Under the pieces are notes generated by a model. It ran no database searches. It had not been told where the DNA came from and saw only the letters and a list, made by a program, of their open reading frames with translations. The translations under genes and the position numbers were made by a program. From the NCBI GenBank assembly GCA_963791045.1, contig CAWBQK010000011.1, positions 288,001 through 352,000 on the forward strand: a DNA stretch of 64,000 bases, written 5' to 3'. Position 1 is the stretch's first letter. Each line of letters starts with the position of its first letter. Shown piece by piece: positions 1 through 64,000 of this stretch. This DNA is from Candidatus Latescibacterota bacterium. Its GTDB lineage: Bacteria; Krumholzibacteriota; Krumholzibacteriia; WVZY01.

Positions 1-110
1 GGGACTACCGGCGAATCTACACGCACAAACGTATCAATTACTTGTTTATCGGGGGCGGTGTGAGCTACACATTCGAATCGCCAAACTGGCTGCGGGAGTT
101 TCTCGAATGA
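1..110 (+). CDS. Partial CDS (3' end), probable outer-membrane beta-barrel protein
   Basis: Open frame from position 3 reads DYRRIYTHKRINYLFIGGGVSYTFESPNWLREFLE*. Alternating aromatic/hydrophobic strand pattern; the stop overlaps the next ATG (ATGA at 107-110). Confidence 0.55.
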   Translation, partial: DYRRIYTHKRINYLFIGGGVSYTFESPNWLREFLE

Positions 111-2071
111 GGTTCCTGGCCGTAATCATTATTTTGTTGCCGGTCGTTGCCGGGGCACTCTACGCGGCGGACGATGCGCCCGAGGGAATCGGCCGCCGTG
201 TCTTCGACGCCGAGGCTCTCGATGAAGCGGGCGTTGCCAGGCTCTCCGACATCATGCTCCTCATCGACGGATGGGCGCCGGTGACGGTCGACGGTTTTTC
301 GTGGCAGTCAAGCCCGCGCGGCCTCGATGTTCTGCAGACGCAGCAGTGGATTGTCGTGGTCGACGGGATACGAGTCGATATCAATCTTCTCGGGGTTACG
401 AGCCTCAATCGGATCCCGGTCAATGCGGGCCAGATCGATTCGGTCGAAGTGGTAAGCGTTCCGCAGTTTTACCAGGGAGAGTTTGCCGACGGCGGGCTCA
501 TCCACATTTTCACCAAACGCGCGGGGAATGGGGTCGAAGTCCACGGGGCGGCGTTTTCGGGCAATGAAAGCGGTGATCCCGGACCGTACCGGTACACGGA
601 GTACTCCTCGCCGAATGTCGACAGGATCGGTCCCGACTATGCCGCCGATGTGGCATACGGCGCCACCGACGTTTATGCCGGAGCGGAGTTCAACAGTCAG
701 CGGCACTACGCCACCGACTCGGCGACACGCTACCGCAACTTCGCGATTTCCTCGGGCGCGTATCCTCAAATAGAATTGGGTGGTGGCGCCGCCGCAGCCG
801 GAGGCAAGCTCTTTGGCGGTTGGCTCCACGGGTTTTTCGGCAGTTCGAAGCTTGAGGACTACTTTTTTTACAAGCCATACGGACGCGAGATTCCCATCGT
901 CAGCCGTCTGACAACCACGGGTGTCCGCGGTCATCACACGCTGAGTCCGGGACTGGGGTTGGATTATCGGCTCGTTTACAATCAAAACGAGCTGGGCTAC
1001 AGGCAAAACGCGTTCGATCTGAATTTTGACTGGCGGCTCAACACGTTTCGCGCCGAGTTAGACCTGTCGGGTGAGATTGGGCGCTCTCGGAACCGTGCCG
1101 GAGTGAATTTCGAAAGGCACGAGGCGGTCACCGGCTATGCCTTGAGCAAGAACGATGTTGTTTTGACGCGTTTCTTTGCCGACACCGATATTGGGTTCGC
1201 CCGGCGGTACCGCCAGCGATTTGCCGTATCGGCAACGTCGGGGGAGGGCGACGCCACGTTCGATGCGATGACCGCGGCGGAGTTCGTCGTAGGCCGCAGA
1301 CATCGATTTGACCTGGTTCTCGCTTACGCCGAGCGGCGGCCCGAACGCGATGGCCGCATCTGGTTCTGGCGCGAGCGCGGTTACGGTTTTCTTGATGATG
1401 CAGGCGTTACGGTCACCGCGGACGCGCCCATGGAAACGGCGAGAAAAATCACTCTCGACGGTGCGTGGTCGTTTGATCCTGGTGGCGCGTACAACTGGCG
1501 GGTGAGCGCGTTCTACCGGGAATTTAAAGATTATCAGCTCGAGGATCAGCGGTTCGCGTTTGACGCCGACCAACAGGCGTTTGGCGGCCCGATCCATCTG
1601 CGCGCCGGTGAAGGGGGCGCCATGGCTGGTGGGGAGGCGGTATTTAAATTCCGGCCGGATCGCCGCGTGGAACTCAGGACAACGTATCGGTTGCAGTCCT
1701 CCGTTTCGGGTGATGATTTCTTCAAACGACAATGGGACGCCGTGCCGACACACCAGTTTCGTCAGTACGCGAGCTTCTCGCCGGTTTCGAGTTTTACCAT
1801 CTGGGCGCGGTTGGGATATCTGAGTGGGACGGAATGGTATGACTACCGCGACGCGGCGACTCAGACCGACGGGCTCTACAACGGGACGATCGATGGTTTT
1901 GTGTGTCTCGACGCCGCGGCGCAAAAATGGTTTTGGCAGCGGCGGATCCGGGGCAGCCTGCTCTTTACCGATCTCCTTGGCCAGTCGCCCACGTATCATC
2001 CGATCGGCGCGTCATTTGATTTTAGCTTGTTTGTTCAGTTGGAAATCATTCTCGGCCGCAAGCACGATTAG
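107..2071 (+). CDS. TonB-dependent receptor-like outer membrane protein
   Basis: Signal peptide; plug motifs (VVVDGIRV, IDSVEVV, GGLIHIFTK); amphipathic beta-strands along the rest of the protein. Confidence 0.8.
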   Translation: MRFLAVIIILLPVVAGALYAADDAPEGIGRRVFDAEALDEAGVARLSDIMLLIDGWAPVTVDGFSWQSSPRGLDVLQTQQWIVVVDGIRVDINLLGVTSLNRIPVNAGQIDSVEVVSVPQFYQGEFADGGLIHIFTKRAGNGVEVHGAAFSGNESGDPGPYRYTEYSSPNVDRIGPDYAADVAYGATDVYAGAEFNSQRHYATDSATRYRNFAISSGAYPQIELGGGAAAAGGKLFGGWLHGFFGSSKLEDYFFYKPYGREIPIVSRLTTTGVRGHHTLSPGLGLDYRLVYNQNELGYRQNAFDLNFDWRLNTFRAELDLSGEIGRSRNRAGVNFERHEAVTGYALSKNDVVLTRFFADTDIGFARRYRQRFAVSATSGEGDATFDAMTAAEFVVGRRHRFDLVLAYAERRPERDGRIWFWRERGYGFLDDAGVTVTADAPMETARKITLDGAWSFDPGGAYNWRVSAFYREFKDYQLEDQRFAFDADQQAFGGPIHLRAGEGGAMAGGEAVFKFRPDRRVELRTTYRLQSSVSGDDFFKRQWDAVPTHQFRQYASFSPVSSFTIWARLGYLSGTEWYDYRDAATQTDGLYNGTIDGFVCLDAAAQKWFWQRRIRGSLLFTDLLGQSPTYHPIGASFDFSLFVQLEIILGRKHD

Positions 2072-2073
2072 TT

Positions 2074-2781
2074 TCAGCGCGTGTCCCTGCTTTCATCTTC
2101 CCGCGCCGCTTCTTCCGCCTTTTCCGCGACCGCGTGATCGACCTGAAACTGCGCGGTGTAGAGACCGACGAGCCGGGCAACAAGTATCGCTGAATAGAGC
2201 GTTCCCGTCGCTGCCTCGAGAAATGACAGCGATCTCACCTGCTCGGTAACGGGCGTGATATCGCCATATCCCAGAGTGGTTAGTGTTACAAAACTGAAGT
2301 AAAGAAGATCCGCTCCGTCCAGAACGCCATTTAAATTTTGTGCGTCTCCGCAATAAAATGAGCCGGGATTGATGTGCTCGAAGAAGCTGTAGATCATGTA
2401 CCAGGTGAGACCGAGCATCAAGTACACGCAAACGGCGCCGTAAAGCGTGTCGGCCTGGATTCGCTTATCGCGGATGATGTGGACGAGAATGATAACGGAA
2501 GAAACAGCGTAAAATGCGATGCCCGAAATGTAGCCGATCGTCATTGAAATCAGATCCGCGCCGAAAATGATATCGATTCCGGTAAGGACAAGCGGAATCC
2601 CCAAAATCAACAATACGACGAGTCCCGGTCGGCTGAAACTGACCGCGTACATTCCCGCCAACGGGATTGTCATGTACAATGCGACGATGAATATTCGGCC
2701 CGCACCACCCTGCCCAACATAGGGGTAGAGAATCAACAGAAGGATGAGGAGCGAGAAGAGATAAAAAAACTTGCCCGTCAT
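2074..2781 (-). CDS. Potassium/ion channel family protein
   Basis: Selectivity filter YFSFVTLTTLGYGDI and several TM helices. Start moved to ATG 2781 (MTGKFF); the ORF extends to 2934. Confidence 0.85.
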   Translation of the reverse strand: MTGKFFYLFSLLILLLILYPYVGQGGAGRIFIVALYMTIPLAGMYAVSFSRPGLVVLLILGIPLVLTGIDIIFGADLISMTIGYISGIAFYAVSSVIILVHIIRDKRIQADTLYGAVCVYLMLGLTWYMIYSFFEHINPGSFYCGDAQNLNGVLDGADLLYFSFVTLTTLGYGDITPVTEQVRSLSFLEAATGTLYSAILVARLVGLYTAQFQVDHAVAEKAEEAAREDESRDTR

Positions 2782-3056
2782 TTCTTTGAATAACTTTACC
2801 AATTCCCCGCGAGGTCTCAGCAATTTGTCCTCCCCTTCTCGGGTGACCGGAGGTTTTACGCAGGTGACGCTCTGGCTCTCAGAGCGCGATTCCCAAACAA
2901 GACTAGATGACCATCTGGTATCCGTCAACGCCAACAGGGAGCCCGGTTGAGTGATTCTGATCGCTTGATTTCACGGGGTCAGATCGATTACATTGAGGAC
3001 ATGCCGGAGATGTTCCGGTGTGGACCGTATTTTGTTGAGTTTAGAAGATCGTATCG

Positions 3057-3842
3057 ATGAGAAATTTGACTATCTGCATACTTTGCTTCTTCGCGCTCGC
3101 AACCGCCTGCGACAAAAAGAGCGAATGGACCACGGAATCGGGGCTCCAGGTGATCGAGCTTGCTGAAGGGGACGGCGCCAGCCCGAAGAAGGGTGACATC
3201 ATCTCGCTCAATTATACGGGATGGTATCTCGATGGGGACGAGTTTGATTCGACGTCGAAGCTCGGGCATCCCAGGAAGTTCAGGTTGGGGACGGACACAC
3301 TGCTGCCGGGGCTCGAGGAAGGTGTTTATTCGATGCGCAGGGGTGCGAAGCGGATATTTATACTTCCACCGGAGCTTGCTTTTGGCGCCGAAGGCCGCCC
3401 CGGCGTCGTTCCCCGCGACGCATGGGTCAAGTTTGAGGTCGAGATGGTTGAGATCGAGGCCGGCCAACCCTTGCCGCTTCCCTGGAACGAGGCTGGGATG
3501 GAGTTTTACACGACAAAGAGCGGCCTTCAGTTTGTGGATTTTCTCACGGGCGACGGAGAGTTCCCCGAATTGGGGAGCACGGTTGTTATTCATTATTCGG
3601 GATACCTCGACGACGCGACGCTCTTCGACAGTTCGTCTCTCAGGGGGCGGCCCGTCGAGTTCGAGCTTACGGAAGACTGGCTGATCCGCGGTCTTGTCGA
3701 AGGACTGCTCACAATGCGCGCCGGCGGGAAGCGAAAACTCGTGATTCCCCCATTCCTCGGTTACGGTGAAGACGGATTTGGGAAGAAAGTCCCGCCCAAC
3801 GCCACACTAATCTACGACATCGAACTCCTCGAAGTCCGATAG
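3057..3842 (+). CDS. Tandem two-domain FKBP-type peptidyl-prolyl isomerase, probable lipoprotein
   Basis: Two FKBP domains (YTGW..DG.EFDST / HYSGY..D..LFDSS; IPPFLGYG; PPNATLIYDIEL); lipobox-like LATAC. Confidence 0.9.
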   Translation: MRNLTICILCFFALATACDKKSEWTTESGLQVIELAEGDGASPKKGDIISLNYTGWYLDGDEFDSTSKLGHPRKFRLGTDTLLPGLEEGVYSMRRGAKRIFILPPELAFGAEGRPGVVPRDAWVKFEVEMVEIEAGQPLPLPWNEAGMEFYTTKSGLQFVDFLTGDGEFPELGSTVVIHYSGYLDDATLFDSSSLRGRPVEFELTEDWLIRGLVEGLLTMRAGGKRKLVIPPFLGYGEDGFGKKVPPNATLIYDIELLEVR

Positions 3843-3958
3843 CTTCACTGGTTCGGACAGACCCCCATCCTATCCTGACGGGAATTTAAGGATTCATTAA
3901 GTGGTATGGCCGCCGATTCGTGTCTATCCTATAGATGGACTCTAATGGGAGGTTTGAG

Positions 3959-6121
3959 ATGAAACGGATGATGGCTGTGTTGATGGTCTTTTGCGCTGTG
4001 ATGGTGTGGTGTGCGGGTGCGTTCGCGGGAGATGTGTTCGATATTCCAAAAATGGATGAAATCAAGATCGACGGTCTGGGCGAAGACTGGGGTGACGGTG
4101 GGTTTCGGGTGGCGTTTTTGGCGGCGCCGGATGGACGTGTGCTTCCCGCCGATGATTTTGATGCGCAATTCAGAATCGGATGGAACCATGACGGGCTTGT
4201 CGTGCTCGCGCTGGTTACGGATGACATGCCGGCCGAGAACGAAGAACTCTCAAGTCTTTGGCGCATGGATTGTGTGGAGATCTTCGCTTCTGAGAGCGTG
4301 GGTTCGTCCAACCGGTACCAGGTGGTTGTCGCGTCCGGCGCGGATCCTGACTTTGGAAAACTGCGTAAAAAGGTTTACGACCACCGTCCGGAAGGAACCG
4401 GCGCGGGCGATCTTACCGCCGAGATGGTGAGCCGTGTGTCCAAAAACGGTTACACGGTCGAGATGATGCTTCCGTGGTCGAACCTCGGGGTCACCCCGTC
4501 CGAAGGTGTCGAACTGGGTTTTCAATTTGTGGCGAACGATTATGACGGGGATTGGAAGACGAGTCTTCGTGTCGCCTGGTACCCGAGTTATGACGCGCAT
4601 TCGAATTCGACGGCGATGTACGCGATCCGGCTTTCCGGAGAGCCGAGTGACGCGGTTTTGATGCGTGCCGATCGTGAGATCCGTTTCGAGGGGTGTACCG
4701 CCACGGTTCGTGGAGCCCGCGAACTCGTCGGCACACCGGTAGAGGTTCACTCGGGCGGCAAGGTTATCGCCCAGGCCAAACTCGTGGAAGACGAAGGACG
4801 TGCGTGGACACGCATAGAGATGCCGGTACCCCAGGGCTCGGCCGCCTGGCCGCAGATGGATGTCGTCGTTGGCGGAAATACGATGGTCACGGCGAAGCCG
4901 CTGCCGACTCTCGATTCCGTCATCGAGAAATTCATCGAAGTCTGCGGCGGACGCGAAGCCATGCAAAAGCTCCAGACCCGGGCGTGCCGGGGGCAGCTCG
5001 TAACTGATCTCTCCTGGCACGATCCTCCACGCGACTCGATACCCTTCGAGGCGTATGCCAAAGCGCCAATGAGCTGGGTGCTCATCCACAAAGGACCCGG
5101 CGGGACACAACGGGTCGGTAGTGACGGAGCAACAGGGTGGGAGCAGACGCTCGACGGCGTGAAAGATTCCGAGAAGATGCGGTTCGCGAGACTGGGATGG
5201 TTCCTCAATCCACAGGGGCCGCTTTACATGCGTGACTACTTTCCAGGAATGGTTCTTGTCGCGAAGGAGAAACAAGCAAATCGAACGGTGTATGTCATCG
5301 AACCGCGGGGCGCGGGCGCTGACAAGGATCGAAAGACTCTCCGTTTCGACGTGGAAACGGGGATGCTCGTCCAGATCGGTTACCACTGGGGTCTTGAAGA
5401 CTTCCGTGAAATCGATGGCGTGCTATTTCCGTATCGTATCATCCTCGGCCGAAAGGGCGGGTCGAGCACGTATGTCTTCGACGAGGTCTCGCACAACAAC
5501 GATGTTGACGACGCGCTGTTTGAAAAGCCGGATCCGCGTACGACGGTTCCGGGTCTGTTCGATGGGATTGATGACGTAAAGGCGCTCCCGATGCTCGAGC
5601 ACCTTCCTCGCGTACATGGTGGCATGAACGTCCCCGCACGCGACGGCCGGTTCTTGTACGATATGATCATTCGTAATGGTTACAAACGTGGTCTCGAGAT
5701 CGGTACATCCAACGGGTACTCGACGCTCTGGCTCGGACTTGCGTTCCGGGAGACCGGCGGCCGTGTCATCACGCTCGAAATCGATCCGGCGAGTGGAAAG
5801 GAAGCCCGGGGAAATTTTGAAAAGGCCGGGCTAGACGACACCATCGACGCGCGAATCGCCGACGCCTTCGAAGAGATACTGAAGATCGAGGGTGATTTTG
5901 ATTTTGTATTCATCGACGCGTGGAAACCTGACTACATCAAGTTCTGGGGAATGTTGAAGGGGCGGGTCGCCCCAGGGGGCGCGATCACGGCTCACAACGT
6001 GAGTTCACAGGCGCGCGACATGCGCGACTTCCTGGACGCGATCAAGAACGATCCTGATTTCGAAACGACACTGCACGAGGTTAGCCCGGCGGGGATTTCG
6101 GTGAGCATCCGCCGCCGTTGA
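3959..6121 (+). CDS. Secreted multidomain protein: CBM9/DOMON-like + LolA-like + class I SAM O-methyltransferase
   Basis: Signal peptide after a GGGAGG RBS; IKIDG..DW / DCVEIF / GYTVEMMLPW / GFQFVANDYD (CBM9-like); DFREIDGVLFPYRI..VDDALFEKP (LolA-like); LEIGTSNGYS, VFIDAWK, ITAHN (O-methyltransferase). Confidence 0.7.
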   Translation: MKRMMAVLMVFCAVMVWCAGAFAGDVFDIPKMDEIKIDGLGEDWGDGGFRVAFLAAPDGRVLPADDFDAQFRIGWNHDGLVVLALVTDDMPAENEELSSLWRMDCVEIFASESVGSSNRYQVVVASGADPDFGKLRKKVYDHRPEGTGAGDLTAEMVSRVSKNGYTVEMMLPWSNLGVTPSEGVELGFQFVANDYDGDWKTSLRVAWYPSYDAHSNSTAMYAIRLSGEPSDAVLMRADREIRFEGCTATVRGARELVGTPVEVHSGGKVIAQAKLVEDEGRAWTRIEMPVPQGSAAWPQMDVVVGGNTMVTAKPLPTLDSVIEKFIEVCGGREAMQKLQTRACRGQLVTDLSWHDPPRDSIPFEAYAKAPMSWVLIHKGPGGTQRVGSDGATGWEQTLDGVKDSEKMRFARLGWFLNPQGPLYMRDYFPGMVLVAKEKQANRTVYVIEPRGAGADKDRKTLRFDVETGMLVQIGYHWGLEDFREIDGVLFPYRIILGRKGGSSTYVFDEVSHNNDVDDALFEKPDPRTTVPGLFDGIDDVKALPMLEHLPRVHGGMNVPARDGRFLYDMIIRNGYKRGLEIGTSNGYSTLWLGLAFRETGGRVITLEIDPASGKEARGNFEKAGLDDTIDARIADAFEEILKIEGDFDFVFIDAWKPDYIKFWGMLKGRVAPGGAITAHNVSSQARDMRDFLDAIKNDPDFETTLHEVSPAGISVSIRRR

Positions 6122-6211
6122 CGCGCCGGGTCTTCTTGGGTGATTGATGTGTTTTGTACTATACTCACACAATACATATCGAACCCGCGCCGGATTGGGA
6201 GGACATATTAG

Positions 6212-6895
6212 TTGCACATACTCGTCGTTGAAGATGAACCGAAGGTAGCGCGCGCCGTTCGCGAAGGGCTCGAGACCGAGCACTACGATGTGACCGTGGC
6301 GATTACCGGTGAGGAAGGTTTTTTTCTCGCGACCACCCAGGTGTTCGACCTGATTCTTCTCGATCTCATGCTTCCCGGCCGAAGCGGTTTTGAAATACTC
6401 TCCACCCTTCGTGACAAAAACTGTGACACTCCCGTTTTGATACTCACCGCGAGGGATGCCGTCGAGGATCGTGTGAAAGGCCTCGACAGTGGCGCCGATG
6501 ATTATCTCGTAAAGCCATTCGCTTTCGCCGAACTTCTTGCGCGGATTCGCGCGTTGACACGCCGCGGCCGTGCCGACCAGACGCTTCGACTGGTCCTTGC
6601 CGATCTCGATCTCGATTGTGTGACCCGTCGCGTAACGCGAGGCGGTCAGGATATCGCGCTCACGGCAAAGGAGTTTGAACTCCTCGAATACCTGTTGCGG
6701 CACCAGGGACACGTGGTATCCCGCGAGATGCTCGCGCGCGATGTGTGGAAAGACGAGGAGCGGACGGCGGCGGTAGACAATGTGATCGACGTCCACGTGA
6801 CGCGGCTTCGCCGCAAAGTGGACGCACCGTTTGCAACGAACCTTTTGAAGACCATCCGCGGTGTGGGGTTCGAAATGAAAAAGGACGAAGGCTGA
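6212..6895 (+). CDS. OmpR-family response regulator (CusR/CzcR-like)
   Basis: ILVVEDE, LLDLMLP, GADDYLVKPF and winged helix (LTAKEFELL, TIRGVGF). TTG start after a GGGAGG RBS. Confidence 0.92.
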   Translation: MHILVVEDEPKVARAVREGLETEHYDVTVAITGEEGFFLATTQVFDLILLDLMLPGRSGFEILSTLRDKNCDTPVLILTARDAVEDRVKGLDSGADDYLVKPFAFAELLARIRALTRRGRADQTLRLVLADLDLDCVTRRVTRGGQDIALTAKEFELLEYLLRHQGHVVSREMLARDVWKDEERTAAVDNVIDVHVTRLRRKVDAPFATNLLKTIRGVGFEMKKDEG

Positions 6896-6897
6896 TC

Positions 6898-8265
6898 ATG
6901 CGACCTTCGAGTATTCGTTTTCGGATCACAATGTGGTACGCGGTGGTTCTCTTTCTCATTCTTGCCGCGGGTTCGACGGGCGTCTATTTCTTTATGAAAG
7001 GCAAACTCGAATTAGCCGCCCGCAGCCGGCTCGACCACGGGTACACTCTTGTCATGACGATCCTCGTGAACTCAGGCGGTGATGTCTACGACATCATGCA
7101 CCTCGGCGATGCGTATCCCTTTCTGTTGACCAAAAACGGTCTTATCGAACTCGAGACACGCGCGTGGACTCGCTCGGGTCTGGGCGAATTCGTTGAAGCC
7201 GGTTACGACAGCCCGTACGACTCCTGGACATCACCCTCCGGCGAGATTTATGAAATCAGATCCGGGACGGTTCCCGAGTACGGCTTCGAGCTTGTTTTCG
7301 CGCACGTGACCACGGGGGTGGCGGAAAACCTTCGCGTTCTGGCGTCGGTGCTTCTCGTGGGAATGCCGATCGTCCTCGTGCTTGCGTTGGTAGCCGGCTA
7401 TTTTCTTGCCGCGCGTGTTCTCGCGCCCGTGGAAGAAGTGACGAATAAGGCCCGCGAAATAACCGCGGATCTCCTGTCGGAGCGGTTGCCCGCGAGCAAT
7501 TCCACCGATGAGATCGGCCGTTTGACCGGGGTTGTGAACGATATGTTGAGCCGTCTCGAAAACTCCTTCGACGACCTCCGGCGGTTTACCGCGGACGCGT
7601 CACACGAGCTGCGGACGCCGTTGACATCGATCAGAAGTGTCGGTGAGGTTGCCCTCAAGCAGCCGGCGGATGCTGGCGCTACGGGCGCCGACGACAAATT
7701 GCGGGAAGCGATATCGAGTATGCTCGAAGAAACCGATCGGCTCACAGGCCTCGTTGACAATCTGCTTGTCCTCGCCCGCGGCGATTCAGACAACGTCAAA
7801 CTCACGCCCGCGAAGATCGATCTGTCACCATTTGTCGGCGCTATTGCCGGCCAGTTGAAGGTCGTCGCCGATGAGAAAAACCAGGCGCTGACGTGTGCCG
7901 CAGAATCTCCTGTCCGCATCACCGTCGATGAGGGAACGTTCCGCCATGCGGTTATCAACGTACTCCACAACGCGATTCTGTACACGCCCCCCGGCGGCCG
8001 CATCGACATCACCGTCGCCGACAACGACGGACTTGCAATCATAGACGTGATTGATAACGGGCCCGGTATATCCGCGGAAAATCGCGAACGCGTGTTCGAC
8101 CGGTTCTACAGGGTGGACAAGGCACGGACACGAGCCGAGGGCGGGACGGGACTGGGGTTGTCGATCGCTCGCTGGGCCACCGAAATCAATGGCGGCAGAA
8201 TCGAATTCCTCGACACCGATGCCCCCGGCACCCACTGCCGTATCTCACTCCCAACAACGATATAA
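6898..8265 (+). CDS. HAMP sensor histidine kinase (CusS/CzcS-like)
   Basis: Two TM helices, HAMP (DEIGRL), H-box FTADASHELRTPL, DNGPGI, GGTGLGL. ATG lies 3 bp after the regulator stop. Confidence 0.92.
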   Translation: MRPSSIRFRITMWYAVVLFLILAAGSTGVYFFMKGKLELAARSRLDHGYTLVMTILVNSGGDVYDIMHLGDAYPFLLTKNGLIELETRAWTRSGLGEFVEAGYDSPYDSWTSPSGEIYEIRSGTVPEYGFELVFAHVTTGVAENLRVLASVLLVGMPIVLVLALVAGYFLAARVLAPVEEVTNKAREITADLLSERLPASNSTDEIGRLTGVVNDMLSRLENSFDDLRRFTADASHELRTPLTSIRSVGEVALKQPADAGATGADDKLREAISSMLEETDRLTGLVDNLLVLARGDSDNVKLTPAKIDLSPFVGAIAGQLKVVADEKNQALTCAAESPVRITVDEGTFRHAVINVLHNAILYTPPGGRIDITVADNDGLAIIDVIDNGPGISAENRERVFDRFYRVDKARTRAEGGTGLGLSIARWATEINGGRIEFLDTDAPGTHCRISLPTTI

Positions 8266-8292
8266 CTGCCGGCACCGACCTCGTAGGGAGAA

Positions 8293-8472
8293 GGTACGGG
8301 TGGCGTCGATGGGGCCCCCGAGGCGGCGCAGCGTCGCGGAGTGCGGGGAGCTACCACAACGCTCCTATTGACGCATCTGCGGGGGCAGTGCAAATTGCTC
8401 TTGTCGGCGAATGGCCAACCGCACGAAGCGTAAGCGAGCACGCCTGGGGTAATCGACGACAGGACCCGTACC
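8293..8472. other. About 180-nt nested inverted-repeat (rod-like) element in a convergent intergenic region; ncRNA or REPIN/MITE candidate
   Basis: Nested complementary blocks 8293-8301/8464-8472, 8304-8310/8452-8458, 8316-8325/8441-8449 (one bulge) and 8341-8346/8419-8424. Confidence 0.45.
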
Positions 8473-8482
8473 GAGCCTTCAC

Positions 8483-8530
8483 GCGAGGGCCTGAGGAAGG
8501 CCGCGCCGTCAAGCCAAGCGGAGCGAGGGC
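8483..8530. repeat. Interspersed repeat fragment shared with 61129-61165
   Basis: AAGCGGAGCGAGGGC, GTCAAG and GAGGGC(C/T)GAGGAAG-like words occur here and on the reverse strand at 61129-61165. Confidence 0.5.
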
Positions 8531-8554
8531 TAGAGAATGACTGCACCGGTCGCC

Positions 8555-9265
8555 TCAGTCGAGGTTTTTGGGGCAGAGGTGAGTGACGGGGCATACGTCG
8601 CACTGCGGCTTTCGCGCCGCACAGTAGCTTCGGCCATGATCGGCAAAGAGATGCGACATGTGCGTCCATTCCTTCTCCGGTGCGATCGCGGCGAGGTCGC
8701 GTTCGATCTTGTCGGGGTTGGTCTCTTCGGTGAATCCCATCCGCTTCGAGAGCCGCTTGACATGCGTGTCGACAACGATTCCCGGAATCCCGTAGGAGAC
8801 GCCAAGTATGCAGTTGGCCGTCTTGCGCCCCACGCCGCCGAGCTTGATGAGTTCCTCCATCGTCGATGGCACTTCGCCGCCGTGCAGTTCAACGAGTGAC
8901 GCGCAGCATTTCTTGATGCTCTTGGTCTTGTTCCGGTAGAAACCTGTTTTGAAGATATCCTGTTCGATCTCTTCCGAAGGGGCGTCGACGAACGCCTGGG
9001 GAGTGGGGTACCTTACGAAGAGCGAAGGTGAGATCCGGTTGACCATGGCGTCGGTGCATTGTGCGGCGAGGATCGTTGCGATCAGAAGTTCGAATGGGCT
9101 GCGGTGGTCGAGCATGCAATGGGCATCGGGATACTCAGCGGAGAGAGCCTCAATGATTTTGGAAAGACGCTTACCATCCTCGGCGCCACCCGCGCCACCC
9201 GCTCGGCCGGTGCCACCCGCGCCTGCTTTGGATTTCGACGTTTTTTTCTTAGAGCTGTCTGCCAT
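8555..9265 (-). CDS. nth: Endonuclease III
   Basis: LLIATILAAQCTD, HhH motif LGGVGRKTAN, VVDTHV, and the 4Fe-4S motif C-x6-C-x2-C-x5-C. Confidence 0.96.
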   Translation of the reverse strand: MADSSKKKTSKSKAGAGGTGRAGGAGGAEDGKRLSKIIEALSAEYPDAHCMLDHRSPFELLIATILAAQCTDAMVNRISPSLFVRYPTPQAFVDAPSEEIEQDIFKTGFYRNKTKSIKKCCASLVELHGGEVPSTMEELIKLGGVGRKTANCILGVSYGIPGIVVDTHVKRLSKRMGFTEETNPDKIERDLAAIAPEKEWTHMSHLFADHGRSYCAARKPQCDVCPVTHLCPKNLD

Positions 9266-9268
9266 GCG

Positions 9269-11071
9269 TCACACGCCCTTTCGTCGTTTTTCGAAAACCG
9301 CTTTTACGCCGTCGGCGTCGAGTGAGTTGATAATGTCGTCTTTTGTCAGCCAGCCCTTTCGCGCGATTCCAACGCCGTAGAGATATTCGTGCATCCCATC
9401 AATCGTGTGCGAGTCGGGGTTGATCGCGATCATGACGCCGCGCTCTTTAGCCGAGCGAAGGTAGCGCCAGTCGAGATCGAGTCGGTGCGGGTTGGCGTTG
9501 ATTTCAATGAGAAGATCGTTCTTTGCCGCAGCGTCGATGAGTGCGTGGACGTCGACTTTGTATCCTTCGCGCGCGAGAAGCAGTCGGCCCGTAGGATGTC
9601 CCAGTATTGTCGAGTACGGGTTCTCTATCGCTTTTATGATCCGCGCCGTCATGTCGGCTTCCGACATCCCGAAGTTCTGATGGACCGATATGACGACAAA
9701 ATCGAGAATGTCGAGGACATCGGGCGGATAGTCGAGCGAACCGTCGGGAAGGATGTCCGATTCGATCCCATGAAAAATCCTGAACCCCCCGAGTCGCGAG
9801 TTAACTTCTTTTATTTCATCGGATTGGCGTTTGAGGTCGTCGGCCGACAGACCCCCGGCATACGCGGCGGTCTGGCTGTGGTCGGCGAGCCCGAGGTACT
9901 CGAACCCCATTTCCTGTGCCGCCCTTGCCATTTCTTCCACGGAGGCGGTGCCGTCGCTGTACGTGGTGTGGACGTGGAGGATCCCGCGGATGTCGTCCGC
10001 GGTGACGAGATTGGGAAGCGTGTGGTTTTCTGCCGCTTCCAACTCGTGCTGCGCTTCGCGAAGCTCGGGGGCGATATAGTCGAGACCGAGCGCGGCAAAT
10101 ATCGCCGCTTCATCCGCGCACGTCACACGTTCCTCACCCTTGAAGAGCCCGTACTCGTTGAGCTTGAAACCCATTTTCTTGGCGCGCCCGCGCATCTCGG
10201 TATTGTGTTCTTTGCTCCCCGTAAAATACGCGGAGGCGAACGGAAACTCTTCGTCGGTGACAACGCGGAGATCGACATTTATTCCGGACTTGAGCGTGAC
10301 ACTCGACTTGGTCTTGCCTTTCGCGATAACCGATGCGACACGATGGAATGTTGTGAAATCCTCCATGATCGAATCCGTCTTCGACGCGCTCACAAGTATG
10401 TCGATATCTTTGACTGTTTCCCTGTGGCGCCGGAGGCTTCCCGCGACGAGTGATCTTTTGACGTCGGGGTGGGCGTCGAGTGCTTCTTGCAGCACCTTCG
10501 ACTCGGCAAGGGCCTTATTGATCCGGTGGCGCTCGCTGTATCTCTTGACGTTTTGGATCCCCTCGAGAATCTTGATCTGCGTCCGTTCTCCAAACCCTTC
10601 GAGACCGGAGATCTTATCGTCCCGCGCCGTCTTCTCGAGGTCCTCGATCGATGTTACGCCGAGTTTTTCATAAAGCACACGGACCTTCTTCGGCCCGAGA
10701 CCGGGAATTCGGAGGAGCGCAAGCAGTCCGCCTGGGATTTTGCCGCGCGTCTCTTCGTAAAGGTCGAGCCGTCCGGTGGTGTACAACTCTTCGATCTGGG
10801 CAAAGAGCGACTTGCCGATTCCCTTGACCTCGAGGAGTTCGCCCGACGCGAGCATTTCGCCCAGGTCGCGCGGCAGGTTGTCGAGGGCTCTCGCCGCGTT
10901 CTGATACGATCGAATCTTGAAGGGGTTGTCGCCGAGAATTTCGAAGATGTTGGCCATTTCCTGAAGAGTCTTCGACACATCGGCCTTTGTCGTCGATGCG
11001 GCTCCGGCTTCGTGAGACTTTATCGGTCGGGCTTTATTCGGTGAATCGGATCGGTCGGAAGGCTTTTTCAT
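9269..11071 (-). CDS. polX: DNA polymerase X with PHP 3'-5' exonuclease domain
   Basis: NPFKIRSY, HhH motifs, GSLRR, KDIDIL, VDLR, YFTGSKEHN; PHP motifs HVHTTYSDG, ADHS, GHPTGR, DSH. Confidence 0.95.
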   Translation of the reverse strand: MKKPSDRSDSPNKARPIKSHEAGAASTTKADVSKTLQEMANIFEILGDNPFKIRSYQNAARALDNLPRDLGEMLASGELLEVKGIGKSLFAQIEELYTTGRLDLYEETRGKIPGGLLALLRIPGLGPKKVRVLYEKLGVTSIEDLEKTARDDKISGLEGFGERTQIKILEGIQNVKRYSERHRINKALAESKVLQEALDAHPDVKRSLVAGSLRRHRETVKDIDILVSASKTDSIMEDFTTFHRVASVIAKGKTKSSVTLKSGINVDLRVVTDEEFPFASAYFTGSKEHNTEMRGRAKKMGFKLNEYGLFKGEERVTCADEAAIFAALGLDYIAPELREAQHELEAAENHTLPNLVTADDIRGILHVHTTYSDGTASVEEMARAAQEMGFEYLGLADHSQTAAYAGGLSADDLKRQSDEIKEVNSRLGGFRIFHGIESDILPDGSLDYPPDVLDILDFVVISVHQNFGMSEADMTARIIKAIENPYSTILGHPTGRLLLAREGYKVDVHALIDAAAKNDLLIEINANPHRLDLDWRYLRSAKERGVMIAINPDSHTIDGMHEYLYGVGIARKGWLTKDDIINSLDADGVKAVFEKRRKGV

Positions 11072-11931
11072 TTTTTGGTTTGGAAACCGAGCTTCTTCAT
11101 CAGCTCATCGAAATCAACCTGGTGGCCGTCGAGATTTATTTGACCCGACAAGTCGGGTGCTTCGCGCGTGCCCTCACTCCCGTCGGGTTGAGCAGGCGCG
11201 ACGTCGGGAGCATCGAACACGGCGGCAAGACTAATCGTCGTCGGGATGCTGAAGGGGCGCGTCGTGTCCGACGCGGATTTCAAAAACTTGATCGGACCGG
11301 CGGCATAGACGTGTTCGATTTCTTGTATCTGATCGCACACCGCTTTGAGTGTTTGCCGGACGGGGCCTTTGATGCCGTAGCTCCCATCCTCGGTGATCAC
11401 ATAGAGTTCATCGCAGTATTTGTCGAGCCGATCCAGCCAGAAGATTTCATTCTTCGACGGATAGCCCGCGATGAGCATTGTATAGCAACCCTTTTCCTTT
11501 AGCTCTCGGAGTCTTGTAAAAACGGCCGGCACGCCGAGACCCTCGGCAACAAGAAGCGCTTTGCCGGGGACAGGCATGTTGCCTGCCTGCTCCACCGTGC
11601 CGTCGATGTGTACGACCGAGTTCTCATCCAATTCCTGCGTGGTGACCGAAGAAGTGTCCTCCGCAGGCGCCGCGGTGTCGCCACTCGCGGTAAAAGAAGA
11701 GACGGGGTCGCGGAGAGCATCGGAATCCGCGGCAGGGTTGCGGATCACGATTGTGATGGTTCCCTTGTCCGTGTCGAAATCAGCAATGGCCCGCGGATGC
11801 GCCTCGGCCTGATCGCCGAGCCGGGTCATGACGACCTGGCCCGTCAGGGCGGCCGCTGCGATTTCAGGCGCCTCGATCTCGATCGCTGTAATAGAGTCCG
11901 TCAGTTTTTCGATAGATACGATTTGCGTCAT
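11068..11931 (-). CDS. NfnA/SudB/PyrK-like FAD-binding subunit lacking the [2Fe-2S] cysteines
   Basis: IEIEAPEIA...GQVV...IADFDTDKGTITIV, ITEDGSYGIKG, AAGP and the C-terminal DGHQVDFDELMK match the NfnA family. The DGxGxCGxC..C segment is absent. Confidence 0.7.
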   Translation of the reverse strand: MTQIVSIEKLTDSITAIEIEAPEIAAAALTGQVVMTRLGDQAEAHPRAIADFDTDKGTITIVIRNPAADSDALRDPVSSFTASGDTAAPAEDTSSVTTQELDENSVVHIDGTVEQAGNMPVPGKALLVAEGLGVPAVFTRLRELKEKGCYTMLIAGYPSKNEIFWLDRLDKYCDELYVITEDGSYGIKGPVRQTLKAVCDQIQEIEHVYAAGPIKFLKSASDTTRPFSIPTTISLAAVFDAPDVAPAQPDGSEGTREAPDLSGQINLDGHQVDFDELMKKLGFQTKK

Positions 11932-12018
11932 GTTTTCCTTTCCCGTGAAAACGGGGCGAATCATACACCACTATGATACCGGTATTCAAATGGGAAATGG
12001 AGAAAAGATCGAGCCGCG

Positions 12019-13211
12019 TCAGTCGGCAAACATCGATTTTATGGCGCCCCAGGACCGTTCTCTGACAGGGACACCACCGCAGCCCACCGGGTGAGCGCCG
12101 ATTTGCCCGCAAGAAACCCCGTCGGGATGGTTGCCGGGTGCGCACGGGGATGTTCCCTCGAGAAGGAGATCCAGGGAAAGCGGTGCGCAAAACAGCGGGT
12201 TCAAGCGGAAATTCCCGTTCACGCCTTCCTGATCCGCCAGAGGGCCGACCCAGTTGCCGCCGTTGTTGCCAAACAGGTCCGAACAGGAAAAGATCATCGA
12301 GGTCGTCTCGTGGAGCGCCGCGGCGCCGCCGGAGATACTATTCGCGATGATGGTGTTGTTGACCATGAGATCGGTGTCGGAGAGAAGCGCAATGCCGCCG
12401 CCCGCCGCCGCCTGGTTCTTATAAAACGTGCAAAAGCTAACGCTCGACGGTTCGCAGTTCTGGAGCGCCAATCCGCCGCCGTCCGACAGTCGATCGTGTT
12501 CCTGCGATATCGTGCAGTTCTCCATGACAAGCGGGACGTTGTAGCCGAACAGACCGGCGCCGTACCCGGTGGCCGTAGTTGTTTTGAATCACGCAGTTGG
12601 AAACCAGGCAGGTGAGCGGGGAATTGACAAAGAGAATCGCCCCGCCGTGATGTGCGGTGTTGCCTTCAAAAAAACAGTCGATGAGCTGTGGCGCTCCCCA
12701 ACCACCGTACCAGTACGCTCCGCCTTGTGTGGCCGAGTTGTATTTAAATATCGAATTCTTGATGATTGGCGACGAGAGATGCGCGGTGAATCCGCCGCCG
12801 ACCAGGTTGCCACGTTGTGTGGGACGCCGCGTGGGTAAATGTAAACCCATCGATGGTCAGACCGCCGGGGAAGTCCGGATAGTGTCCCTGGTAAAAGAAG
12901 ACCCGGCCCTGGTTCTCTCCGTCGAGAATAGTCATCGCAGGGCCTTGTTCGCTCACGATGGTCATCGCGGGCCAATCGCGCATGATCCGGATCATGCCGT
13001 AATCGTCCCCCGTCCCCTGGCTCGACCAGCTGTAAACGCCGGGACCGACGAGAACGGTGTCGTCCTGCGCCGCCGATTCGATGCCCGCCTGGATTGTCGG
13101 GGCGTCGCCCGTGCCGTCGGCTTTGATATACCACGTTCTCGAGTGCGAGACGGATACGGATGCCAGCATAAAACAAGCGATGGCGAGCAACATACGGCAG
13201 GTACGGTTCAT
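12019..13211 (-). CDS. Secreted right-handed parallel beta-helix repeat protein, split by about two frameshifts (near 12825 and 12573)
   Basis: Signal peptide, DAPTIQAGI..A..DTVLVGPGVY, N-x-A-x-x-GG repeats spread over three consecutive frames, NPLFC..SPC..IGA, and the C-terminal SWGAIKSMFAD. Confidence 0.75.
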
Positions 13212-13266
13212 TGACGGTCTCCCAGGGTAGAGACGATGTGGGGATTTAAGGGCGGGGCTATGCCTA

Positions 13267-13295
13267 ATTATAAAACATCGAAAGGGTGAAAGCAA
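13267..13295 (-). promoter_or_regulatory. Sigma70-type promoter for the beta-helix gene
   Basis: TTGCTT-17 nt-TATAAT on the minus strand, 56 bp upstream of ATG 13211. Confidence 0.55.
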
Positions 13296-13379
13296 CGGCA
13301 CGGCTTCAAGTTAGCCGTGCCGAAGACTCGAACACAATTCGAGGTGGCAGTATTTTGAACACAACGTCAGGCAGTGTCC

Positions 13380-14874
13380 TTAACTCACGCCTCCCATCAA
13401 CCGTTTTATCGGTTTGATAAAGAAAGCAAGAATGAGCCCGGCGCCGATGGGCACCAGCGCGACAATAAGAAACAACTGCGGCAGCGGGAGCGTGTCGTAG
13501 AATCCGGCGAGACGCCCACCCATGTAGTTGCCGACCGAACCGGCGAGGAACCACACCCCCATCATCAGGCCACCCACACGCGCCGGCGCCAGTTTGGTCA
13601 CCGTGCTGAGTCCAACCGGACTCAAGACTCAACTCCCCAAATGTGTGCAGGAGCATCGCCGACACAAGCCACATCGAGCTCACGCGCGACACCCCTCCCG
13701 AAGACATCGCGGCGGCGACCATTATGAGATATCCGACTCCAACGAACACCATTCCGATCGCGAATTTGCTCGGGCTTGACGGTTCGCGACCGCGTTTGTT
13801 GAGCCACAACCACAGCCAGGCGAACACACCGGCAAAGACGACAATGAAGAGCGCGTTCAACGATTGGAAATACCCCGCCGGGAACTCCCAGCCAAGGATA
13901 ACGCGGTTTGTAAAATCGCGTGCAAAGAGGTTAATGGACGAGCCGTGCTGCTCGAACGCGCCCCAGAAAAGTGCCGCGCAAAAGAACAGCAAGAGGATTA
14001 CAAGAAGTCTGTTCCGCTCGACGGGTGTCCAGTGGCCTGCCTTGAATATCCATATGAAAGTAATGGCGGCGATGAGTGCGAGGACGATGCCAAACACATT
14101 TGATACGCCCTCCGCCGTTACAGCCACAATCCCCGTCTTCTTGAGGATGACGATGAGGATGATTGCCGCCACAACCGATCCGATTCCGACGATAAAGTTT
14201 CGGATCCGGCTCAGCCTCTCCTGTTCGTCCCTGGCGGGCGCCGGGTGTTTTCCGGCCTCGCCGAGGTATTTGCTTCCATAGACAAACTGAACAAGACCAA
14301 GAATCATCCCGACACCCGAGGCGACAAAAGCGAGGTGCCAGTTGACCTGCTCGCCTATGAAGCTGCAGATAAGTGGAGCCGAGAAGGCGCCGATGTTGAT
14401 TCCCATGTAATAGACGCTAAAACCGGAGTCGCGGCGTGCATCTCCTTCTTTGTAGAGCATCCCGACCATCGTGCTTGCGTTGGGCTTGAGAAGGCCGGTG
14501 CCCAGCGCGATAGTGGCAAGGCCGAAATAGAACAACAACATGCCCGGCGCGGCGAGCATGAAGTTGCCCGCTGAAATAAAAATACCGCCAAGGATAACCG
14601 ACTTCCGGTGCCCGAGAATGTTGTCGGCAAACCATCCGCCGGGAAGGCTCGCCATGTAACCGGAGGCCGTGTAGACGGCGTAGATTGCACCCGCCTTGGC
14701 CACGTCGAACTCGAGACCGCCGTCGGTGTTGCGCGCCGTCATATAAAGAATGAGGAGTGCCCTCATCCCGTAATAACTAAAACGCTCCCACATCTCCGTG
14801 AAGAAGAGCGTGGAGAGACCGCGCGGGTGACCGAGCCACTGTTTTTCATGGGCGTTGGAAGCGGTACTGCTCAT
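13380..14874 (-). CDS. POT/PTR-family proton-dependent di/tripeptide transporter, frameshift near 13626
   Basis: GHPRGL..LFFTEMWERFSYYGMRA, GTGLLKPN, YMGINIG, FQSLN. The C-terminal SPVGLS..TKLAP continues in ORF 13380..13625. Confidence 0.9.
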
Positions 14875-15098
14875 GTTTGACGATCCTTGTCAGAATTGTT
14901 TCGTCATGGGCGGATTCGCGGAAGTGGAAGTCCGCCGGTAAATCACCGGGACCGATGCGGGGCGCAAAATCAAAAATGTGGACGGATTGTAACGGACGAC
15001 TTGCAATAAGTCAAGGCAACCCACTAAGATACACAGACGAAGAGAAAGGGAGGCGCGAAGCCGACATTGCAGTTGAATTCGGTTAAACTCAAGACGTT

Positions 15099-16064
15099 AT
15101 GTGTGCTGAGAAAAAAAAGATCACGTTGAGCTGTGAGGTGGATAACTACCGGTCGGGTTGGTCGGTCGTCCAATTCTTGTCCCACCGCTTCAAGTACCAC
15201 ACGGCCGATCGGTGGACTCAGCGCGTGCTCGACGGCTTCGTCCGCGTCAACGACGCCGATGTGACTCCCGATCATGTTGTGAAAAAGGACGACACGATCA
15301 CCTACACATTCCATCACACCGAACCCGATGTTGATTTCAAATACGATATTGTTTATGAAGACGAGTATCTGCTGGCCGTTTCGAAATCGGGGAACATCCC
15401 CGTCCACGCTTGCGGCGTCTACATCAGCAATACGTTGATCGGTACGCTCAAAAACATCCACGGCGATCACTTGAATCTCGCCCACCGGCTCGATCGGGAG
15501 ACCAGCGGCCTGGTGCTGTTGTCAAAGGATCCAAAAACCGCGCGAATTATGGGGCGGATGTTTGCCGACTCCGAGGTGACCAAACGGTACAAGGCTGTTG
15601 TCCACGGCAGGGTAGAGCAATCGGTTGTCGATATCGATGCGCCGATCGGCAAGACCATCGAAGAAATCACCGACCGCCCCGATGAAGAAATCGACGGTGA
15701 CCTGGCCGAGGATCTACCACGGTACGTTCCGAGGCGGCGAGTTGATTTCGAAAAAGGGAAACAGGCGGCGACCAGATGTGAAGTCGAAGAGTATCTCGGG
15801 GACTTTACGTTGGTGAAAGCATTCCCGGTGTCCGGCCGAACCAACCAAATACGGGTGCATCTCGACTATATCGGTCATCCCATTGTTGGGGACAAGGTGT
15901 ACAAACCACCCGGCGTTGAATCGTCCGGGGAACTTATCGCGAGGCACGCCCTCCACTGTGCTGAGCTCGGTTTTACGCACCCCATCACCGGGCGTTCGAT
16001 CGAACTCTTCGCGCCCCCCGCGGAGGATATCGAAAAGCTCATCGCTTCGCTCCGTCGACTATAG
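15099..16064 (+). CDS. RluA/RluD-family 23S rRNA pseudouridine synthase
   Basis: S4-like N-terminus, HRLDRETSG, GRTNQIRVHL..IGHPIVGD, ALHC..L.F.HP. Confidence 0.92.
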   Translation: MCAEKKKITLSCEVDNYRSGWSVVQFLSHRFKYHTADRWTQRVLDGFVRVNDADVTPDHVVKKDDTITYTFHHTEPDVDFKYDIVYEDEYLLAVSKSGNIPVHACGVYISNTLIGTLKNIHGDHLNLAHRLDRETSGLVLLSKDPKTARIMGRMFADSEVTKRYKAVVHGRVEQSVVDIDAPIGKTIEEITDRPDEEIDGDLAEDLPRYVPRRRVDFEKGKQAATRCEVEEYLGDFTLVKAFPVSGRTNQIRVHLDYIGHPIVGDKVYKPPGVESSGELIARHALHCAELGFTHPITGRSIELFAPPAEDIEKLIASLRRL

Positions 16065-16724
16065 CGAGAGGTTTATCCCGGTGTTGAATGCGTGGACGAT
16101 GGGTCGCCCTTTTGTGTCCTGTCGGACATAATTGACGGTGACGCCCATATGATCGATGAGGAAAATCTGTGTTCCCAGGAGGAACCGATTTCGATTTGGA
16201 TAGTCGCCCCAGTGCTCCCTGTCGTCGCCGAATACCTCGGTGGCGACAAACGGCGCAACGGAGAATCTGCCAAACTGTGCCTTGTAGGAGAAGCCGACTT
16301 TTGCTCGGAACCGGATATGGTCCTCGATCAGGTTCTGCTCGAAGTATCTTGATTCTACACGGAATCGCGAAATAAGCGTTATGCCGCCGAAGATACCCGG
16401 CGTCCATCCACCCTGAACCGCCACCCGGTTCTCGCTCTCCTCGAGCGTTTGTGTTTGCAGGTTTTCACGTCTGTAGAGAACGCCGACATAAAATTTAGCG
16501 GGCAGTTTGGATGTCAGCCCACCCTGGATACCGTCGAGGAACGGATCGCCGAAGGACATTCCCTCCGCGTAGCGGCTTTCGTGGCAAAATTGTAAACTGA
16601 AGTTTTTTGAAGCGCTGATTTTCAGCGTGTTTGTCATCCAAGCCTGATCAGCGGCCAGCGCACAATTCGCGGCCGCTCCCACAAAAAGAAACAGTAGCCC
16701 CGATGTGAATACAATGCGTTTCAT
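16059..16724 (-). CDS. DUF2490-like outer membrane beta-barrel protein
   Basis: Signal peptide from ATG 16724; ENR, RFRVESR, RFR and RNRF..G pattern; amphipathic strands. Confidence 0.6.
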   Translation of the reverse strand: MKRIVFTSGLLFLFVGAAANCALAADQAWMTNTLKISASKNFSLQFCHESRYAEGMSFGDPFLDGIQGGLTSKLPAKFYVGVLYRRENLQTQTLEESENRVAVQGGWTPGIFGGITLISRFRVESRYFEQNLIEDHIRFRAKVGFSYKAQFGRFSVAPFVATEVFGDDREHWGDYPNRNRFLLGTQIFLIDHMGVTVNYVRQDTKGRPIVHAFNTGINLSL

Positions 16725-16885
16725 TCCAACAACCCAACCTCTCATCGCCTTCCAAAATATCTGTATGTCGTTTAGAGCCGACACTCTTCGAGTGCGGCTC
16801 AAACGACACTAAAAATGTGGGCGCAAGCGTTGTCATAAGTCCTTCCGGCCGCGCCCGGTGTTGCGCGGCGGCGGTTCTTTGGCGG

Positions 16886-18982
16886 CTATTGCGCTGCAAC
16901 GGCTGTCTCGTCCGAGTCCTTCGCTCCGCACAGCGCTTCCAACTCACGGTTGTAACAGTAAATCCCGCAGTTAAGACAGCGTTCCGCCTCGTAGCGGGCG
17001 TCTTTTTCGTCGATTGTCCCCTCGACTTCATGAAACGTTCCCAGACGTTCCTCGAGCGGAATTTCCGGTTCGTGGACACGCGGTTTGGGGGCGACGTCGA
17101 GAATCGATTCGAGCATGCACGCCGAAATCATATCGCGTTGACGGTCACAGATCGGTGGAATCTCGCCCTCCATCATGTAGAAATGAATCGAGCGCGCCAC
17201 ATAACGTCCCGCCGCGATCGCGTCAACCATTAGTGCGGGGCCTGTAAAACAGTCGCCCCCGGTGAAGATATAGGGAATGTCCGTTTGCAGCGTGTCTTCG
17301 CTCGCTTCGATGGTGTTCCACTTTGTGGTTTGAAGGATCGTCGTCTTGTCGTGTTCGACGAAATCAAGGTTGGGGAACTGACCGATGGCTTCGACGATCA
17401 TGTCGCATTCGATGATCTCTTCGGACCCTTCGATGGGAACCGGCCGGCGCCGTCCGCTCGGGTCGGGATCGCCAAGCTCCATTTTTTGCACTTCGAGTCC
17501 CCTGACATGTCCGTCGACGACGATCATTCGTTTTGGCGAGGAGAGGAAATGGAATTTGATTCCTTCCTCCTCTGCCGCGACGATTTCAACCGGGTTTGCC
17601 GGCATCTCGTTTCGCGATCGCCGGTACACCATCGTGACGTCTTTGGCTTCCATCCGCAGCGCGCTCCGCGCGGCGTCGATCGCCGTGTTGCCGCCACCGA
17701 CAACAATGACGCTCTTGCCGACCTCGACGCCCTCGCCGGTGTGGAACCGCCTCAAGAAATCTATCCCGCTGAAGACACCTTTGGACTCGCGTCCTTCGAT
17801 GTTGAGCGCATGATCGTTCCATGCGCCGACGGCAAGGAAGATAGCGTCAAAACCACCGGCGCGGAGAAATTCAATAGTGAAATCCTCACCGAGCGCGACA
17901 CCGGTGGTCGCCTTGATGCCAAGCCCGAGTATCCCATCGATCTCCCAGTCGAGGATTGCCTTTGGCAGGCGATACTCGGGAATCCCGTAGCGAAGCATGC
18001 CGCCGAGCTTTTCCTGTTTTTCGAAGATTTCGACATCGTGTCCGAGCCGCCTGAGATAGTATGCCGCGGAAAGTCCTCCGGGACCGCCGCCGATGACGGC
18101 GACCTTTTTCCCTGTAGAGGCGCCGACGGGAATCGACAGCCTCCCGCCGGAGTTCATTTCCCAGTCGGCGGCGAAGCGTTTGAGATAGTTGATCGCCACG
18201 GGCTCATCGTTCAGTTTGCGTCTGCATTCCAACGCACAGAGTTCGGGACACACCCTTCCCGTGCTCAAGGGCATCGGGTTGCACTCTTTTATTGTCAGAA
18301 GCGCCTGCCCATATTCCCCTTTTTTGATGTGTTGAATATATTTTGGAATGTTGATCTGCGCGGGGCACCTCTGGCGGCACGGCGCGAGACACTCCGTGTA
18401 CTGGTTCCAATGGAGGATTTTCGCTTTTTCGGAAATCAACGTGATGATGCCCTTCGGACATGCGCGCGCGCACTGACCGCATCCCACGCAGCGATTGGGG
18501 TCGAACTTGGGCAGACCGTTTGGCCCCATTGTGATTGCGCCGAATTTGCACGCTTTGACGCATGAGCCCAAACCAATGCAGCCGTGCTCGCACATGATCG
18601 GCCCGTGATAGTAAAGCATCGCCGCGCGGCAGTCGTCGAAGCCCGAGTAATCATATTTGACGGCTGCCCGTTCGCCCCCGCGGCACTCGTGAACCGCCAC
18701 CTGGGGCTCGGTTCCAACCATGCGGATTCCAAGATAATCGGCTATTGCGTTCGCCGTTTCGGTTTGACCGATGACGCATACATTGGCTTCCGCTTCTCCC
18801 TTGACGATCGCTTCCGCGCACGCGCTGCATCCCGCATACCCACATCCCCCACAGTTTGCCCCGGGGAGCAGATCGAGGACGCCTTTGATGCGCGGATCCT
18901 CTTCAACGTAGAAAATAATTCCCGCGATCCCAAGAATGACCGCCGCGAGAAAACCGATTCCAGCTAAAACCAACACTGGCAT
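16886..18982 (-). CDS. rnfB: RnfB fused to a GltD/NfnB-like FAD/NAD(P) oxidoreductase
   Basis: N-terminal TM, LPGANCGGCGYAGC, two ferredoxin motifs; then APC..CP, GRVCP..C..CRR, GGGPGG, GGMLRYGIP, GGGNTAID, YRR, GGD, and C-terminal EAERCLNCG. Confidence 0.9.
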   Translation of the reverse strand: MPVLVLAGIGFLAAVILGIAGIIFYVEEDPRIKGVLDLLPGANCGGCGYAGCSACAEAIVKGEAEANVCVIGQTETANAIADYLGIRMVGTEPQVAVHECRGGERAAVKYDYSGFDDCRAAMLYYHGPIMCEHGCIGLGSCVKACKFGAITMGPNGLPKFDPNRCVGCGQCARACPKGIITLISEKAKILHWNQYTECLAPCRQRCPAQINIPKYIQHIKKGEYGQALLTIKECNPMPLSTGRVCPELCALECRRKLNDEPVAINYLKRFAADWEMNSGGRLSIPVGASTGKKVAVIGGGPGGLSAAYYLRRLGHDVEIFEKQEKLGGMLRYGIPEYRLPKAILDWEIDGILGLGIKATTGVALGEDFTIEFLRAGGFDAIFLAVGAWNDHALNIEGRESKGVFSGIDFLRRFHTGEGVEVGKSVIVVGGGNTAIDAARSALRMEAKDVTMVYRRSRNEMPANPVEIVAAEEEGIKFHFLSSPKRMIVVDGHVRGLEVQKMELGDPDPSGRRRPVPIEGSEEIIECDMIVEAIGQFPNLDFVEHDKTTILQTTKWNTIEASEDTLQTDIPYIFTGGDCFTGPALMVDAIAAGRYVARSIHFYMMEGEIPPICDRQRDMISACMLESILDVAPKPRVHEPEIPLEERLGTFHEVEGTIDEKDARYEAERCLNCGIYCYNRELEALCGAKDSDETAVAAQ

Positions 18983-19000
18983 GATCGAACTCCACCTTGC

Positions 19001-19576
19001 TTAATTGACCATTCCGGCAAAACCGAGAAAGGCGAGTGACATGATTCCCGCTGTAACCAGGGCGATAGCTGTTCCCTTCATCGCCTCGGGGACGGGAGAA
19101 ACCATTAGTCTTTCGCGCAAACCGGCAAAAAGGATTATAGCCAGGGCAAATCCAGCCGCGCTGGCCATCGAGAATACAACCATATCGATAAATCCGAACT
19201 CGTGCTTGATGTTGAGAAGCGCCACACCCATAACCGCGCAGTTCGTCGTGATGAGCGGAAGATAAATGCCGAGCGAGTTGTACAAGGCGCGACTCTGTTT
19301 TTTGAGGAAGATCTCCACGAACTGGACCAGCGACGCGATTATCAGAATGAAGGTCAGCGTCCGGAGGAATTCCATATCATAGGGCTTGAGAAGGTAGTGA
19401 TACGCAAGCCATGTAAAAATAGACGCCAACGTGGTGACGAATATTACCGCCACGCCCATCCCGATCGACGTTTCGAGCTTTTTCGACACACCGCAGAACG
19501 GACAGTTGCCCAGGTACTGTGCGAGAAGAATATTGTTTACAAAGATGGCGCTTATGGCCAGATACAGGAGATCCAT
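19001..19576 (-). CDS. rnfA: Rnf subunit A
   Basis: VNNILL..YLGNCPF, LGIYLPLITTNCAV, GLRERL, AFLGF. Confidence 0.95.
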   Translation of the reverse strand: MDLLYLAISAIFVNNILLAQYLGNCPFCGVSKKLETSIGMGVAVIFVTTLASIFTWLAYHYLLKPYDMEFLRTLTFILIIASLVQFVEIFLKKQSRALYNSLGIYLPLITTNCAVMGVALLNIKHEFGFIDMVVFSMASAAGFALAIILFAGLRERLMVSPVPEAMKGTAIALVTAGIMSLAFLGFAGMVN

Positions 19577-19585
19577 CTACTGCTC

Positions 19586-20200
19586 CTAAGTTTGAACAAA
19601 CGTTTCTCCGCGTTTGCGACTGAATGCGTTCATAAGTCCGAGAATTATTCCCAGACAAAGAAAGGCGCCGGGCGCTTGTACCATGAACTCGAACGGTTCA
19701 TACGAGCTCCCAAACACCGGAATTCCGAAGAAGGTGCCTGCGCCGATAACTTCGCGCAGCGAACCGACAACCGTAAGCGACATTGTAAAACCCGCGCCGA
19801 CACTCAGACCGTCGGCGATCGACAACCCGACACTATTTTTGGAGGCGAAAGCCTCTGCGCGGCCGAGAATGATACAGTTGACGACGATGAGTGGAATGTA
19901 GATTCCGAGCTGTTCGGAGAGCGTAAAGAAAAACGCTTTCATCATGATCTCGACGATTACGACGAGCGTGGCGATGATAACGATAAAACTCGCGATCCGG
20001 ACCTTGTCGGGAATCGCCTTTCTGAGCATCGATATAAACATATTTGAGAACACGAGCACGAATGTAGCTGCTACGCCCATCCCCAGGCCGTTCTCCGCCG
20101 ACGAAGTGACGGCGAGCGCGGGACACAATCCCAGGACGAGACGAAACGGTGGCAGATCGTTCCACAAACCGTGAGTCAGAGCTTTCTTAAACGTCATCAT
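19586..20200 (-). CDS. rnfE: Rnf subunit E
   Basis: LGLCPALAVT, YIPLIVVNCIILGRAEAFA, APGAF. Confidence 0.95.
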   Translation of the reverse strand: MMTFKKALTHGLWNDLPPFRLVLGLCPALAVTSSAENGLGMGVAATFVLVFSNMFISMLRKAIPDKVRIASFIVIIATLVVIVEIMMKAFFFTLSEQLGIYIPLIVVNCIILGRAEAFASKNSVGLSIADGLSVGAGFTMSLTVVGSLREVIGAGTFFGIPVFGSSYEPFEFMVQAPGAFLCLGIILGLMNAFSRKRGETFVQT

Positions 20201-20299
20201 CAAACCCTTTTTGGTAACGGGAAGCGGATAAGCCGTCGATCCCATCCACGTCGTGTCCGATCGGTGATCTCCCGGGTAACAGACGGCTCTATCCGCTTA

Positions 20300-20893
20300 T
20301 CAGTCCTTTTTGTCCTCTATCGACGCGATTATCAAATCGCGGTTTTTTGTAAGCAGTTCAACGATCCGGTTGGTGCCGTTGACCATTGCTTTCGACGAAT
20401 AGGTGGCTCCGCTTATCGCGTCAATTCCGCCGCCCATGGTTCTCAAAGCCACCGGCTCGTCCACCGGAATTCTCCGCCACTGATTTCGGAACGATTCTCT
20501 TTCGACTTTTGATCCGACACCGGGCGTTTCGTTGTGTTGAATGATTTCAATTCCGACCATCTCGCTGTTCTGAACGTCGATTCCGATCATGACGGAGATG
20601 TCTCCGCCGTAGCCGCCTTTTCCCGCCGCTTCGAGGGCGAGGAATGTCACTTTGCCGTCTTCCGTCAGATAAAAGACCGGGATCGTCTCGCCTTCGACGT
20701 TCACGCTGACTTTTTGTCCGAGAAGCTCCGAAGCGGGGAGGTCAAAGAGCCGCTCGAGTGCGGGTCCGCGGACGTAAAAGTCATTCTGCCGCTCGATCCT
20801 CGGTCCAAGCGATTGACGAGCAGCCGTGAGCGCGGCGGCGGATATGCCGCAGATCAACGTGAGCACGAGGGCGAGACGACCGATCTCACGCAT
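20300..20893 (-). CDS. rnfG: Rnf subunit G (FMN-binding)
   Basis: N-terminal TM, GYGG, HNETPGVG, and the flavinylation motif DAISGATYSS. Confidence 0.93.
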   Translation of the reverse strand: MREIGRLALVLTLICGISAAALTAARQSLGPRIERQNDFYVRGPALERLFDLPASELLGQKVSVNVEGETIPVFYLTEDGKVTFLALEAAGKGGYGGDISVMIGIDVQNSEMVGIEIIQHNETPGVGSKVERESFRNQWRRIPVDEPVALRTMGGGIDAISGATYSSKAMVNGTNRIVELLTKNRDLIIASIEDKKD

Positions 20894-21860
20894 TTTCTAC
20901 TCCTTCCAGCCCGCGCACCTTTGGGGTGATACGGTCGAGCAAAGGCGTGCACATATTGACGAGCAGAATCGCAAATACAACTCCGTCGACATGGTTGGAA
21001 AACGCCCGGATGATCATCAGAAGCGCGCCGCCGAGAAATCCATAAATCAACATCGGTATTGGATTCACCGGAGAGGTCGAGTGGTCCGTCGCGAGGAAGA
21101 ACGCCGCGAACACCGTACCGCCCGAAAGCAGGTAGAATGTCGGCGACGCGAACAAGTCGGGGCTCACCGCTCCGATGACTCCGGCCATGAGCAGATTTCC
21201 CGCCAGAAAACCCGCCGGGATCTGCCATGAGATTTCACGCATAATGAGAAGGAACAGCCCGCCAATCAGCAGGAACAAGACGAGTCCGTTGCCAATGCCG
21301 GCCGCTTGTTTGCCAAGAAGAAGGTCCTGCCATGCAAACATTGATTCCGCGCTGCTTCCCATGGACCTGGCTACCCTGAGCGGTTCGATCATCTTGACTC
21401 CCCAGTCGATTGACACTAGGGACGCCGTGTAATCGAGCCGTTGCGGCCAGGACACCTGCAGCATTGCAAAACTTAGCAGTGCGGGATGGACGGGGTATGA
21501 CCCCGTGCCGCCAAAAAGCTTCTTGCCCACGACTATCATCAAGAGACACCCCACCATGATGATCCACCACGGCGTGGTGCATGGCAGGAGCAGCGCGAAG
21601 ATGACCGCGAGCGTTACGCTGCTCCAGTTTGCCGTGAAGTCCTTGGAGGGAATGAGCCTGTTCATAATCGAGTCGAAAGCGGTGGAAAAAACCACCGCAA
21701 GCCCGATGATCCGGATTGTATCCCATCCAAAAAGCCAAACGCTTGCCGCGATTGCCGGCAAAAGCGCGATGAGCCAGCGTTGATGAACGCCGGGCAGGTT
21801 ACTTCCGTCCCTCCAATGGGGACTCGATGCAACATCAAGGTGTCCAAATTCTTCGGGCAT
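20886..21860 (-). CDS. rnfD: Rnf subunit D, variant without the flavinylated Thr
   Basis: SSPH, GKKLFGG..HPA, FFLATD..TSP, DGVVFAILL.N. The canonical (S/T)GATPL is replaced by KMIEPL. Confidence 0.88.
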   Translation of the reverse strand: MPEEFGHLDVASSPHWRDGSNLPGVHQRWLIALLPAIAASVWLFGWDTIRIIGLAVVFSTAFDSIMNRLIPSKDFTANWSSVTLAVIFALLLPCTTPWWIIMVGCLLMIVVGKKLFGGTGSYPVHPALLSFAMLQVSWPQRLDYTASLVSIDWGVKMIEPLRVARSMGSSAESMFAWQDLLLGKQAAGIGNGLVLFLLIGGLFLLIMREISWQIPAGFLAGNLLMAGVIGAVSPDLFASPTFYLLSGGTVFAAFFLATDHSTSPVNPIPMLIYGFLGGALLMIIRAFSNHVDGVVFAILLVNMCTPLLDRITPKVRGLEGVENA

Positions 21861-21864
21861 CCGA

Positions 21865-23149
21865 TTATCCTTCGTACTGATTGCAGAGTTTGATCATTTG
21901 TACCAGGGGCCGGTGCGCCGGACAGACATAGGCGCACAGACCGCATTCGTTGCATGCTTCGGGATGAAACTTTTTGATGTCCAGGAACAAGTTGTGTTCG
22001 ATGTATCGCCCCAGGAGATGCACTTGAATATTCGCCGGACACGCGCGCGTGCAACGGCCGCAGTTGATGCACGGCAAGTTGATGTCCGGCGGCACCTTGT
22101 CTTCCGAAACGAGGTAGACCCCGTGCACCGATTTGGTCAAAGGCGTTTCATCGGTGAACTGCGCATTGCCTTTCATTGGGCCGCCCACGAGAAGTCGTGA
22201 GTAGGGGACGTTGTCCAACCCCAGGTCATGGAGGATCGTCCGGATCGATGTCCCGATGGGGAATCGAGCCACGACGGTTTTGGAGAAGAGAATCCCCGCC
22301 AACCGTCACATACTTCTCCGTGAATGGCCCGATTCCTTCCAGTGCGTCTATCATCGCGAGAAGGTATTCAACAGAAAGGACGGCGACGCCTTTTCGCCGG
22401 TAAGCGATCGTATTCGGAATTGTCTTGTTCGTGATCTTCGGAATGAAAAAACGCTCGATCCGTTCTTTGTATTGATCGGGAAGCGCCACCACCTTCGCCT
22501 TGTCTCCGAACTCATTCGAGGCCCAGGACGAGAGCCGCTTCGGCACGGTGAGAAGGACCTTGGCATTGGGCGCGATGCCGCCCAGAAGATCCATCCCGCG
22601 TTTGATGTCTTCCGGCACTTTTTGTAGAAGGGTTTCAAACGTAAAAACCGAGGGTTCTTCGTTGACACCCTTTATTACGATGGTATCGACTTCGGGAAGC
22701 CCTTCGGGCGATTCCTCGTGATGAAATTTCCCCGGGAGTGTCCACGGACAAACGACTCCGGACACTTTGAGGCGGTCGACCCATGAGGTGATTTCACCCT
22801 GCGAGCCCGACCTCTCAGTTATTTCGTCACCACTCAGCGGTGGTTCGCCGTTCTTTGAGATTACCACCGCCGGCACGTGATAACTCCGCGCGGTCCAGAT
22901 CGTTTTTATCTCTTTGACAACCCCGCTAATTGAAGCGTGGACGCAGTTGCCGAGTTTGGAGCGACCGATGATCTGGTTCTTGCGGACGCTGTCTCCTTCG
23001 CGGACTTCCGGCATGTACAGGATCTGTCCGGGATACTCGAGCGGAATTACAACCGAGTCAGGGTCGGAGATCTTGTGTATTTCGCCGTCGCACGAGTTGC
23101 CGTTCGGCACGTACGTCAATGGTTTAAAAAATGTTCGGAGTGAGATCAT
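21865..23149 (-). CDS. rnfC: Rnf subunit C, divergent, frameshift near 22285
   Basis: N-terminal barrel-sandwich (V.EGD.V..Q.IG, VHASISG.V), SLBB with GGPMKG, and CINCGRCTRACP plus CNECGLCAYVCP. Read across ORFs 22226..23200 and 21865..22302. Confidence 0.85.
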
Positions 23150-23221
23150 GGTTGTTTGATTCTCATGTTGTTGGTTGCTCGTTGTTCCCGGAGCGCGCAT
23201 GCCTGCGCCCCGGCGGGTTTG

Positions 23222-23848
23222 TTACTCGAGATGGCATGACTGACAGCGAGCGCCGCCATTCTGGTCGGCAAAAATACCGGGACGTACGGTCAAGTGACAG
23301 TGACTGCAGTGTCCATGAAAAACCGCGCCGATGGCCCGGGGATGATGACATCCCTCACAACCATGCCCCTCCACACCCAACATCTCATCGTGTGTCATCA
23401 GATCCGGTGTGTAGTCGTCGTCGTGGCATTCCACGCACCCGACGGCCGCGAGATCGACCGGCTCGTCCGTCGGATGACAACCGCGGCAGGAGTTTGCCCG
23501 GGCGTTTTTGTCCACCTGGTGGCAGCGCTCGCACGCATGGCCTTCTATGGTTTTCAATTCCTCGTGATCAAAATCTTCGTGTGTCATGCCCTCATCATGA
23601 CAGTCACTGCACGGAACTCGTGAATCGGCCAGGAGGAGTTCGTGGTGACAACTTTCGCAACCTTCGGCATAACCGGCGTGGGCCTTGTGATCAAAGACCA
23701 CGGCTCCGGCGCTGCTGCGGATGTAGTACCTCTTGGACTCGTCGGGGCCGTTGTCCACCACGTACGCTACGCACGCCGCCAGGGCTGCGATTGCGGTCAG
23801 GATCAAAAGAGTCCGTGTGCCTGGAAGGCCGTGGAATCTACCATTCAT
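23222..23848 (-). CDS. Octaheme cytochrome c (c3-like), exported or membrane-anchored
   Basis: Eight CXXCH motifs (CESCH, CSDCH, CERCH, CRGCH, CVECH, CEGCH, CSHCH, CQSCH); c3-type GAVVFDHKAH; N-terminal hydrophobic segment. Confidence 0.9.
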   Translation of the reverse strand: MNGRFHGLPGTRTLLILTAIAALAACVAYVVDNGPDESKRYYIRSSAGAVVFDHKAHAGYAEGCESCHHELLLADSRVPCSDCHDEGMTHEDFDHEELKTIEGHACERCHQVDKNARANSCRGCHPTDEPVDLAAVGCVECHDDDYTPDLMTHDEMLGVEGHGCEGCHHPRAIGAVFHGHCSHCHLTVRPGIFADQNGGARCQSCHLE

Positions 23849-24311
23849 GACTGTCCTCAAGCATTATTTGTTGTTCATCGTCCGGATCTATCTCGTGCCA
23901 TGGACAACCGGCCCTGAGGCAAATGAGAAACGGCACTTTCGCTTCGGATACCGTCACCAGAAAGCTCGCCACCTGCGAATCGCCGATGCCGCAGTGCTTT
24001 CCGGGGACGACGAGCGATTTGTGGCAGTGGGGGCATCGAAGATCTTTGAGCTCCTCGCCTTCGGGGACGACCATTGCTGTTTTCCGCTCGTAAACATTGA
24101 GGTAGGCGCTCAGTTCGACAGTGCCGGTTTCTCCGGACTGGTTGATCGCCTCGAACAAAATCACGTTGTTCTGTGACAACTTTTCGTCGCAGTGCGGGCA
24201 AAACGAACGGAGATACGTTCCGGATTTGACTTTGATCCGTTCGTTATATTTGTGGGCTTTCCAAGCCAGATTTTCCCAGCTCTTTCCCCGTTCAGGCTTT
24301 TTCTCCGTCAT
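23838..24311 (-). CDS. Cys-rich metal-binding hypothetical protein, homologous to the C-terminal domain of the NuoE-like protein at 45465
   Basis: CPHC...CPHC...C...ICLRAGCPWH; the stop overlaps the cytochrome start. Confidence 0.75.
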   Translation of the reverse strand: MTEKKPERGKSWENLAWKAHKYNERIKVKSGTYLRSFCPHCDEKLSQNNVILFEAINQSGETGTVELSAYLNVYERKTAMVVPEGEELKDLRCPHCHKSLVVPGKHCGIGDSQVASFLVTVSEAKVPFLICLRAGCPWHEIDPDDEQQIMLEDSHEW

Positions 24312-24374
24312 TGTTTCCTCGTCTCCGCGCCCGTGCGTTTGTATAGGATTCGTGACATTTGTGGCGGATTCGTT

Positions 24375-25475
24375 CTATATCTGCCCGGCATCTGCTGCGC
24401 TCTGATAGAGGGCCGTGGTTGCCGGTGCCTCTCGTATTGGATAAAGCCGGTCAAATTCCGGCGTTGAGATTTCTTTGAAACCTTCATCCGTATTGACTAT
24501 CAAGTGGGCGGCGAGCGAAAGCTCCACCGCCAGTTCGTATCCGTCTTCGGGTCCGAGAACGCTTATCGCTGTCGCCATGGCATCCGCGTAGGCGCACTGT
24601 TGGTGGACGACGGCAGCGGATACTAGTCTGTGTGTTATGGGGTATCCGGTCCTTGGGTCGATCAAGTGCGAGTACTTCTTCCCGCCGCTCTCGAAATAGT
24701 TGAGATAGTTGCCTGACGTTGCCATAGAAGCGTTCTTGAGCGAAATGACTCGTGTCACGCCTACGGTTTCTTCGGGCTTCGCGATTCCGATTTGCCAGCA
24801 TGTGTTTTTGTCGTTTCGCCCTTGTGTTCTGATTTCTCCCCCAATTTCGACCACATAGTCCGAATGTCCGCTGATGTCGAGATAACCTGAGATTCTATCG
24901 ACGGCGTATCCCTTCGCGATTCCCGAGAGATCGCAGTAAATATCACCCTGGGATTTTCTGAGCGACGCGGGAGAGAGTCGTACCTCCACCTTTTGATAAC
25001 CGGTTCGTGAAAGGGCTCTGCCGATTTGAATGTCCGATGGCACGCTCGGTTTTCTCGCGACCGGGCCGAACCCCCACAAGTTTACAACCGAGCCGATTGT
25101 CATGTCATACGCGCCCCCCGTTGCCTCGCTGACTTCGATCGCCTGTTTGACTACCGCGGCGGTGTTGACCGATACGGGGAACCAGTCCGAGCCTTTGAAT
25201 TTGTTGAACCGCGAGATTTCCGAACCGGGAAGATACGTGGACATCTGTGCGTTGATTTCCACAAGTATCGCGTCGATGTCTTTCTCGGTTTTCTTGATTC
25301 GCTGTTCCGGATATCTGGGATCAACGCAGATCTTGACCATGTAAGCCGTCCCCATCGTTTCACCTCTGATTGCGACGATTCTGCTCGATCCTGGGTTCGA
25401 GCAACTCGGAATCACAAGGGGAACGAGCACGAACAAACAGAAGAGCGATTTTATATGCTGTGCAAGAAAGGTCAT
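24375..25475 (-). CDS. apbE: FAD:protein FMN transferase
   Basis: Lipoprotein signal, GETMGT, SEISRFN, DLSGIAKGYAVD, EIGGE, ATSGNY, HLIDP, ADAMATA. Confidence 0.95.
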   Translation of the reverse strand: MTFLAQHIKSLFCLFVLVPLVIPSCSNPGSSRIVAIRGETMGTAYMVKICVDPRYPEQRIKKTEKDIDAILVEINAQMSTYLPGSEISRFNKFKGSDWFPVSVNTAAVVKQAIEVSEATGGAYDMTIGSVVNLWGFGPVARKPSVPSDIQIGRALSRTGYQKVEVRLSPASLRKSQGDIYCDLSGIAKGYAVDRISGYLDISGHSDYVVEIGGEIRTQGRNDKNTCWQIGIAKPEETVGVTRVISLKNASMATSGNYLNYFESGGKKYSHLIDPRTGYPITHRLVSAAVVHQQCAYADAMATAISVLGPEDGYELAVELSLAAHLIVNTDEGFKEISTPEFDRLYPIREAPATTALYQSAADAGQI

Positions 25476-25478
25476 GTG

Positions 25479-26699
25479 TTAGTCAGCCACCCATCCGAAA
25501 AGAGGAATTCCGATGACACTGTGGGCCAGAACGGCGGTTCCATATACTGCCTCCACGATTTTGTTTACATCGACATGTTCGTTGGCCGCGTGGGCGGAGA
25601 TTTCATCGCCGGGGCCGAAGCAGACCGTGGGGATCTTGTAGTTGCCGACCAGTTTGCTTCCCGCCGTCCCCATTCCAAGCCGATCCAGCGCGCATTTGCG
25701 AATCGGAACATCGCCAAAACCCGCGGCGGCAAGCGCCGTATGAGCTTTGTCGACTGGAGGATCCAGCGGTTGAGTGGTCCAGGGTTCGGTTCTGTAGGAC
25801 ACGTCGGTCGCCAGTCCCGTGTACATTTTTTGACGTTCCTTGTGAACGTGGATGCCGAACGGGACGCGGTCGAGAATCTTCAAAGCAGAAATGACTTTGT
25901 GTTGCACCCGAGCGACGCAATCGTCGGCGGATTCGCTCATCCTGATTCGGTGGCGAATTCTTATGGTAGCCTCCGTGGTGTCGTCGACTTCCATGTATGA
26001 CGGCTGATCGATCTGGGTCATCTCGTGATCGTCCTGGTCGGTGAGATCGGGGTCCGGAGCATCAAGGTATTGATAAATCAGTTCCGATGCGCGCTTGACT
26101 CTGAATTTCTCTTTGCCCTCGATGTTTACATCGACATCGACCCACCCGTCGTGGCCGTTGCACATGGTCAGCGAGGTTGGCTCACCGAGGACGGCAAGAT
26201 CCGGTTCGAATCCGAGTTTTGGAAGTGTTTCCTCGAGCAGATGCTGGGTGCCCGCGCTGCAGCCGTTTTCTTCCGCCACCGTCGATGCGACGACGAGGTT
26301 TCCCCTCAGCGGCAGCCGGCTCTGATCCAGCACGTGTCCCGCCATGATTTGAGCGGCAAGCCCTCCCTTACAGTCGGCCGCGCCGAGACCGAAAACGTGC
26401 CCGTCCCGGCGCTCGCCTGAAAATGGGGAATCATTCCATGAACCATCAGGGCGGACCGTGTCCATATGGGAGCTCAGAAGTACCGTCGGCCCATCCTCTC
26501 CTCCCACCATGATGCCGATCACGTTCCCCGCGGCATCTCTGAAGACGAGATCATAATCCATCTCCTCCAATATATTCTGGACGCGGTCCGCCATTTTCCT
26601 TTCCTGCAGGCTGAAGCTCGGAATCCGGATGAGTTGTTGGGTAATCCGGATCGTCTCCTCGCGGAGGTTGTCGGTCATTTCTCTAATTTGCCGGTACAC
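25479..26699 (-). CDS. M20-family metallohydrolase (ArgE/DapE/YgeY-like)
   Basis: SHMDTV, GLGAADCKGG, VAEE, GEPT, FGPG..AH.ANEHV. GTG start after an AAGGGAG RBS. Confidence 0.85.
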   Translation of the reverse strand: MYRQIREMTDNLREETIRITQQLIRIPSFSLQERKMADRVQNILEEMDYDLVFRDAAGNVIGIMVGGEDGPTVLLSSHMDTVRPDGSWNDSPFSGERRDGHVFGLGAADCKGGLAAQIMAGHVLDQSRLPLRGNLVVASTVAEENGCSAGTQHLLEETLPKLGFEPDLAVLGEPTSLTMCNGHDGWVDVDVNIEGKEKFRVKRASELIYQYLDAPDPDLTDQDDHEMTQIDQPSYMEVDDTTEATIRIRHRIRMSESADDCVARVQHKVISALKILDRVPFGIHVHKERQKMYTGLATDVSYRTEPWTTQPLDPPVDKAHTALAAAGFGDVPIRKCALDRLGMGTAGSKLVGNYKIPTVCFGPGDEISAHAANEHVDVNKIVEAVYGTAVLAHSVIGIPLFGWVAD

Positions 26700-26748
26700 G
26701 GCCCTTTGACTCCCTTAAATTCAGTAGTTAGTTGAACCTTAGCTAAGG

Positions 26749-26763
26749 GCAAGGGGCATGCCA
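26749..26763 (-). promoter_or_regulatory. Sigma54 -24/-12 promoter of the M20-apbE-cytochrome-rnf operon
   Basis: TGGCATG-CCCC-TTGC (GG-N10-GC), 50 bp upstream of the start codon. Confidence 0.8.
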
Positions 26764-26820
26764 TAATAGCAGGACCTTGTAAGCGATTTAATATTAGCAG
26801 GTTATGTGGCAAATCCACGC

Positions 26821-26849
26821 TTGACAAATAGGCGCAATCATTCTATTAT
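26821..26849 (+). promoter_or_regulatory. Sigma70 promoter of the XylR-like activator
   Basis: TTGACA-17 nt-TATTAT. Confidence 0.7.
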
Positions 26850-26875
26850 GGAATATAAGTATTTCAAAACGAAAA
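26840..26875. promoter_or_regulatory. Two putative enhancer (UAS) boxes
   Basis: ATTCTATTATGGAAT (26840-26854) and ATTTCAAAACGAAAA (26861-26875), offset by 21 bp. The same motif recurs at 28557 and 36237. Confidence 0.6.
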
Positions 26876-26876
26876 G

Positions 26877-28511
26877 GTGGTCGCGATGCGCGCCGAGGAC
26901 CTGAGACTCGAAGATTTGGTGACATTTTCTGAAGGAATCGTCAGCCTCCACGGGAGACGGTTGGTGCTGCATGATATCCACGCGATGGCCCAGTTGCGCA
27001 AGGACCTCGTCGAGACTATCGGTGGGCAGCAAACCCGGCGTATATTGACGCGTTTTGGATTTTACTGGGGAGAAGCGGATGCCGCCGCCATGCAGCGCAT
27101 TGTCCAATGGCGAAACGTTGCGGAGTGGATGCGGGCGGGTCCCCAGCTCCACCGTCTCCAGGGTGTCGCCAATGTGGAGATAAAGTCCTTTAATCTAAGG
27201 GATTATGGGGAGTTTCACATCGAAGTGCACTGGCATGAATCCGCGGAAGCTGAAGAACAACTCATTGAACTTGGAGAGACCGCGGCTGGCGGTTGTTGGA
27301 TCACGCTTGGTTACGCCAGCGGATACGCATCCTATTGTCTTGGCAGTCCGGTTTATTTCAAGGAGACGAGTTGTCGGGGGCGGGGTGACAAGCACTGTAT
27401 TGCCGTCGGGAAAGATAGTAAAACGTGGGGTGAGGATGCGGAGGTCTTGTCGCTGGACTACCAGGGGGATGATATCAAGGGCAAGATTGATGAGATGGCG
27501 ACTGAACTCCGAAAGAAAACGCTCGAGTTGGCGCGGCAACGTAAAAAACTCAAACGGGTCAACCCGATCGCGGGTCCGAACACCGCGGAGACGAGGAGCA
27601 AGTCCTTTCAGCAGGTTCTTGACTCGGCGCGCCGGGTGGCGCGATTCGACTCGTCGGTTTTGATTACGGGAGAGAGTGGTGTCGGAAAAGAAGTTGTGGC
27701 CCGATTTGTCCATGAAAACTCACCACGAAGCCGCAAAGCGTTTGTTGCAATCAACTGCGGGGCGCTTCCCGAAACACTCCTCGAAAGCGAACTTTTTGGC
27801 CACAAGGCTGGATCCTTCACTGGCGCCATCCGCGACCGGGCGGGGTTGTTCGAACAGGCGTCCGGCGGGACGATTCTTCTCGATGAAATCGGTGACGTAA
27901 CGCCGGCGCTTCAGGTGACCCTGCTTCGGGTCCTTCAGGAGAAAAAAATCCGGCGCGTGGGGGACAATACGTTTCGGGATGTTGATGTCCGCATCATCGC
28001 CGCGACCAACCGAAAGCTGGATCAGGAAGTGCGCGAGGGGCGTTTCCGTGACGACCTGTTTTATCGGCTCCGTGTTGTCGAAGTCCACATTCCGCCGCTG
28101 CGGGAGCGCGTCGTCGACATTATGCCCCTTGCCCGCTTCTTTGTGGAGCGGCTGAGCAAACGGCTCAGAATTCGCCGTCTGGCGATTGAGCCGGATTGTC
28201 TCCGCTTCCTCGAAACCTACCCGTGGCCGGGGAACGTGCGCGAACTCGAGAATGCCCTCGAAAGAGCGGCAGTGATGACCGATGATGGCTGGATTCGTGT
28301 GGAGCATCTGCCGCCCGACATGGTCGAAAACGATGTCTTTGGCAGCGGGACGGTTTCGAGCCTGAAGAGAACGCTTGCCGACACGGAACGAGATTACGTT
28401 CTCGCGGTATTAAAGACGGTCGATGGGAACAAGACCCACGCGGCGAAGATTCTCGGAATCGGCAACACAACACTCTGGCGAAAACTTAAGGAGTGGGGCA
28501 CAGAGACCTGA
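26877..28511 (+). CDS. XylR/DmpR-family sigma54-dependent activator (XylR_N + V4R + AAA+ + HTH)
   Basis: LRKDLV..G...RFG, GYASGYAS..E..C..C (V4R), GESGVGKE, ESELFGHKAGSFTGA, WPGNVREL, AKILGI..TLWRKL. Confidence 0.93.
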   Translation: MVAMRAEDLRLEDLVTFSEGIVSLHGRRLVLHDIHAMAQLRKDLVETIGGQQTRRILTRFGFYWGEADAAAMQRIVQWRNVAEWMRAGPQLHRLQGVANVEIKSFNLRDYGEFHIEVHWHESAEAEEQLIELGETAAGGCWITLGYASGYASYCLGSPVYFKETSCRGRGDKHCIAVGKDSKTWGEDAEVLSLDYQGDDIKGKIDEMATELRKKTLELARQRKKLKRVNPIAGPNTAETRSKSFQQVLDSARRVARFDSSVLITGESGVGKEVVARFVHENSPRSRKAFVAINCGALPETLLESELFGHKAGSFTGAIRDRAGLFEQASGGTILLDEIGDVTPALQVTLLRVLQEKKIRRVGDNTFRDVDVRIIAATNRKLDQEVREGRFRDDLFYRLRVVEVHIPPLRERVVDIMPLARFFVERLSKRLRIRRLAIEPDCLRFLETYPWPGNVRELENALERAAVMTDDGWIRVEHLPPDMVENDVFGSGTVSSLKRTLADTERDYVLAVLKTVDGNKTHAAKILGIGNTTLWRKLKEWGTET

Positions 28512-28645
28512 CGTCACAAACCCTCGATTTTCAACGTCCTTCTTCAAAATCATACCATTTCAAATCGGAATAAATGTTTTGTCGGGTTGAACGTCACCTG
28601 GCTGCAACCGGATATATATAAATAGGTTATAGCGCCCGTGAAATT

Positions 28646-28660
28646 TGGCATGTGAGTTGC
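28646..28660 (+). promoter_or_regulatory. Sigma54 promoter of the first gdh operon
   Basis: TGGCATG-TGAG-TTGC, with a UAS-like ATTTCAAATCGGAAT at 28557-28571. Confidence 0.8.
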
Positions 28661-28839
28661 CGTCGTACTTCCTGTATAGTTAAATATCACTTGATTTTAT
28701 CGGCGGTGGCGAGTGGAGCGGATGATGGCGGATGAGAATGGGGATTACAACCGGCCGAAAAACAAGATTGCATTGACCGCACCATTAAACGATTGAGAAC
28801 CCTTTGGTTTTCCGTGGGAGGAGGCGACAGGTAATCATT

Positions 28840-30156
28840 ATGTCGACAAACAAAGGCGGATCTTCTGGCAGTAAAAACAAAGCATTTAATTCGTTTGAGA
28901 TGGCACAAGCTCAATTTGACACTGTTGCTGAAATTTTGACTCTGGATACCGCGACGCGGCATCTGCTTCGACAGCCGCTTCGTGAATTCTCGTTCGCAAT
29001 ACCGGTGAGAATGGACGATGGGAGTGTCGAGGTGTTTCGCGGATTCCGCGTTCAGCACAATGACGCGAGGGGTCCGGGAAAAGGCGGGATCCGATTTCAC
29101 CCGCAGGAGACACTGGACACTGTTCGAGCGCTCGCCATGTGGATGACCTGGAAGTGTGCCGTGGTCGACATCCCTCTTGGTGGTGCCAAGGGAGGGGTTA
29201 TCTGCGATCCCCACAACCTCAGCGCTCGTGAACAGGAACGGCTGTGCCGCGGTTGGGTTCGGCAGATCGCCCGGAACGTTGGTCCGACGACCGATGTACC
29301 GGCACCCGACGTGATGACGTCCGCACAGCATATGCTGTGGATGCTGGATGAGTTCGAAACGATCCATGGGAGCAAGCTTCCGGGGTTTATCACTGGAAAA
29401 CCTGTTGGCATGGGCGGGTCATTGGGTCGAACGGAGGCCACCGGATTTGGCGTTGTGTTCACGATCCGTGAAGCACTCAAGGAACTCGGAATCCGGGCTT
29501 CCGACACAACAGCGAGTGTCCAAGGATTTGGCAACGTAGCGCAGTACGCGATCGAGTTGTACCTTCAGCTTGGTGGAAGGGTGTGTTGTGTATCGTCCTG
29601 GGATCAGGAAGAGCAGACGTCGTACGCCTTCAGAAAAAGCGACGGATTAGATCTCGACGAACTTCGCGGCATAACAAATCGCTTCGGTGGGATCGACAAG
29701 GAAAAAGCGCGCGACCTGGGTTACGATGTGCTTCCAGGTGATGATTGGATTTCTCAGGATGTGGATATATTGTTGCCGGCGGCGTTGGAAAATCAGATCA
29801 ACGGCGAGAGCAGTCTCCGGATCAGCAAAAAAGTCAAAATCGTGGCAGAAGGAGCCAACGGCCCCACGTCTCCCGAGGCAGATGCGGTGCTCAAGGAACG
29901 GGGGATTTACGTCATCCCCGATTTCCTTGCAAACGCCGGCGGAGTGACCTGCAGCTACTTCGAACAGGTTCAAAGCAACATGAACTATTTCTGGGAGCGG
30001 GACGACGTGCTTGGCCGACTCGACATCAAAATGACATCGGCATTCGTCGCGGTGAGTGAACTTGCCAGGAAGAAGAAGCTCTCCATGCGTGAAGCAGGGT
30101 ACGCGATCGCTATCGACCGTGTTGCCAAGGCCTGCAGAGATCGAGGATGGGTGTAG
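28840..30156 (+). CDS. Glutamate dehydrogenase (Glu/Leu/Phe/Val family), catalytic motifs intact
   Basis: RGPGKGGIRF, MTWK, GGAKGG, DVPAPD, EATGFG, QGFGNV, EGANGP, NAGGVTCSYFE. Confidence 0.93.
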   Translation: MSTNKGGSSGSKNKAFNSFEMAQAQFDTVAEILTLDTATRHLLRQPLREFSFAIPVRMDDGSVEVFRGFRVQHNDARGPGKGGIRFHPQETLDTVRALAMWMTWKCAVVDIPLGGAKGGVICDPHNLSAREQERLCRGWVRQIARNVGPTTDVPAPDVMTSAQHMLWMLDEFETIHGSKLPGFITGKPVGMGGSLGRTEATGFGVVFTIREALKELGIRASDTTASVQGFGNVAQYAIELYLQLGGRVCCVSSWDQEEQTSYAFRKSDGLDLDELRGITNRFGGIDKEKARDLGYDVLPGDDWISQDVDILLPAALENQINGESSLRISKKVKIVAEGANGPTSPEADAVLKERGIYVIPDFLANAGGVTCSYFEQVQSNMNYFWERDDVLGRLDIKMTSAFVAVSELARKKKLSMREAGYAIAIDRVAKACRDRGWV

Positions 30157-30223
30157 CGACCATCGTACGCGGCCGGGGAGCGTATTAGCCGTGTAATTTC
30201 TTCCGGAAGTGATGATAACTGCC

Positions 30224-31969
30224 ATGGCTGTTTTTGGAAAAAAAGATCTTCCTCCTTTCTCAAGGGCTTTTTGGGAGTCGGATGAACCGTTCAGCCGGAT
30301 TGGCGATGGTGAACTTGGAGGCAAGGCCCATGGTCTGGTTTTTATAAGGGACATTGTCGAAGCGGAGCTCAAGAATGGGCGGTATCGTGACATCGTTTTG
30401 AACATTCCCAAGTCCGTTGTGTTGACGACGAGTGTTTTCGACGCTTTTATGGATCGAAACGACTTGTTCGACATGGCCTTATCGGATGCGCCGGATGACA
30501 GAATTGCCCTCGCGTTTCAGGAGGGAAGCCTCCCGGTGGAAGTTGTCGGTGACTTGAGGGCGTTGGTCCAGGGAATCCACCAGCCGCTGGCCGTCAGGTC
30601 ATCGAGCTTGTTGGAAGACGCGCTCTTTCGCCCGTTTGCCGGTGTTTATGGAACCAAAATGATTCCGAATAATCAGCCTGATCCTGCGGTTCGTTTCAAA
30701 AAGCTGGTTGAGGCCATCAAATTTGTTTACGCCTCGGTGTACTCGAAATCGGCAAAAAGTTATATCGGCACAACCGACACCGATATTCAACATGAGAAAA
30801 TGGCTGTGCTCATCCAGGAAGTCGTGGGCGTACACCGGAACGAACGTTTTTATCCGCATATTTCCGGCGTGGCGAAGTCCTTTAATTTCTATCGGTCTGG
30901 GCCCGCCAAACCATCTGAAGGTGTCGTTAGCCTTGCGCTGGGGCTTGGGAAAACGATAGTCGATGGGGGACTAGCCTGGTCCTATTCTCCGGCACATCCC
31001 AAGGCTCCGCCGCCGTTTGCATCGGCAACCGACATGTTAAAGCAGACCCAAGCGAAGTTCTGGGCGGTTGGAATGGGCAAACCACCGGCGTTCGATCCAA
31101 TTAATGAGGCCGAGTATCTAACAGCGTCGGATTTGGCAACTGCGGAATACGACGACACGCTTCGGTATGTTGCGTCGACCTACGACGCCCGATCGGACCG
31201 TATAGTCCCCGGTACCGGGCCCGACGGTCCACGGGTAATCAATTTCAGCCCGATTCTCGTTCATAAGCAGCTTCCGCTCAATGAGCTTTTGAAAGAGCTC
31301 CTTCACGTTTGTGAGAATGCCGTGGGGGCCAAGGTCGAAATCGAGTTTGCCGTGACGTTACCGGACAGCCGGTCATCGACGGCGCGTTTTGGTTTTCTCC
31401 AGATCAGACCGATGGTTGTCTCGGATGAAGTCGTCGAGTTGGATGACGATGCCTTCGACTCGCCGGATATCCTCGTCGCGTCGGATCGTGTCATGGGTAA
31501 TGGGGTCGATTCGACGATTCACGATATCGTTTATGTCAAACCGGATGAGTTCGACGCGAAGTTTACACGTCAGATTGCCGGGCAGCTGGACGTCGCTAAC
31601 AAGAAACTGATTTCCGAAGCGTGTCCCTATCTTTTGATTGGATTCGGCCGATGGGGCAGCGTCGATCCGTGGCTCGGAATCCCGGTGGAATGGGGACAGA
31701 TCTTCGGCGCAAAAGTCATCGTGGAGGCGACGCTCCCGAAGATGAATGTCGACCCGAGTCAGGGAGCCCACTTTTTTCACAACCTATCGAGCTTCAAGGT
31801 CAGTTATTTTTCGATACATCACGGGCGATCTCCCGGTATTGATTGGGAGTGGCTGGAAAGCCGGCAGACCATCAGCGAAACCGAGTTTATCCGGCATGTA
31901 CGGTTGGGTTCTCCCTTGCAAGTCAGGGTGGACGGCCGAACGGGCCGGGGTGTCATTCGGCATGCGTGA
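30224..31969 (+). CDS. PPDK/PEP-synthase N-terminal (ATP-grasp) domain protein, short form 1
   Basis: GGKAHGL, PLAVRSSSLLED, FAGVY, MAVLIQEVVG, EIEFA, LQIRP; C-terminal GRWGS..PWLGIP and SQGAHFF. No PEP-binding barrel. Confidence 0.85.
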   Translation: MAVFGKKDLPPFSRAFWESDEPFSRIGDGELGGKAHGLVFIRDIVEAELKNGRYRDIVLNIPKSVVLTTSVFDAFMDRNDLFDMALSDAPDDRIALAFQEGSLPVEVVGDLRALVQGIHQPLAVRSSSLLEDALFRPFAGVYGTKMIPNNQPDPAVRFKKLVEAIKFVYASVYSKSAKSYIGTTDTDIQHEKMAVLIQEVVGVHRNERFYPHISGVAKSFNFYRSGPAKPSEGVVSLALGLGKTIVDGGLAWSYSPAHPKAPPPFASATDMLKQTQAKFWAVGMGKPPAFDPINEAEYLTASDLATAEYDDTLRYVASTYDARSDRIVPGTGPDGPRVINFSPILVHKQLPLNELLKELLHVCENAVGAKVEIEFAVTLPDSRSSTARFGFLQIRPMVVSDEVVELDDDAFDSPDILVASDRVMGNGVDSTIHDIVYVKPDEFDAKFTRQIAGQLDVANKKLISEACPYLLIGFGRWGSVDPWLGIPVEWGQIFGAKVIVEATLPKMNVDPSQGAHFFHNLSSFKVSYFSIHHGRSPGIDWEWLESRQTISETEFIRHVRLGSPLQVRVDGRTGRGVIRHA

Positions 31970-32007
31970 CCGGTCTGCACTTAAATGCAACGCCAAAGGC
32001 GGAGGGC

Positions 32008-35000
32008 ATGGCCAAACAAGAAAAATCACGTAAACATATTCTGGCGGCGCTTCGGGAGCGTGCCAAGGAACTCAACTGTCTCTACGCGGTCGATGAGATA
32101 CTCAGTGAGCCGGATCAGGATATAGAAAATGTTATTCGTGCGATAGCGGAGGCACTCCCTGCGGGATGGCAGTACCCGGAGATTTGCCGTACCCGGGTGG
32201 CGCTGCTCGACAGGGTTTATCAAACAGAAGATTTTGTGGAAACCGAGTGGAGACAATCGGCCGGAATTACAGCTCAAGGTGACGGCGTTGGCAAGGTCGA
32301 AGTTTTCTATACGGATGAAAAGCCTAAGCTCGACGAAGGTCCTTTCTTGAAGGAAGAACGACGGCTCGTCGATGCCGTGGCGGAGCGAATCGGACTCTTT
32401 GTTGTACAAAAGCGGCTGCGATCGGCCCATAAGAGCTGGGAAGACGCCGTCGAACAGATTTCAGACAAGTCGCACAACGACTGGATCGTCATTCTGGATT
32501 TTCTCCGGCGGACCGATCAAAAACTTCTCATCCGCGTCACTCGAAAAATGATCAACCACCTTTGCTGGACTGGTGTGGATGATGCGGAGGATCTGCTTCA
32601 AGAGTTTCTGTCGGAAGGTGAAGAAAGCCGGCCAACCGATGAGAACAAGCCTCTTCAGCGGTCGCGCCTCCGGAACCTTTCTGAATTGACCGACAAAACA
32701 TTCAAAATTGCAACCGGTCATTACAGCGATGGTGAAATCCTTGCGTTTCTCCAGAAGTGGATTGAGGAGGACAAGACATCCGTGCTTATCGATACGCTCG
32801 AGAATGCGGACAGTGATCTGGCACAGATATCGGACGCCGTCGCAAAATTCGAGACCACCGGTGTCAAAGAGCCCGAACTTTCCGTCGCGGTTCAGAAAAC
32901 ACTCCGCGTGTCGCTTCTTCAGAGGCTCTTTACCGACCACATGGCATTTATCGACGTCGCAAAAAACTTCGTCGAGGTTCAGGATTTTTATGAAATTCTA
33001 CGGCACGTGATATATCCGTCCCAAAGTCACGGAAAACTCGGTGGAAAGACCGCCGGCATGTTTCTCGCCTCACAGGTTGTAAAAAAGTCGACTGAGCACT
33101 CCGAACTCTTTGCAAACCTCAAAACGCCCAAATCGTGGTTCCTCAGCTCGGACTGTCTTCGACTGTTTATGCATTTCAATAACCTCGAGGATGTTTACGA
33201 CCGTAAGTACATTGAAATTGAACGTATCCGCCAGGGCTATCAACATATCGTTCAGGTGTTCAAGAACTCACTGTTTCCACCAGAAATTGTCAAAGGTCTT
33301 GCGTCGGCACTCGATGATTTCGAAGACCGCCCACTGATCGTCAGGAGTTCAAGCCTTCTTGAGGACCGTACGGGTTCGGCGTTCTCAGGAAAATACAAGA
33401 GTCTTTTCCTTGCCAATCAGGGTACTAAAAAAGCTCGTCTTGAGGCACTTCAGGATGCAATAGCCGAAGTTTACGCATCGGTTTTCGGGCCGGACCCGAT
33501 CGAGTACAGGGCCGAAATGGGATTGCTCGATGTTCATGAAGAGATGGGGATTTTGATCCAGGAGGTTGTTGGGTCCAGAGTGGGGAAATATTTTTTCCCC
33601 GCATTTGCCGGTGTCGCATACAACAACAATGAGTTTCGCTGGTCGGCACGAATCAAGCGTGAGGACGGTCTCGTCAGGATGGTGCCCGGTCTGGGGTCCC
33701 GCGCCGTTGACCGGTTAAGCGACGATTACCCCGTGCTCTTGGCTCCGGGGCAACCGGGGTTGCGGGTCAATGTCACATCAGACGAGGTAATCCGGTACTC
33801 ACCAAATAAGATGGACGTGATCAATCTCGAGGCAAACGCGTTCGAGACGGTGGAAGTCGAAAAGCTGGTCGCAGAATGCGGTGACGATTACCCGATGGCG
33901 AAGCAGATCGTTTCCATAATAGAAGGCGATAGGGTTCGGCGGCCGGTGGGGCTCGAACCGGAGTGGGGCAAAGACGACATTGCGGTGACATTTCAGGGTC
34001 TCTTTGCCGACACAAATTTTGTGTTACAGATCCGTACGCTGATGGATCTGCTTTTGGAAAAATTCAACGCTCCGGTTGATATAGAATTCGCTCACGACGG
34101 CAAGGATTTCTATCTACTTCAGTGTCGTGCGCAGAGCCATACAGAAAAGTACGGCCCGGCTTCGATTCCCCGTAATTTGCCCGAGGATAAAGTCGTTTTT
34201 TCAGCCAACCGCTACATTTCGAACGGATACGTACCGGACATTTCGCACATCGTCTACGTCGATCCCGAGAGCTACTGCGACATCGATGATTTTCAGGTGC
34301 TCAAGGAGATCGGACGGGTGGTTGGAAAGCTCAATAAATTGTTGCCAAAACGCCAGTTTATCTTGCTGGGGCCGGGACGATGGGGCAGCCGGGGGGATAT
34401 CAAGCTTGGTGTGGATGTGACTTACTCAGACATCAATAACACGGCCGTTCTGCTCGAGATCGCGAGGCAGAAGGGCAAGTACCTTCCGGAGCTTTCTTTT
34501 GGAACCCATTTTTTTCAAGATCTCGTCGAAGCGGATATCCGATACATCCCGTTGTATCCCGATGAGCCAGATGTAGTTTTCAACGAACCGTTCCTTAAAC
34601 GGTCAAGAAACATCCTTCCCGATATTGCTCCGGAGTTCTCTCATCTTGCCGATACCGTCCGGGTCATCGATGTTCCCCAACAGACCAACGGTCAGGTTCT
34701 CCGCGTGTTGTTGAATGCTGATCTCGACGAAGCCGTGGGGATTCTTGATCTGCCGGATAAGGGGGACAAAATCGAATTTTTCGAGACTTTCAGAGTCGAT
34801 GCAACACCCGAGGAACACTGGCGATGGCGCTGCCGGATGGCTGAAAAGATTGCTGCAAACCTCGATCCCGAACGTTTCGCCGTAAAAGCCTTTTATGTAT
34901 TTGGAAGCACAAAAAATGCGACCGCCGGCCCAGGGAGCGATCTCGATATCATAATCCATTTGGACGCGAATAGCCGTCAGAGGGCGGACCTATCTTTGTG

Positions 35001-35202
35001 GCTTGATGGGTGGAGTCGTTCGCTCGCTGAAGTCAACCATCTCCGAACTGGTTACGAGATGGAAGGACTTCTCGATATTCACTATGTAACGGACGAAGAT
35101 ATTAAGAATAAATCGAGTTTTGCGGCAAAAATAGACGCCGTCACGGATGCCGCGCGTCCGCTCGTCCTGGGAAGTCGTTCGCGGAAGGACCAATGCAGGT
35201 GA
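32008..35202 (+). CDS. Sensor domain + PPDK-like ATP-grasp + nucleotidyltransferase protein, long form 1
   Basis: N-terminal ERAKELNCLY..GWQYPEIC..GPFL.EE; GKLGGK, VRSSSLLED, SFGTHFF; C-terminal FGST..GPGSDLD (Pol-beta/MNT fold). ATG follows a GGAGG RBS. Confidence 0.85.
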   Translation: MAKQEKSRKHILAALRERAKELNCLYAVDEILSEPDQDIENVIRAIAEALPAGWQYPEICRTRVALLDRVYQTEDFVETEWRQSAGITAQGDGVGKVEVFYTDEKPKLDEGPFLKEERRLVDAVAERIGLFVVQKRLRSAHKSWEDAVEQISDKSHNDWIVILDFLRRTDQKLLIRVTRKMINHLCWTGVDDAEDLLQEFLSEGEESRPTDENKPLQRSRLRNLSELTDKTFKIATGHYSDGEILAFLQKWIEEDKTSVLIDTLENADSDLAQISDAVAKFETTGVKEPELSVAVQKTLRVSLLQRLFTDHMAFIDVAKNFVEVQDFYEILRHVIYPSQSHGKLGGKTAGMFLASQVVKKSTEHSELFANLKTPKSWFLSSDCLRLFMHFNNLEDVYDRKYIEIERIRQGYQHIVQVFKNSLFPPEIVKGLASALDDFEDRPLIVRSSSLLEDRTGSAFSGKYKSLFLANQGTKKARLEALQDAIAEVYASVFGPDPIEYRAEMGLLDVHEEMGILIQEVVGSRVGKYFFPAFAGVAYNNNEFRWSARIKREDGLVRMVPGLGSRAVDRLSDDYPVLLAPGQPGLRVNVTSDEVIRYSPNKMDVINLEANAFETVEVEKLVAECGDDYPMAKQIVSIIEGDRVRRPVGLEPEWGKDDIAVTFQGLFADTNFVLQIRTLMDLLLEKFNAPVDIEFAHDGKDFYLLQCRAQSHTEKYGPASIPRNLPEDKVVFSANRYISNGYVPDISHIVYVDPESYCDIDDFQVLKEIGRVVGKLNKLLPKRQFILLGPGRWGSRGDIKLGVDVTYSDINNTAVLLEIARQKGKYLPELSFGTHFFQDLVEADIRYIPLYPDEPDVVFNEPFLKRSRNILPDIAPEFSHLADTVRVIDVPQQTNGQVLRVLLNADLDEAVGILDLPDKGDKIEFFETFRVDATPEEHWRWRCRMAEKIAANLDPERFAVKAFYVFGSTKNATAGPGSDLDIIIHLDANSRQRADLSLWLDGWSRSLAEVNHLRTGYEMEGLLDIHYVTDEDIKNKSSFAAKIDAVTDAARPLVLGSRSRKDQCR

Positions 35203-35233
35203 GGCTCACCGGTTGATGTCCTCTCAACGTGTA

Positions 35234-36094
35234 TTACAATATTTCCCGTGTTGCTTTATCCAATTCTCCAGGGTCGAAACTCACAAGCGATAGCTCGGGG
35301 CCATCGTGGGCGGCCGTGAACATGTGGGTTCGGCCGATAGTGTCTCTCCACGACCCCGTTATCCGTGCTGACTCGTGTATGTGTCCGTGAAGGGTGAGTA
35401 GTGGCCGGCGGGCTTCTATAAAACGCCGTACGGCGATGCTCCCGACATGAAGGTCGAAAGGAACGCTGTCGATCATTTTGCCGTCGAGTCCCACACGATC
35501 AAGCGCCGTCTCGTGCGGCGGTGTGTGGAAGAGCATTATCGCATTGACCAACGGTGAATCGCCGGCGAGTTCCTTGAGGTCTTTTTGGATGGTGGCGTGT
35601 CTGATGATATGGGCGGGCAGGCCGTCCGAGCGACTGCCTTCTTCGGGTGACACGGATCCGGGGGGGGTGTAGCGCGACACGTCATATCTCTCCCAGTCCT
35701 TGATCATGAACGGTGTGGGCGGAACATACGCGTAACCAAACACCTGGAAACTCCCGAAAGAGATGCGCTTTCCATGCGCATAACGCCACAATCCCTCCTC
35801 TTCGAGTCTTCGACAGGTGTCCTCTTCGGTTTTCCCGTCATCGTTGCCGAGAATGACAAACACGTCGGGGTATAGATCGCCCATTTTGGCGCGGGCGTCA
35901 CGAAGTCGCGTTGCGAGGTACCCGCCGACAAAGTCGTCCAACTCCGGATCTCCTGTGGGGTTCGAGGCGAAAGCGTGGGGCAATATATCCCCTCCGATGA
36001 ACACACCATTGGGTTCGCGGTTGACGATGGCGTCGAATAACTTGTCGAAACGGTCCACTCGTCCATGAAGATCCGAAACAAACAGGCATTTCAT
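35234..36094 (-). CDS. Calcineurin-like metallophosphoesterase
   Basis: SDLHG, GGDI, LGNDD, FHTPP, HGHIHE. Confidence 0.88.
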   Translation of the reverse strand: MKCLFVSDLHGRVDRFDKLFDAIVNREPNGVFIGGDILPHAFASNPTGDPELDDFVGGYLATRLRDARAKMGDLYPDVFVILGNDDGKTEEDTCRRLEEEGLWRYAHGKRISFGSFQVFGYAYVPPTPFMIKDWERYDVSRYTPPGSVSPEEGSRSDGLPAHIIRHATIQKDLKELAGDSPLVNAIMLFHTPPHETALDRVGLDGKMIDSVPFDLHVGSIAVRRFIEARRPLLTLHGHIHESARITGSWRDTIGRTHMFTAAHDGPELSLVSFDPGELDKATREIL

Positions 36095-36327
36095 TGATTG
36101 TGTCCTCGGCAGATCGGTTTGAGATCATTGGCCCCATCGGAGCGCTCTGATGATAGCTCTTTCAGCGGCGGCGCTCAACGCCCTTGAGAAAGTGTTGGAT
36201 CTAGGGGGGCCGTGCCGGGTTCGTCCCCAAGGGGCCTTTTCATTATGAAATAGTTACCGAGCGTGTCCGTCGGACGATCACGCCGTAACCATCTGGGGAA
36301 TAGTCCGTTATCCTGTTGTCTGGCCGG

Positions 36328-36342
36328 TGGCACGGCTGTTGC
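36328..36342 (+). promoter_or_regulatory. Sigma54 promoter of the acyl-CoA ligase/GNAT gene
   Basis: Consensus TGGCACG-GCTG-TTGC, with a UAS-like TTTTCATTATGAAAT at 36237-36251. Confidence 0.85.
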
Positions 36343-36464
36343 GATGTCCCCTGTAAACCAGAGCCAAAACTTTTTGCGGCCCGTCCGTGCGAGTGCCGGG
36401 GCAGAGGTGTTGAAGAGTGGCTGGGAATGTCGGGCGGGCCGCAATTGCCTAAATGGAGGAAGTT

Positions 36465-39143
36465 ATGGGACCACATTATCTAGAAAAAATATTTGCCCCC
36501 GAATCCGTCGCCGTTATCGGCGCTACGACAAGAAAAGACTCCGTGGGGGACAGGGTTTTTCAGAACATGATTGATGCCGGGTATTCTGGCGAACTCTACG
36601 CCGTCAACCCGAGGTACAAAGAGGTCCATGGAAAGAAATGTTACCCGTCCATCGAGGCGATCGGCAAACCGATCGAACTCGCCGTCATTGTGCTTCCTGC
36701 CAAGGTTGTGCCCGATGTAATCCGCCAGTGCGGGGAAAACGGTGTGCGCGGTGTTGTGGTGATTTCAGCGGGATTCCGTGAGGTGGGTCGCGAGGGCGCG
36801 CGCCTCGAGGAGCAGATGATCGAGCAGGCGCGGCGTTTTGGGATCCGTATCATTGGGCCGAACTGTCTTGGAATCATGAGACCGTCGGTGGGCCTGAACG
36901 CCACGTTTAGTCTAAACGCTGCGCTTCCAGGCGAGCTTGCGCTAGTGTCGCAGTCCGGGGCGTTGTGCACATCGATTCTCGACTGGGCGCTCCACAACAA
37001 AGTTGGGTTCTCGACAATGATTTCGATGGGGGCGTCGGCCGACGTTGACTTTGGCGAGGCCCTTGACTACCTGGCCGCCGATGCGAAAACAAAGAGCATC
37101 CTCGTCTACATCGAGGGCATTCGAATGGCGCGGCGTTTCATGAGCGGGCTCCGCGTGGCCGCGAGAATGAAGCCGGTTGTGGTTGTCAAGGCGGGTCGCT
37201 ACGCCGCCGGTTCGCGTGCGGCGATGTCGCACACGGGCTCGATCGTTGGTTCGGACGATGTGTTCGATGCGGCGCTCAGGCGCGCCGGTGTCGTCCGGGT
37301 GATAACGATCGGTGAGCTTTTCGCCTCCGCGGAAATTCTGTCGAGTGGAAGCCGGGTGAACGGCAACAGGCTGGCCGTTGTTACCAACGCCGGCGGACCC
37401 GGGGTCATCGTGGCCGATTGTGCGGTCGAACGAAACGTGTCGATTCAGGATTTTGATGAAAAAACAATGGGACAGTTGGACAAGATTCTTCCGCCGCAAT
37501 GGTCGCATGGCAATCCCGTGGATATTCTCGGAGACGCACCGCCCGAAAAATACGGAGAAGCAGTCGCGATATGTCATAAAAACAAAGACATCGACGGCGT
37601 GGCGGTGATGCTGACTCCCCAGGCGATGACACGGCCCACCGAAGCGGCCCAGCGGGTTATTGAAGCGGCCAAAAAGACCAAGAAACCGACGCTCGCTTGT
37701 TGGATGGGCGAGGATCAGGTGGAAGAGGCCCGTCGTCTGTTTACCGAAAACAGAATTCCAACATTCCGGACGCCCGAGTCGGCGGTGGCCGCATTCTCGT
37801 ACCTCGCCAGGTACAACCGGAGCCAACAGCTTCTCCTACAGGTTCCCGGTCCGCTCTCCGAACGGCACGACCCCGATGTTGACGGCGCAAAACTGGTTAT
37901 CGAAGGCGCCATAGGGGAAGGCCACAAGGTGCTTTCAACGACCGAGTCCAAGGCGCTTCTTACCGCGTTCGGAATTCCCACGATGCAAAGTGTTGAAGCC
38001 AGGTCGGCCAACGAGGCGCTGGTCGCCGCGCAGTCGCTGGGTTTTCCCGTGGCTATGAAGATCGCTTCTCATGATATCACCCACAAATCCGATGTGGGCG
38101 GCGTACGTCTCAACATAAACAGTGCCGCCACCGTGAGATCGGTCTACAACGATCTTATTTTTGCGGCAAAAAAAGCGATGCCCAAGGCGGATATCCGGGG
38201 TGTCACCATCGAGAAAATGTGCCGGAAACCCCACGGCCGCGAGCTCATGGTGGGTGTGGTCAGGGATTCAGTGTTCGGACCGACGATCAGTTTCGGGGCG
38301 GGTGGGACCACCGTGGAGATTATGAAGGATCGCGCCGTGGCGTTGCCTCCGCTCAATCAGTATCTCGTCCAGGACATGATCAAACAGACAAAGATCTCCA
38401 AGCTTCTCGACTCATTCCGCAACCTTCCCGAAGTCGACAAGGGCGCTATCGAGACGGTTCTGCTCAGAGTCTCGGAGATGGTGTGCGAGCTTCCGCAGAT
38501 CCAGGAACTCGACATCAACCCGCTTATCGTCGATGAAAACGGGGCGATGGCCGTCGACGCCCGCGTGGTGGTTGAGCACCAATCCCCGACGATGGGGCGG
38601 TACGACCATATGGCGATACACCCGTACCCGTCTCATCTCGAAAGCAATATGCAACTCCCCGACGGGAGAAACATAGTGATTCGACCCATCCGCCCGGAGG
38701 ATGCCGAGATCGAGGACACATTCGTCAGAAATCTGTCGCCGGAGTCAAAGTACTTCCGCTTCATGCATACGCTTCAGGAGCTCACCCCCAAGATGCTCGT
38801 GCGTTTTACCCAGATCGATTACGATCGCGAGATGGCGTTCATCGCGACGACCGATGTTGACGGGCGGGAAGCGGAAATCGCCGTCGGCCGTTATGTGACC
38901 AATCCCGACGGGGCCACGTGCGAGCCCGCGCTGGTCGTGGGCGATGAGTGGCGCCGGATGGGGATCGGGACAAAAATCATGGCGAGCCTTATGGACGTCG
39001 CCAGGAACAGGGGACTCACACTGATGGAAGGTGAGGTTCTCTCGGATAACTCGACAATGGTTTCGCTTGCGCGGAAGATGGGGTTCATCGTCCAAAGCTG
39101 TGATACCGATTCGAACTGCAGCTTCATGTCGAAACGGTTGTAG
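36465..39143 (+). CDS. Bifunctional NDP-forming acyl-CoA ligase / GNAT acetyltransferase (Pat/YfiQ-like)
   Basis: VAVIGA, GPNCLG, SQSGA, SHTG, NPVD, HKSDVGGV, DINPL; C-terminal GNAT (QIDYDREMA, RRMGIGT). Confidence 0.92.
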   Translation: MGPHYLEKIFAPESVAVIGATTRKDSVGDRVFQNMIDAGYSGELYAVNPRYKEVHGKKCYPSIEAIGKPIELAVIVLPAKVVPDVIRQCGENGVRGVVVISAGFREVGREGARLEEQMIEQARRFGIRIIGPNCLGIMRPSVGLNATFSLNAALPGELALVSQSGALCTSILDWALHNKVGFSTMISMGASADVDFGEALDYLAADAKTKSILVYIEGIRMARRFMSGLRVAARMKPVVVVKAGRYAAGSRAAMSHTGSIVGSDDVFDAALRRAGVVRVITIGELFASAEILSSGSRVNGNRLAVVTNAGGPGVIVADCAVERNVSIQDFDEKTMGQLDKILPPQWSHGNPVDILGDAPPEKYGEAVAICHKNKDIDGVAVMLTPQAMTRPTEAAQRVIEAAKKTKKPTLACWMGEDQVEEARRLFTENRIPTFRTPESAVAAFSYLARYNRSQQLLLQVPGPLSERHDPDVDGAKLVIEGAIGEGHKVLSTTESKALLTAFGIPTMQSVEARSANEALVAAQSLGFPVAMKIASHDITHKSDVGGVRLNINSAATVRSVYNDLIFAAKKAMPKADIRGVTIEKMCRKPHGRELMVGVVRDSVFGPTISFGAGGTTVEIMKDRAVALPPLNQYLVQDMIKQTKISKLLDSFRNLPEVDKGAIETVLLRVSEMVCELPQIQELDINPLIVDENGAMAVDARVVVEHQSPTMGRYDHMAIHPYPSHLESNMQLPDGRNIVIRPIRPEDAEIEDTFVRNLSPESKYFRFMHTLQELTPKMLVRFTQIDYDREMAFIATTDVDGREAEIAVGRYVTNPDGATCEPALVVGDEWRRMGIGTKIMASLMDVARNRGLTLMEGEVLSDNSTMVSLARKMGFIVQSCDTDSNCSFMSKRL

Positions 39144-39195
39144 CGCGGTTTGGCGGCGATCTGGCCGCGGTTGGATGGATCCTCAAACACGACCG

Positions 39196-39248
39196 GACAC
39201 GGGTGGGATGTTCTCCTGGATGACGGAGGCTCTCGCCCGTGTCTTTTT
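39196..39248 (+). terminator. Probable intrinsic terminator
   Basis: GACACGGGTGGGA / TCTCGCCCGTGTC stem (13 bp including two G-U pairs), an inner CTCC/GGAG stem, then TTTTT. Confidence 0.5.
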
Positions 39249-39329
39249 GTGCTCTTCGGTCAAACCAAAATGAATTGAACGCCTTCTGCGAGTCAACTAT
39301 ATTCTCATGAACAACAATGGAGGAAGCGA

Positions 39330-40661
39330 ATGGACGCTGTATTTTTGTCCCGAATTCAGTTTGCCATCACAATCGGGTTCCATTTTATCTTTCCGCCGAT
39401 TTCGATCGGTCTGGTGTGGCTCCTGGTGATTGCCGAGTATCTCGGTTGGCGGAAGAATGATGAGACCTGGGTCAATCTGGGGAGATTCTTTGCGAAGCTC
39501 TTAGCGTTGACGTTTGCCGTGGGTGTTGCAACGGGAATCGTCATGGAATTCCAGTTTGGCATGAACTGGGCGAAGTACTCGGAGTTCGTCGGTGACATCT
39601 TTGGCGCACCGCTCGCCGCAGAGGGCGTGTTCGCCTTTTTCCTCGAGTCGAGTTTTCTCGCGCTCTACCTGTTTGGCCGGAACCGGGTGTCAAAAGGCGT
39701 TCACTGGTTCTCTGTGCTCATGGTGGCCGTGGGAGCGACGATATCTGCTTTTTGGATTCTCGTTGCCAATTCGTGGCAGCAGACCCCCGCCGGATATGTT
39801 GTTCGCAACGGCCGAGCGGAGCTTACGAGCTTTTCCGAAGCGGTGTTCAACCCGTCAATGTTCCAGCGTTTCTTTCATACCGTCGATGCCGCGCTTATTG
39901 CCGGTGCGTTTTTTATGGCGGGTATCGCCGCATTTCTTCTTCTGAAAAACAAAGACAATGTTGTTGCCAGAAAGGCAATCAAGCTCTCTTGTATCTTCGG
40001 AATCATCGTCTCTGTCCTCGCCGTATTTCCGACGGGCCATGAACACGCCCGGCAGGTCGCGCGGACACAACCGGAGAAATTCGCCGCGATCGAAGGGCTT
40101 TACACGAGCCAGACAAACGCGCCGCTGGTGCTATTCGGTCTCGTCAATCATCTGCCGCCCGAACTCGGCGCCAAGGTCGAAATCCCAGGGATGTTGAGTT
40201 GGATGGCGTTTGGAGACACGAATGCCCCTCTGGTGGGGATTTCAGATTTTCCGGCGGATGAGATCCCGCCGCTGTGGCCGACATTTGTGTCGTTCCACAA
40301 TATGGTCATTCTCGGAATGTACTTTATCGGGGTTATGGCGCTGGCGCTGCTTCTTCTTTGGCGCGAAAAGATCTGGGACAACCGTCTGTTTTTGAAGCTC
40401 CTCGTGTTTTCCCTGCCATTACCTGTCGTCGCGATTCAGTTCGGCTGGGCGGCCGCTGAAATCGGCCGGCAGCCATGGATTGTTTACAAGCTCCTGAGAA
40501 CGAGCGAGGCGGCCTCGGTCAACGTGAGCGCCGGCGAGATTCTTTTCTCCATCATTCTCTTTAGTGTCGTTTACCTCTTCCTGGGTGCGCTATGGGTCTT
40601 TTTGCTTGTGCGAGAGACCAATCATTTTCATGAAGCCACCGCAAAGGAGGTGCAGTCATGA
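39330..40661 (+). CDS. cydA: Cytochrome bd oxidase subunit I
   Basis: SRIQFA..FHFIF, GIVMEFQFG, FFLES, NSWQQTP, QPEKFAAIEG, EIGRQPW. Confidence 0.96.
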   Translation: MDAVFLSRIQFAITIGFHFIFPPISIGLVWLLVIAEYLGWRKNDETWVNLGRFFAKLLALTFAVGVATGIVMEFQFGMNWAKYSEFVGDIFGAPLAAEGVFAFFLESSFLALYLFGRNRVSKGVHWFSVLMVAVGATISAFWILVANSWQQTPAGYVVRNGRAELTSFSEAVFNPSMFQRFFHTVDAALIAGAFFMAGIAAFLLLKNKDNVVARKAIKLSCIFGIIVSVLAVFPTGHEHARQVARTQPEKFAAIEGLYTSQTNAPLVLFGLVNHLPPELGAKVEIPGMLSWMAFGDTNAPLVGISDFPADEIPPLWPTFVSFHNMVILGMYFIGVMALALLLLWREKIWDNRLFLKLLVFSLPLPVVAIQFGWAAAEIGRQPWIVYKLLRTSEAASVNVSAGEILFSIILFSVVYLFLGALWVFLLVRETNHFHEATAKEVQS

Positions 40662-41677
40662 TCGATCTCAACACGATCTGGTTTGTCTTGTTTGGTGTCC
40701 TTATTGCCGGGTACGCGATCCTCGACGGGTTCGATCTCGGTGTCGGGGTGCTGCACCTCTTTGGCCGGAGCGACAACGAGAGGCGAATTCACATAAACGC
40801 AATCGGTCCGGTGTGGGACGGAAACGAAGTGTGGCTCCTCACCGCCGGTGGGGCGCTTTTTGCTGCCTTCCCGAGGGTCTATGCGACGGTTTTTAGTTCG
40901 TTCTACCTCGCGCTGGTGCTGCTTCTCGTCTTTCTCATCATGCGGGCCGTGTCCATGGAGTTCCGTGGAAAGGTCGAGTCGCTCGGGTGGCGGAAATTCT
41001 GGGACTGGTCGTTTGGACTTGGGAGTCTTGGGCCGGCGCTTCTCTTTGGTGTCGCGGTGGGGAACATCCTCCGCGGGATACCGATTACGGATGACCGGGT
41101 GTTTACGGGCTCATTCTTTGGGCTGTTGAACCCCTATGCGCTTCTTATTGGTGTACTGAGTCTTGTGATGTTTACTATGCACGGGGCGCTCTACATGACA
41201 CTCAAGACTGACGGCGATCTCCAGGAGCGAATGAAAGCGTGGGCGACAAAATCATGGGTCGCATTTGTTGTTTTGTATGTTGCCGCCACCATCGCGACGT
41301 TTTTTGTGTCATCGTTTCTCTTTGAAGGGGTTCTCGGGAACGCGATCTTCTGGATCTTCTTTGTGTTGTTGCTCGTGTCGATCCTCTATATCCCGGTGGC
41401 GACAAACGCGAGACGGTACTGGGCGGCGATGCTCGCGAGCGCTCTCACCATTATCTCGATGATAGGGCTTGCCGCGGTGAGTATGTTCCCGGTGCTCGTT
41501 CCGTCGACGCTTGATCCCGTATACAGTTTGACGGCATACAACGCCGCTTCGACGCCAAGGACGCTCACAGTGATGCTCGTTATAGCGCTCGTCGGAATGC
41601 CGATTGTGATCGGGTACACGATTTACATTTATCGCGTGTTCAAGGGAAAGGTCGTGATCACCGAGGATAGTTATTGA
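40658..41677 (+). CDS. cydB: Cytochrome bd oxidase subunit II
   Basis: ILDGFDLGVG, PVWDGNEVW, FAAFP; ATGA overlap with cydA. Confidence 0.96.
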   Translation: MIDLNTIWFVLFGVLIAGYAILDGFDLGVGVLHLFGRSDNERRIHINAIGPVWDGNEVWLLTAGGALFAAFPRVYATVFSSFYLALVLLLVFLIMRAVSMEFRGKVESLGWRKFWDWSFGLGSLGPALLFGVAVGNILRGIPITDDRVFTGSFFGLLNPYALLIGVLSLVMFTMHGALYMTLKTDGDLQERMKAWATKSWVAFVVLYVAATIATFFVSSFLFEGVLGNAIFWIFFVLLLVSILYIPVATNARRYWAAMLASALTIISMIGLAAVSMFPVLVPSTLDPVYSLTAYNAASTPRTLTVMLVIALVGMPIVIGYTIYIYRVFKGKVVITEDSY

Positions 41678-41709
41678 GATGTGAATGATCTGATAGGAAC
41701 CTGTTGCGT

Positions 41710-43485
41710 ATGAATTCTGACGATATCACCAAAAAGCAAGCCGATCATTTGAAGTACGCCGGGCCGTCGGTTCGGACCGACGACCGATATTTCCGTCTCC
41801 TTAGTTACGAGCTGCTCAAGCTCTCGACCAGGGGGCTGTTAAGGAGAGATTTTCTCCCCAAGGTCGCAGAGATGATCAGGAAACACTGTGGATGCGAGGT
41901 GACGGAAATTTGGGTCAAGGAGGGATCGGATAAACATTTTCGATGCACAGTGAGCGGTCTGAAAAAGATGCCCTTTGGTTTTATTCTCGTGCCCTGCCCG
42001 TTGGGCGACGAGACGGATGCGTCCTTAGATGATACAGGCGAGATGAGTATTGAAAGGGTATGCTGTGAGGTGATCAAAGGGCGCGCGGCGGGTTTGTTTC
42101 CCCAGGTTACTAAACGAGGCAGCTGCTGGGATAACGGTGCCGAGGACGTGGTGGGGTCAGACGATCCCGCCGGACAAACCTCGGTGGCGAGGGTCACGCG
42201 GCGCCAAGGTTACTACAAAAGCAGGGCGTTGATTCCCATCCAACTGGAAGGGGAATGCGTGGGGCTCTTGCAGCTAAAGAGTCAAAACGCGGGGTTTTTT
42301 GCGGCGGATGATATTGGGTTTTTCGAGGACATTTCGGCTGTGCTCGGGATTGCACTCTCACATCAGTATGCCCACATCGAACTAAGGGAGCGGATCAAGG
42401 AGCTTACCTGTCTATACGGAATCGCCCGTGTGATTGCACAACCGGAGAGTTCGCTCGACGAGATTATTCAAGGGATCGTTGATCTGCTTCCACCCGCGTG
42501 GTTATACCCGGAGATTGCCAGCGCCCGCATAGTTTTGAACGACCGTGAATACACGACGGACGGTTATCGAGAGACACCCTACCGTCTCGTGTCGGACATC
42601 ATCGTGAACCGGCAGAAGATCGGTTTCGCGGAAGTTGCCTATCGTGAAATAAAGCTCACGCTGGACGAGGGTCCTTTTCTGTCCGAGGAGAGGAAACTCC
42701 TGGACAGCGTGGCTCGTGAGATTGCCAATTTCTTCGAACTTACAAAGGGTGAAAAAGAAAAGACCCTACTTCAAGACCAGCTGAGACATGCGGACAGGCT
42801 GGCAACCATCGGACAGCTTGCCGCTGGCGTGGCCCATGAACTGAATGAACCCCTGGGCAACATCCTTGGTTTGGCTGAGCTGGCTAGGAAGTCGCCGGAC
42901 CTTCCCGCACAGCTCGAAAAAGATCTGGAGGACATTGAAGCCGCATCGCTTCATGGCAGAGAAATCATCAAAAAGCTTATGACATTCGCGCGTCAGCTTC
43001 CACCACAGAAAGTTCTCGTCAACCTGAACGATGTCGTGTCCAACGCCTTGTACTTTTTCGAGGCCCGCTGCGCAAAAGCGGCAATCGAAATCGAGTATAG
43101 ACTGTTCCCCGATTTGCCAAAGATCACGGTCGATCCGGGGCAGATACAGCAGGTTCTGGTGAACCTGGTTGTCAATGCCATTCAAGCAATGCCGGGAGGG
43201 GGCGTGCTTACGGTGGAGACACGAGCGGTTGACGGGGGAGCCCGTCTGAGCGTTGGAGATACCGGAGAGGGAATCAACGATGAGAACAAGAGCCAGGTGT
43301 TCTTGCCGTTCTTTTCGACGAAAGACGTGAACGAGGGCACCGGCTTGGGCCTTGCGGTGGTTCATGGTATCATTCACGCGCATGGTGGTGAGGTCACGTT
43401 CGAAACAACGATCGGAAAAGGCGCGAGATTTGATGTTTATCTGCCGCTGGCGGCACCCAACGGATCCGAACGGATGAGCGAATGA
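41710..43485 (+). CDS. Cytoplasmic GAF sensor histidine kinase
   Basis: GAF-like domain, then the [10 protein letters not shown] domain, H-box [29 protein letters not shown]. No TM helix. Confidence 0.9.
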
Positions 43486-44834
43486 AAAACGAGACAGAGC
43501 GAGAGCACATTCTGATAGTGGACGACTCTCCGAAAACATTGGAAATGCTCGAACGGCATCTCCGGTCCGAGGGATACGAGGTAGTAGCAGCTACGGGTGT
43601 TGCGGAGGCTATCACTCTACTCGACGATACGGCTGTGGATCTGGTGATCACGGATTTGAAGATGCCCGAAATCTCGGGAATGGACCTGGTTCGTTACGTC
43701 CGCGAGAACCTGAAGACAACCGAAGTGATGATGATCACAGGTTACGCCACCGTTGAGGGTGCCGTCGATGCGATCAAGGCGGGTGCTGAGGAGTATCTGA
43801 CGAAACCTTTTACTGCGGACGAGCTCTTTTCCGCCGTCCGGCGGGCTCTCGATAAACTCAAGCTTCGAATGGCCAGCCTGGATCAGACACCACAGGATAT
43901 CAGATCTCAATACGGCATTCTCGGTGAATCGGAACCCGTCAACAAGGTGTTGAAGGCTATTACCAAGGCGGCGTCGACTGCGGCTACGGTGTTGATCACC
44001 GGTCAGAGTGGCACCGGCAAAGAACTGGTGGCCAGAGCGATACATTACAGCAGCAAACGTGTGTCAGCGCCATTCGTGCCGGTCAACTGCGGAGGAATCC
44101 CGGAGAGCCTGTTGGAAAGCGAGTTGTTTGGTTACGTCAAAGGTGCCTTTACGGGGGCGCTGGAGTCCCGGGCGGGTTTCTTCCAAACCGCCGATGGCGG
44201 TACGATTTTTCTGGATGAAGTCAGCGAGACGAGTCTCGCCATGCAGGTCAAACTCCTCAGGGTTCTTCAGGAAAGGGAAGTTTGCATGGTCGGCTCCGCG
44301 CAGTCGAGAAAAGTCAACGTGCGGGTTCTCGCAGCCACGAACAAGGATCTCTTGAGCCTGGTCAAAAAAGGCACCTTTCGCGAGGATCTTTTTTATCGGT
44401 TGAACGTGATCGAAATAGCGATTCCGCCGCTGCAGGCGAGGGGAGACGACATCATTCTTCTCACCAATCATTTTACGCGCAAGTACTCCAAGGAGGCGGA
44501 GAAGACGGAGCCTCGCTTCTCGGACAAGGCGCTGGAAATATTAAGAAACTATGCCTGGCCGGGAAACGTCCGAGAACTCGAAAACATGGTGCACAGCGTT
44601 GTCGTGATGGCGGATTCCGAGTTCATCGATGTGCCCGATCTCCCCGCACTGATGCATCATTCGGACGTGCCGGAAAAAGGGGTGCACAGGACACTGGTCG
44701 AGGTGGAGTCTGAACACATCCGCAATGTGCTGGCGTCAGTGAGTGGCAACAAGGGCCGTGCGGCCTCCATTCTTGGCATCGACCGGAAAACCTTACGGCG
44801 GAAAATAAAAGACCTCGAAGAAGACGCTGTGTAA
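43482..44834 (+). CDS. NtrC-family sigma54 response regulator
   Basis: Receiver (IVDD, ITDLKMP, KPF), GQSGTGKE, GAFTGA, WPGNVREL, and a Fis-type HTH. Confidence 0.95.
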   Translation: MKNETEREHILIVDDSPKTLEMLERHLRSEGYEVVAATGVAEAITLLDDTAVDLVITDLKMPEISGMDLVRYVRENLKTTEVMMITGYATVEGAVDAIKAGAEEYLTKPFTADELFSAVRRALDKLKLRMASLDQTPQDIRSQYGILGESEPVNKVLKAITKAASTAATVLITGQSGTGKELVARAIHYSSKRVSAPFVPVNCGGIPESLLESELFGYVKGAFTGALESRAGFFQTADGGTIFLDEVSETSLAMQVKLLRVLQEREVCMVGSAQSRKVNVRVLAATNKDLLSLVKKGTFREDLFYRLNVIEIAIPPLQARGDDIILLTNHFTRKYSKEAEKTEPRFSDKALEILRNYAWPGNVRELENMVHSVVVMADSEFIDVPDLPALMHHSDVPEKGVHRTLVEVESEHIRNVLASVSGNKGRAASILGIDRKTLRRKIKDLEEDAV

Positions 44835-44874
44835 TTCTTCGCCCTCTTTCCCCTACGCAATCCGCGGGTCGTGG

Positions 44875-44928
44875 CCACATGGGACATTTAGTCCCATGTG
44901 GGACAGAATACCCCGGACATACTGTCCC
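44875..44928. promoter_or_regulatory. Cluster of GGGAC-N5-GTCCC-like palindromes (putative UAS)
   Basis: CCACATGGGAC-ATTTA-GTCCCATGTGG (44875-44901), GGGACAGAATACCCC (44900-44914), CGGACATACTGTCCC (44914-44928). Confidence 0.6.
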
Positions 44929-45068
44929 TTCCTCTTTACGCCCAATCGTCGATTAAAGAGAATCTCTCGTCAATTGATCCTCGCAAGAAGCGGATAAATC
45001 ACAAGTTGCTTCTTGCGATCGTTCGGATTTGACTTGGTGCCGTGACCGTTTCGACGCGGGATTTTTGC

Positions 45069-45083
45069 TGGCACGTCACTTGA
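45069..45083 (+). promoter_or_regulatory. Probable sigma54 promoter with a variant -12 element
   Basis: TGGCACG-TCAC-TTGA: perfect -24, GA instead of GC at -12. Confidence 0.55.
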
Positions 45084-45218
45084 TATACAAAGCGGTTGCC
45101 GGGGTGTGCACACAGTGAACGACATCAAAGAATCAGGTTCTTCTGATGGTCCAACCAGGCAACAACTGATCAGTACGAGGAAGCAAAACAAACCTTTTCG
45201 CTGAGGAAAAAGAACGAG

Positions 45219-45416
45219 ATGGTTCGCGATCCCTCTGGAATGCGGAAGGACGATGAGGGGCAACCCGAAAGCAACCGTACGCATCATGAAGAACACGCGA
45301 AAGACCGAAAGGTTTACAAGGGTTTGTGTGCGAGCTGCGCACACCGTGAAACCTGTCTTTTGCCCGAGGCCGAGGGTGGGGTGTGGCACTGTGAACAATA
45401 TGTTGAAGAGTGTTGA
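45219..45416 (+). CDS. Small Cys-rich protein
   Basis: YKGLCASCAHRETC..GGVWHCEQY; first ORF of the operon. Start uncertain. Confidence 0.55.
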   Translation: MVRDPSGMRKDDEGQPESNRTHHEEHAKDRKVYKGLCASCAHRETCLLPEAEGGVWHCEQYVEEC

Positions 45417-45464
45417 TGTCGTGAAACGCGATGGAGTTTTGGTACAGACGAGAAATGGGACGAC

Positions 45465-46316
45465 ATGAAACCAAATGACTCAGCCGCCGCCGTTGATAAA
45501 GCTGTAGGAGAAGAAGAGGGTCTCATAGCCCGAATGGAACGTATCCAGGCAACGTATGGCTATCTCCCGCAAGAGAAGCTGGAAAAACTCGCCGAAGAAA
45601 CAGGCCGCTCCCTCGTGGATATCTATGGAGTAGCCACTTTTTATAAGGCATTCAGTTTGAAACCGAGGGGAAAACATCTCGTTTCCGTTTGTCTGGGTAC
45701 GGCCTGTCACGTTCAAGGCGGTCCAAGGATCGCGGAGGCTTTCCAAAAAGAACTGGGAATTCAATCGGGGGAGACCACAACCGACCGCGAGTTCTCTCTG
45801 GAGACCGTCAACTGTCTGGGTGCGTGTGCTCTGGGCCCCGTCGTCGTGGTGGATGGCCATTACTTTTCCAAAGTTCGAACGACCGAGGTCAAGGGGATCA
45901 TTGAACAAACCCGTAAGGGGCTGGATCTCGTGGAAATCGAAACGGATGAACGTGTTTTCCCGGTTGAGGTGAGCTGCTCGCGCTGCAATCACAGCCTCAT
46001 GGATCCACGGCATGTCATCGACAGTCACCCGTCCATTCGCGTAACTGTTTCTTTTGGTGACAAGCACGGTTGGTTGGCTCTTTCGGGCCTGTATGGAAGC
46101 TACCGAGTGGCGTCAGAGTATGAGATACCGATCGACGAGGTCGTGCATATGTTCTGTCCCCACTGTCATGCGGAGTTCATTGGCAGCAGCCGCTGCAGCG
46201 ACTGCGCGGCACCGATGGTTCCCATGATTGTACGTGGCGGAGGGGTCGTCCAGATCTGTGCCCGCCGCGGCTGCCGGGGTCACATGCTGGATCCGGGTGG
46301 CGTGCCTCTGGAATAG
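45465..46316 (+). CDS. NuoE/HydC-like [2Fe-2S] subunit with an extra C-terminal Cys-rich domain
   Basis: GYLP, GVATFY, VCLGTACH, VNCLGACALGP; extension CSRC..CPHC..CSDC..ICARRGCRGH. Confidence 0.88.
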   Translation: MKPNDSAAAVDKAVGEEEGLIARMERIQATYGYLPQEKLEKLAEETGRSLVDIYGVATFYKAFSLKPRGKHLVSVCLGTACHVQGGPRIAEAFQKELGIQSGETTTDREFSLETVNCLGACALGPVVVVDGHYFSKVRTTEVKGIIEQTRKGLDLVEIETDERVFPVEVSCSRCNHSLMDPRHVIDSHPSIRVTVSFGDKHGWLALSGLYGSYRVASEYEIPIDEVVHMFCPHCHAEFIGSSRCSDCAAPMVPMIVRGGGVVQICARRGCRGHMLDPGGVPLE

Positions 46317-46357
46317 ACATTTTGTTCGTTTGAACACTCATAGAGAGAGGTGTAGCG

Positions 46358-49300
46358 GTGAACAGGGTATCAAGCGTCTTGGAGTTTTCCGGGCTTCGTG
46401 AGCGCATTCAAGATGACAAAAAGATCCAGTATGAAAAACCTACCCTGGTTGTGTGCGCCGGTACGGGAGGGCAGGCCAGCGGGTCGAACGACGTCTTGCG
46501 GATAATCAAGCGATACATCCTCGACCGGAGTCTCCAGACAAAGATCGGGCTGAGGGTAACGGGGTGTCAGGGTTTTTGTGAAATGGACCCGTTTATCGTC
46601 GTGGAGCCCGGACGGCATCTATATCCGAAGCTCAAAATGGAGGATGTCCCGCACGTGATCGACGCCGCGGTTGGTGGATTTGTTGATGAAAGTCTGATCT
46701 ACAGAGACCCGCATGAGAAAAAGCAGTACCACAACCAGGACGACATTCCCTTCTTCAAAAAGCAAAAACGTTTGATTCTGGGGGACAACCAGAAGCTCGA
46801 TCCCATCCGGATCTTCAACTACATCGAATTGGGTGGGTATGCGGCGACGGAAAAAGTGTTATCGAACCTCGATCCGGAATGGATCGTCGAAGAAGTAAAA
46901 AAATCAGGATTGCGGGGGCGTGGTGGAGCCGGTTTTCCGACGGGGAAGAAATGGGAGCTTGCCCGGGCTTCCGGAAGACCGGATGAACAAAAATACATCG
47001 TCTGTAATGCCGACGAAGGAGACCCCGGAGCCTACATGGACCGCAGCCTATTGGAAGGCAATCCCCACGCAATCATCGAAGGGCTGCTGATCGGTGGGAT
47101 CGCGATCGGTGCCACCAGGGGTTGATTTATGTTCGCAGCGAGTATCCGATCGCCATCAAACACAGCATCATAGCGCTTCGGCAGGCTCGTGACATGGGGA
47201 TTCTGGGAACAAACATTCTTGGGACTGGGGTTGATTTCGACATCAAGATAGTTCGCGGTGCGGGTGCATTCGTATGTGGGGAGGAGACGGCACTCATAAA
47301 ATCCGTCGAGGGATTTATCGGTGAACCGCGGCAGCGGCCGCCTTATCCGATCGAAAAAGGGATCGGGGGACATCCCACATGTATCAACAACGTCGAAACT
47401 CTCGCCAATATTCCCGTCATCATCGATCCGGAGTGGCGGGGATGCCTACGCGAGGATTGGCGTCCCTGGAAACACGGGCACAAAGATCTTCTCTCTTGTC
47501 GGTAAAATCCAGAACACGGGTCTGGTGGAGGTCCCGCTGGGAATCAAGATATCGGAAGTCGTTTATGACATTGGCGGCGGAGCCTCTGGAAAAGCCAAAA
47601 TCAAGGCCGTTCAAACCGGCGGACCGTCGGGAGGATGCATTCCCGCCCGAATGTTCGATCTACCCATCGACTATGACAGCCTGGTGAAGGCGGGTTCCAT
47701 CATGGGATCGGGCGGCATGATCGTCATGGACGAAGAAACATGCATGGTGGACGTCGCCAAATATTTCATGGGTTTTCTCAAGGATGAATCCTGCGGCAAG
47801 TGCTTCACGTGCCGTAAAGGCACACAGCGTATGTACGAGATCCTCGACGACATTTCAAAGGGCAAGGCGACCCTTGAGGATCTGGATTTACTCGAAGAGC
47901 CTGGCCTATGTCGTCAAGGATACGACGATGTGCGGTCTCGGCCAGTCCGCATCGAATCCCGTGATCAGCACGCTGCGCTATTTCCGGGAAGAGTACGAAA
48001 GGCACATCGTCGAAAAGCGTTGTGATGCCTACGTGTGCAAGGATCTGGTCGGTGCTCCGTGTCAGTCCGCGTGTCCGTTGGGAACCGAGGCGTGGCGATA
48101 CGTCGCCCATATCGGACACGGTGAATACGAGGAAGCCTATCGAGTGATCCGTGAGGCCAACCCCTTCCCGTCGGTCTGTGCTCGAGTCTGCGATCACCCG
48201 TGCGAGACGAAGTGCCGTGCCGGCGCCACGGGCGGCAGCTCGGTGGCCATACGGGCTTTGAAGCGTTTTGTCGCCGATCGTGTCGATCCTTCGGTTTTCA
48301 ACCCGGTGGCGGAGGATTGGTCGGAAGGGACTCCACCGAGGGTCGCCATTATTGGCGCAGGGCCCGCCGGGCTGAGTGCGGCGCACTATTTGTCCCTCAA
48401 AGGTTGCAAGGTCACGGTATTCGAAGCGGAAAAGGAACCCGGCGGCATGCTGACCTGTGCAATCCCTTCATATCGTCTGCCGCGTGAAGTGATCGAAAAA
48501 GAAATCGATGCGCTGCTCGATGGAAATATCACGCTCAAGTGCGATGTTGCTCTGGGCCGAGACATCGATATCGATGGGTTGTTCGAGGAGGGTTACCAGG
48601 CGGTTCTTCTCGCGATCGGCGCTCACAAAAGCAAGCCGCTCCAGCTCGAAAATGAAGATGTCGAGGGTGTCTATCCCTCGATCGAATTCCTGAAGGCTTT
48701 CAATCTTCAGAAGCAACAACTGGCAAAGGGCAATGTTGGTGTGATCGGCGGCGGTAACTCGGCCATCGATGCCGCCCGTATGGCGCTCCGTCTCAAGGAC
48801 GTCGATAAGGTCACAATCCTTTACCGGCGAACCCGAGAGTGAGATGCCGGCGTTCGCCGAGGAGATCGAAGCGGCGGACCAGGAAGGGATCCACATCGAT
48901 ACCCTTGTCTCGCCCGTCGGGATAGTTAGCTGAAAGCGGACGCCTGACAGGACTCGAATGCATCCGTAACGAGCTTGGTGATGCGGATGCCAGCGGCCGG
49001 CGCAGGCCGGTTCCGATTGCCGGCACTGAACACGAAATCGAACTCGATACGTTGATCGTTGCTATCGGGGAAGATACCGGCATCGACGCCATCACACCGG
49101 CGAAATCGAGCCAGCTCGAAATCACCTCGTGGAACACGGTTCGGGTCAACCCCACAACAATGCAAACCAATCGCCCCGGTGTTTTTGCCGCGGGGGATGT
49201 CGTCCGCGGACCCAACACGGTGGTCGAAGCAATCAGCGACGGCAAGAGAGCGGCTGTCATGATCGAGCGGTTTCTCAAAAAAGAACCTTTGCTCCAGCCG

Positions 49301-49549
49301 TTCCAACCAAACATTCCCCGGGTCTACGTCGAACCGGTTCTCGACGAAGCGGCGTTAGCCGTTGACCGGTCGGAGACGCCCCGCGCGGCGGCGGATTGGC
49401 GCAAACGCAACTTCGCAGAGGTGGAGGTGTCAATGTCTCAAACGGAAGCCGCGCGGGAGGCCCGGCGATGTTTGCGGTGCGATCTCGAGTTCACCGGCCA
49501 AAAGAAAGAAAAAGATAAAGAATCCAAAACGGGGAGGCAGAGCGCGTGA
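46358..49549 (+). CDS. NuoF/HydB-like subunit fused to a GltD-like FAD oxidoreductase; about five frameshifts (near 47120, 47430, 47900, 48840, 48928)
   Basis: Colinear motifs across ORFs 46358, 47122, 47321, 47784 and 49052: [78 protein letters not shown]. Confidence 0.85.
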
Positions 49550-50254
49550 TTACCGTCAGGATAAATGGATTGGATGTGTCGGTAGAGAAGGGAACGACGC
49601 TTCTGGAAGCCGCTCAGTTTTTGGGATTTCCGATTCCCACGCTGTGTCACATGGAGGGACTGTCGCCTTACGGAGCCTGTCGACTCTGTGTAGTTGAGAT
49701 CGGAGAGGGAGACAGAGCAAAACTCGTGACATCCTGCACCCATCCGGTTCAAGAGGGGCTGGTTGTCAGGACCGCATCATCGCGCGTGGTGAAGGCCCGC
49801 AAGATGATCATCGAGCTGCTGCTGGCATCGTGTCCGCAATCCAAGGTGATACAGGATCTGGCGGCAAAACACGATGTCCGACACGCAGCGGTTCAAACAA
49901 GAATACGAAGACTGCATTCTCTGCGGTTTGTGCGTGCGGATGTGTGAAGAACAAATGGTTGCAAAGGCAATCGGTTTTCAAGGCAGGGGGGATAATCGCA
50001 CCATCGGTACCCCTTTCAATATCAAGACGGAGGTTTGCCGCCAGTGCGGCGGCTGCATATACGTCTGTCCCGCTTGCTCGCTTCGTTGTACGTACAACGA
50101 ACCGGAAAAAGCGGTTTGCGGGGGGTGTGCGAATCTCGGCCCTCCGTGCCTGGAAAAGGATCAGTTCGACGACATGATGTGCTACATGGATCCCTGTGTG
50201 GCCTGCGAGATAGTAAAAGACGACAATAAGTTGTCCGAGAAAAAGAAAAGCTAG
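49546..50254 (+). CDS. NuoG/HydA N-terminal-like Fe-S protein ([2Fe-2S] + 2x[4Fe-4S]), frameshift near 49884
   Basis: IPTLCH, GACRLC, TSC; then CILCGLCVRMC, CRQCGGCIYVCP and a further Cys-rich tail. No H-cluster or molybdopterin domain. Confidence 0.82.
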
Positions 50255-50273
50255 CGAAAAGGAGCAGAACAAA

Positions 50274-51864
50274 ATGTCTCAAACACTGTCTAGAGTCAAC
50301 TCTTCCGCGGCGACTCTGACCAAGAACAGGACAGAAGGATTCCGTCACACCAGGCTCCGGCATGTGCGTCACCTGTGTGGATGGTTGTATCGGCATGTGC
50401 GAGATCGGCAAGTCCGCTTACCGGGGGCATGAGGTCATCTACCCGCAGCCGTTTGGCGTGATTACGACCGCATCGGAAAAAGTGTATCCGGTCGACTATT
50501 CTCATTTCAACATCATGGGTACCGCCGTGGGAGCTCATGGTATCGAGGCGGATTCGGATAAAGCTATCTTTCCGGCTGTAAACCTCGAAGTGCATTTTGG
50601 TCACGACAAAGGAATCAAGTTCCGGCTCCCGTGGATTATTCCCGGCATTGGTTCCACTAACATCGCCAAAAACAACTGGGAAGGGCTGGCCATCGGGTCG
50701 GCATTGGCCGGCACCGGTCTGACCATCGGCGAAAATGTTGTTGGGATGGATCCCGAGGCGATTATTCGAGATGGGCAGATCGTTGACACGGTGGATCTGA
50801 AAAGACGTGTGAAGCTTTATCAGGATCATCAGCGCGACGGCTACGGCGCGATTATCGTCCAGGCCAACGTGGAAGACACGAGGCTGGGTGTCCAGGAGTA
50901 TGCCGTAAAGGAGCTGGGTGTCGAAGTCGTTGAGTTGAAGTGGGGGCAAGGGGCCAAAAACATTGGCGGCGAGGTCAAGATCACGGATTTGAAGAAAGCC
51001 CAGCTGCTCTACGAACGCGGATACGTTGTGCTTCCCAATCCTACCGACCCTCATGTCATCGAGGCATTCGAACGAGGTTCGTTCAAAGAGTTCGAAAGGC
51101 ATTCGCGAGTCGGTATGGTGACCGAGGAGTCCTTTGCCCAACGAGTAGAAGAACTACGGAAGGCCGGCGCCAAGTACGTGTTCTTGAAGACGGGTGCTTA
51201 CCGGCCCGCCGATCTGGCACGGGCCGTAAAATTTTCTTCCAAATACAACATCGATCTTCTCACGGTAGACGCGGCCGGCGGCGGCACGGGAATGAGTCCG
51301 TGGCGAATGATGAATGAATGGGGAATGCCGCCTGTCGAACTCCATTCTCTCCTCTACGCCTACACGAAGAGACTGGCCGACAGGGGAGAGCATGTGCCGG
51401 GACTTACGGTGGCCGGTGGGTTCACGTTCGAAGACCAGATCTTCAAAGGCCTGGCGTTGGGCGCACCGTTCGTAAAACTCGTAGGCATGGCGCGTTCTCC
51501 GATCGCCGCGGCAATGGTGGGCAAAACGATTGGGCGGACCATTGAGGATAACGAAATCCCGGTGTATGTGGAGCGTTTTGGCAGCACCAGGGACGAGATC
51601 TTTGTCACCGCGCCCGAACTGCGCAAAGAGTTGGGTAACGAAATGTTTGAAAAGATTCCGACGGGAGCGATCGGCCTTTACACCTATTACGAACGCCTTG
51701 CTCAGGGGCTGCGCCAGTTGATGTGCGGATCGCGTAAATTCGATCTGAGCCATATCACGCGTGACGATCTCGCCGCATTGACGCGGGAAGCCGCCGATAT
51801 CAGCGGAATCAAATTCTTGACGGACGTGGACCGCGAAGAGGTGAACGAGATACTCGACACATAG
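50274..51864 (+). CDS. Stand-alone FMN-binding glutamate synthase family protein, frameshift near 50340
   Basis: ATG 50274 after AAGGAG reads MSQTLSRVNSSAATLTKNRT and shifts into CVTCVDGCIGMC; ELKWGQGAK, LKTG, DAAGGGTG, AGG, GMAR. Confidence 0.85.
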
Positions 51865-51939
51865 GATGGCCGGGGAGTTTGTGACGGGCATATGGTGCGG
51901 GGACCTCGGCTATCCACCATCCGGGAACAGGTGGGTATT

Positions 51940-53694
51940 ATGGCGGATAAAAACAACGGCTCCAACCCCCGGAAAACTCCGGGTTCCGACACAACCTCAA
52001 CCGATGGTCGCGGTTGCTTTCGCATGATCGGAACTGGAGAGATCGGAGGAAAGGCGGGGGGGCTCGCGCGGCTCGAGGAGATACTTGCACGCGACCTGGA
52101 CAGGGGCGTTTGCGCGGATGTTGAAGTAGAGATTCCGTGGTTTTGGGTGGTAGCCACCGACTGGTTCGACATGTTCATGGAAAAGAACCGGCTATACGAC
52201 ATCGCCCTGTCGGATGCCAAGGATCAGCATATCGCCAGCGCGTTTCAACGGGCGGAATTGCCCGAGGAACTGGTTCAGGAGTTAAAGAACCTTATTGCCG
52301 AGGTTCACACTCCGCTGGCTGTCAGATCCTCGGGACTTCTCGAAGATGCCCTCAACGAACCGTTTGCCGGTGTTTACGGGACCAAGATGGTTCCCAATAA
52401 CCAGTTCAGCGTGGACGGGCGTCTCCGCACCCTCATCGAGGCGATCAAGTTTGTTTACGCCTCGACTTTCTCCCGGGATGCCAAAAGCTACCGCGAAGCG
52501 ATGGGCCGTTCGCACGATGACGAGAAGATGGCGGTCATGATCCAAGAAGTGGTAGGTTTGCGCCACGGTGACCGTTTCTATCCGAATCTTTCAGGCGTGG
52601 CACGCTCGCACAACTTCTATTCGTTTGGCGGTGCCCGGCCGGAGGAAGGCGTCGTCAGCCTGGGGCTGGGTTTGGGAAAGACTATCGTGGATGGGGGAAG
52701 GAGTTGGACTTACTGCCCAGCCTACCCAAAGGCGAAGCCGCCCTTTGGATCCACAAAAGAACTTCTCGAGCAAACCCAGACGCTATTCTGGTCCGTGAAC
52801 ATGGCTAAACCACCGACATTCGATCCGATCCAGGAAACGGAATACCTTTTCGAGGGAAACCTTGCCGATGCCGAGAAAGACGGGGTACTTCCGCCAATGG
52901 CATCGACATATGACCCGCAATCCGACCGAATCACGATCGGTACGGGATCGCCCGGACCCCGCGTACTGGACTTTGCTCCATTACTCGTACTCAACCAAAT
53001 CCCGTTGAACGATCTCGTCAAACACCTTTTGAAGATTTGTGAGAATGATCTGGGCAATCCCGTCGAGATCGAATTCGCCGTTGATTTCGAGCCAGGCTCG
53101 GCGAAGCGCGCGCGGTTTGGTTTTCTCCAGGTGCGTCCGATGTACGTCTCAGAAGATCAAGTGGTAATTGAAGAGGCTGAGCTTTGTGGGGAGAATGTTT
53201 TCGTCGCATCGGAGCAGGTTCTGGGTAATGGGCAACTGGATTCGATAAAGGACGTGGTTTATGTAAAACCAGATGCCTTCTCATCGAAAGATACATGGCT
53301 CATCGCGGGGGAGTTAGAAGAGATGAACCGACATCTCGTCAAAGCGGTACGCCCATATCTCCTTGTTGTATTCGGCCGCCTAGGCACCTCGGATCCGTGG
53401 CTGGGGATACCCGCGACGTGGGGCCAGGTGTCCGGTGCGAAGGCAATCGTTGAGTCATCGACGAGCACGATGAATGTGGACATGAGTCAAGGATCTCACT
53501 TTTTTCACAACGTCACGTGTCTCCGTATCTTCTATTTTTCGGCAGACAAGACCGGGCGACTTCCCGTCGATTGGGAATGGTTGGAGCGCCAGCAGGAGGT
53601 CCGTCAGTCACGGTTCGTCCGTCACGTGGAGTTGGATGATCCGCTCCACATCAAGGTTGACGGAAACAGTGGCCGGGGGGTGATCGGTCATTAA
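51940..53694 (+). CDS. PPDK/PEP-synthase N-terminal (ATP-grasp) domain protein, short form 2
   Basis: Colinear paralog of 30224: GGKAGGL, PLAVRSSGLLED, FAGVYGTKM, DPWLGIP, SQGSHFFHN. Confidence 0.85.
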   Translation: MADKNNGSNPRKTPGSDTTSTDGRGCFRMIGTGEIGGKAGGLARLEEILARDLDRGVCADVEVEIPWFWVVATDWFDMFMEKNRLYDIALSDAKDQHIASAFQRAELPEELVQELKNLIAEVHTPLAVRSSGLLEDALNEPFAGVYGTKMVPNNQFSVDGRLRTLIEAIKFVYASTFSRDAKSYREAMGRSHDDEKMAVMIQEVVGLRHGDRFYPNLSGVARSHNFYSFGGARPEEGVVSLGLGLGKTIVDGGRSWTYCPAYPKAKPPFGSTKELLEQTQTLFWSVNMAKPPTFDPIQETEYLFEGNLADAEKDGVLPPMASTYDPQSDRITIGTGSPGPRVLDFAPLLVLNQIPLNDLVKHLLKICENDLGNPVEIEFAVDFEPGSAKRARFGFLQVRPMYVSEDQVVIEEAELCGENVFVASEQVLGNGQLDSIKDVVYVKPDAFSSKDTWLIAGELEEMNRHLVKAVRPYLLVVFGRLGTSDPWLGIPATWGQVSGAKAIVESSTSTMNVDMSQGSHFFHNVTCLRIFYFSADKTGRLPVDWEWLERQQEVRQSRFVRHVELDDPLHIKVDGNSGRGVIGH

Positions 53695-53710
53695 AAAAGA
53701 AACACAGTCG

Positions 53711-56700
53711 GTGATCAATCTTCTCGAATCCCTCACTGAGCGGGCCAAGGAGTTGACCTGTCTCTATGCCATTGAAGAGGCGTTGAAAGAACCGGATGCG
53801 GATATCGATCGGGTTTGTGAACGTATCATCGAAGCGATTCCGCCGGGATGGCAATACCCGGACATCTGTGTCGCCGAGATCATTTTGGAGGGCATACAGT
53901 GCTGCCGTTCTCCTAATTTTGAAGAAACTCCCTGGCATTTGAAAACAGACATCGTTCAACAGGATCATGTGGTTGGGTCCATCGGAGTATATTACACCAA
54001 AGAGATGCCGCCGGTCGATATCGGTCCCTTTCTTAACGACGAGCAAAAGCTTATCGAGTCTATCGCAGACCGACTGAATCATTTTGTAATTTACAAGAAA
54101 ATGCAGCACGTTCTGCAGGAATGGCGGAACGGAAAAGGGGCGTTGTCGGAGACGGGCCGCGCGGATTGGGAGGCGGTGTTAGACCTTGTTCGCCAGACAG
54201 ACCATGCGCTTTTTCTTCGAATCGCCAACAAAATGCTCAATCATCTGTGTTGGAGCGGTATCGAAGAGGCAGAGACTCTGCGGCCGATGGCCGACACCCA
54301 GAAAATCGCTGCCGGCAATCTGCAGGATGGTGACGTTGAGGGGCCGCGGTTGAGCCGGTTATTGGATTTCTCTGCCGAGTTTACCGAGAGGCTTTTCCGG
54401 ATCGCAGCAAATAATTTGAGCGGGGAAGAAATTCTTTCCCGTATTCAAATGTGGATACAGGAAGACAAGATTGGTGCATTGCACCGGACCGTGCGCCGCC
54501 GTCTCCCTCTCTCCGAGGTTTCCAGCAGGTTGCGGCACTACTTTTTTACGACCCGGGACGAATCGTACGATCGTTATCCCGTCGCCAGAGGTTTAAAGGT
54601 TCTCCTTATCGAGTCGGTTCTGTCAGACCGGCTGGAATATATTGATGCGGCGAAGGATCATGTCGATATCGATGACCTCTACCATCTTCTCCAGAAGGTA
54701 ATATTCTCCGCGGATAGCCACGGAAAGCTCGGGGGAAAGAGTGCCGGGCTCATTTTGGCGTCACAGATTTTGAAGAAAACAAACGGTGGAGGAAATCCGG
54801 CGTTCCGCTTTCCCAAGACGTGGTATATCTCTTCGGACATGATGCTCGAGTCTATTCACTACAACAACATGGATGAGGTTATCGAGCAGAAATACAAAGA
54901 CATCGAAAGAGTCCGGCTCGAATATCCACACGTGATCGAAATGTTCCAGAAAACAGTTCTGCCCCCCGAAATGGTCAATGGTTTGTCCGCGGCTCTCGAC
55001 GATCTCGGAGAAAACCCCATCGTTGTACGCAGTTCATCGCTTCTTGAGGACCGTACGGGAGCGCCATTTGTTGGGTTGTACAAAAGCGTGTTTCTGGGAA
55101 ACCAGGGGCCGCGGGAGGAACGTCTCCGCCGTTTGATATCAGCGGTGACCGAGGTTTACGCGTCGAATTTTGGCCCGGATCCGATCGAGTTTCGAGCGGC
55201 CCGCGATCTGTTGGAATTGAGCGAGCAGATGGGCATCATGATCCAGCAAGTTGTAGGGGAGCGAGTCGGGCCGTATTTTTTGCCCGTGTATTCGGGGGTG
55301 GCAAGCAGCCGGATGGGGTTTCGATGGCTTCCCGATGTTGCGGAAGACAGCGGTATTGTACGCATCATGCCTGGACTTGGGACTGGAGCCTTGCGTCGAA
55401 ATCGCGAGGAACACCCCGTACTCGTTATTCCCGGGCACCCGTCGGCCGCGGTCTACGGATCTTCGGAAGAACGTATTTGTGAGGCGCCATCAAAAATCGA
55501 TGTGATCAATCTCGAGACCAACAGTATCGAAACGATCAAGATCAGCGAATTGATGACGCAATATGGAAGTGAGTTTCCGCTCGTGGAACAGATCATGTCC
55601 GAGTACAAGGACGGCGAGCTATTGCCTGTATCACCGGCTGAAAATCCGTTTAGCCTCGAAAACCAGAGACTGGTGGTCACATTCGATGGACTGCTCACAC
55701 GCAGCCCGTTTGTAGCCCAGATCCGAACTCTTCTTCGAACACTCGAGGAAGAACTCGGATCGCCCGTTGAGGTCGAGTTCGCATCGGATGGCAAGCACCT
55801 GCACATTCTACAATGCCGCACCCAAACCCCGGCGGGGATGCCCCGGCCGGCTCCTATACCCAAGGAACTGACCAGAAACCAGCTCGTCTTCTCGACGAGA
55901 CGATTTGTGTCGAACGGGCGGGCATCTAATATCACACACACCGTCTATGTGGATCCGGAGTCTTACGCCAGTATCGAAGACCCGGCGGACCGCGGCGCCA
56001 TAACACGAATTGTTTCGAGACTAAACGAATTGCTTCCCAAGAGACAGTTTGCGCTCATCTGGCCCGATCGGTTTGCCACCCATCGAGATGAGGGCGGAGC
56101 CAGTATATGTCATCGTGATTTCGATAACGCCGCCGCCCTGATTGAATTGTCCGAGCCCGAAGAAGAGAACAGCGGAAAAGCGCCCGTCGGTTTGCATGTC
56201 CTCCACGATCTCGCGGAGTCCGGAGTTCTTTATCTTCCGTTGACACCGGGTGACGAAGGGACAACGTTCAACGAACGCTTCCTCAGGCGTTCCCGCAATG
56301 TCTTCCCAGAGCTTTTTCCCGAGTATGCTCACCTTGCCGATGTGGTTCATGTGGTCGATGTTCCGAAGGTGACGGACGGAAAAGTCTTGCAGGTGTTGAT
56401 GAACGCTGAACTTGGCGAAGCCGTTGGATTGCTTTCGGATCCTGGAGAAAAGATGGGATACCCCGAGGAAAGGGAGCCCGTCGAAGATGGACGCCCCGAA
56501 GATTACTGGCGTTGGCGTCACCGCATGGCCGAACAGATTGCCGGGCAGTTGGATCCGGTACGCTTCGGGGTCGAACGTATTTATCTTTTTGGCAGCACGA
56601 AGAACGGTACCGCAGGCCCGGGAAGCGATATCGACATTCTGGTTCACTTTAAGGGTACGAAATCCCAGAGAGAATTGCTCGTCCAGTGGTTGGAGGGTTG

Positions 56701-56884
56701 GAGTCTTTGCCTCGATGAAATCAACTACCTTCGGACGGGATACCGAGCAGGCGGCTTGCTCGACTTTCACATCATCACCGATAAAGATATCGCAAAGAAG
56801 ACAAGCTATGCCGTCAAAATCAACGCCGTCACTGATGCGGCGCGTCCGTTGAATATGAAAGAAACCAGCGATGATGCACGGTAG
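53711..56884 (+). CDS. Sensor domain + PPDK-like ATP-grasp + nucleotidyltransferase protein, long form 2 (partly degenerate)
   Basis: Colinear paralog of 32008: [41 protein letters not shown]. Confidence 0.85.
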   Translation: MINLLESLTERAKELTCLYAIEEALKEPDADIDRVCERIIEAIPPGWQYPDICVAEIILEGIQCCRSPNFEETPWHLKTDIVQQDHVVGSIGVYYTKEMPPVDIGPFLNDEQKLIESIADRLNHFVIYKKMQHVLQEWRNGKGALSETGRADWEAVLDLVRQTDHALFLRIANKMLNHLCWSGIEEAETLRPMADTQKIAAGNLQDGDVEGPRLSRLLDFSAEFTERLFRIAANNLSGEEILSRIQMWIQEDKIGALHRTVRRRLPLSEVSSRLRHYFFTTRDESYDRYPVARGLKVLLIESVLSDRLEYIDAAKDHVDIDDLYHLLQKVIFSADSHGKLGGKSAGLILASQILKKTNGGGNPAFRFPKTWYISSDMMLESIHYNNMDEVIEQKYKDIERVRLEYPHVIEMFQKTVLPPEMVNGLSAALDDLGENPIVVRSSSLLEDRTGAPFVGLYKSVFLGNQGPREERLRRLISAVTEVYASNFGPDPIEFRAARDLLELSEQMGIMIQQVVGERVGPYFLPVYSGVASSRMGFRWLPDVAEDSGIVRIMPGLGTGALRRNREEHPVLVIPGHPSAAVYGSSEERICEAPSKIDVINLETNSIETIKISELMTQYGSEFPLVEQIMSEYKDGELLPVSPAENPFSLENQRLVVTFDGLLTRSPFVAQIRTLLRTLEEELGSPVEVEFASDGKHLHILQCRTQTPAGMPRPAPIPKELTRNQLVFSTRRFVSNGRASNITHTVYVDPESYASIEDPADRGAITRIVSRLNELLPKRQFALIWPDRFATHRDEGGASICHRDFDNAAALIELSEPEEENSGKAPVGLHVLHDLAESGVLYLPLTPGDEGTTFNERFLRRSRNVFPELFPEYAHLADVVHVVDVPKVTDGKVLQVLMNAELGEAVGLLSDPGEKMGYPEEREPVEDGRPEDYWRWRHRMAEQIAGQLDPVRFGVERIYLFGSTKNGTAGPGSDIDILVHFKGTKSQRELLVQWLEGWSLCLDEINYLRTGYRAGGLLDFHIITDKDIAKKTSYAVKINAVTDAARPLNMKETSDDAR

Positions 56885-56926
56885 TTATTTTAACAACAAG
56901 CACGAACCACAGAGGGGAGCCAATAA

Positions 56927-58291
56927 ATGGCCTCGTATGTTCAAAAGCTGATGGCCGAGGTTCGATCGAAAAACCCCGCCGAACTCGAATTTCACGAGGT
57001 CGTCCAGGATCTTGCCGAGTCTCTGATCCCTGTCCTGGAGCGCAACCCCCACTACGCCGAAGCCAGGATTCTCGAACGGATAATTGAACCTGAACGGACA
57101 CTGGGGTTTCGCGTTTCCTGGGTGGACGACGCGGGCCGCATCCAGATCAACCGCGGTTACCGTGTTGAAATGAACGGTTCGATTGGGCCCTACAAAGGTG
57201 GCCTTCGATTTCATCCCTCGGTCAACCAGAGCATCTTCAAGTCCCTCGCTTTGGAGCAAGTGTTCAAGAACAGTCTCACCACGTTACCGTTGGGTGCAGG
57301 AAAGGGTGGGTCTGATTTCGATCCTAAAGGAAAGAGCGATCATGAGGTCATGCGTTTTTGCCAGGCCTTCATGAACGAGCTGTATCGTCACATCGGCCCG
57401 AACACCGATATTCCGGATGGTGACATTGGTGTTGGCGGCCGTGAAATCGGGTACCTGTTCGGCCAATACCGCAAGCTCAAGAACGAGTTTACGGGTGTGT
57501 TGACCGGAAAAGGGCTCGGTTGGGGAGGCTCGGTGATGCGGCCGGAAGCGCCGGGTTACGGTGTCGCCTATCTCGCCGAAGAGATGCTTGCCACAAAAGG
57601 CGAAGCCCTCGAAGGCAAGACGTGCCTGGTTTCAGGGAGCGGGAAAGTAGCACAGTTTGTCATGGAAAAGCTAATCGATCTTGGCGCGAAGGTTGTTACG
57701 TTCTCGGATTCAAGCGGTTGTGTATACGATTCGGATGGTGTCGACCGCGAGAAACTGGAATGGCTCAAGGAACTCAAGAACGTACGCAGGGGCCGCACGA
57801 TGGATTATGCAAAGGAATATCCGAGCGCCGAGTACCTGTCGGCGGATGCGGGTGATCTCGACGAAAATGCTATTTGGACCCGAAAAGGGGATTGTGCCTT
57901 TCCCTGTGCCACACAGAACGAGATTAGTCGTAAAGATGCCGAGAATCTTCTTCAAAACGGAATCCAACTGGTTTGCGAAGGGGCTAGCATGCCCACGACG
58001 CCTGAAGGGATAAAGCTTTTTATCGATCGGCGCGTTCTTTACGCCCCGGGAAAAGCGGCGAACGCGGGTGGTGTGGCGGTATCGGGTCTGGAAATGGCGC
58101 AGAACAGTGCTCGCTACCCCTGGACTCGTGACGAGGTGGATACGCGGCTCCGATTGATCATGAAAGGAATCCACGATGCCTGTTTGACGGCTGCCGTGGA
58201 GTATGGCACGCCGGGCAATTATGTGAACGGCGCAAACATCGCCGGGTTTATCAAGGTGGCTGATGCCATGCTCGACCAGGGAGTGGTCTGA
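56927..58291 (+). CDS. gdhA: GdhA-type (NADP-specific clade) glutamate dehydrogenase with altered motifs
   Basis: GPYKGGLRFHPSV, EQVFKN, GKGGSDFDPKGKS, PCATQNE, KAANAGGVAVSGLEM, GANIAGF. Confidence 0.88.
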   Translation: MASYVQKLMAEVRSKNPAELEFHEVVQDLAESLIPVLERNPHYAEARILERIIEPERTLGFRVSWVDDAGRIQINRGYRVEMNGSIGPYKGGLRFHPSVNQSIFKSLALEQVFKNSLTTLPLGAGKGGSDFDPKGKSDHEVMRFCQAFMNELYRHIGPNTDIPDGDIGVGGREIGYLFGQYRKLKNEFTGVLTGKGLGWGGSVMRPEAPGYGVAYLAEEMLATKGEALEGKTCLVSGSGKVAQFVMEKLIDLGAKVVTFSDSSGCVYDSDGVDREKLEWLKELKNVRRGRTMDYAKEYPSAEYLSADAGDLDENAIWTRKGDCAFPCATQNEISRKDAENLLQNGIQLVCEGASMPTTPEGIKLFIDRRVLYAPGKAANAGGVAVSGLEMAQNSARYPWTRDEVDTRLRLIMKGIHDACLTAAVEYGTPGNYVNGANIAGFIKVADAMLDQGVV

Positions 58292-58305
58292 TTAGAAAAA
58301 GGATG

Positions 58306-59436
58306 TCATGAATTTGGAAATGACATCGCGGAGGCGATGGCATGACCACCTGGATGCGTGACGACGACGCGGTTTTCGGTATCAAGGCAAGCGAGACCAA
58401 TGAAAGCCAGAAAGACGATGGCTTCTTTTCCTGGGGAATAAGCAGCAGACGTAATTCGCCCCAATTTCCTGCCGTGCGCTACGGATCCATGCTGCGCGTC
58501 TGAAAAACGGAAAATAGGTGTATCCGGCAACGCACGGCTGTTGTATTGCTGCAATTCGACGACAGAATCGAACGCATCCGCGTCGATGGACCATCCCGAT
58601 AGCACACGGTTGACACGTCCCTGATGATGAAGTCTCCCCAGCGTCTCCTGTCCGCGAAAACATCCCTTCGTATAGCTCACTGCATGGTCGAGCCTGACTT
58701 CTTGTGGAAAGTTATCGCCCGTGAAATCGATTCCGTACCACGGCAGTCCGTTTTCGACGCGCAGCGTTTCCCATGCGTCGTACCCTACGGGTAGCCCACC
58801 CGAAGCATAGGCCGCCTGAGCGAGGTAGGCGCGGATGCGGGCGACGTGATCGGCGGGAACTATGAGATGATAGCCCGGCACTCCCGTCGCCGTGGCATTC
58901 ATCACGGTGACGGAGAAATCATCGAACTCCCGGTTGACCCATTCCACCTGTCCTTTTGGGAGCGGGCCCATTCGGAGAACCCGGGGAAGGACGGCGCCGG
59001 CTTTCGGCCCCTCGATGGCGATGATCCCGTACGCGTCCGACACATCTGTGATCGCTACGTCCTCGGAGATGATGTGTTTTTCGAGAACAGACACAGTTTC
59101 CACGAAATCACCCTGCGCGACGACCACCATGTGCCGCTCTTTCCCCGCCAGGACGAACAACTCCGAGATGATCTTGCCTTTCGGCGAAGTCATCAGCGCG
59201 TGACAACCCATGCCGTCTTTGAGCGAGGCGACGTCGTTGGTGAGCATCGCATTCAAAAAACTCGCCCGATCCTCGCCGGTAACTTCGAGTACATGCCGGT
59301 GGGTGAGATCGATGATGCCCGCCGCCTCGATAAGAGCATGGTACTCATCATTGCGGTCGGTGAATTCCCGCGGATACTCGACGCCAAACGCGTCGACCAT
59401 CTTGATCCCGGCCTTCTTGTAATAATCAGCAAGCAT
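58306..59436 (-). CDS. YgfZ/GcvT-family folate-binding protein
   Basis: VTGEDR..FL..LTND, LRVENG, and the signature KGCFRGQE. Confidence 0.88.
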   Translation of the reverse strand: MLADYYKKAGIKMVDAFGVEYPREFTDRNDEYHALIEAAGIIDLTHRHVLEVTGEDRASFLNAMLTNDVASLKDGMGCHALMTSPKGKIISELFVLAGKERHMVVVAQGDFVETVSVLEKHIISEDVAITDVSDAYGIIAIEGPKAGAVLPRVLRMGPLPKGQVEWVNREFDDFSVTVMNATATGVPGYHLIVPADHVARIRAYLAQAAYASGGLPVGYDAWETLRVENGLPWYGIDFTGDNFPQEVRLDHAVSYTKGCFRGQETLGRLHHQGRVNRVLSGWSIDADAFDSVVELQQYNSRALPDTPIFRFSDAQHGSVAHGRKLGRITSAAYSPGKEAIVFLAFIGLACLDTENRVVVTHPGGHAIASAMSFPNS

Positions 59437-59492
59437 GGGGCTCCATTTCCGGCGCCGCAGATTGGTATTTCGGTCAACGGCGGCGGGGTCGA

Positions 59493-60437
59493 TCAGGATG
59501 GATCTTGTTTGTAGCTTTCTCGCGAATAACTCGCCGGGACGAGGAAGGGCATCGCATCGTGGATCACTTCGGCCAGAAACGGCGTTGTTCCCAGCGGATC
59601 ACCGTCGATCTCGACGGGGAACGGCGGGTCGGAGGTAACGCGAATCCTGCTTGCCTTTACGTGTTTCAAATCGGGGAAGCCGTGGAAGCGTCTGGTGAGA
59701 ATCCGCAGGACCATCTGCAGAGTTCCCCACCATGATCGAGTCGACATAATTGAGATATTGAGTTTTCCGTCGTGCGGGTCGATGTCCGGGGCGAAGGAAA
59801 ACCCGAGACTCTGAATGCTCCCGATGTTTATCACCATTACCGTGTGCGCCCGCAGGTGTTTGACCTCATCGTCGATCTCGAGTTCCATCTGGACGGGGCG
59901 AACCGAGGGGGCGTTTCGTATTCCGAACATCACATAGCCGATGAATCCGAGTTTCTTCTTCAACTCGGCTGGGGTGTCGTGGATCAACCTGCCGTCGTAG
60001 CCGGTTCCCATGATGAATACAAAGTAACGATCGTGCTCGGGGAGGTATCCAATGTCGAACCTCTCGGATTTACCCGACTCGATCAAGCCGAGCGAATCGC
60101 GAATGCTCATGGGAATCGAGAGGGCGCGCGCGGCAAAATTTGTGGTTCCCGTCGGAATCTGCGCGAGCGTGACACGACCGCCGCTGCGCATGATTCCATC
60201 GGCCGCCTCGCTCACCGTTCCGTCGCCTCCCGCCGCAGCAACGAGATCGAAGCCTTCGGCCACCGCGGACCGTGCCCAACGGCTCGCGTCGCCCCGCTCC
60301 TTGCTTTCTCGGAGAACGAAGTTGTGCCCCTTCTCCATCATGAAGGACTCGATCACGGAGCGGATTCTGGCCGTGTTGCGCTGTCCCGCGGTGGGGTTGA
60401 GTATAACGAGTATTTTGTTGAAAGCAGTCATATCCAC
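59493..60437 (-). CDS. Diacylglycerol/lipid kinase family protein (YegS/DgkB-like)
   Basis: ILNPTAG, AGGDGT, IPTGTTN.FA, DGKL, EIDGD. Confidence 0.92.
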   Translation of the reverse strand: MDMTAFNKILVILNPTAGQRNTARIRSVIESFMMEKGHNFVLRESKERGDASRWARSAVAEGFDLVAAAGGDGTVSEAADGIMRSGGRVTLAQIPTGTTNFAARALSIPMSIRDSLGLIESGKSERFDIGYLPEHDRYFVFIMGTGYDGRLIHDTPAELKKKLGFIGYVMFGIRNAPSVRPVQMELEIDDEVKHLRAHTVMVINIGSIQSLGFSFAPDIDPHDGKLNISIMSTRSWWGTLQMVLRILTRRFHGFPDLKHVKASRIRVTSDPPFPVEIDGDPLGTTPFLAEVIHDAMPFLVPASYSRESYKQDPS

Positions 60438-60596
60438 ACTGCTTAAAAACTACCCGCCTGCGAATCAAATTGCAAGCGGGTAGTCAGTGCCACAGCTGCA
60501 CTTCGGACTATGTGGGAGGCGATGGGCGGGAACGGCCCCGTTGTCTGGACCGTCCCGTTCTGGTATTTCAGGGCTGTTCTCCGCCCAGTCGCATAA

Positions 60597-60974
60597 CTAC
60601 TTCTTCTCGATTTCTTTCTTTTCGAGAGTCGACGACACGAGGAGTCCGATTCCGATCGCGAGTGGGATGAGTCCCCAGACGCCGCCCTCGGCGCCCGCGG
60701 GCACCCAGATGGCGATGGTCAGCGCGATGCCGAGGAATGTCATTACCAAACCGGCGGACCGGTTCTGGAGATGCGCCGGACGCTTGGGTTCGAGTGGAAG
60801 CTCGGGCAGCCTGACGCCTTTTTCCATCGCGGTGAGGCGTTCTCTGTGTTCGAGTTCCTTTTTGCGTCCCGACATTATGATGGCGACGATGGCGACGGCG
60901 ATTCCCCCAATGATAGTTACGATCGGGATCATTATCGCGAGTGTCTCTGGTCTGAGTAGTCCAAACATCGGCAT
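60597..60974 (-). CDS. Small membrane protein, DUF6249-like
   Basis: TM helix, HRERLTAMEKG, two further TM helices; AAAGGAG RBS before ATG 60974. Confidence 0.7.
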   Translation of the reverse strand: MPMFGLLRPETLAIMIPIVTIIGGIAVAIVAIIMSGRKKELEHRERLTAMEKGVRLPELPLEPKRPAHLQNRSAGLVMTFLGIALTIAIWVPAGAEGGVWGLIPLAIGIGLLVSSTLEKKEIEKK

Positions 60975-61064
60975 GGTAACTCCTTTCCCTGTAATCCATT
61001 CAATTAATGCGAAGAGTAAATCCATATACGGAATCCTTTTGTTTTTGTGAGCTCGTTCGAACAG

Positions 61065-61097
61065 TAAGACAGCCACCCGTGTCGGTTTGTTTCAACT
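61065..61097 (-). promoter_or_regulatory. Putative ECF-sigma promoter towards the DUF6249-like gene
   Basis: AGTTGAAACAAA-N16-TCTTA, the same boxes and spacing as at 61263-61295. Confidence 0.65.
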
Positions 61098-61119
61098 TTC
61101 TTTCTTCGGTGCGGGTGTC

Positions 61120-61230
61120 CGGTGGGGTCTTCCTCGGGCCCTCGCTCCGCTTCGCTCGACTTGACTGTCGGCTTCGCCGACAGTGGATTCTCGCTCGCTC
61201 CCGCGAAAGGGCCTTTCGAAAGACCCACCG
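61120..61230. repeat. About 110-bp hairpin-rich REP/MITE-like element
   Basis: Imperfect terminal IR CGGTGGGGTCTT / AAGACCCACCG; internal hairpin ACTGTCGGC-TTC-GCCGACAGT (61164-61184); shares words with 8483-8530. Confidence 0.5.
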
Positions 61231-61262
61231 CCCTCTTCGTCTGAAGGGATATCGAGGAAATT

Positions 61263-61295
61263 AGTTGAAACAAAACGGGTCTCGGGCCACTCTTA
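61263..61295 (+). promoter_or_regulatory. Putative autoregulatory ECF-sigma promoter
   Basis: AGTTGAAACAAA-N16-TCTTA ending 5 nt before the ATG at 61301. Confidence 0.65.
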
Positions 61296-61300
61296 TATTT

Positions 61301-61891
61301 ATGGAAAGGACGACTCAACGAGGTGATAACGATGCAGAACTTGTGGCCAAATCGCTCAGCGGAAGTGACAAAGCCTTTCGTACGCTCGTTGAGCGGTATC
61401 AGCCCCTCGTTTATTCCGTGGTCCGAGGGGTGCTCGGAGACAGCGATACCGCGGAAGACGTTGTCCAGGAAGTATTTATCAAGGTTTTCAAGGGGCTGCA
61501 CACCTACCGTGGGGATGCCAAGCTCTCGACCTGGATGTATCGGATCGCGCGAAACGAGGCGGTCAACGCCGGACGCCGGACGCCGCCTCCAACGACACCC
61601 GTCGAAGATGTCATCCTCGAAGCGCCCGCCGGAGAGGGCCCCGATGAGGCTTTCCGAAAAAAAGCGATTCGGGAAAATCTCGATCAGTCGCTCGCCCGGC
61701 TCGAAGACAATTACCGTCTCGTGCTCGAGCTCCGTTACATGGGCGAAATGTCTTACAACGAAATCAGCGACGTTATGGAGCTTCCGATCGGGACTGTGAA
61801 GACGTATATTCACAGAGCAAAGGTCGAACTCAAGAGGGTAATGAGCCGCGAACAATTTGTAGAGGAACACAAGAGACACCATGACATGTGA
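61301..61891 (+). CDS. ECF sigma-70 family factor (SigW/RpoE-like)
   Basis: D.ELV, AEDVVQEVFIK, STWMYRIARN, and region 4 SYNEIS..PIGTVKTYIHRA. Confidence 0.93.
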   Translation: MERTTQRGDNDAELVAKSLSGSDKAFRTLVERYQPLVYSVVRGVLGDSDTAEDVVQEVFIKVFKGLHTYRGDAKLSTWMYRIARNEAVNAGRRTPPPTTPVEDVILEAPAGEGPDEAFRKKAIRENLDQSLARLEDNYRLVLELRYMGEMSYNEISDVMELPIGTVKTYIHRAKVELKRVMSREQFVEEHKRHHDM

Positions 61892-62399
61892 CAAATTCGA
61901 AGATCTGCTTCCGTTCTACGCCGAGGGCGACATCGCCGACGATGACCGCCTCAGGGTAGACGAGCATCTCAAAGGGTGCGCGTCGTGCCGCGAGTCGCTC
62001 GCGTTCTTCGAAGATCTGGAAACCGCGCTTGTCTCGCGGAGCGAGATCCGCCCTCCAGCGCGCCGGACGGCGGCCGCTGTCACAGAACGTCTCGGGCTCG
62101 ACACCCGCCGTCGCTGGTATTCCATATCATGGGCCGGTGCGCCTGCGCTCGCCGGAATCGCGCTTGCTCTCGTCGGCGTGCTGCTTCTTTTTGTCCGGCT
62201 CCCGATCCCGGAAATGCCGTCGCTTACAAACAGCGATTTCTTCCTTTGGTTTACCGCGCTCATCGAGAAGTGGACGCTGGAAACGGCGCAGCTCGGGAGC
62301 GGCGGCGACGAATGGGTGCTCCTCACCGTTTACTCGACTCTCTTCGCAATGATTCTGTTTTCTGGAAGCTGGATGGTACTGAGGTTCGTCCGCGACTAG
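61881..62399 (+). CDS. Zinc-finger (zf-HC2/ZAS) membrane anti-sigma factor
   Basis: MTC..., HLKGCASC (HxxxCxxC), two TM helices; overlaps the sigma gene. Confidence 0.88.
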   Translation: MTCDKFEDLLPFYAEGDIADDDRLRVDEHLKGCASCRESLAFFEDLETALVSRSEIRPPARRTAAAVTERLGLDTRRRWYSISWAGAPALAGIALALVGVLLLFVRLPIPEMPSLTNSDFFLWFTALIEKWTLETAQLGSGGDEWVLLTVYSTLFAMILFSGSWMVLRFVRD

Positions 62400-62409
62400 A
62401 CCCGCCCCG

Positions 62410-63093
62410 TTAGAACCGATATCCCACGCCAAGCCGAGGTTGCAGGTAGTTCGCGTAGATTACGTGTGCAAAGATTTCAAGATGTGACCAGAAGAGGAAA
62501 TCGGTCCCTACCGCAATCCCAAGATTGGTTATGCTTTCCTTCGTGCCGCTGAGGCAGGCGCCCCCGTCATAGACTTGATTGTCCACGAAGTATCCCGGGC
62601 CCCACCACCCTGTGAACTCGTGCTTGGGCCCGATCTCCCAGGTTTTTCCCACCTGTATGAGCCCAGCGAAATGCCGTGTCATGCTATGGCAGTTCGACTC
62701 CTGGTTGTCATGCTGGAAATTCTCGAAATAATTGAGCAGCGCGCTGATATAGAAATCCTCGGTTTCGAAAATCAAAACGGTCGCGCCCACACCGAGATTT
62801 ATGTGTCGGTACGACGTGCCTTCGTTGTGCGGGTCGCCGTTCAATATGGCGAACTCAAAATACCCTGTGAAGCGTTCGTGAAATCCATATTTCGCCCAAA
62901 AGGTCCCGAGGTTGTACTTGTCTTCGCTTTTTCCCGATCCGTCGGTCCACTCCGTGTCGCGGTGGAGCCACATTTCCTGCGCGCCAAACGTGAACTTTCC
63001 TTTTTTGGCGGGGGGCGTAAGCAATATCGCCCGGGCGTTTTCCGTTATGAGGGCCGCCGCGAGCAGAATTATGACGAAAACAAACCGTCGCAT
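62410..63093 (-). CDS. Outer membrane beta-barrel protein (paralog A)
   Basis: Signal peptide, amphipathic strands, C-terminal QPRLGVGYRF. Confidence 0.7.
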   Translation of the reverse strand: MRRFVFVIILLAAALITENARAILLTPPAKKGKFTFGAQEMWLHRDTEWTDGSGKSEDKYNLGTFWAKYGFHERFTGYFEFAILNGDPHNEGTSYRHINLGVGATVLIFETEDFYISALLNYFENFQHDNQESNCHSMTRHFAGLIQVGKTWEIGPKHEFTGWWGPGYFVDNQVYDGGACLSGTKESITNLGIAVGTDFLFWSHLEIFAHVIYANYLQPRLGVGYRF

Positions 63094-63101
63094 GTTAAAT
63101 C

Positions 63102-63779
63102 CTAAAACTGGAACCCAGCGCCGAGGCGCGGCTGAAACGCGTCCGCGTATACACCGTGCGCGAACAGATCCACGCGTTGAAACACCACCGCGTTTACGCC
63201 GACGACAAAACCAAAGTTGTTCGAGGTCTCATCCTTGACCGGGTTGGATGTGCCCCATGGGTACTGGCGGCTCTGGTCATAAACAAACGCAGGACCGCCC
63301 CAGACCACGAGCCTCTGTTCTCTGATGTCGAACGCTTTTTCGACCTGGAGAACGGAGGTGATGTCGCGAGTGTTTTTGTGGAGCTGGCTGTCGGTCCGGT
63401 CGTGGTCGAATATTTCGCTGTAATGGCCTGAGAGCGACAAATCGACCCACTTGCCCCGGTAAAGTTTTGCTGTTATCCCGCCGCCGATGGTGTAGCGGCG
63501 GTAATCGTTGTCGGGGAAGTCATCATGATGAACCGTTGAGATTCCGCCTTCGAAATCGAAAGTCGCCCACCGGCACGCGCCGTATTTGAAATAAATCGCT
63601 CCCGCCGACCAGTCCACCCGTCCGAGATAAGTCGATTCGAAATCGCGTTCGTACCACTTGTACGTAACCCCAACCTCGAGTTGGTGCCGGTCGAGGATCG
63701 GCCCCATCACCTGGGCCTGGGCACAAACCGCCGTGAAGACGACGAGGGTTAAAAGTACGAATGTGATTCTTTGCATCAT
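63102..63779 (-). CDS. Outer membrane beta-barrel protein (paralog B)
   Basis: Signal peptide, C-terminal QPRLGAGFQF; colinear with paralog A. Confidence 0.7.
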   Translation of the reverse strand: MMQRITFVLLTLVVFTAVCAQAQVMGPILDRHQLEVGVTYKWYERDFESTYLGRVDWSAGAIYFKYGACRWATFDFEGGISTVHHDDFPDNDYRRYTIGGGITAKLYRGKWVDLSLSGHYSEIFDHDRTDSQLHKNTRDITSVLQVEKAFDIREQRLVVWGGPAFVYDQSRQYPWGTSNPVKDETSNNFGFVVGVNAVVFQRVDLFAHGVYADAFQPRLGAGFQF

Positions 63780-63798
63780 TTCCTTGTTTGCCGTTTTG

Positions 63799-64000
63799 CT
63801 ATTTTCTCAACCGGAGTATCCGCCCCCGGTCGCCCACGCCGATGATGTCGTTAGCCGAACTCCCCCACAGCCCCCAGAAATTTGTGTCCTGATCAAAAAA
63901 CATTTGCGTCCACAGTACACCGTCGAAGTGAAGAATGTCGCCTTCAAAAGACGCCGCATACACATCGTTGAACGCCGTCCCCCAAACGGAGGTTAGTGTC
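63799..64000 (-). CDS. Partial CDS (3' end), beta-propeller-type repeat protein
   Basis: Not in the ORF track. Reads TLTSVWGTAFNDVYAASFEGDILHFDGVLW...FWGLWGSSANDIIGVGDRGRILRLRK*, two copies of the (V/L)WG..ND..G.IL repeat. Confidence 0.7.
   Translation of the reverse strand, partial: TLTSVWGTAFNDVYAASFEGDILHFDGVLWTQMFFDQDTNFWGLWGSSANDIIGVGDRGRILRLRK

Follow-up and report, generated by a model that had tools for sequence, protein, structure and literature searches.

What does a glutamate dehydrogenase (GDH) gene, found twice within one stretch of a single bacterial genome, have to do with the short and long dikinase-like genes that accompany it each time? GDH is the main carbon-nitrogen junction in many anaerobes, and the gene set suggests that it is sensed or switched in a manner not yet described. 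The genome holds two versions of this widespread and unstudied gene set, the dikinase-like proteins of which are predicted to clamp onto GDH. The window, i.e., the whole 64,000-nucleotide stretch analyzed, had been described in an earlier note as carrying the same three-part module twice, and all six ORFs were found where that note had placed them.

Two versions of the gene set in one genome

Module 1 comprises gdh1 (28840..30156, +), which codes for a family-II hexameric glutamate dehydrogenase, short1 (30224..31969, +), and long1 (32008..35202, +). These three genes are confirmed, but a fourth gene of the cassette had been overlooked, a convergent, calcineurin-like metallophosphoesterase (35234..36094, −) with the motifs DxH, GD, GNDD, and GHxH. 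The active-site residues of GDH1 are intact (K81, K105, K117, A155, D157, and N232) and, judged by sequence, module 1 is an intact cassette of an active-looking family-II GDH, a short, a long, and the convergent metallophosphoesterase. Module 2 has a histidine kinase and a sigma-54 response regulator (41704..44834, +) as its syntenic head, followed by NuoE-, NuoF/GltD-, and NuoG-N-like flavin/FeS subunits (BfuABC-like; 45465..50254, +), a glutamate-synthase-like FMN-barrel protein without amidotransferase domain (PF01645; 50362..51864, +), short2 (51940, or 51892, to 53694, +), long2 (53711..56884, +), and gdh2 (56927..58291, +), a member of a family-I GDH clade with altered active site. Both sets are real, but they do not represent a simple duplication, since identities are low (55% for the shorts, 44% for the longs, and 31% for the GDHs, family II vs. 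family I) and the order changes from gdh-short-long in module 1 to short-long-gdh in module 2. Nor can module 2 be regarded as an equal copy, being instead a specialized, half-decayed variant in which conserved catalytic positions have degenerated in both long2 and gdh2. A third family member, of the Bacteroidota type, lies at the end of contig C12 with its start cut off, and the genome has its own PPDK apart from the cassette proteins.

A candidate sigma-54 (−24/−12) promoter of module 1 was located at 28646..28660 (+), intergenic and correctly oriented, with one mismatch to the consensus; the scan gave five matches in total, which is not above chance (mean 3.5). A candidate site at 45069 is found upstream of the BfuABC-like genes. 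The module 1 site is just 3' of a V4R/XylR_N sigma-54 activator gene (26877-28511), which was rejected as part of the conserved cassette as it is not beside it in the 79 loci retrieved (best 80 of 572). A scan for sigma-70 promoters and terminators gave nothing decisive.

Distribution and genomic neighborhood of the family

The family is large, with ≥7,991 clusters at the 90% identity level and 1,077 representatives at E ≤ 1e-30 (50% clustering), and its usual database name, "pyruvate,water dikinase," is a mislabel. Its enrichment beside gdh, which the earlier note had expected, was borne out: GDH genes adjoin family members in 60 of the 79 GTDB loci, which by record titles come from ca. 20 phyla, and in 50 of the 61 loci of ≥12 kb, although these loci are the best 80 of 572 and close relatives therefore dominate the count. 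Within the phylum Bacteroidota, GDH was found ≤1.5 kb from a family member in 22 of 30 loci. Both GDH families occur with the cassette. The remaining 19 of the 79 loci (best 80 of 572) are devoid of GDH, some of them being short contigs; core-only Thermoplasmata/Thermotogae and several Bacillota members are surrounded by unrelated genes, and two GDH-less members adjoin 2-oxoacid:ferredoxin oxidoreductases. Fusions of short and long make up 9 of the 120 best long homologues, from which the two would act together. The short/long heteromer that had been suggested gains support from these fusions but is not obligatory, because long-only loci (L056, L070, and L075) and REC-type-only loci also adjoin gdh. 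No publication on the family was found in a literature search of texts without their supplementary tables, which could hold phenotypes, and the accessible part of the Pelobacter genome paper does not mention it.

Domain architecture of the dikinase-like proteins

All four proteins match PPDK_N only, the PEP-utilizers_C barrel being absent (Pfam), and the motifs GAHFF, GTHFF, GSHFF, GLHVL, and GS-x10-DxD are all present in the translations. Long1 is composed of a GAF domain (ca. 10-146), a helical domain (155-335), an RPH-like ATP-grasp (340-715), a domain carrying His834, and a Pol-beta/MNT nucleotidyltransferase (934-1055). The N-terminal sensor proposed for the long proteins turned out to be a GAF fold (VIA, Z 12.6, rmsd 2.3, 123 aligned). 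Short1 is made up of the ATP-grasp (PPDK_N) and a putative swivel-fold domain with His516, with neither a sensor nor an acceptor domain. The K/R/E/Q/R ATP-site residues of a PPDK_N ATP-grasp are present in the family, and the catalytic positions are kept in nearly all longs (K347 137/138, R446 145/145, E693 142/147, R707 140/146, and H834 123/131) and shorts (K, Q, and E invariant, R125 119/120), with His516 in 117 of 118 aligned short/REC-type sequences.

The best structural match of the ATP-grasp is RPH (5hv1; Z 19.7, rmsd 2.9, 295 aligned), HpeHI (9goj) giving a Z of 13.4. PDB sequence searches provided no solved relative closer than RPH, long1 and short1 retrieving only weak RPH-domain matches (E 0.07-0.6), and NCBIfam matches span only part of the ATP domain. 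The C-terminal His domain was modeled with a pLDDT of 92.7, directly after the ATP-grasp and with the His at a helix start, following a strand and a loop. Its top structural matches are tied between a DRTGG protein (Z 6.8), the PPDK phosphocarrier (6.5), RPH (6.4), a pyruvate-kinase C-terminal domain (6.2), and maize PPDK (6.1), and those to PPDK and RPH (6.1-6.5) lie below the tool's threshold of Z 8. Foldseek gave no match for this domain at E ≤ 0.001, Pfam gave none to PF00391 in the four proteins, and hhalign against 11 His-domain pieces, a shallow set with one row in the wrong frame, was not significant. Overall, the models support an ATP-grasp plus swivel-fold His domain without the barrel, as had been claimed. 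The conserved K, R, Q, E, Q, and R of the ATP site and the predicted swivel-fold His domain are shared with RPH and HpeHI, but identity is 19-20% and the GDH-associated proteins have no substrate-binding domain between the ATP-grasp and the His domain. A RIF-binding-type acceptor domain is thus absent in cis, no gene for such a partner was found among the window neighbors, and, in contrast to HpeHI, the cassette has no separate acceptor-subunit gene except gdh.

A predicted complex of GDH1 and long1

Structure prediction of a complex with GDH, one of the checks that had been proposed, yielded a predicted GDH1-long1 contact with an ipSAE of 0.63 (best of three controls, 0.00); the ipSAE mark used is reached by 116 of 157 solved pairs and 2 of 215 mismatched pairs, a benchmark only roughly valid because our own alignments were used. 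Repeat runs share ≥91% of contacts and the partner pLDDT is 81, in a model that contains a single GDH subunit and long1 without its GAF, helical, and NTase domains. In this prediction long1 bridges the GDH cleft as a clamp that holds both jaws, with the His helix facing GDH, by means of three putative docking loops within the ATP-grasp (545-548, 584-591, and 638-644). The modeled interface spans the cofactor cleft at its adenosine end, and F836, which is two positions away from His834, forms part of it. On the long side it is nearly invariant in 80 canonical longs (R548 in 80, W545 in 79, S546 in 78, and L585 in 77), and on the GDH1 side there are cassette-specific residues (H125 42/43, M159 43/43, Q163 40/43, and F282 41/43), although these conservation checks and the complex model share alignments. 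By motif position, H125 and R281/F282 would match Lys121 and Arg279 of Schizosaccharomyces pombe Gdh1, which mark the jaw tips, Lys121 binding the 2'-phosphate of NADP (accessible part of PMC12301742). The same four GDH1 residues are kept in 5, 5, 5, and 4 of five lysine-less GDH1 copies, which suggests that GDH is also a sensor or scaffold and not a substrate alone. The predicted contact cannot explain module 2, because the docking loops are lost in 6 of 6 long2 sequences and a neighboring GDH is still present.

The nucleotidyltransferase and the convergent phosphoesterase

The C-terminal nucleotidyltransferase that had been read in both long proteins was recovered by Pfam as NTP_transf_2/Polbeta (PF01909 above cut-off; Atlas 0.98). 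It carries the Pol-beta/MNT signature hG[SG]x9-13DxD plus a third Asp (G966 71/72, S967 71/73, D978 72/76, D980 70/72, and D1023 70/72), and its match to MntA is weak, 20-26 bits against an NCBIfam cut-off of 60. The phosphoesterase was present in 39 of 52 NTase-bearing vs. 0 of 27 NTase-less loci (79 loci, best 80 of 572) and at 27 of the 30 NTase loci of the class, our own included. Its motifs are conserved across 62 sequences and a PDB sequence search retrieved nothing useful for it. In one locus (L029), gdh, short, and the phosphoesterase are retained together with an NTase of 125 aa that stands alone. The phosphoesterase is a candidate eraser for the nucleotidyltransferase.

Nucleotidylation by GlnD and GlnE controls nitrogen enzymes, and MntA-type proteins are minimal nucleotidyltransferases. 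The long proteins resemble them in the GS-x10-DxD motif with a third Asp and in the pairing with a hydrolase. However, the candidate eraser is a separate calcineurin-like phosphoesterase instead of an HD or second NTase domain, no HD, ACT, or tandem NTase was detected in the long proteins (Pfam and NCBIfam), and no PII, GS, or HEPN gene was seen in the cassette.

Module 2 and the degenerate GDHs

Module 2 reads as a conserved degenerate variant located behind a glutamate-synthase-like flavoprotein operon. The GAF of its histidine kinase is of the long-protein type (41% identity). The NuoF/GltD gene is frameshifted in the window and forms a single open frame of ca. 1065 aa in relatives; contigs from the sequencing runs, short and of low depth, one of them with single-base gaps at 47415-47424, are too weak to settle the frameshifts. 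The FMN-barrel gene is directly 5' of short2 in this lineage, and short2 comes directly behind the glutamate-synthase-like operon in 7 of 17 loci of its own phylum. This operon was rejected as an obligate part, having a dikinase gene ≤1.5 kb away in 0 of 31 Acidobacteriota-phylum loci. A PDB sequence search with the FMN-barrel protein gave nothing useful, and nothing related was found in the literature linking BfuABC to glutamate synthase.

In short2 the ATP site and the His motif (SQGSHFFHN) are intact, with a clade-specific change of GRWG to GRLG, and in long2 the GAF and nucleotidyltransferase are kept and more tightly conserved than its degenerate His-domain motifs and predicted docking loops. 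The gdh2 clade is monophyletic within family I (FastTree) and altered at G126A, A166D, and N242K (E. coli numbering), to which gdh2 adds T211P and N348S, so that it lacks the full residue set of active family-I NADP-GDHs (K92, K116, K128, A166, D168, T211, and N242). It is among the 6 of 73 clade members that keep K128, which we take to be the catalytic Lys of family-I GDH. With clade dN/dS values of 0.03-0.10, gdh2 is probably a pseudoenzyme under purifying selection. The D166 group of this clade keeps K92 (62/62), K116 (60/62), and D168 (62/62), and in the degenerate GDHs the Ala166 position, which lines the pocket, is occupied by Asp or Glu, which should hinder glutamate binding. Inside the cassette, lysine-less GDHs arose in both family I and family II (quick tree for GDH1), and have been kept by selection. 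That a dead GDH is always paired with a decayed long was rejected, as the longs at the loci with lysine-less gdh1 copies (L035, L040, L064, and L069) keep their His motifs. A canonical family-I GDH was found elsewhere in four of the five genomes examined; none was found in G000, where it would be expected past the end of contig C12.

An inactive dehydrogenase homologue acting as regulatory subunit or ligand sensor is described for Thermus thermophilus GdhA/GdhB/APRTh and for ADLP pseudoenzymes (accessible part of bioRxiv 10.1101/2025.10.31.685773), and a probable pseudoenzyme is likewise retained here. In contrast to Thermus, the degenerate GDHs of the cassette arose in families I and II alike and go together with dikinase-like and NTase genes.

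Proposed mechanism and alternatives

The reading that we favor, and consider reasonably probable, is a regulatory complex on GDH formed by a docking dikinase and an optional NMP writer/eraser pair. The long protein would dock through its ATP-grasp insert loops across the tips of both GDH domains, where movement is largest upon closure of the cleft around substrate and cofactor. Fold and invariant residues suggest that short and long would then run dikinase chemistry (ATP → AMP + Pi + phospho-His), like RPH, PPDK, and VadK, with GDH replacing the missing acceptor domain. The open or closed, ligand-bound state of GDH, together with the GAF ligand (whose role would be taken by the receiver domain in the Bacteroidota form), may govern the phosphorylation state; GDH activity may in turn be switched by docking or phosphotransfer. 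Co-inheritance suggests that the nucleotidyltransferase would add NMP to one of the components, the likeliest acceptor being the short subunit or GDH, and the convergent phosphoesterase would remove it. Module 2 would be a derived form, in which the GDH is non-catalytic, the short dikinase is intact, and only a GAF-controlled nucleotidyltransferase is left of the long, and would probably serve the adjacent glutamate-synthase-like flavoenzyme or the active GdhA of the genome. More tentatively, and with the odds somewhat against it, GDH in trans could be the ligand-gated acceptor of a new protein-dikinase class, in which the long protein reads the jaws, phospho-His modifies GDH or its cofactor, and the NTase/phosphoesterase pair gates the complex.

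As described in the accessible part of PMC13400623, VadK (Rv1127c) is a truncated PPDK and regulatory His kinase that acts on the methylcitrate cycle, has the ATP-grasp and His domain without the pyruvate barrel, autophosphorylates its His, and is encoded beside, and binds, the metabolic enzymes it tunes, as GDH is the neighbor here. Compared by description only, VadK differs from the GDH-associated family in that the putative swivel domain of the latter is strongly diverged (GRWGS, SxG[STA]HFF) and that this family has a short/long pair or fusion, GAF/REC sensors, NTase, phosphoesterase, and a GDH partner.

A metabolic two-component dikinase, in which GDH would be the substrate-binding subunit, like HpeH for HpeI, is the strongest alternative, if an unlikely one. 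Phospho-His would phosphorylate a small molecule bound by GDH, possibly glutamate, 2-oxoglutarate, or NAD(H) at its adenosine-ribose end, so that ATP would be coupled to the GDH reaction or a new metabolite formed, and the phosphoesterase would strip the phosphate. The closest folds are indeed those of small-molecule dikinases (RPH and HpeI), HpeHI has acceptor and ATP domains on separate chains (accessible part of PMC12167813), the predicted interface lies at the adenosine end of the cofactor cleft with F836 near His834, and the degenerate family-I clade retains K92, K116, and D168. However, the family carries fused sensor domains (GAF and REC) and a nucleotidyltransferase, the occurrence of the phosphoesterase follows that of the NTase domain and not that of the dikinase, and the acidic residue at the Ala166 position should disfavor glutamate as ligand.

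Less probable still, GDH could be an input sensor only, a trigger enzyme of unchanged activity whose phosphorelay output lies elsewhere, e.g., in a response regulator, PII, or the glutamate-synthase-like complex. Such a role would fit the lysine-less GDHs maintained by selection in both families, the predicted docking of the ATP-grasp across the moving jaws, and the GAF shared with the neighboring histidine kinase. Against it, the cassette has no conserved downstream acceptor gene (79 loci, best 80 of 572), the glutamate-synthase-like operon goes without a nearby dikinase gene in all 31 Acidobacteriota-phylum loci, and a protein clamped over the cleft should influence turnover. Ordinary or split PEP synthase/PPDK genes, or their remnants, kept near gdh by shared amino-acid catabolism, are very improbable: the database names, the PPDK_N match, and the predicted succession of PPDK_N and swivel-fold His domain recall them, but the PEP/pyruvate TIM barrel (PF02896) is missing from all four proteins and matched in this genome (81% complete) only by a full PPDK and PTS enzyme I, NCBIfam PEP-synthase scores are ≤56 bits against cut-offs of ≥598, and there are invariant family-specific motifs and fusions.

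Implications

If the more tentative reading, with GDH as acceptor in trans, is correct, nitrogen metabolism would have a third circuit of covalent control in ca. 20 phyla, in addition to GlnD/PII/GlnE and PknG/GarA. GDH activity in Bacteroides reportedly depends on trans-acting genes 3' of gdhA; the circuit may explain this need, the REC-type member being a natural candidate for such a gene. Module 2 would then be the same circuit, rewired through an inactive GDH to a bifurcating glutamate synthase that depends on ammonia. Residues for mutagenesis follow from the predicted interface, which makes the question directly testable. As for the degenerate GDH clade, dozens of "NADP-GDH" annotations probably correspond to pseudoenzymes.

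Domain content and predicted folds

ORF calls bore out the positions of all six genes that the earlier note had assigned to two modules, and its reading of the proteins held: PPDK_N, the PPDK/PEP-synthase-type ATP-grasp, was the sole Pfam domain of the two short proteins and was found in all four dikinase-like proteins, and a Pol-beta nucleotidyltransferase (NTase, Pfam) lies at the C-terminus of both long ones. The idea of a duplicated module stood in part, since two modules are present, but with shorts 55%, longs 44%, and GDHs 31% identical they are old paralogues and not a tandem copy; NCBIfam places gdh1 in family II and gdh2 in family I. A third family member, of the Bacteroidota REC/DUF5752 type, was found on another stretch of the same genome (G000:C12:59633–62059, minus strand), truncated where the contig stops; the gene of this type follows a canonical gdhA in relatives.

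The long1 model (gene start 32008; mean pLDDT 91.8) comprises an N-terminal GAF domain (Z 12.6), a helical domain, the ATP-grasp, and then the His domain and NTase. The GAF domain of the long proteins is shared, at 41% identity, by the histidine kinase encoded at 41704. The predicted ATP-grasp is closest to rifampin phosphotransferase (RPH, Z 19.7) and HpeI (Z 13.4), with a Foldseek E of 7e-15. Membership tests rejected RPH as the identity of the dikinase-like proteins, and PEP synthase, PPDK, and GlnD/GlnE likewise. For the C-terminal domain of short1 (gene start 30224; model pLDDT 92.7) the best structural matches, tied at middling Z values of 6.1–6.8, were a DRTGG protein, the PPDK phosphocarrier, RPH, the pyruvate-kinase C-terminal domain, and maize PPDK. 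Enzyme I and further proteins of swivel fold ranked next, and neither Foldseek nor hhalign gave anything significant for this His domain. The model points to a swivel fold that has diverged. The conserved His is modelled at a helix start, after a strand and a loop, as it is in PPDK. Together with the ATP-site residues it is near-invariant in short and long types alike.

Distribution and the nucleotidyltransferase layer

The cassette is real and widespread, and undescribed as far as our literature search reaches: no published description of the family was found in the papers covered, which included few subscription journals. Homologues made up 7,991 of the 7,999 scored candidates, and short+long fusions account for nine of the top 120. 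The proposed enrichment next to gdh was seen in 79 GTDB loci from the best 80 of 572 confirmed homologues, a sample in which close relatives are over-represented: a GDH gene was present in 60 of the 79, and in 50/61 loci of at least 12 kb. Several of the 19 loci lacking GDH are short contigs. The Bacteroidota-phylum sample has the family in 22 of 101 genomes, with GDH at most 1.5 kb away in 22/30 loci. GDH-less, core-only members from Thermoplasmata and Thermotogae, and some from Bacillota, have unrelated neighbours (62 chosen ORFs); in two Thermotogae loci (L046 and L047) the core-only member lies downstream of 2-oxoacid:ferredoxin oxidoreductase genes, in place of gdh. One locus (L106, G001:C130) carries three tandem GAF-type domains N-terminal to a REC-type dikinase, and a very diverged REC-type pair without Pfam match (L069:4679–7773; 24% to short1) has the flavoprotein operon described below on one side and a lysine-less gdh1 on the other.

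The convergent phosphoesterase (35234–36094, minus strand) co-occurs with the NTase, being present in 39 of 52 NTase-bearing loci versus none of the 27 NTase-less ones, and in 27 of 30 NTase loci sampled from the window's class. Because it tracks the NTase in this way and is absent from long-only loci (L056, L070, and L075), and since locus L029 retains gdh, short, and phosphoesterase with a stand-alone 125-aa NTase (L029:2415–2792) in place of the whole long gene between the last two, the NTase, phosphoesterase, and short subunit behave as a single optional layer, kin not being independent in these counts. Short frames similar to this free NTase also occur in genomes G187 and G150. Immediately after the phosphoesterase lies a Pat/PatZ-type acetyl-CoA ligase–GNAT protein acetyltransferase (36453–39143), an order also kept in G109.

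Predicted GDH1–long1 complex

Modelling GDH1 residues 16–438 with long1 residues 338–914 predicted a contact (ipSAE 0.63 versus 0.00 for the best control; at least 91% of contacts shared between runs; pLDDT of the partner 81), which supports binding without demonstrating it. Of 157 solved complexes, 116 attained the ipSAE mark, as did two of 215 mismatched pairs, rates only approximate with the alignments used here. We know of no comparable complex, and a PDB sequence search found no close solved relative of long1. The predicted interface involves GDH1 residues 59, 124–130, 156–163, and 188 (domain I) and 256 and 280–282 (domain II), and long1 residues 545–548, 584–591, 595–600, 618, 638–644, 657, and F836, which adjoins the conserved His834. 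The long1 loops are near-invariant among 80 canonical longs, while on the GDH1 side H125 (aligned to E. coli K136), M159, Q163, and F282 set cassette GDHs (43 active) apart from four outgroup GDHs.

The S. pombe Gdh1 study describes Lys121 as binding the NADP 2'-phosphate, takes Lys121 and Arg279 as jaw tips, and reports that in two further GDHs the jaws close by roughly 17–26 degrees once ligand is bound (PMC12301742). We infer that these two residues correspond to GDH1 H125 and R281/F282; with interface residues so equated with jaw tips, the dikinase would span the moving GDH jaws, at the end of the cofactor site that takes the adenosine. The named interface residues make the cassette testable.

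Proposed function

The best reading, and to us a fairly probable one, is a regulatory complex on GDH, with the dikinase coupled to GDH and a layer writing and erasing NMP. The dikinase would autophosphorylate, GDH conformation would be coupled to the kinase and GDH placed under its control, and NMP would be written to and erased from the complex. Behind this reading, domain content, joint inheritance, conservation, and selection on degenerate GDHs are seen in the sequences, while the folds and the GDH1–long1 contact are modelled. Most alike in its proposed working is VadK, a barrel-less PPDK derivative that is reported to autophosphorylate and bind neighbouring enzymes (PMC13400623). The cassette would belong with such PPDK-derived regulatory kinases. 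Its modification layer would resemble the nucleotidylation layer of GlnD and GlnE; by membership tests the cassette is not GlnD/GlnE.

Two other roles for GDH were weighed: that it is the acceptor module of a small-molecule dikinase, which we consider unlikely, or that it is a pure sensor, which seems quite improbable. An ordinary PEP synthase is scarcely credible. The dikinase-like proteins reach no more than 56 bits with the NCBIfam models of PEP synthase, RPH, and PigC (cut-offs 501–1700), and a search of the genome (81% complete), which encodes PTS enzyme I and a normal PPDK, turned up no free pyruvate barrel.

Module 2, a conserved degenerate variant

The same module does not occur twice as equal copies, the second being a degenerate form that has been conserved: long2 is without the His-domain motifs, and gdh2 belongs to a clade with an altered active site. 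The otherwise near-invariant PGRWGSRGD and SFGTHFFQDL are lost in all seven long2-clade sequences spanning the region; the His itself is still present in six of these seven, and the NTase motif is kept in 7/7. Identity among long1 orthologues from three genomes is 69–82% in the His domain and 43–62% in GAF; among long2 orthologues from the same genomes it is 48–58% and 68–78%, respectively, with 80–82% in the NTase. The predicted GDH-docking loops are altered in 6/6 long2-clade sequences. Short2 has its motifs intact.

When the best 120 gdh2 homologues were aligned against E. coli GdhA, A166 was changed in 73 (to Asp in 62), of which 67 carry N242K and six, the window's gdh2 among them, keep K128; the other 47 are canonical at both K128 and A166. 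The 73 form one branch, with local support 100 in a FastTree tree of 150 rows that excludes an odd 653-aa row. These degenerate GDHs are under selection: nine genes gave 36 pairs, of which 29 have dN/dS of 0.03–0.10 and seven are saturated. A canonical family-I GDH is also present in four of five module-2 genomes checked. Separately, 6/72 family-II GDHs of the surveyed loci are without the catalytic Lys, and a quick tree requires two or more changes for this loss; three have Glu at the A166 position and three Pro at T211, a parallel to gdh2, and the long1-docking residues are retained. Degenerate GDHs of this kind recall the pseudo-GDH subunits of Thermus (bioRxiv 10.1101/2025.10.31.685773). 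In G115:C1, a single-contig genome, module 2 is split within long2 (halves at 1725963 and 4106908) by rearrangement or misassembly, and the other family-I GDH has GGGTGG at the catalytic Lys.

Complete or partial forms of the module-2 arrangement (kinase, regulator, NuoE/NuoF-GltD/NuoG-N-like genes, glutamate-synthase-like FMN protein, short2, long2, gdh2) are present in six genomes related to this one and in the majority of 14 metagenome loci; in three cases the phosphoesterase accompanies them. Outside the lineage the flavoprotein operon is mostly without the cassette, and the link is therefore lineage-specific. The operon (45465–51864) encodes BfuABC-like flavin/FeS subunits and the glutamate-synthase-like FMN barrel, 65–91% conserved and without amidotransferase domain; of the genomes surveyed, 31 of 301 from the Acidobacteriota phylum have it, as do 16 of 201 from the window's phylum. 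It gave no NCBIfam or PDB match and is a candidate ammonia-dependent, electron-bifurcating glutamate synthase. Its NuoF/GltD-like gene (46358–49549) shows five frames in the window versus a single open frame of ~1065 aa in relatives, the breaks probably being assembly indel errors; rnfC (21865–23200) is split in a similar manner. A small Cys-rich ORF (CxxC...C...CxxY), under the ORF cut-off used, is possible ahead of nuoE (45220–45414).

Surroundings of module 1

A V4R/XylR_N sigma-54 activator (26877–28511) separates module 1 from a divergent operon (16886–26699) encoding peptidase M20, ApbE, a class III cytochrome c, and a complete Rnf complex. RnfB of the divergent operon is fused to a GltD-like flavin domain. 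The window has five matches to the sigma-54 consensus, a number not above chance; four of them (26749, minus strand; 28646, 36328, and 45069, plus strand) are intergenic and correctly oriented, each upstream of an operon.

Follow-up and report, generated by a model that had tools for sequence, protein, structure and literature searches.

The locus analysed here resembles several described enzyme systems in part. StnABC of Sporomusa ovata (8oh5) and NfnABC (9n5u) contain, besides a NuoE-like subunit, a HydB-type NuoF subunit that starts with a thioredoxin-like domain and also has a His/Cys metal site; their GltD-like FAD/NADP(H) module, which carries two [4Fe-4S] clusters, is inserted in BfuA. 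BfuB has been defined by a ferredoxin-type C-terminal domain (Schut 2022, PMC9304861, in the portion available). In the 'sub-type I BfuB' described in 2024 for [FeFe]-hydrogenase clusters of Hydrogenedentota and other phyla, this B3/B4 domain is exchanged for a C-terminal DPD_II (Fer4_20) plus FAD/NAD(P)-binding domain, and the BfuA partner is an H-cluster hydrogenase (PMC11406978, in the portion available). In the BamGHI module of class II benzoyl-CoA reductase and other 'Type 2' Bfu enzymes, a HydBC-like NADH/ferredoxin module leads through a small BfuA-like connector to another flavoenzyme module, which in the BamGHI type consists of HdrA-like and tungsten subunits (available parts of PMC9304861 and 10.64898/2026.04.10.717634). 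The NADPH-dependent glutamate synthase GltBD (1ea0, 2vdc, 6s6s) combines a GltD-type NAD(P)H/FAD/2x[4Fe-4S] module and a GltS-type FMN TIM barrel with glutamine amidotransferase, central, and GXGXG domains.

Positions 45465–51864 of the window, that is, the whole 64,000-nucleotide stretch of DNA analysed, hold a four-gene operon, widely conserved in uncultured anaerobes, in which an NADH/NADPH Fe-S module like that of electron-bifurcating hydrogenases is joined to a pared-down glutamate-synthase-like flavoenzyme; its role is probably glutamate/2-oxoglutarate redox chemistry. The sequence-only reading had described four packed genes for a NuoE subunit with a Cys domain, a NuoF::GltD fusion, a NuoG N-terminus, and an FMN GltB-like protein, and Pfam found the same on the + strand. 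As also stated there, hydrogenase, molybdopterin, and glutamine amidotransferase (GATase_2) domains were absent by Pfam from the 46 window ORFs scanned. Judging from the sequences, we give a probability of roughly 0.55 to the reading that the locus encodes a soluble flavin/Fe-S oxidoreductase of several subunits and of the HydBC/Bfu kind, whose catalytic third-substrate subunit would be a divergent, amidotransferase-less GltS-type FMN protein. The arrangement had been claimed as new; the BfuB::GltD fusion, however, has been known since 2024 (PMC11406978, in part), and only for the GltS-like partner was no published report found.

Architecture of the NuoE/NuoF/NuoG-type module

The first gene (45465–46316, + strand) is intact and encodes a BfuC/NuoE-like subunit of 283 residues (PF01257, 2Fe-2S_thioredx, 153 bits), in which the [2Fe-2S] thioredoxin-like domain is followed by an extra C-terminal Cys-rich domain that is an addition relative to Stn/Nfn. 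This domain has 8 invariant Cys in four pairs, three CxxC and one Cx4C, and these as well as the four NuoE Cys were conserved in 42/42 sequences.

The second gene (46358–49549, + strand), split over five ORF pieces, encodes a BfuB-like NuoF fused to an Nfn/Stn-type GltD, with the Pfam order Complex1_51K, SLBB, and NADH_4Fe-4S, followed by Fer4_20 and Pyr_redox_2 (GltD). The NuoF part comprises an N-terminal thioredoxin-like domain, an FMN/NADH site, SLBB, a [4Fe-4S] cluster, and a His/Cys metal site, and the GltD module comprises two [4Fe-4S] clusters, FAD, and NAD(P)H sites. The best PDB matches of the NuoF part were bifurcating BfuB chains with E values of 1e-195 to 1e-159 (on top 7t2r_B, 1.6e-195, then 7q4v_B, 9n5u_B, 8a6t_B, and 8oh5_B), as compared with ~1e-105 for NuoF, a ranking that supports its predicted HydB/BfuB-like rather than respiratory character, as had been proposed. 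For the GltD part, the highest bit scores were obtained with NfnA/StnC-type chains (9bov_A, 362; 9n5u_A NfnA, 334; 8oh5_C, 324), followed by NfnL-type chains (4ylf_B, 282; 5jca_L, 270) and then by GOGAT beta (204); the match to Stn/Nfn includes the C-terminal RCLxC pair completing the clusters.

Unlike in Stn/Nfn, the GltD module is located at the BfuB C-terminus, in the exact place of the ferredoxin-type 2x[4Fe-4S] domain (B3/B4) of classical BfuB, and the fused form lacks a ferredoxin-type domain, in departure from Stn/Nfn and from the BfuB definition in the available part of PMC9304861. The same replacement distinguishes most orthologs of the window protein from BamGHI and 'Type 2' Bfu as described in the parts of the sources at hand. 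That GltD replaces the ferredoxin domain, as claimed earlier, is borne out by 7 unfused orthologs, which carry at this place the canonical HydB ferredoxin domain, with the complete set of BfuB Pfam domains (Fer4 dicluster included) and no GltD; in a quick tree, they are nested among the fused ones (e.g., L063 and L074 as sisters, SH-aLRT 99). Sub-type I BfuB shows the same swap, and one genome (L057) holds both cluster kinds, with BfuB::GltD-type proteins 47–50% identical to each other. The NuoF [4Fe-4S] ligands (Cys 478, 481, 484, and 524) and the His/Cys site (H548, C554, and C559) are conserved in 44/44 fused and 7/7 unfused proteins, and the eight GltD-cluster Cys in 44/44 fused proteins. 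The His/Cys motif reads H-x5-C-x4-C, and not H-x4-C-x4-C as first given. The N-terminal motif CAGTGG, which had been taken to replace CxGTGC, is indeed present but is a clade-specific variant, other orthologs having S/PAGTCG or the canonical CAGT(A/G)C.

The third gene (49546–50254, + strand; two ORF pieces by Pfam) encodes a short BfuA-like connector of 232 residues corresponding to the NuoG N-terminus, with a Fer2_4 [2Fe-2S] domain, a 2x[4Fe-4S] dicluster, and a Cys-rich C-terminal tail. Compared with BfuA of Stn/Nfn, it is cut down, both the His-ligated cluster and the Fdh-like domain being missing. Pfam and alignment both found the His-ligated [4Fe-4S] motif of NuoG/HydA to be absent from the connector; in Bfu enzymes of solved structure, electrons pass through this cluster (PMC11829005, in the portion available). 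The best PDB match was 9mqx_A, a 247-residue 'chain G-like protein' also without the His/Cys motif. Judging from the molecule names, 9mqx may be a Bam-type complex. The connector and its GltS-like FMN partner stand where the sub-type I clusters have the H-cluster hydrogenase BfuA, and the single GltS-like subunit where BamGHI-type complexes have the HdrA-like and tungsten subunits, as far as the available parts of those sources describe.

The GltS-like FMN protein

The fourth gene (50274–51864, + strand), again an addition relative to Stn/Nfn, encodes a divergent lone GltS-type FMN protein of ~529 residues. Its match to PF01645 (Glu_synthase; 54–60 bits) covers only profile positions 185–303, about a third of the profile including the FMN-phosphate region, and it gave neither an NCBIfam match nor a significant PDB sequence match. 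Alignment with lone Glu_synthase proteins by hhalign gave 99.2% and an E value of 2.3e-19 over 342 columns. By such sequence comparison, the protein is genuinely homologous to the GltS synthase domain, though divergent, and is the putative catalytic subunit. Its motifs GENV..DPE, KWGQGAKNIGGE, RGY, and DGAGGGTGMSP align to GEGG..PE, QGAKxGxGG, vRG, and DGxGGGTGAAP, respectively, and in 2vdc_A the counterparts of QGAK and the Arg are Q934, K937, and R957. These Q, K, and R residues are presumably 2-oxoglutarate ligands, as in the Synechocystis Fd-GltS structures. Motif counting places the putative Arg one residue off the canonical spacing; hhalign nonetheless aligns both Arg. Glu occupies the position that corresponds to Q978.

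Relative to GltBD, the GEGG-like, QGAK, Arg, GGTG, and ALALGA motifs are kept, whereas the amidotransferase, central, and GXGXG domains are absent, GltD is fused to NuoF, and the NuoE/NuoF/NuoG-type module is added. The alignments also revealed the absence of the C-x5-C-x4-C [3Fe-4S] loop, the presence of an N-terminal C-x2-C-x3-C-x3-C motif, and an insertion of ~40 residues relative to canonical proteins. Lone Glu_synthase proteins of the same phylum (~520–570 residues) likewise consist of a single FMN synthase domain without amidotransferase, but the canonical forms have retained the 3Fe-4S loop and reach ~300 bits on PF01645. The window family forms its own tight cluster, with 1089 matches (E ≤ 1e-3) among 1.84 billion representatives. 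A 44%-identical paralog subfamily (P0128) shares the N-terminal Cys motif and a link to glutamate dehydrogenase (GDH) and PPDK_N-like genes but, unlike the window operon, has NuoE/F/G-like neighbours in 0/80 loci.

Conservation, neighbourhood, and frame changes

The operon is present in at least 583 species genomes, and the synteny counts were drawn from the best 80 of these loci, which come from MAGs spread over more than 15 phyla. In 68/68 loci, the gene immediately 5' of the GltS-like gene is NuoG-N (median gap, ~5 nt), and the NuoF and NuoE genes are present in 51/52 and 46/48 loci, respectively. A gene order recurring in 80 loci from other genomes is far beyond chance, and the four genes are conserved as a unit, in which the GltS-like protein is the most conserved subunit in 39/41 loci. 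Searching the whole source genome (80.9% complete) revealed neither GATase_2 nor GXGXG, and GATase_2 was found in 0/41 related genomes, 8 of them operon carriers; since it is missing regardless of the operon, there is no complementary distribution with GOGAT.

Upstream on the + strand, Pfam identified a sensor histidine kinase (41704–43485; GAF, HisKA, and HATPase_c) and an NtrC-type sigma54-dependent response regulator (43482–44834; Response_reg, Sigma54_activat, and HTH_8), and sequence inspection a sigma54-type -24/-12 promoter-like element (TGGCAC-N5-TTGA, 45069–45083, + strand). In relatives, too, both regulatory genes precede the operon on its own strand, the response regulator ortholog in 21/27 loci for which 8 kb or more of upstream sequence is available. 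The strict pattern TGGCA[CT]-N5-TTG[CA] occurs within 700 nt 5' of the NuoE gene in 13/47 loci, the back-of-envelope chance expectation being ~0.003 per locus strand. Downstream, a GDH gene (56927–58291, + strand; ELFV_dehydrog) is the last + strand gene before an orientation switch, and a second GDH cluster of the window (26877–35202) contains GDH, a PPDK_N-like pair, and a sigma54 activator. GDH adjoins the operon in 9/80 related loci, and glutamine synthetase does so in one (L039); the P0128 paralog is accompanied by an NrpR-type regulator in 29/80 loci, by GDH and PPDK_N-like genes in 9 of 80, and by canonical gltB-gltD directly 3' in two (L120 and L121). Both the neighbours and the regulators speak for glutamate/nitrogen metabolism and, together with the kept synthase-site motifs, back the glutamate/2-oxoglutarate link proposed from the sequence.

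The fused NuoF::GltD is one ORF of 1027–1088 residues in 44/51 loci (unfused, ~615 residues, in 7/51), and intact orthologous loci were read directly in 4 relatives. Frameshift-aware alignment of the window to an intact ortholog revealed 7 frame changes in the last three genes. Five are in NuoF::GltD, with one base missing at ~47123, four extra bases at 47428–47434, and one extra base each at 47900, 48837, and 48931; the NuoG-N gene has one extra base at 49882, and the GltS-like gene one at 50340, within the first 22 codons, so that the full gene spans 50274–51864 and not 50362–51864. Frame-corrected NuoF::GltD is 86.3% identical to the ortholog over 1060 codons with no in-frame stops. Short-read contigs 98–99% identical to the window cover 2/7 sites and are repaired at both, having 4 nt fewer at 47415–47424 and lacking base 49882, and the other five (47123, 47900, 48837, 48931, and 50340) are covered by none of the listed contigs.

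Proposed reaction and alternative readings

The cofactor-binding domains and their ligands are all present and conserved. In the reading we prefer, NAD(H) would react at the NuoF FMN and NADP(H) at the FAD of GltD, in place of which the unfused orthologs would bind ferredoxin at their canonical domain. Electrons would travel by way of the BfuA-like connector and the 4-Cys cluster at the N-terminus of the GltS-like subunit to the FMN of the latter. There, 2-oxoglutarate plus NH3 may be interconverted, via the imine, with glutamate, or the two members of a near-related 2-oxo/amino acid pair with each other, and the sigma54/NtrC-type two-component system may control expression. Most speculatively, a very exergonic reductive amination might be coupled, Bfu-style, to NADH-driven reduction of NADP+ or ferredoxin, or be reversed. 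Against the preferred reading, the 2-oxoglutarate/glutamate couple has a high potential (about -130 mV) and needs no bifurcating module, and the source organism already has two GDH genes. Further points against it are the short PF01645 match, the missing [3Fe-4S] loop and the offset Arg of the GltS-like protein, the lack of the defining ferredoxin-type domain in the window's BfuB and of the His-ligated cluster in the connector, and the distribution of GATase_2, which is not complementary to that of the operon.

A different substrate for the FMN subunit, either another 2-oxo or imino acid or an unrelated FMN-dependent reduction, is the most serious alternative, though a tentative one; in that case, the glutamate genes nearby would indicate nothing more than common regulation. 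The separate, tight cluster of the family, scoring on PF01645 only in the FMN-phosphate region, the ~40-residue insertion, the lack of the 3Fe-4S loop, amidotransferase, and ammonia tunnel domains, the Glu at the Q978 position, and the genes downstream of the operon, which vary in most loci, would all suit it, but the retained QGAK motif and aligned Arg, and the repeated linkage of the family and its paralog to GDH, glutamine synthetase, NrpR, and gltBD in varied arrangements and phyla, argue for glutamate chemistry. It is far less probable that the first three subunits are a self-contained Nfn/Stn-like NADH-NADPH(-ferredoxin) transhydrogenase, with the GltS-like gene merely co-transcribed and its product outside the complex. 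The NADH- and NADPH-binding parts are complete without the FMN protein and the GltD module is closest to NfnA/StnC; the invariable position and strong conservation of the GltS-like gene, and the missing ferredoxin domain of the fused form, nevertheless oppose this view, and, as the 7 unfused orthologs keep the GltS-like gene without the NADPH module, transhydrogenation cannot be the common function.

Real frameshifts, which the sequence-only reading had named as the sign of a dead operon, would make the locus a true pseudogene cluster whose complex is not made in the source organism. The crowding of seven frame changes into 3.2 kb is striking, the flanking genes of 0.85–3.2 kb being open, no site falls within a long homopolymer, and only two are covered by other data. 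This explanation is nonetheless unlikely, given the intact orthologs, the absence of in-frame stops, the 78–94% identity of every frame-corrected segment to the ortholog, the repair at both covered sites, at least one further frameshifted gene (RnfC) elsewhere in the window, and a completeness that is low for an assembly of 21 contigs. Most likely, the frameshifts are consensus errors of the assembly.

Further genes lie close to the operon. The first gene after the promoter-like element is a small ORF from the ORF list (45219–45416, + strand; 65 residues, 4 Cys) without a match in Pfam or NCBIfam, whose conserved core is GLCxxCxxRxxC...EGGVWHCE[EQ]Y; tblastn found relatives in 15 loci belonging to several phyla. 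A PPDK_N-like (ATP-grasp type) protein (51892–53694, + strand) begins 27 nt 3' of the GltS-like gene; such a gene follows in 17/62 loci, and the protein is putatively accessory or regulatory. The next gene (53711–56884, + strand) encodes a second PPDK_N-like protein with a histidine kinase-like sensor N-terminus and a C-terminal NTP_transf_2 domain, and a 44%-identical paralog of it is part of the second GDH cluster. Residues 227–343 of the upstream histidine kinase are homologous to the N-terminus of this second PPDK_N-like protein (BLASTP; 36% identity, E = 1e-22).

Gene content and reading frames of the operon

Pfam searches and the ORF list bore out the gene content proposed in the sequence-only reading, that is, a four-gene redox set on the forward strand without hydrogenase, molybdopterin, or amidotransferase domains. 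The operon consists of an intact gene for a NuoE-like protein whose C-terminal half is additional and rich in Cys (45465–46316), a NuoF-like gene running on into a GltD-like module in five ORF pieces (46358–49549), a gene in two pieces for a NuoG N-terminal-type Fe–S protein (NuoG-N; 49546–50254), and a gene for a lone, divergent protein (~529 residues; hereafter designated GltS-like) with a partial match to the FMN domain of glutamate synthase (Glu_synthase, PF01645). Two small corrections to that reading are necessary: the GltS-like gene, which spans 50362–51864 by Pfam and the ORF list, truly starts at 50274, and the metal motif of the NuoF part reads H-x5-C-x4-C, not H-x4-C-x4-C. Hydrogenase, molybdopterin, and class II amidotransferase domains were absent from all 46 window ORFs scanned with Pfam. 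On the same strand, the operon is preceded by genes for a GAF/HisKA sensor kinase (41704–43485; Pfam and ORF list) and a sigma54-dependent response regulator (43482–44834; Pfam), and by a sigma54-type −24/−12 element recognized as a sequence pattern (TGGCAC-N5-TTGA, 45069–45083). It is followed by Pfam-assigned genes for a PPDK_N-like protein (51892–53694), a second PPDK_N-like protein with a nucleotidyltransferase domain (53711–56884), and glutamate dehydrogenase (GDH; 56927–58291), all on the forward strand. A terminator/promoter scan performed no better than on shuffles (23 versus 15 ± 3.2). The ORF list also contains, 3′ of the sigma54 promoter-like site and 5′ of the NuoE-like gene, a 65-residue, 4-Cys ORF (45219–45416, forward; core GLCxxCxxRxxC...EGGVWHCE[EQ]Y), which recurs in 15 related loci and for which no family match was found, NCBIfam included. 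Immediately upstream of the sensor kinase are an ADP-forming acyl-CoA synthetase fused to GNAT (36453–39143) and then cytochrome bd oxidase I and II (39330–41677).

Frameshift-aware DNA alignment with one intact ortholog located seven frame changes, in NuoF::GltD (~47123, 47428–47434, 47900, 48837, and 48931), NuoG-N (49882), and the GltS-like gene (50340). Judging from the sequences, these are probably assembly errors, and genuine decay of the operon in this strain appears improbable. When the frames were corrected, the 1060 aligned codons of NuoF::GltD were free of in-frame stops and 86.3% identical to the ortholog, and the segments between the frame changes were each 78–94% identical to it. 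Correction from reads, as proposed in the sequence-only reading, succeeded in part: public contigs from four runs, with small word shares and a depth of 2–4, provided two short-read pieces 98–99% identical to the window, one 4 nt shorter at 47415–47424 and the other lacking base 49882, and the frame was restored at both sites. RnfC elsewhere in the window is likewise split across two frames, and the assembly reaches only 80.9% marker completeness in spite of its 21 contigs, both of which also speak against decay. The points in favor of decay are the marked local concentration of seven changes within 3.2 kb, the location of none of the seven in a long homopolymer, and the five of the seven sites that no listed short-read piece covers. 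Whichever explanation holds, the gene set is intact in other genomes; in the three loci with listed ORFs, it comprises the kinase, the regulator, and the NuoE-like (283 residues), NuoF::GltD (1061–1116), NuoG-N (226–276), and GltS-like (526–529) proteins.

Redox module and FMN subunit

The NuoF part contains the core domains of BfuB, the HydB-type NuoF of the Bfu (HydBC-like NADH/Fe–S) module of bifurcating enzymes, namely PF01512, PF10531, and PF10589 (51K FMN/NADH, SLBB, and NuoF [4Fe–4S]; IPR011538, IPR019554, and IPR019575), each found in the broken window pieces as well as in the unbroken ortholog. In a PDB search, it matched solved bifurcating BfuB chains with E values of 1e−195 to 1e−159, compared with ~1e−105 for respiratory NuoF. 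BfuB differs from non-bifurcating NuoF by two additions, a thioredoxin-like N-terminal domain (B5) and a metal site of His and Cys residues (B2), which is occupied by zinc in the solved enzymes. The former is present, with a weak PF01257 match and alignment with BfuB chains; the latter (H548, C554, and C559) is invariant, together with the NuoF [4Fe–4S] Cys residues, in all 44 orthologs fused to GltD and all 7 unfused ones. The N-terminal cluster motif is degenerate, reading CAGTGG (three of four Cys) in the window clade and S/PAGTCG in many orthologs, and is canonical (C-x4-C) in 7 of 51; Li et al. 2025 (PMC11829005) state that the B5 site may be occupied by zinc and place it outside the electron pathway that they trace. 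A respiratory NuoEFG was rejected, since BfuB chains match best and no membrane Nuo genes adjoin the operon; a hydrogenase or formate dehydrogenase module was also rejected, there being no H-cluster, NiFe, or molybdopterin domain.

In the solved Bfu enzymes, electrons leave for ferredoxin through a C-terminal domain of BfuB with 2×[4Fe–4S] (B3 and B4; PMC11829005). This domain (IPR017896) is absent from the window protein and from 44 of 51 orthologs, where Fer4_20 (PF14691) and Pyr_redox_2 (PF07992) stand instead, so that the replacement of the ferredoxin domain by GltD, claimed from the sequence alone, was borne out. All eight cluster Cys residues of the GltD module, including the C-terminal RCLxC pair, are kept in 44 of 44 sequences, and its PDB scores were higher with NfnA/StnC-type chains (9bov_A, 362 bits; 9n5u_A (NfnA), 334; 8oh5_C, 324) than with NfnL-type chains (4ylf_B, 282; 5jca_L, 270) or GOGAT beta (204). 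The seven unfused orthologs (loci L035, L039, L047, L057, L063, L071, and L079) have a ~615-residue protein in place of the fusion, and both of those scanned, L035 and L063, possess a canonical Fer4 dicluster. In a quick maximum-likelihood tree, the unfused forms were nested among the fused ones, the fused L074 and the unfused L063, both from Hydrogenedentota, being sisters with an SH-aLRT of 99. At least two changes are therefore needed, and the ferredoxin and NADP(H) ports have thus been swapped more than once at a single BfuB position with retention of the GltS-like partner. This natural swap serves as a ready experiment on how Bfu enzymes operate their low-potential branch.

The NuoE-like protein (BfuC) has the BfuC-type [2Fe–2S] domain (IPR002023; PF01257, 153 bits), its four Cys residues kept in 42 of 42 sequences, and an added domain with eight invariant Cys. 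The BfuA-like NuoG-N protein (232 residues) consists of Fer2_4 and Fer4 only, keeping the [2Fe–2S] and 2×[4Fe–4S] motifs and adding a Cys-rich tail. It contains no His-ligated cluster motif, nor does its best structural relative by sequence, the 247-residue 'chain G-like' subunit 9mqx_A.

The GltS-like protein matched PF01645 with 54–60 bits (cut-off, 20.4 bits) at profile positions 185–303 only, and no NCBIfam family was found for it. A PDB sequence search gave no usable match with the single sequence or as a profile; in the profile search, designed TIM barrels came on top and GltS large chains appeared only at E 0.38. Nevertheless, hhalign against seven canonical lone Glu_synthase proteins of the same phylum gave 99.2% probability over 342 columns, pairing the canonical motifs GEGG..PE, KxxQGAKxGxGG, vRG, and DGxGGGTGAAP with GENV..DPE, KWGQGAKNIGGE, eRGY, and DGAGGGTGMSP, respectively, and also aligning the ALALGA strand. 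The QGAK and Arg residues correspond, by mapping via a canonical protein, to Q934, K937, and R957 of the Azospirillum enzyme (2vdc_A). Their Synechocystis equivalents, Q969, K972, and R992, are presumably residues of the 2-oxoglutarate/2-iminoglutarate site. The PF01645 FMN domain and the putative substrate-site QGAK/Arg motifs are thus common to the GltS-like protein and the glutamate synthase large subunit. In contrast, the glutamine amidotransferase, the central domain, and the GXGXG beta-helix were found neither in the GltS-like protein nor in the window, and the GltS-like family has no Cys at the place of the [3Fe–4S] loop (C-x5-C-x4-C), which reads GCxxxRxCxxxxCP in canonical lone forms; a conserved N-terminal C-x2-C-x3-C-x3-C occurs in its stead. 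The family forms a tight cluster, with 1089 matches at E ≤ 1e−3 among 1.84 billion representatives. In one relative's genome (G007), a canonical-type lone Glu_synthase ORF (L105, G007:C9:43211-44188; 516 residues, 344 bits with PF01645) adjoins the operon locus L015, ~2.5 kb downstream of its GltS-like gene on the same strand.

Distribution and nitrogen context

GltS-like orthologs with 82–91% identity occur in 7 of 40 related genomes, and, when one genome per species was scanned, relatives turned up in at least 583 species genomes. The best 80 of these loci, from which the synteny counts were taken, are all from metagenome-assembled genomes, with titles naming Latescibacterota, Gemmatimonadota, Planctomycetota, Ignavibacteriales, Zixibacteria, Calditrichia, Acidobacteriota, Hydrogenedentota, Anaerolineales, Spirochaetales, Verrucomicrobia, Kiritimatiellae, Armatimonadetes, WOR-3, Stahlbacteria, and others. 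Among them, NuoG-N lies directly 5′ of the GltS-like gene in all 68 loci with enough sequence (median gap, ~5 nt), accompanied by NuoF (51/52), NuoE (46/48), and the sigma54 regulator (21/27); the strict sigma54 motif occurs 5′ of NuoE in 13 of 47 loci. Among the four subunits, conservation is strongest for the GltS-like protein in 39 of 41 loci, the median identities being 80% for GltS-like, 77% for NuoG-N, 68% for NuoF, 65% for NuoE, and 60% for GltD. With its median of 80% across phyla, this FMN subunit is unusually well conserved, which suggests a constrained, important reaction.

The gene neighborhood points toward glutamate and nitrogen metabolism. The window contains two parallel sets of genes: the operon with its PPDK_N-like pair and GDH, and a second forward-strand cluster (26877–35202) of a sigma54 activator (XylR_N/V4R type), another GDH (28804–30156), and PPDK_N-like genes at 30209–31969 and, with NTP_transf_2, at 31843–35202, the last of which is 44% identical to 53711–56884. 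GDH with two PPDK_N-like proteins is a recurring module. Residues 227–343 of the sensor kinase are homologous to residues 8–125 of the PPDK_N-like protein at 53711–56884 (36% identity, E 1e−22); this common domain (core KELTCLY...PPxWxYP), which has no Pfam match, may sense the same ligand in both proteins. GDH adjoins the operon, in two arrangements, in 9 of the best 80 loci, and in L039 glutamine synthetase lies 3′ of the GltS-like gene.

A paralogous GltS-like subfamily (~44% identity) was found in at least 528 metagenome stretches, and none of its 80 best loci (L115–L194, among them L118 5730–6854, reverse strand, and L121 8681–14918, forward) has NuoE, NuoF, or NuoG neighbors. In these 80 loci, an NrpR-family regulator lies nearby in 29, and GDH with a PPDK_N-like gene in 9; NrpR is the 2-oxoglutarate-sensing nitrogen repressor of methanogens. 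Canonical gltB (1569 residues) and gltD directly follow the paralog in L120 and L121, and Fer4, CCG-domain, and GltD-like genes lie downstream of it in four loci.

The source genome (80.9% complete) encodes glutamine synthetase and two GDHs, and neither PF00310 (GATase_2) nor PF01493 (GXGXG) was found in it. Since PF00310 gave two weak matches only among the 41 related genomes, its rarity is in no way specific to the operon, and a distribution complementary to that of GOGAT cannot be shown.

Putative reaction and relation to known enzymes

The domains, their ligands, the synteny, and the domain swap are observed. As for the substrate, subunit association, and energy coupling, we infer a soluble complex of four subunits that has three ports, in which NAD(H) would react at the NuoF FMN and NADP(H) at the GltD FAD, or ferredoxin in the unfused forms. 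The GltS-type FMN would be reached via the clusters of the BfuA-like protein and the 4-Cys cluster at the N-terminus of the GltS-like subunit and would interconvert 2-oxoglutarate plus NH3 and glutamate without glutamine. More speculatively, the NADH-driven step could be coupled to the reduction of NADP+ or ferredoxin, or be reversed for glutamate oxidation. The 2-oxoglutarate/glutamate couple is a high-potential one (about −130 mV), and hence its reduction by NADH could drive that of NADP+ or ferredoxin. The 'high-potential' Bfu types that Schut 2022 (PMC9304861) put forward offer an analogy. The data fit equally well with an ordinary NAD(P)H-dependent enzyme that does not bifurcate. We give a probability of about one in four to the full reading, namely that the operon represents a previously unrecognized Bfu-type class of energy-coupling, glutamine-independent glutamate synthase/dehydrogenase, in which the NADH-driven, strongly exergonic reductive amination of 2-oxoglutarate at the GltS-like FMN drives the reduction of NADP+ (fused) or ferredoxin (unfused), or the reverse drives glutamate oxidation, and which would be nitrogen-regulated via sigma54/NtrC and spread by gene transfer across more than 15 mostly uncultured anaerobic phyla lacking canonical GOGAT.

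On sequence grounds, we would class the operon as a module of the Bfu/Nfn kind whose catalytic subunit would be GltS-like, plausibly working like parts of both Stn/Nfn-Bfu and GltS. It is not Stn/Nfn-Bfu, because there the GltD-like module, although of the same NfnA/StnC sequence type, is on the NuoG-like BfuA and followed by an Fdh-like domain, whereas here it is on BfuB and a further subunit is present; nor is it GltS proper, because the amidotransferase and the [3Fe–4S] loop are missing. The combination of Fer4_20 two-cluster and FAD/NAD(P)H domains is as in the GltD/NfnL/DPD N-terminal module. Having no IPR017896 domain, the fused BfuB falls outside the domain set by which Schut 2022 defines BfuB (PMC9304861).

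The arrangement had been regarded as new from the sequence alone, which appears to hold for part of it. A 2024 study (PMC11406978) already described BfuB::GltD fusions, as sub-type I BfuB, from [FeFe]-hydrogenase clusters, and the fusion itself is therefore not new. As for the GltB-like partner, no description of it with a Bfu/NuoEF module, or of a bifurcating or confurcating glutamate synthase, was found by full-text literature searches, the supplements of PMC9304861 aside. The third substrates given in the available text of Schut 2022 are H2, formate, NADP, F420, CO, pyruvate, aldehydes, aryl-CoA, quinone, and H2O2, with no amino-acid/2-oxo-acid reaction among them (PMC9304861). If the full reading is true, such a reaction would be added to these substrates, and nitrogen/glutamate metabolism would have a direct link with the pools of NADH, NADPH, and ferredoxin in many uncultured phyla of sediments and digesters (Latescibacterota, Ignavibacteriota, Zixibacteria, Planctomycetota, Acidobacteriota, Hydrogenedentota, WOR-3, and others). 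Automatic annotation currently labels the operon genes as subunits of NADH dehydrogenase and as 'FMN-binding glutamate synthase family protein', and consequently the unit is missed in metabolic reconstructions.

A contig carrying an unfused operon (L057) also contains, at 10435–15755, a second cluster, in which a NuoG-like gene accompanies a 1041-residue BfuB::GltD with 47–50% identity to the query parts; this is probably the 'sub-type I' cluster of hydrogenase type known from the literature. The Rnf operon of the window (16886–23200, reverse strand) has an RnfB-like protein (16886–18982, 698 residues; FeS, Fer4, Fer4_20, and Pyr_redox_2) fused to a GltD-like NAD(P)H/FAD module, and in its RnfC (21860–23200, with a frameshift near 22226) the sole matches are to RnfC_N and a Fer4 dicluster, Complex1_51K not being among them; judging from these domains, it may be a variant with the pyridine-nucleotide site moved to RnfB. 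The window also encodes a POT peptide transporter (13306–14874) and an M20 peptidase (25479–26699), which fit with a peptide-fermenting lifestyle.
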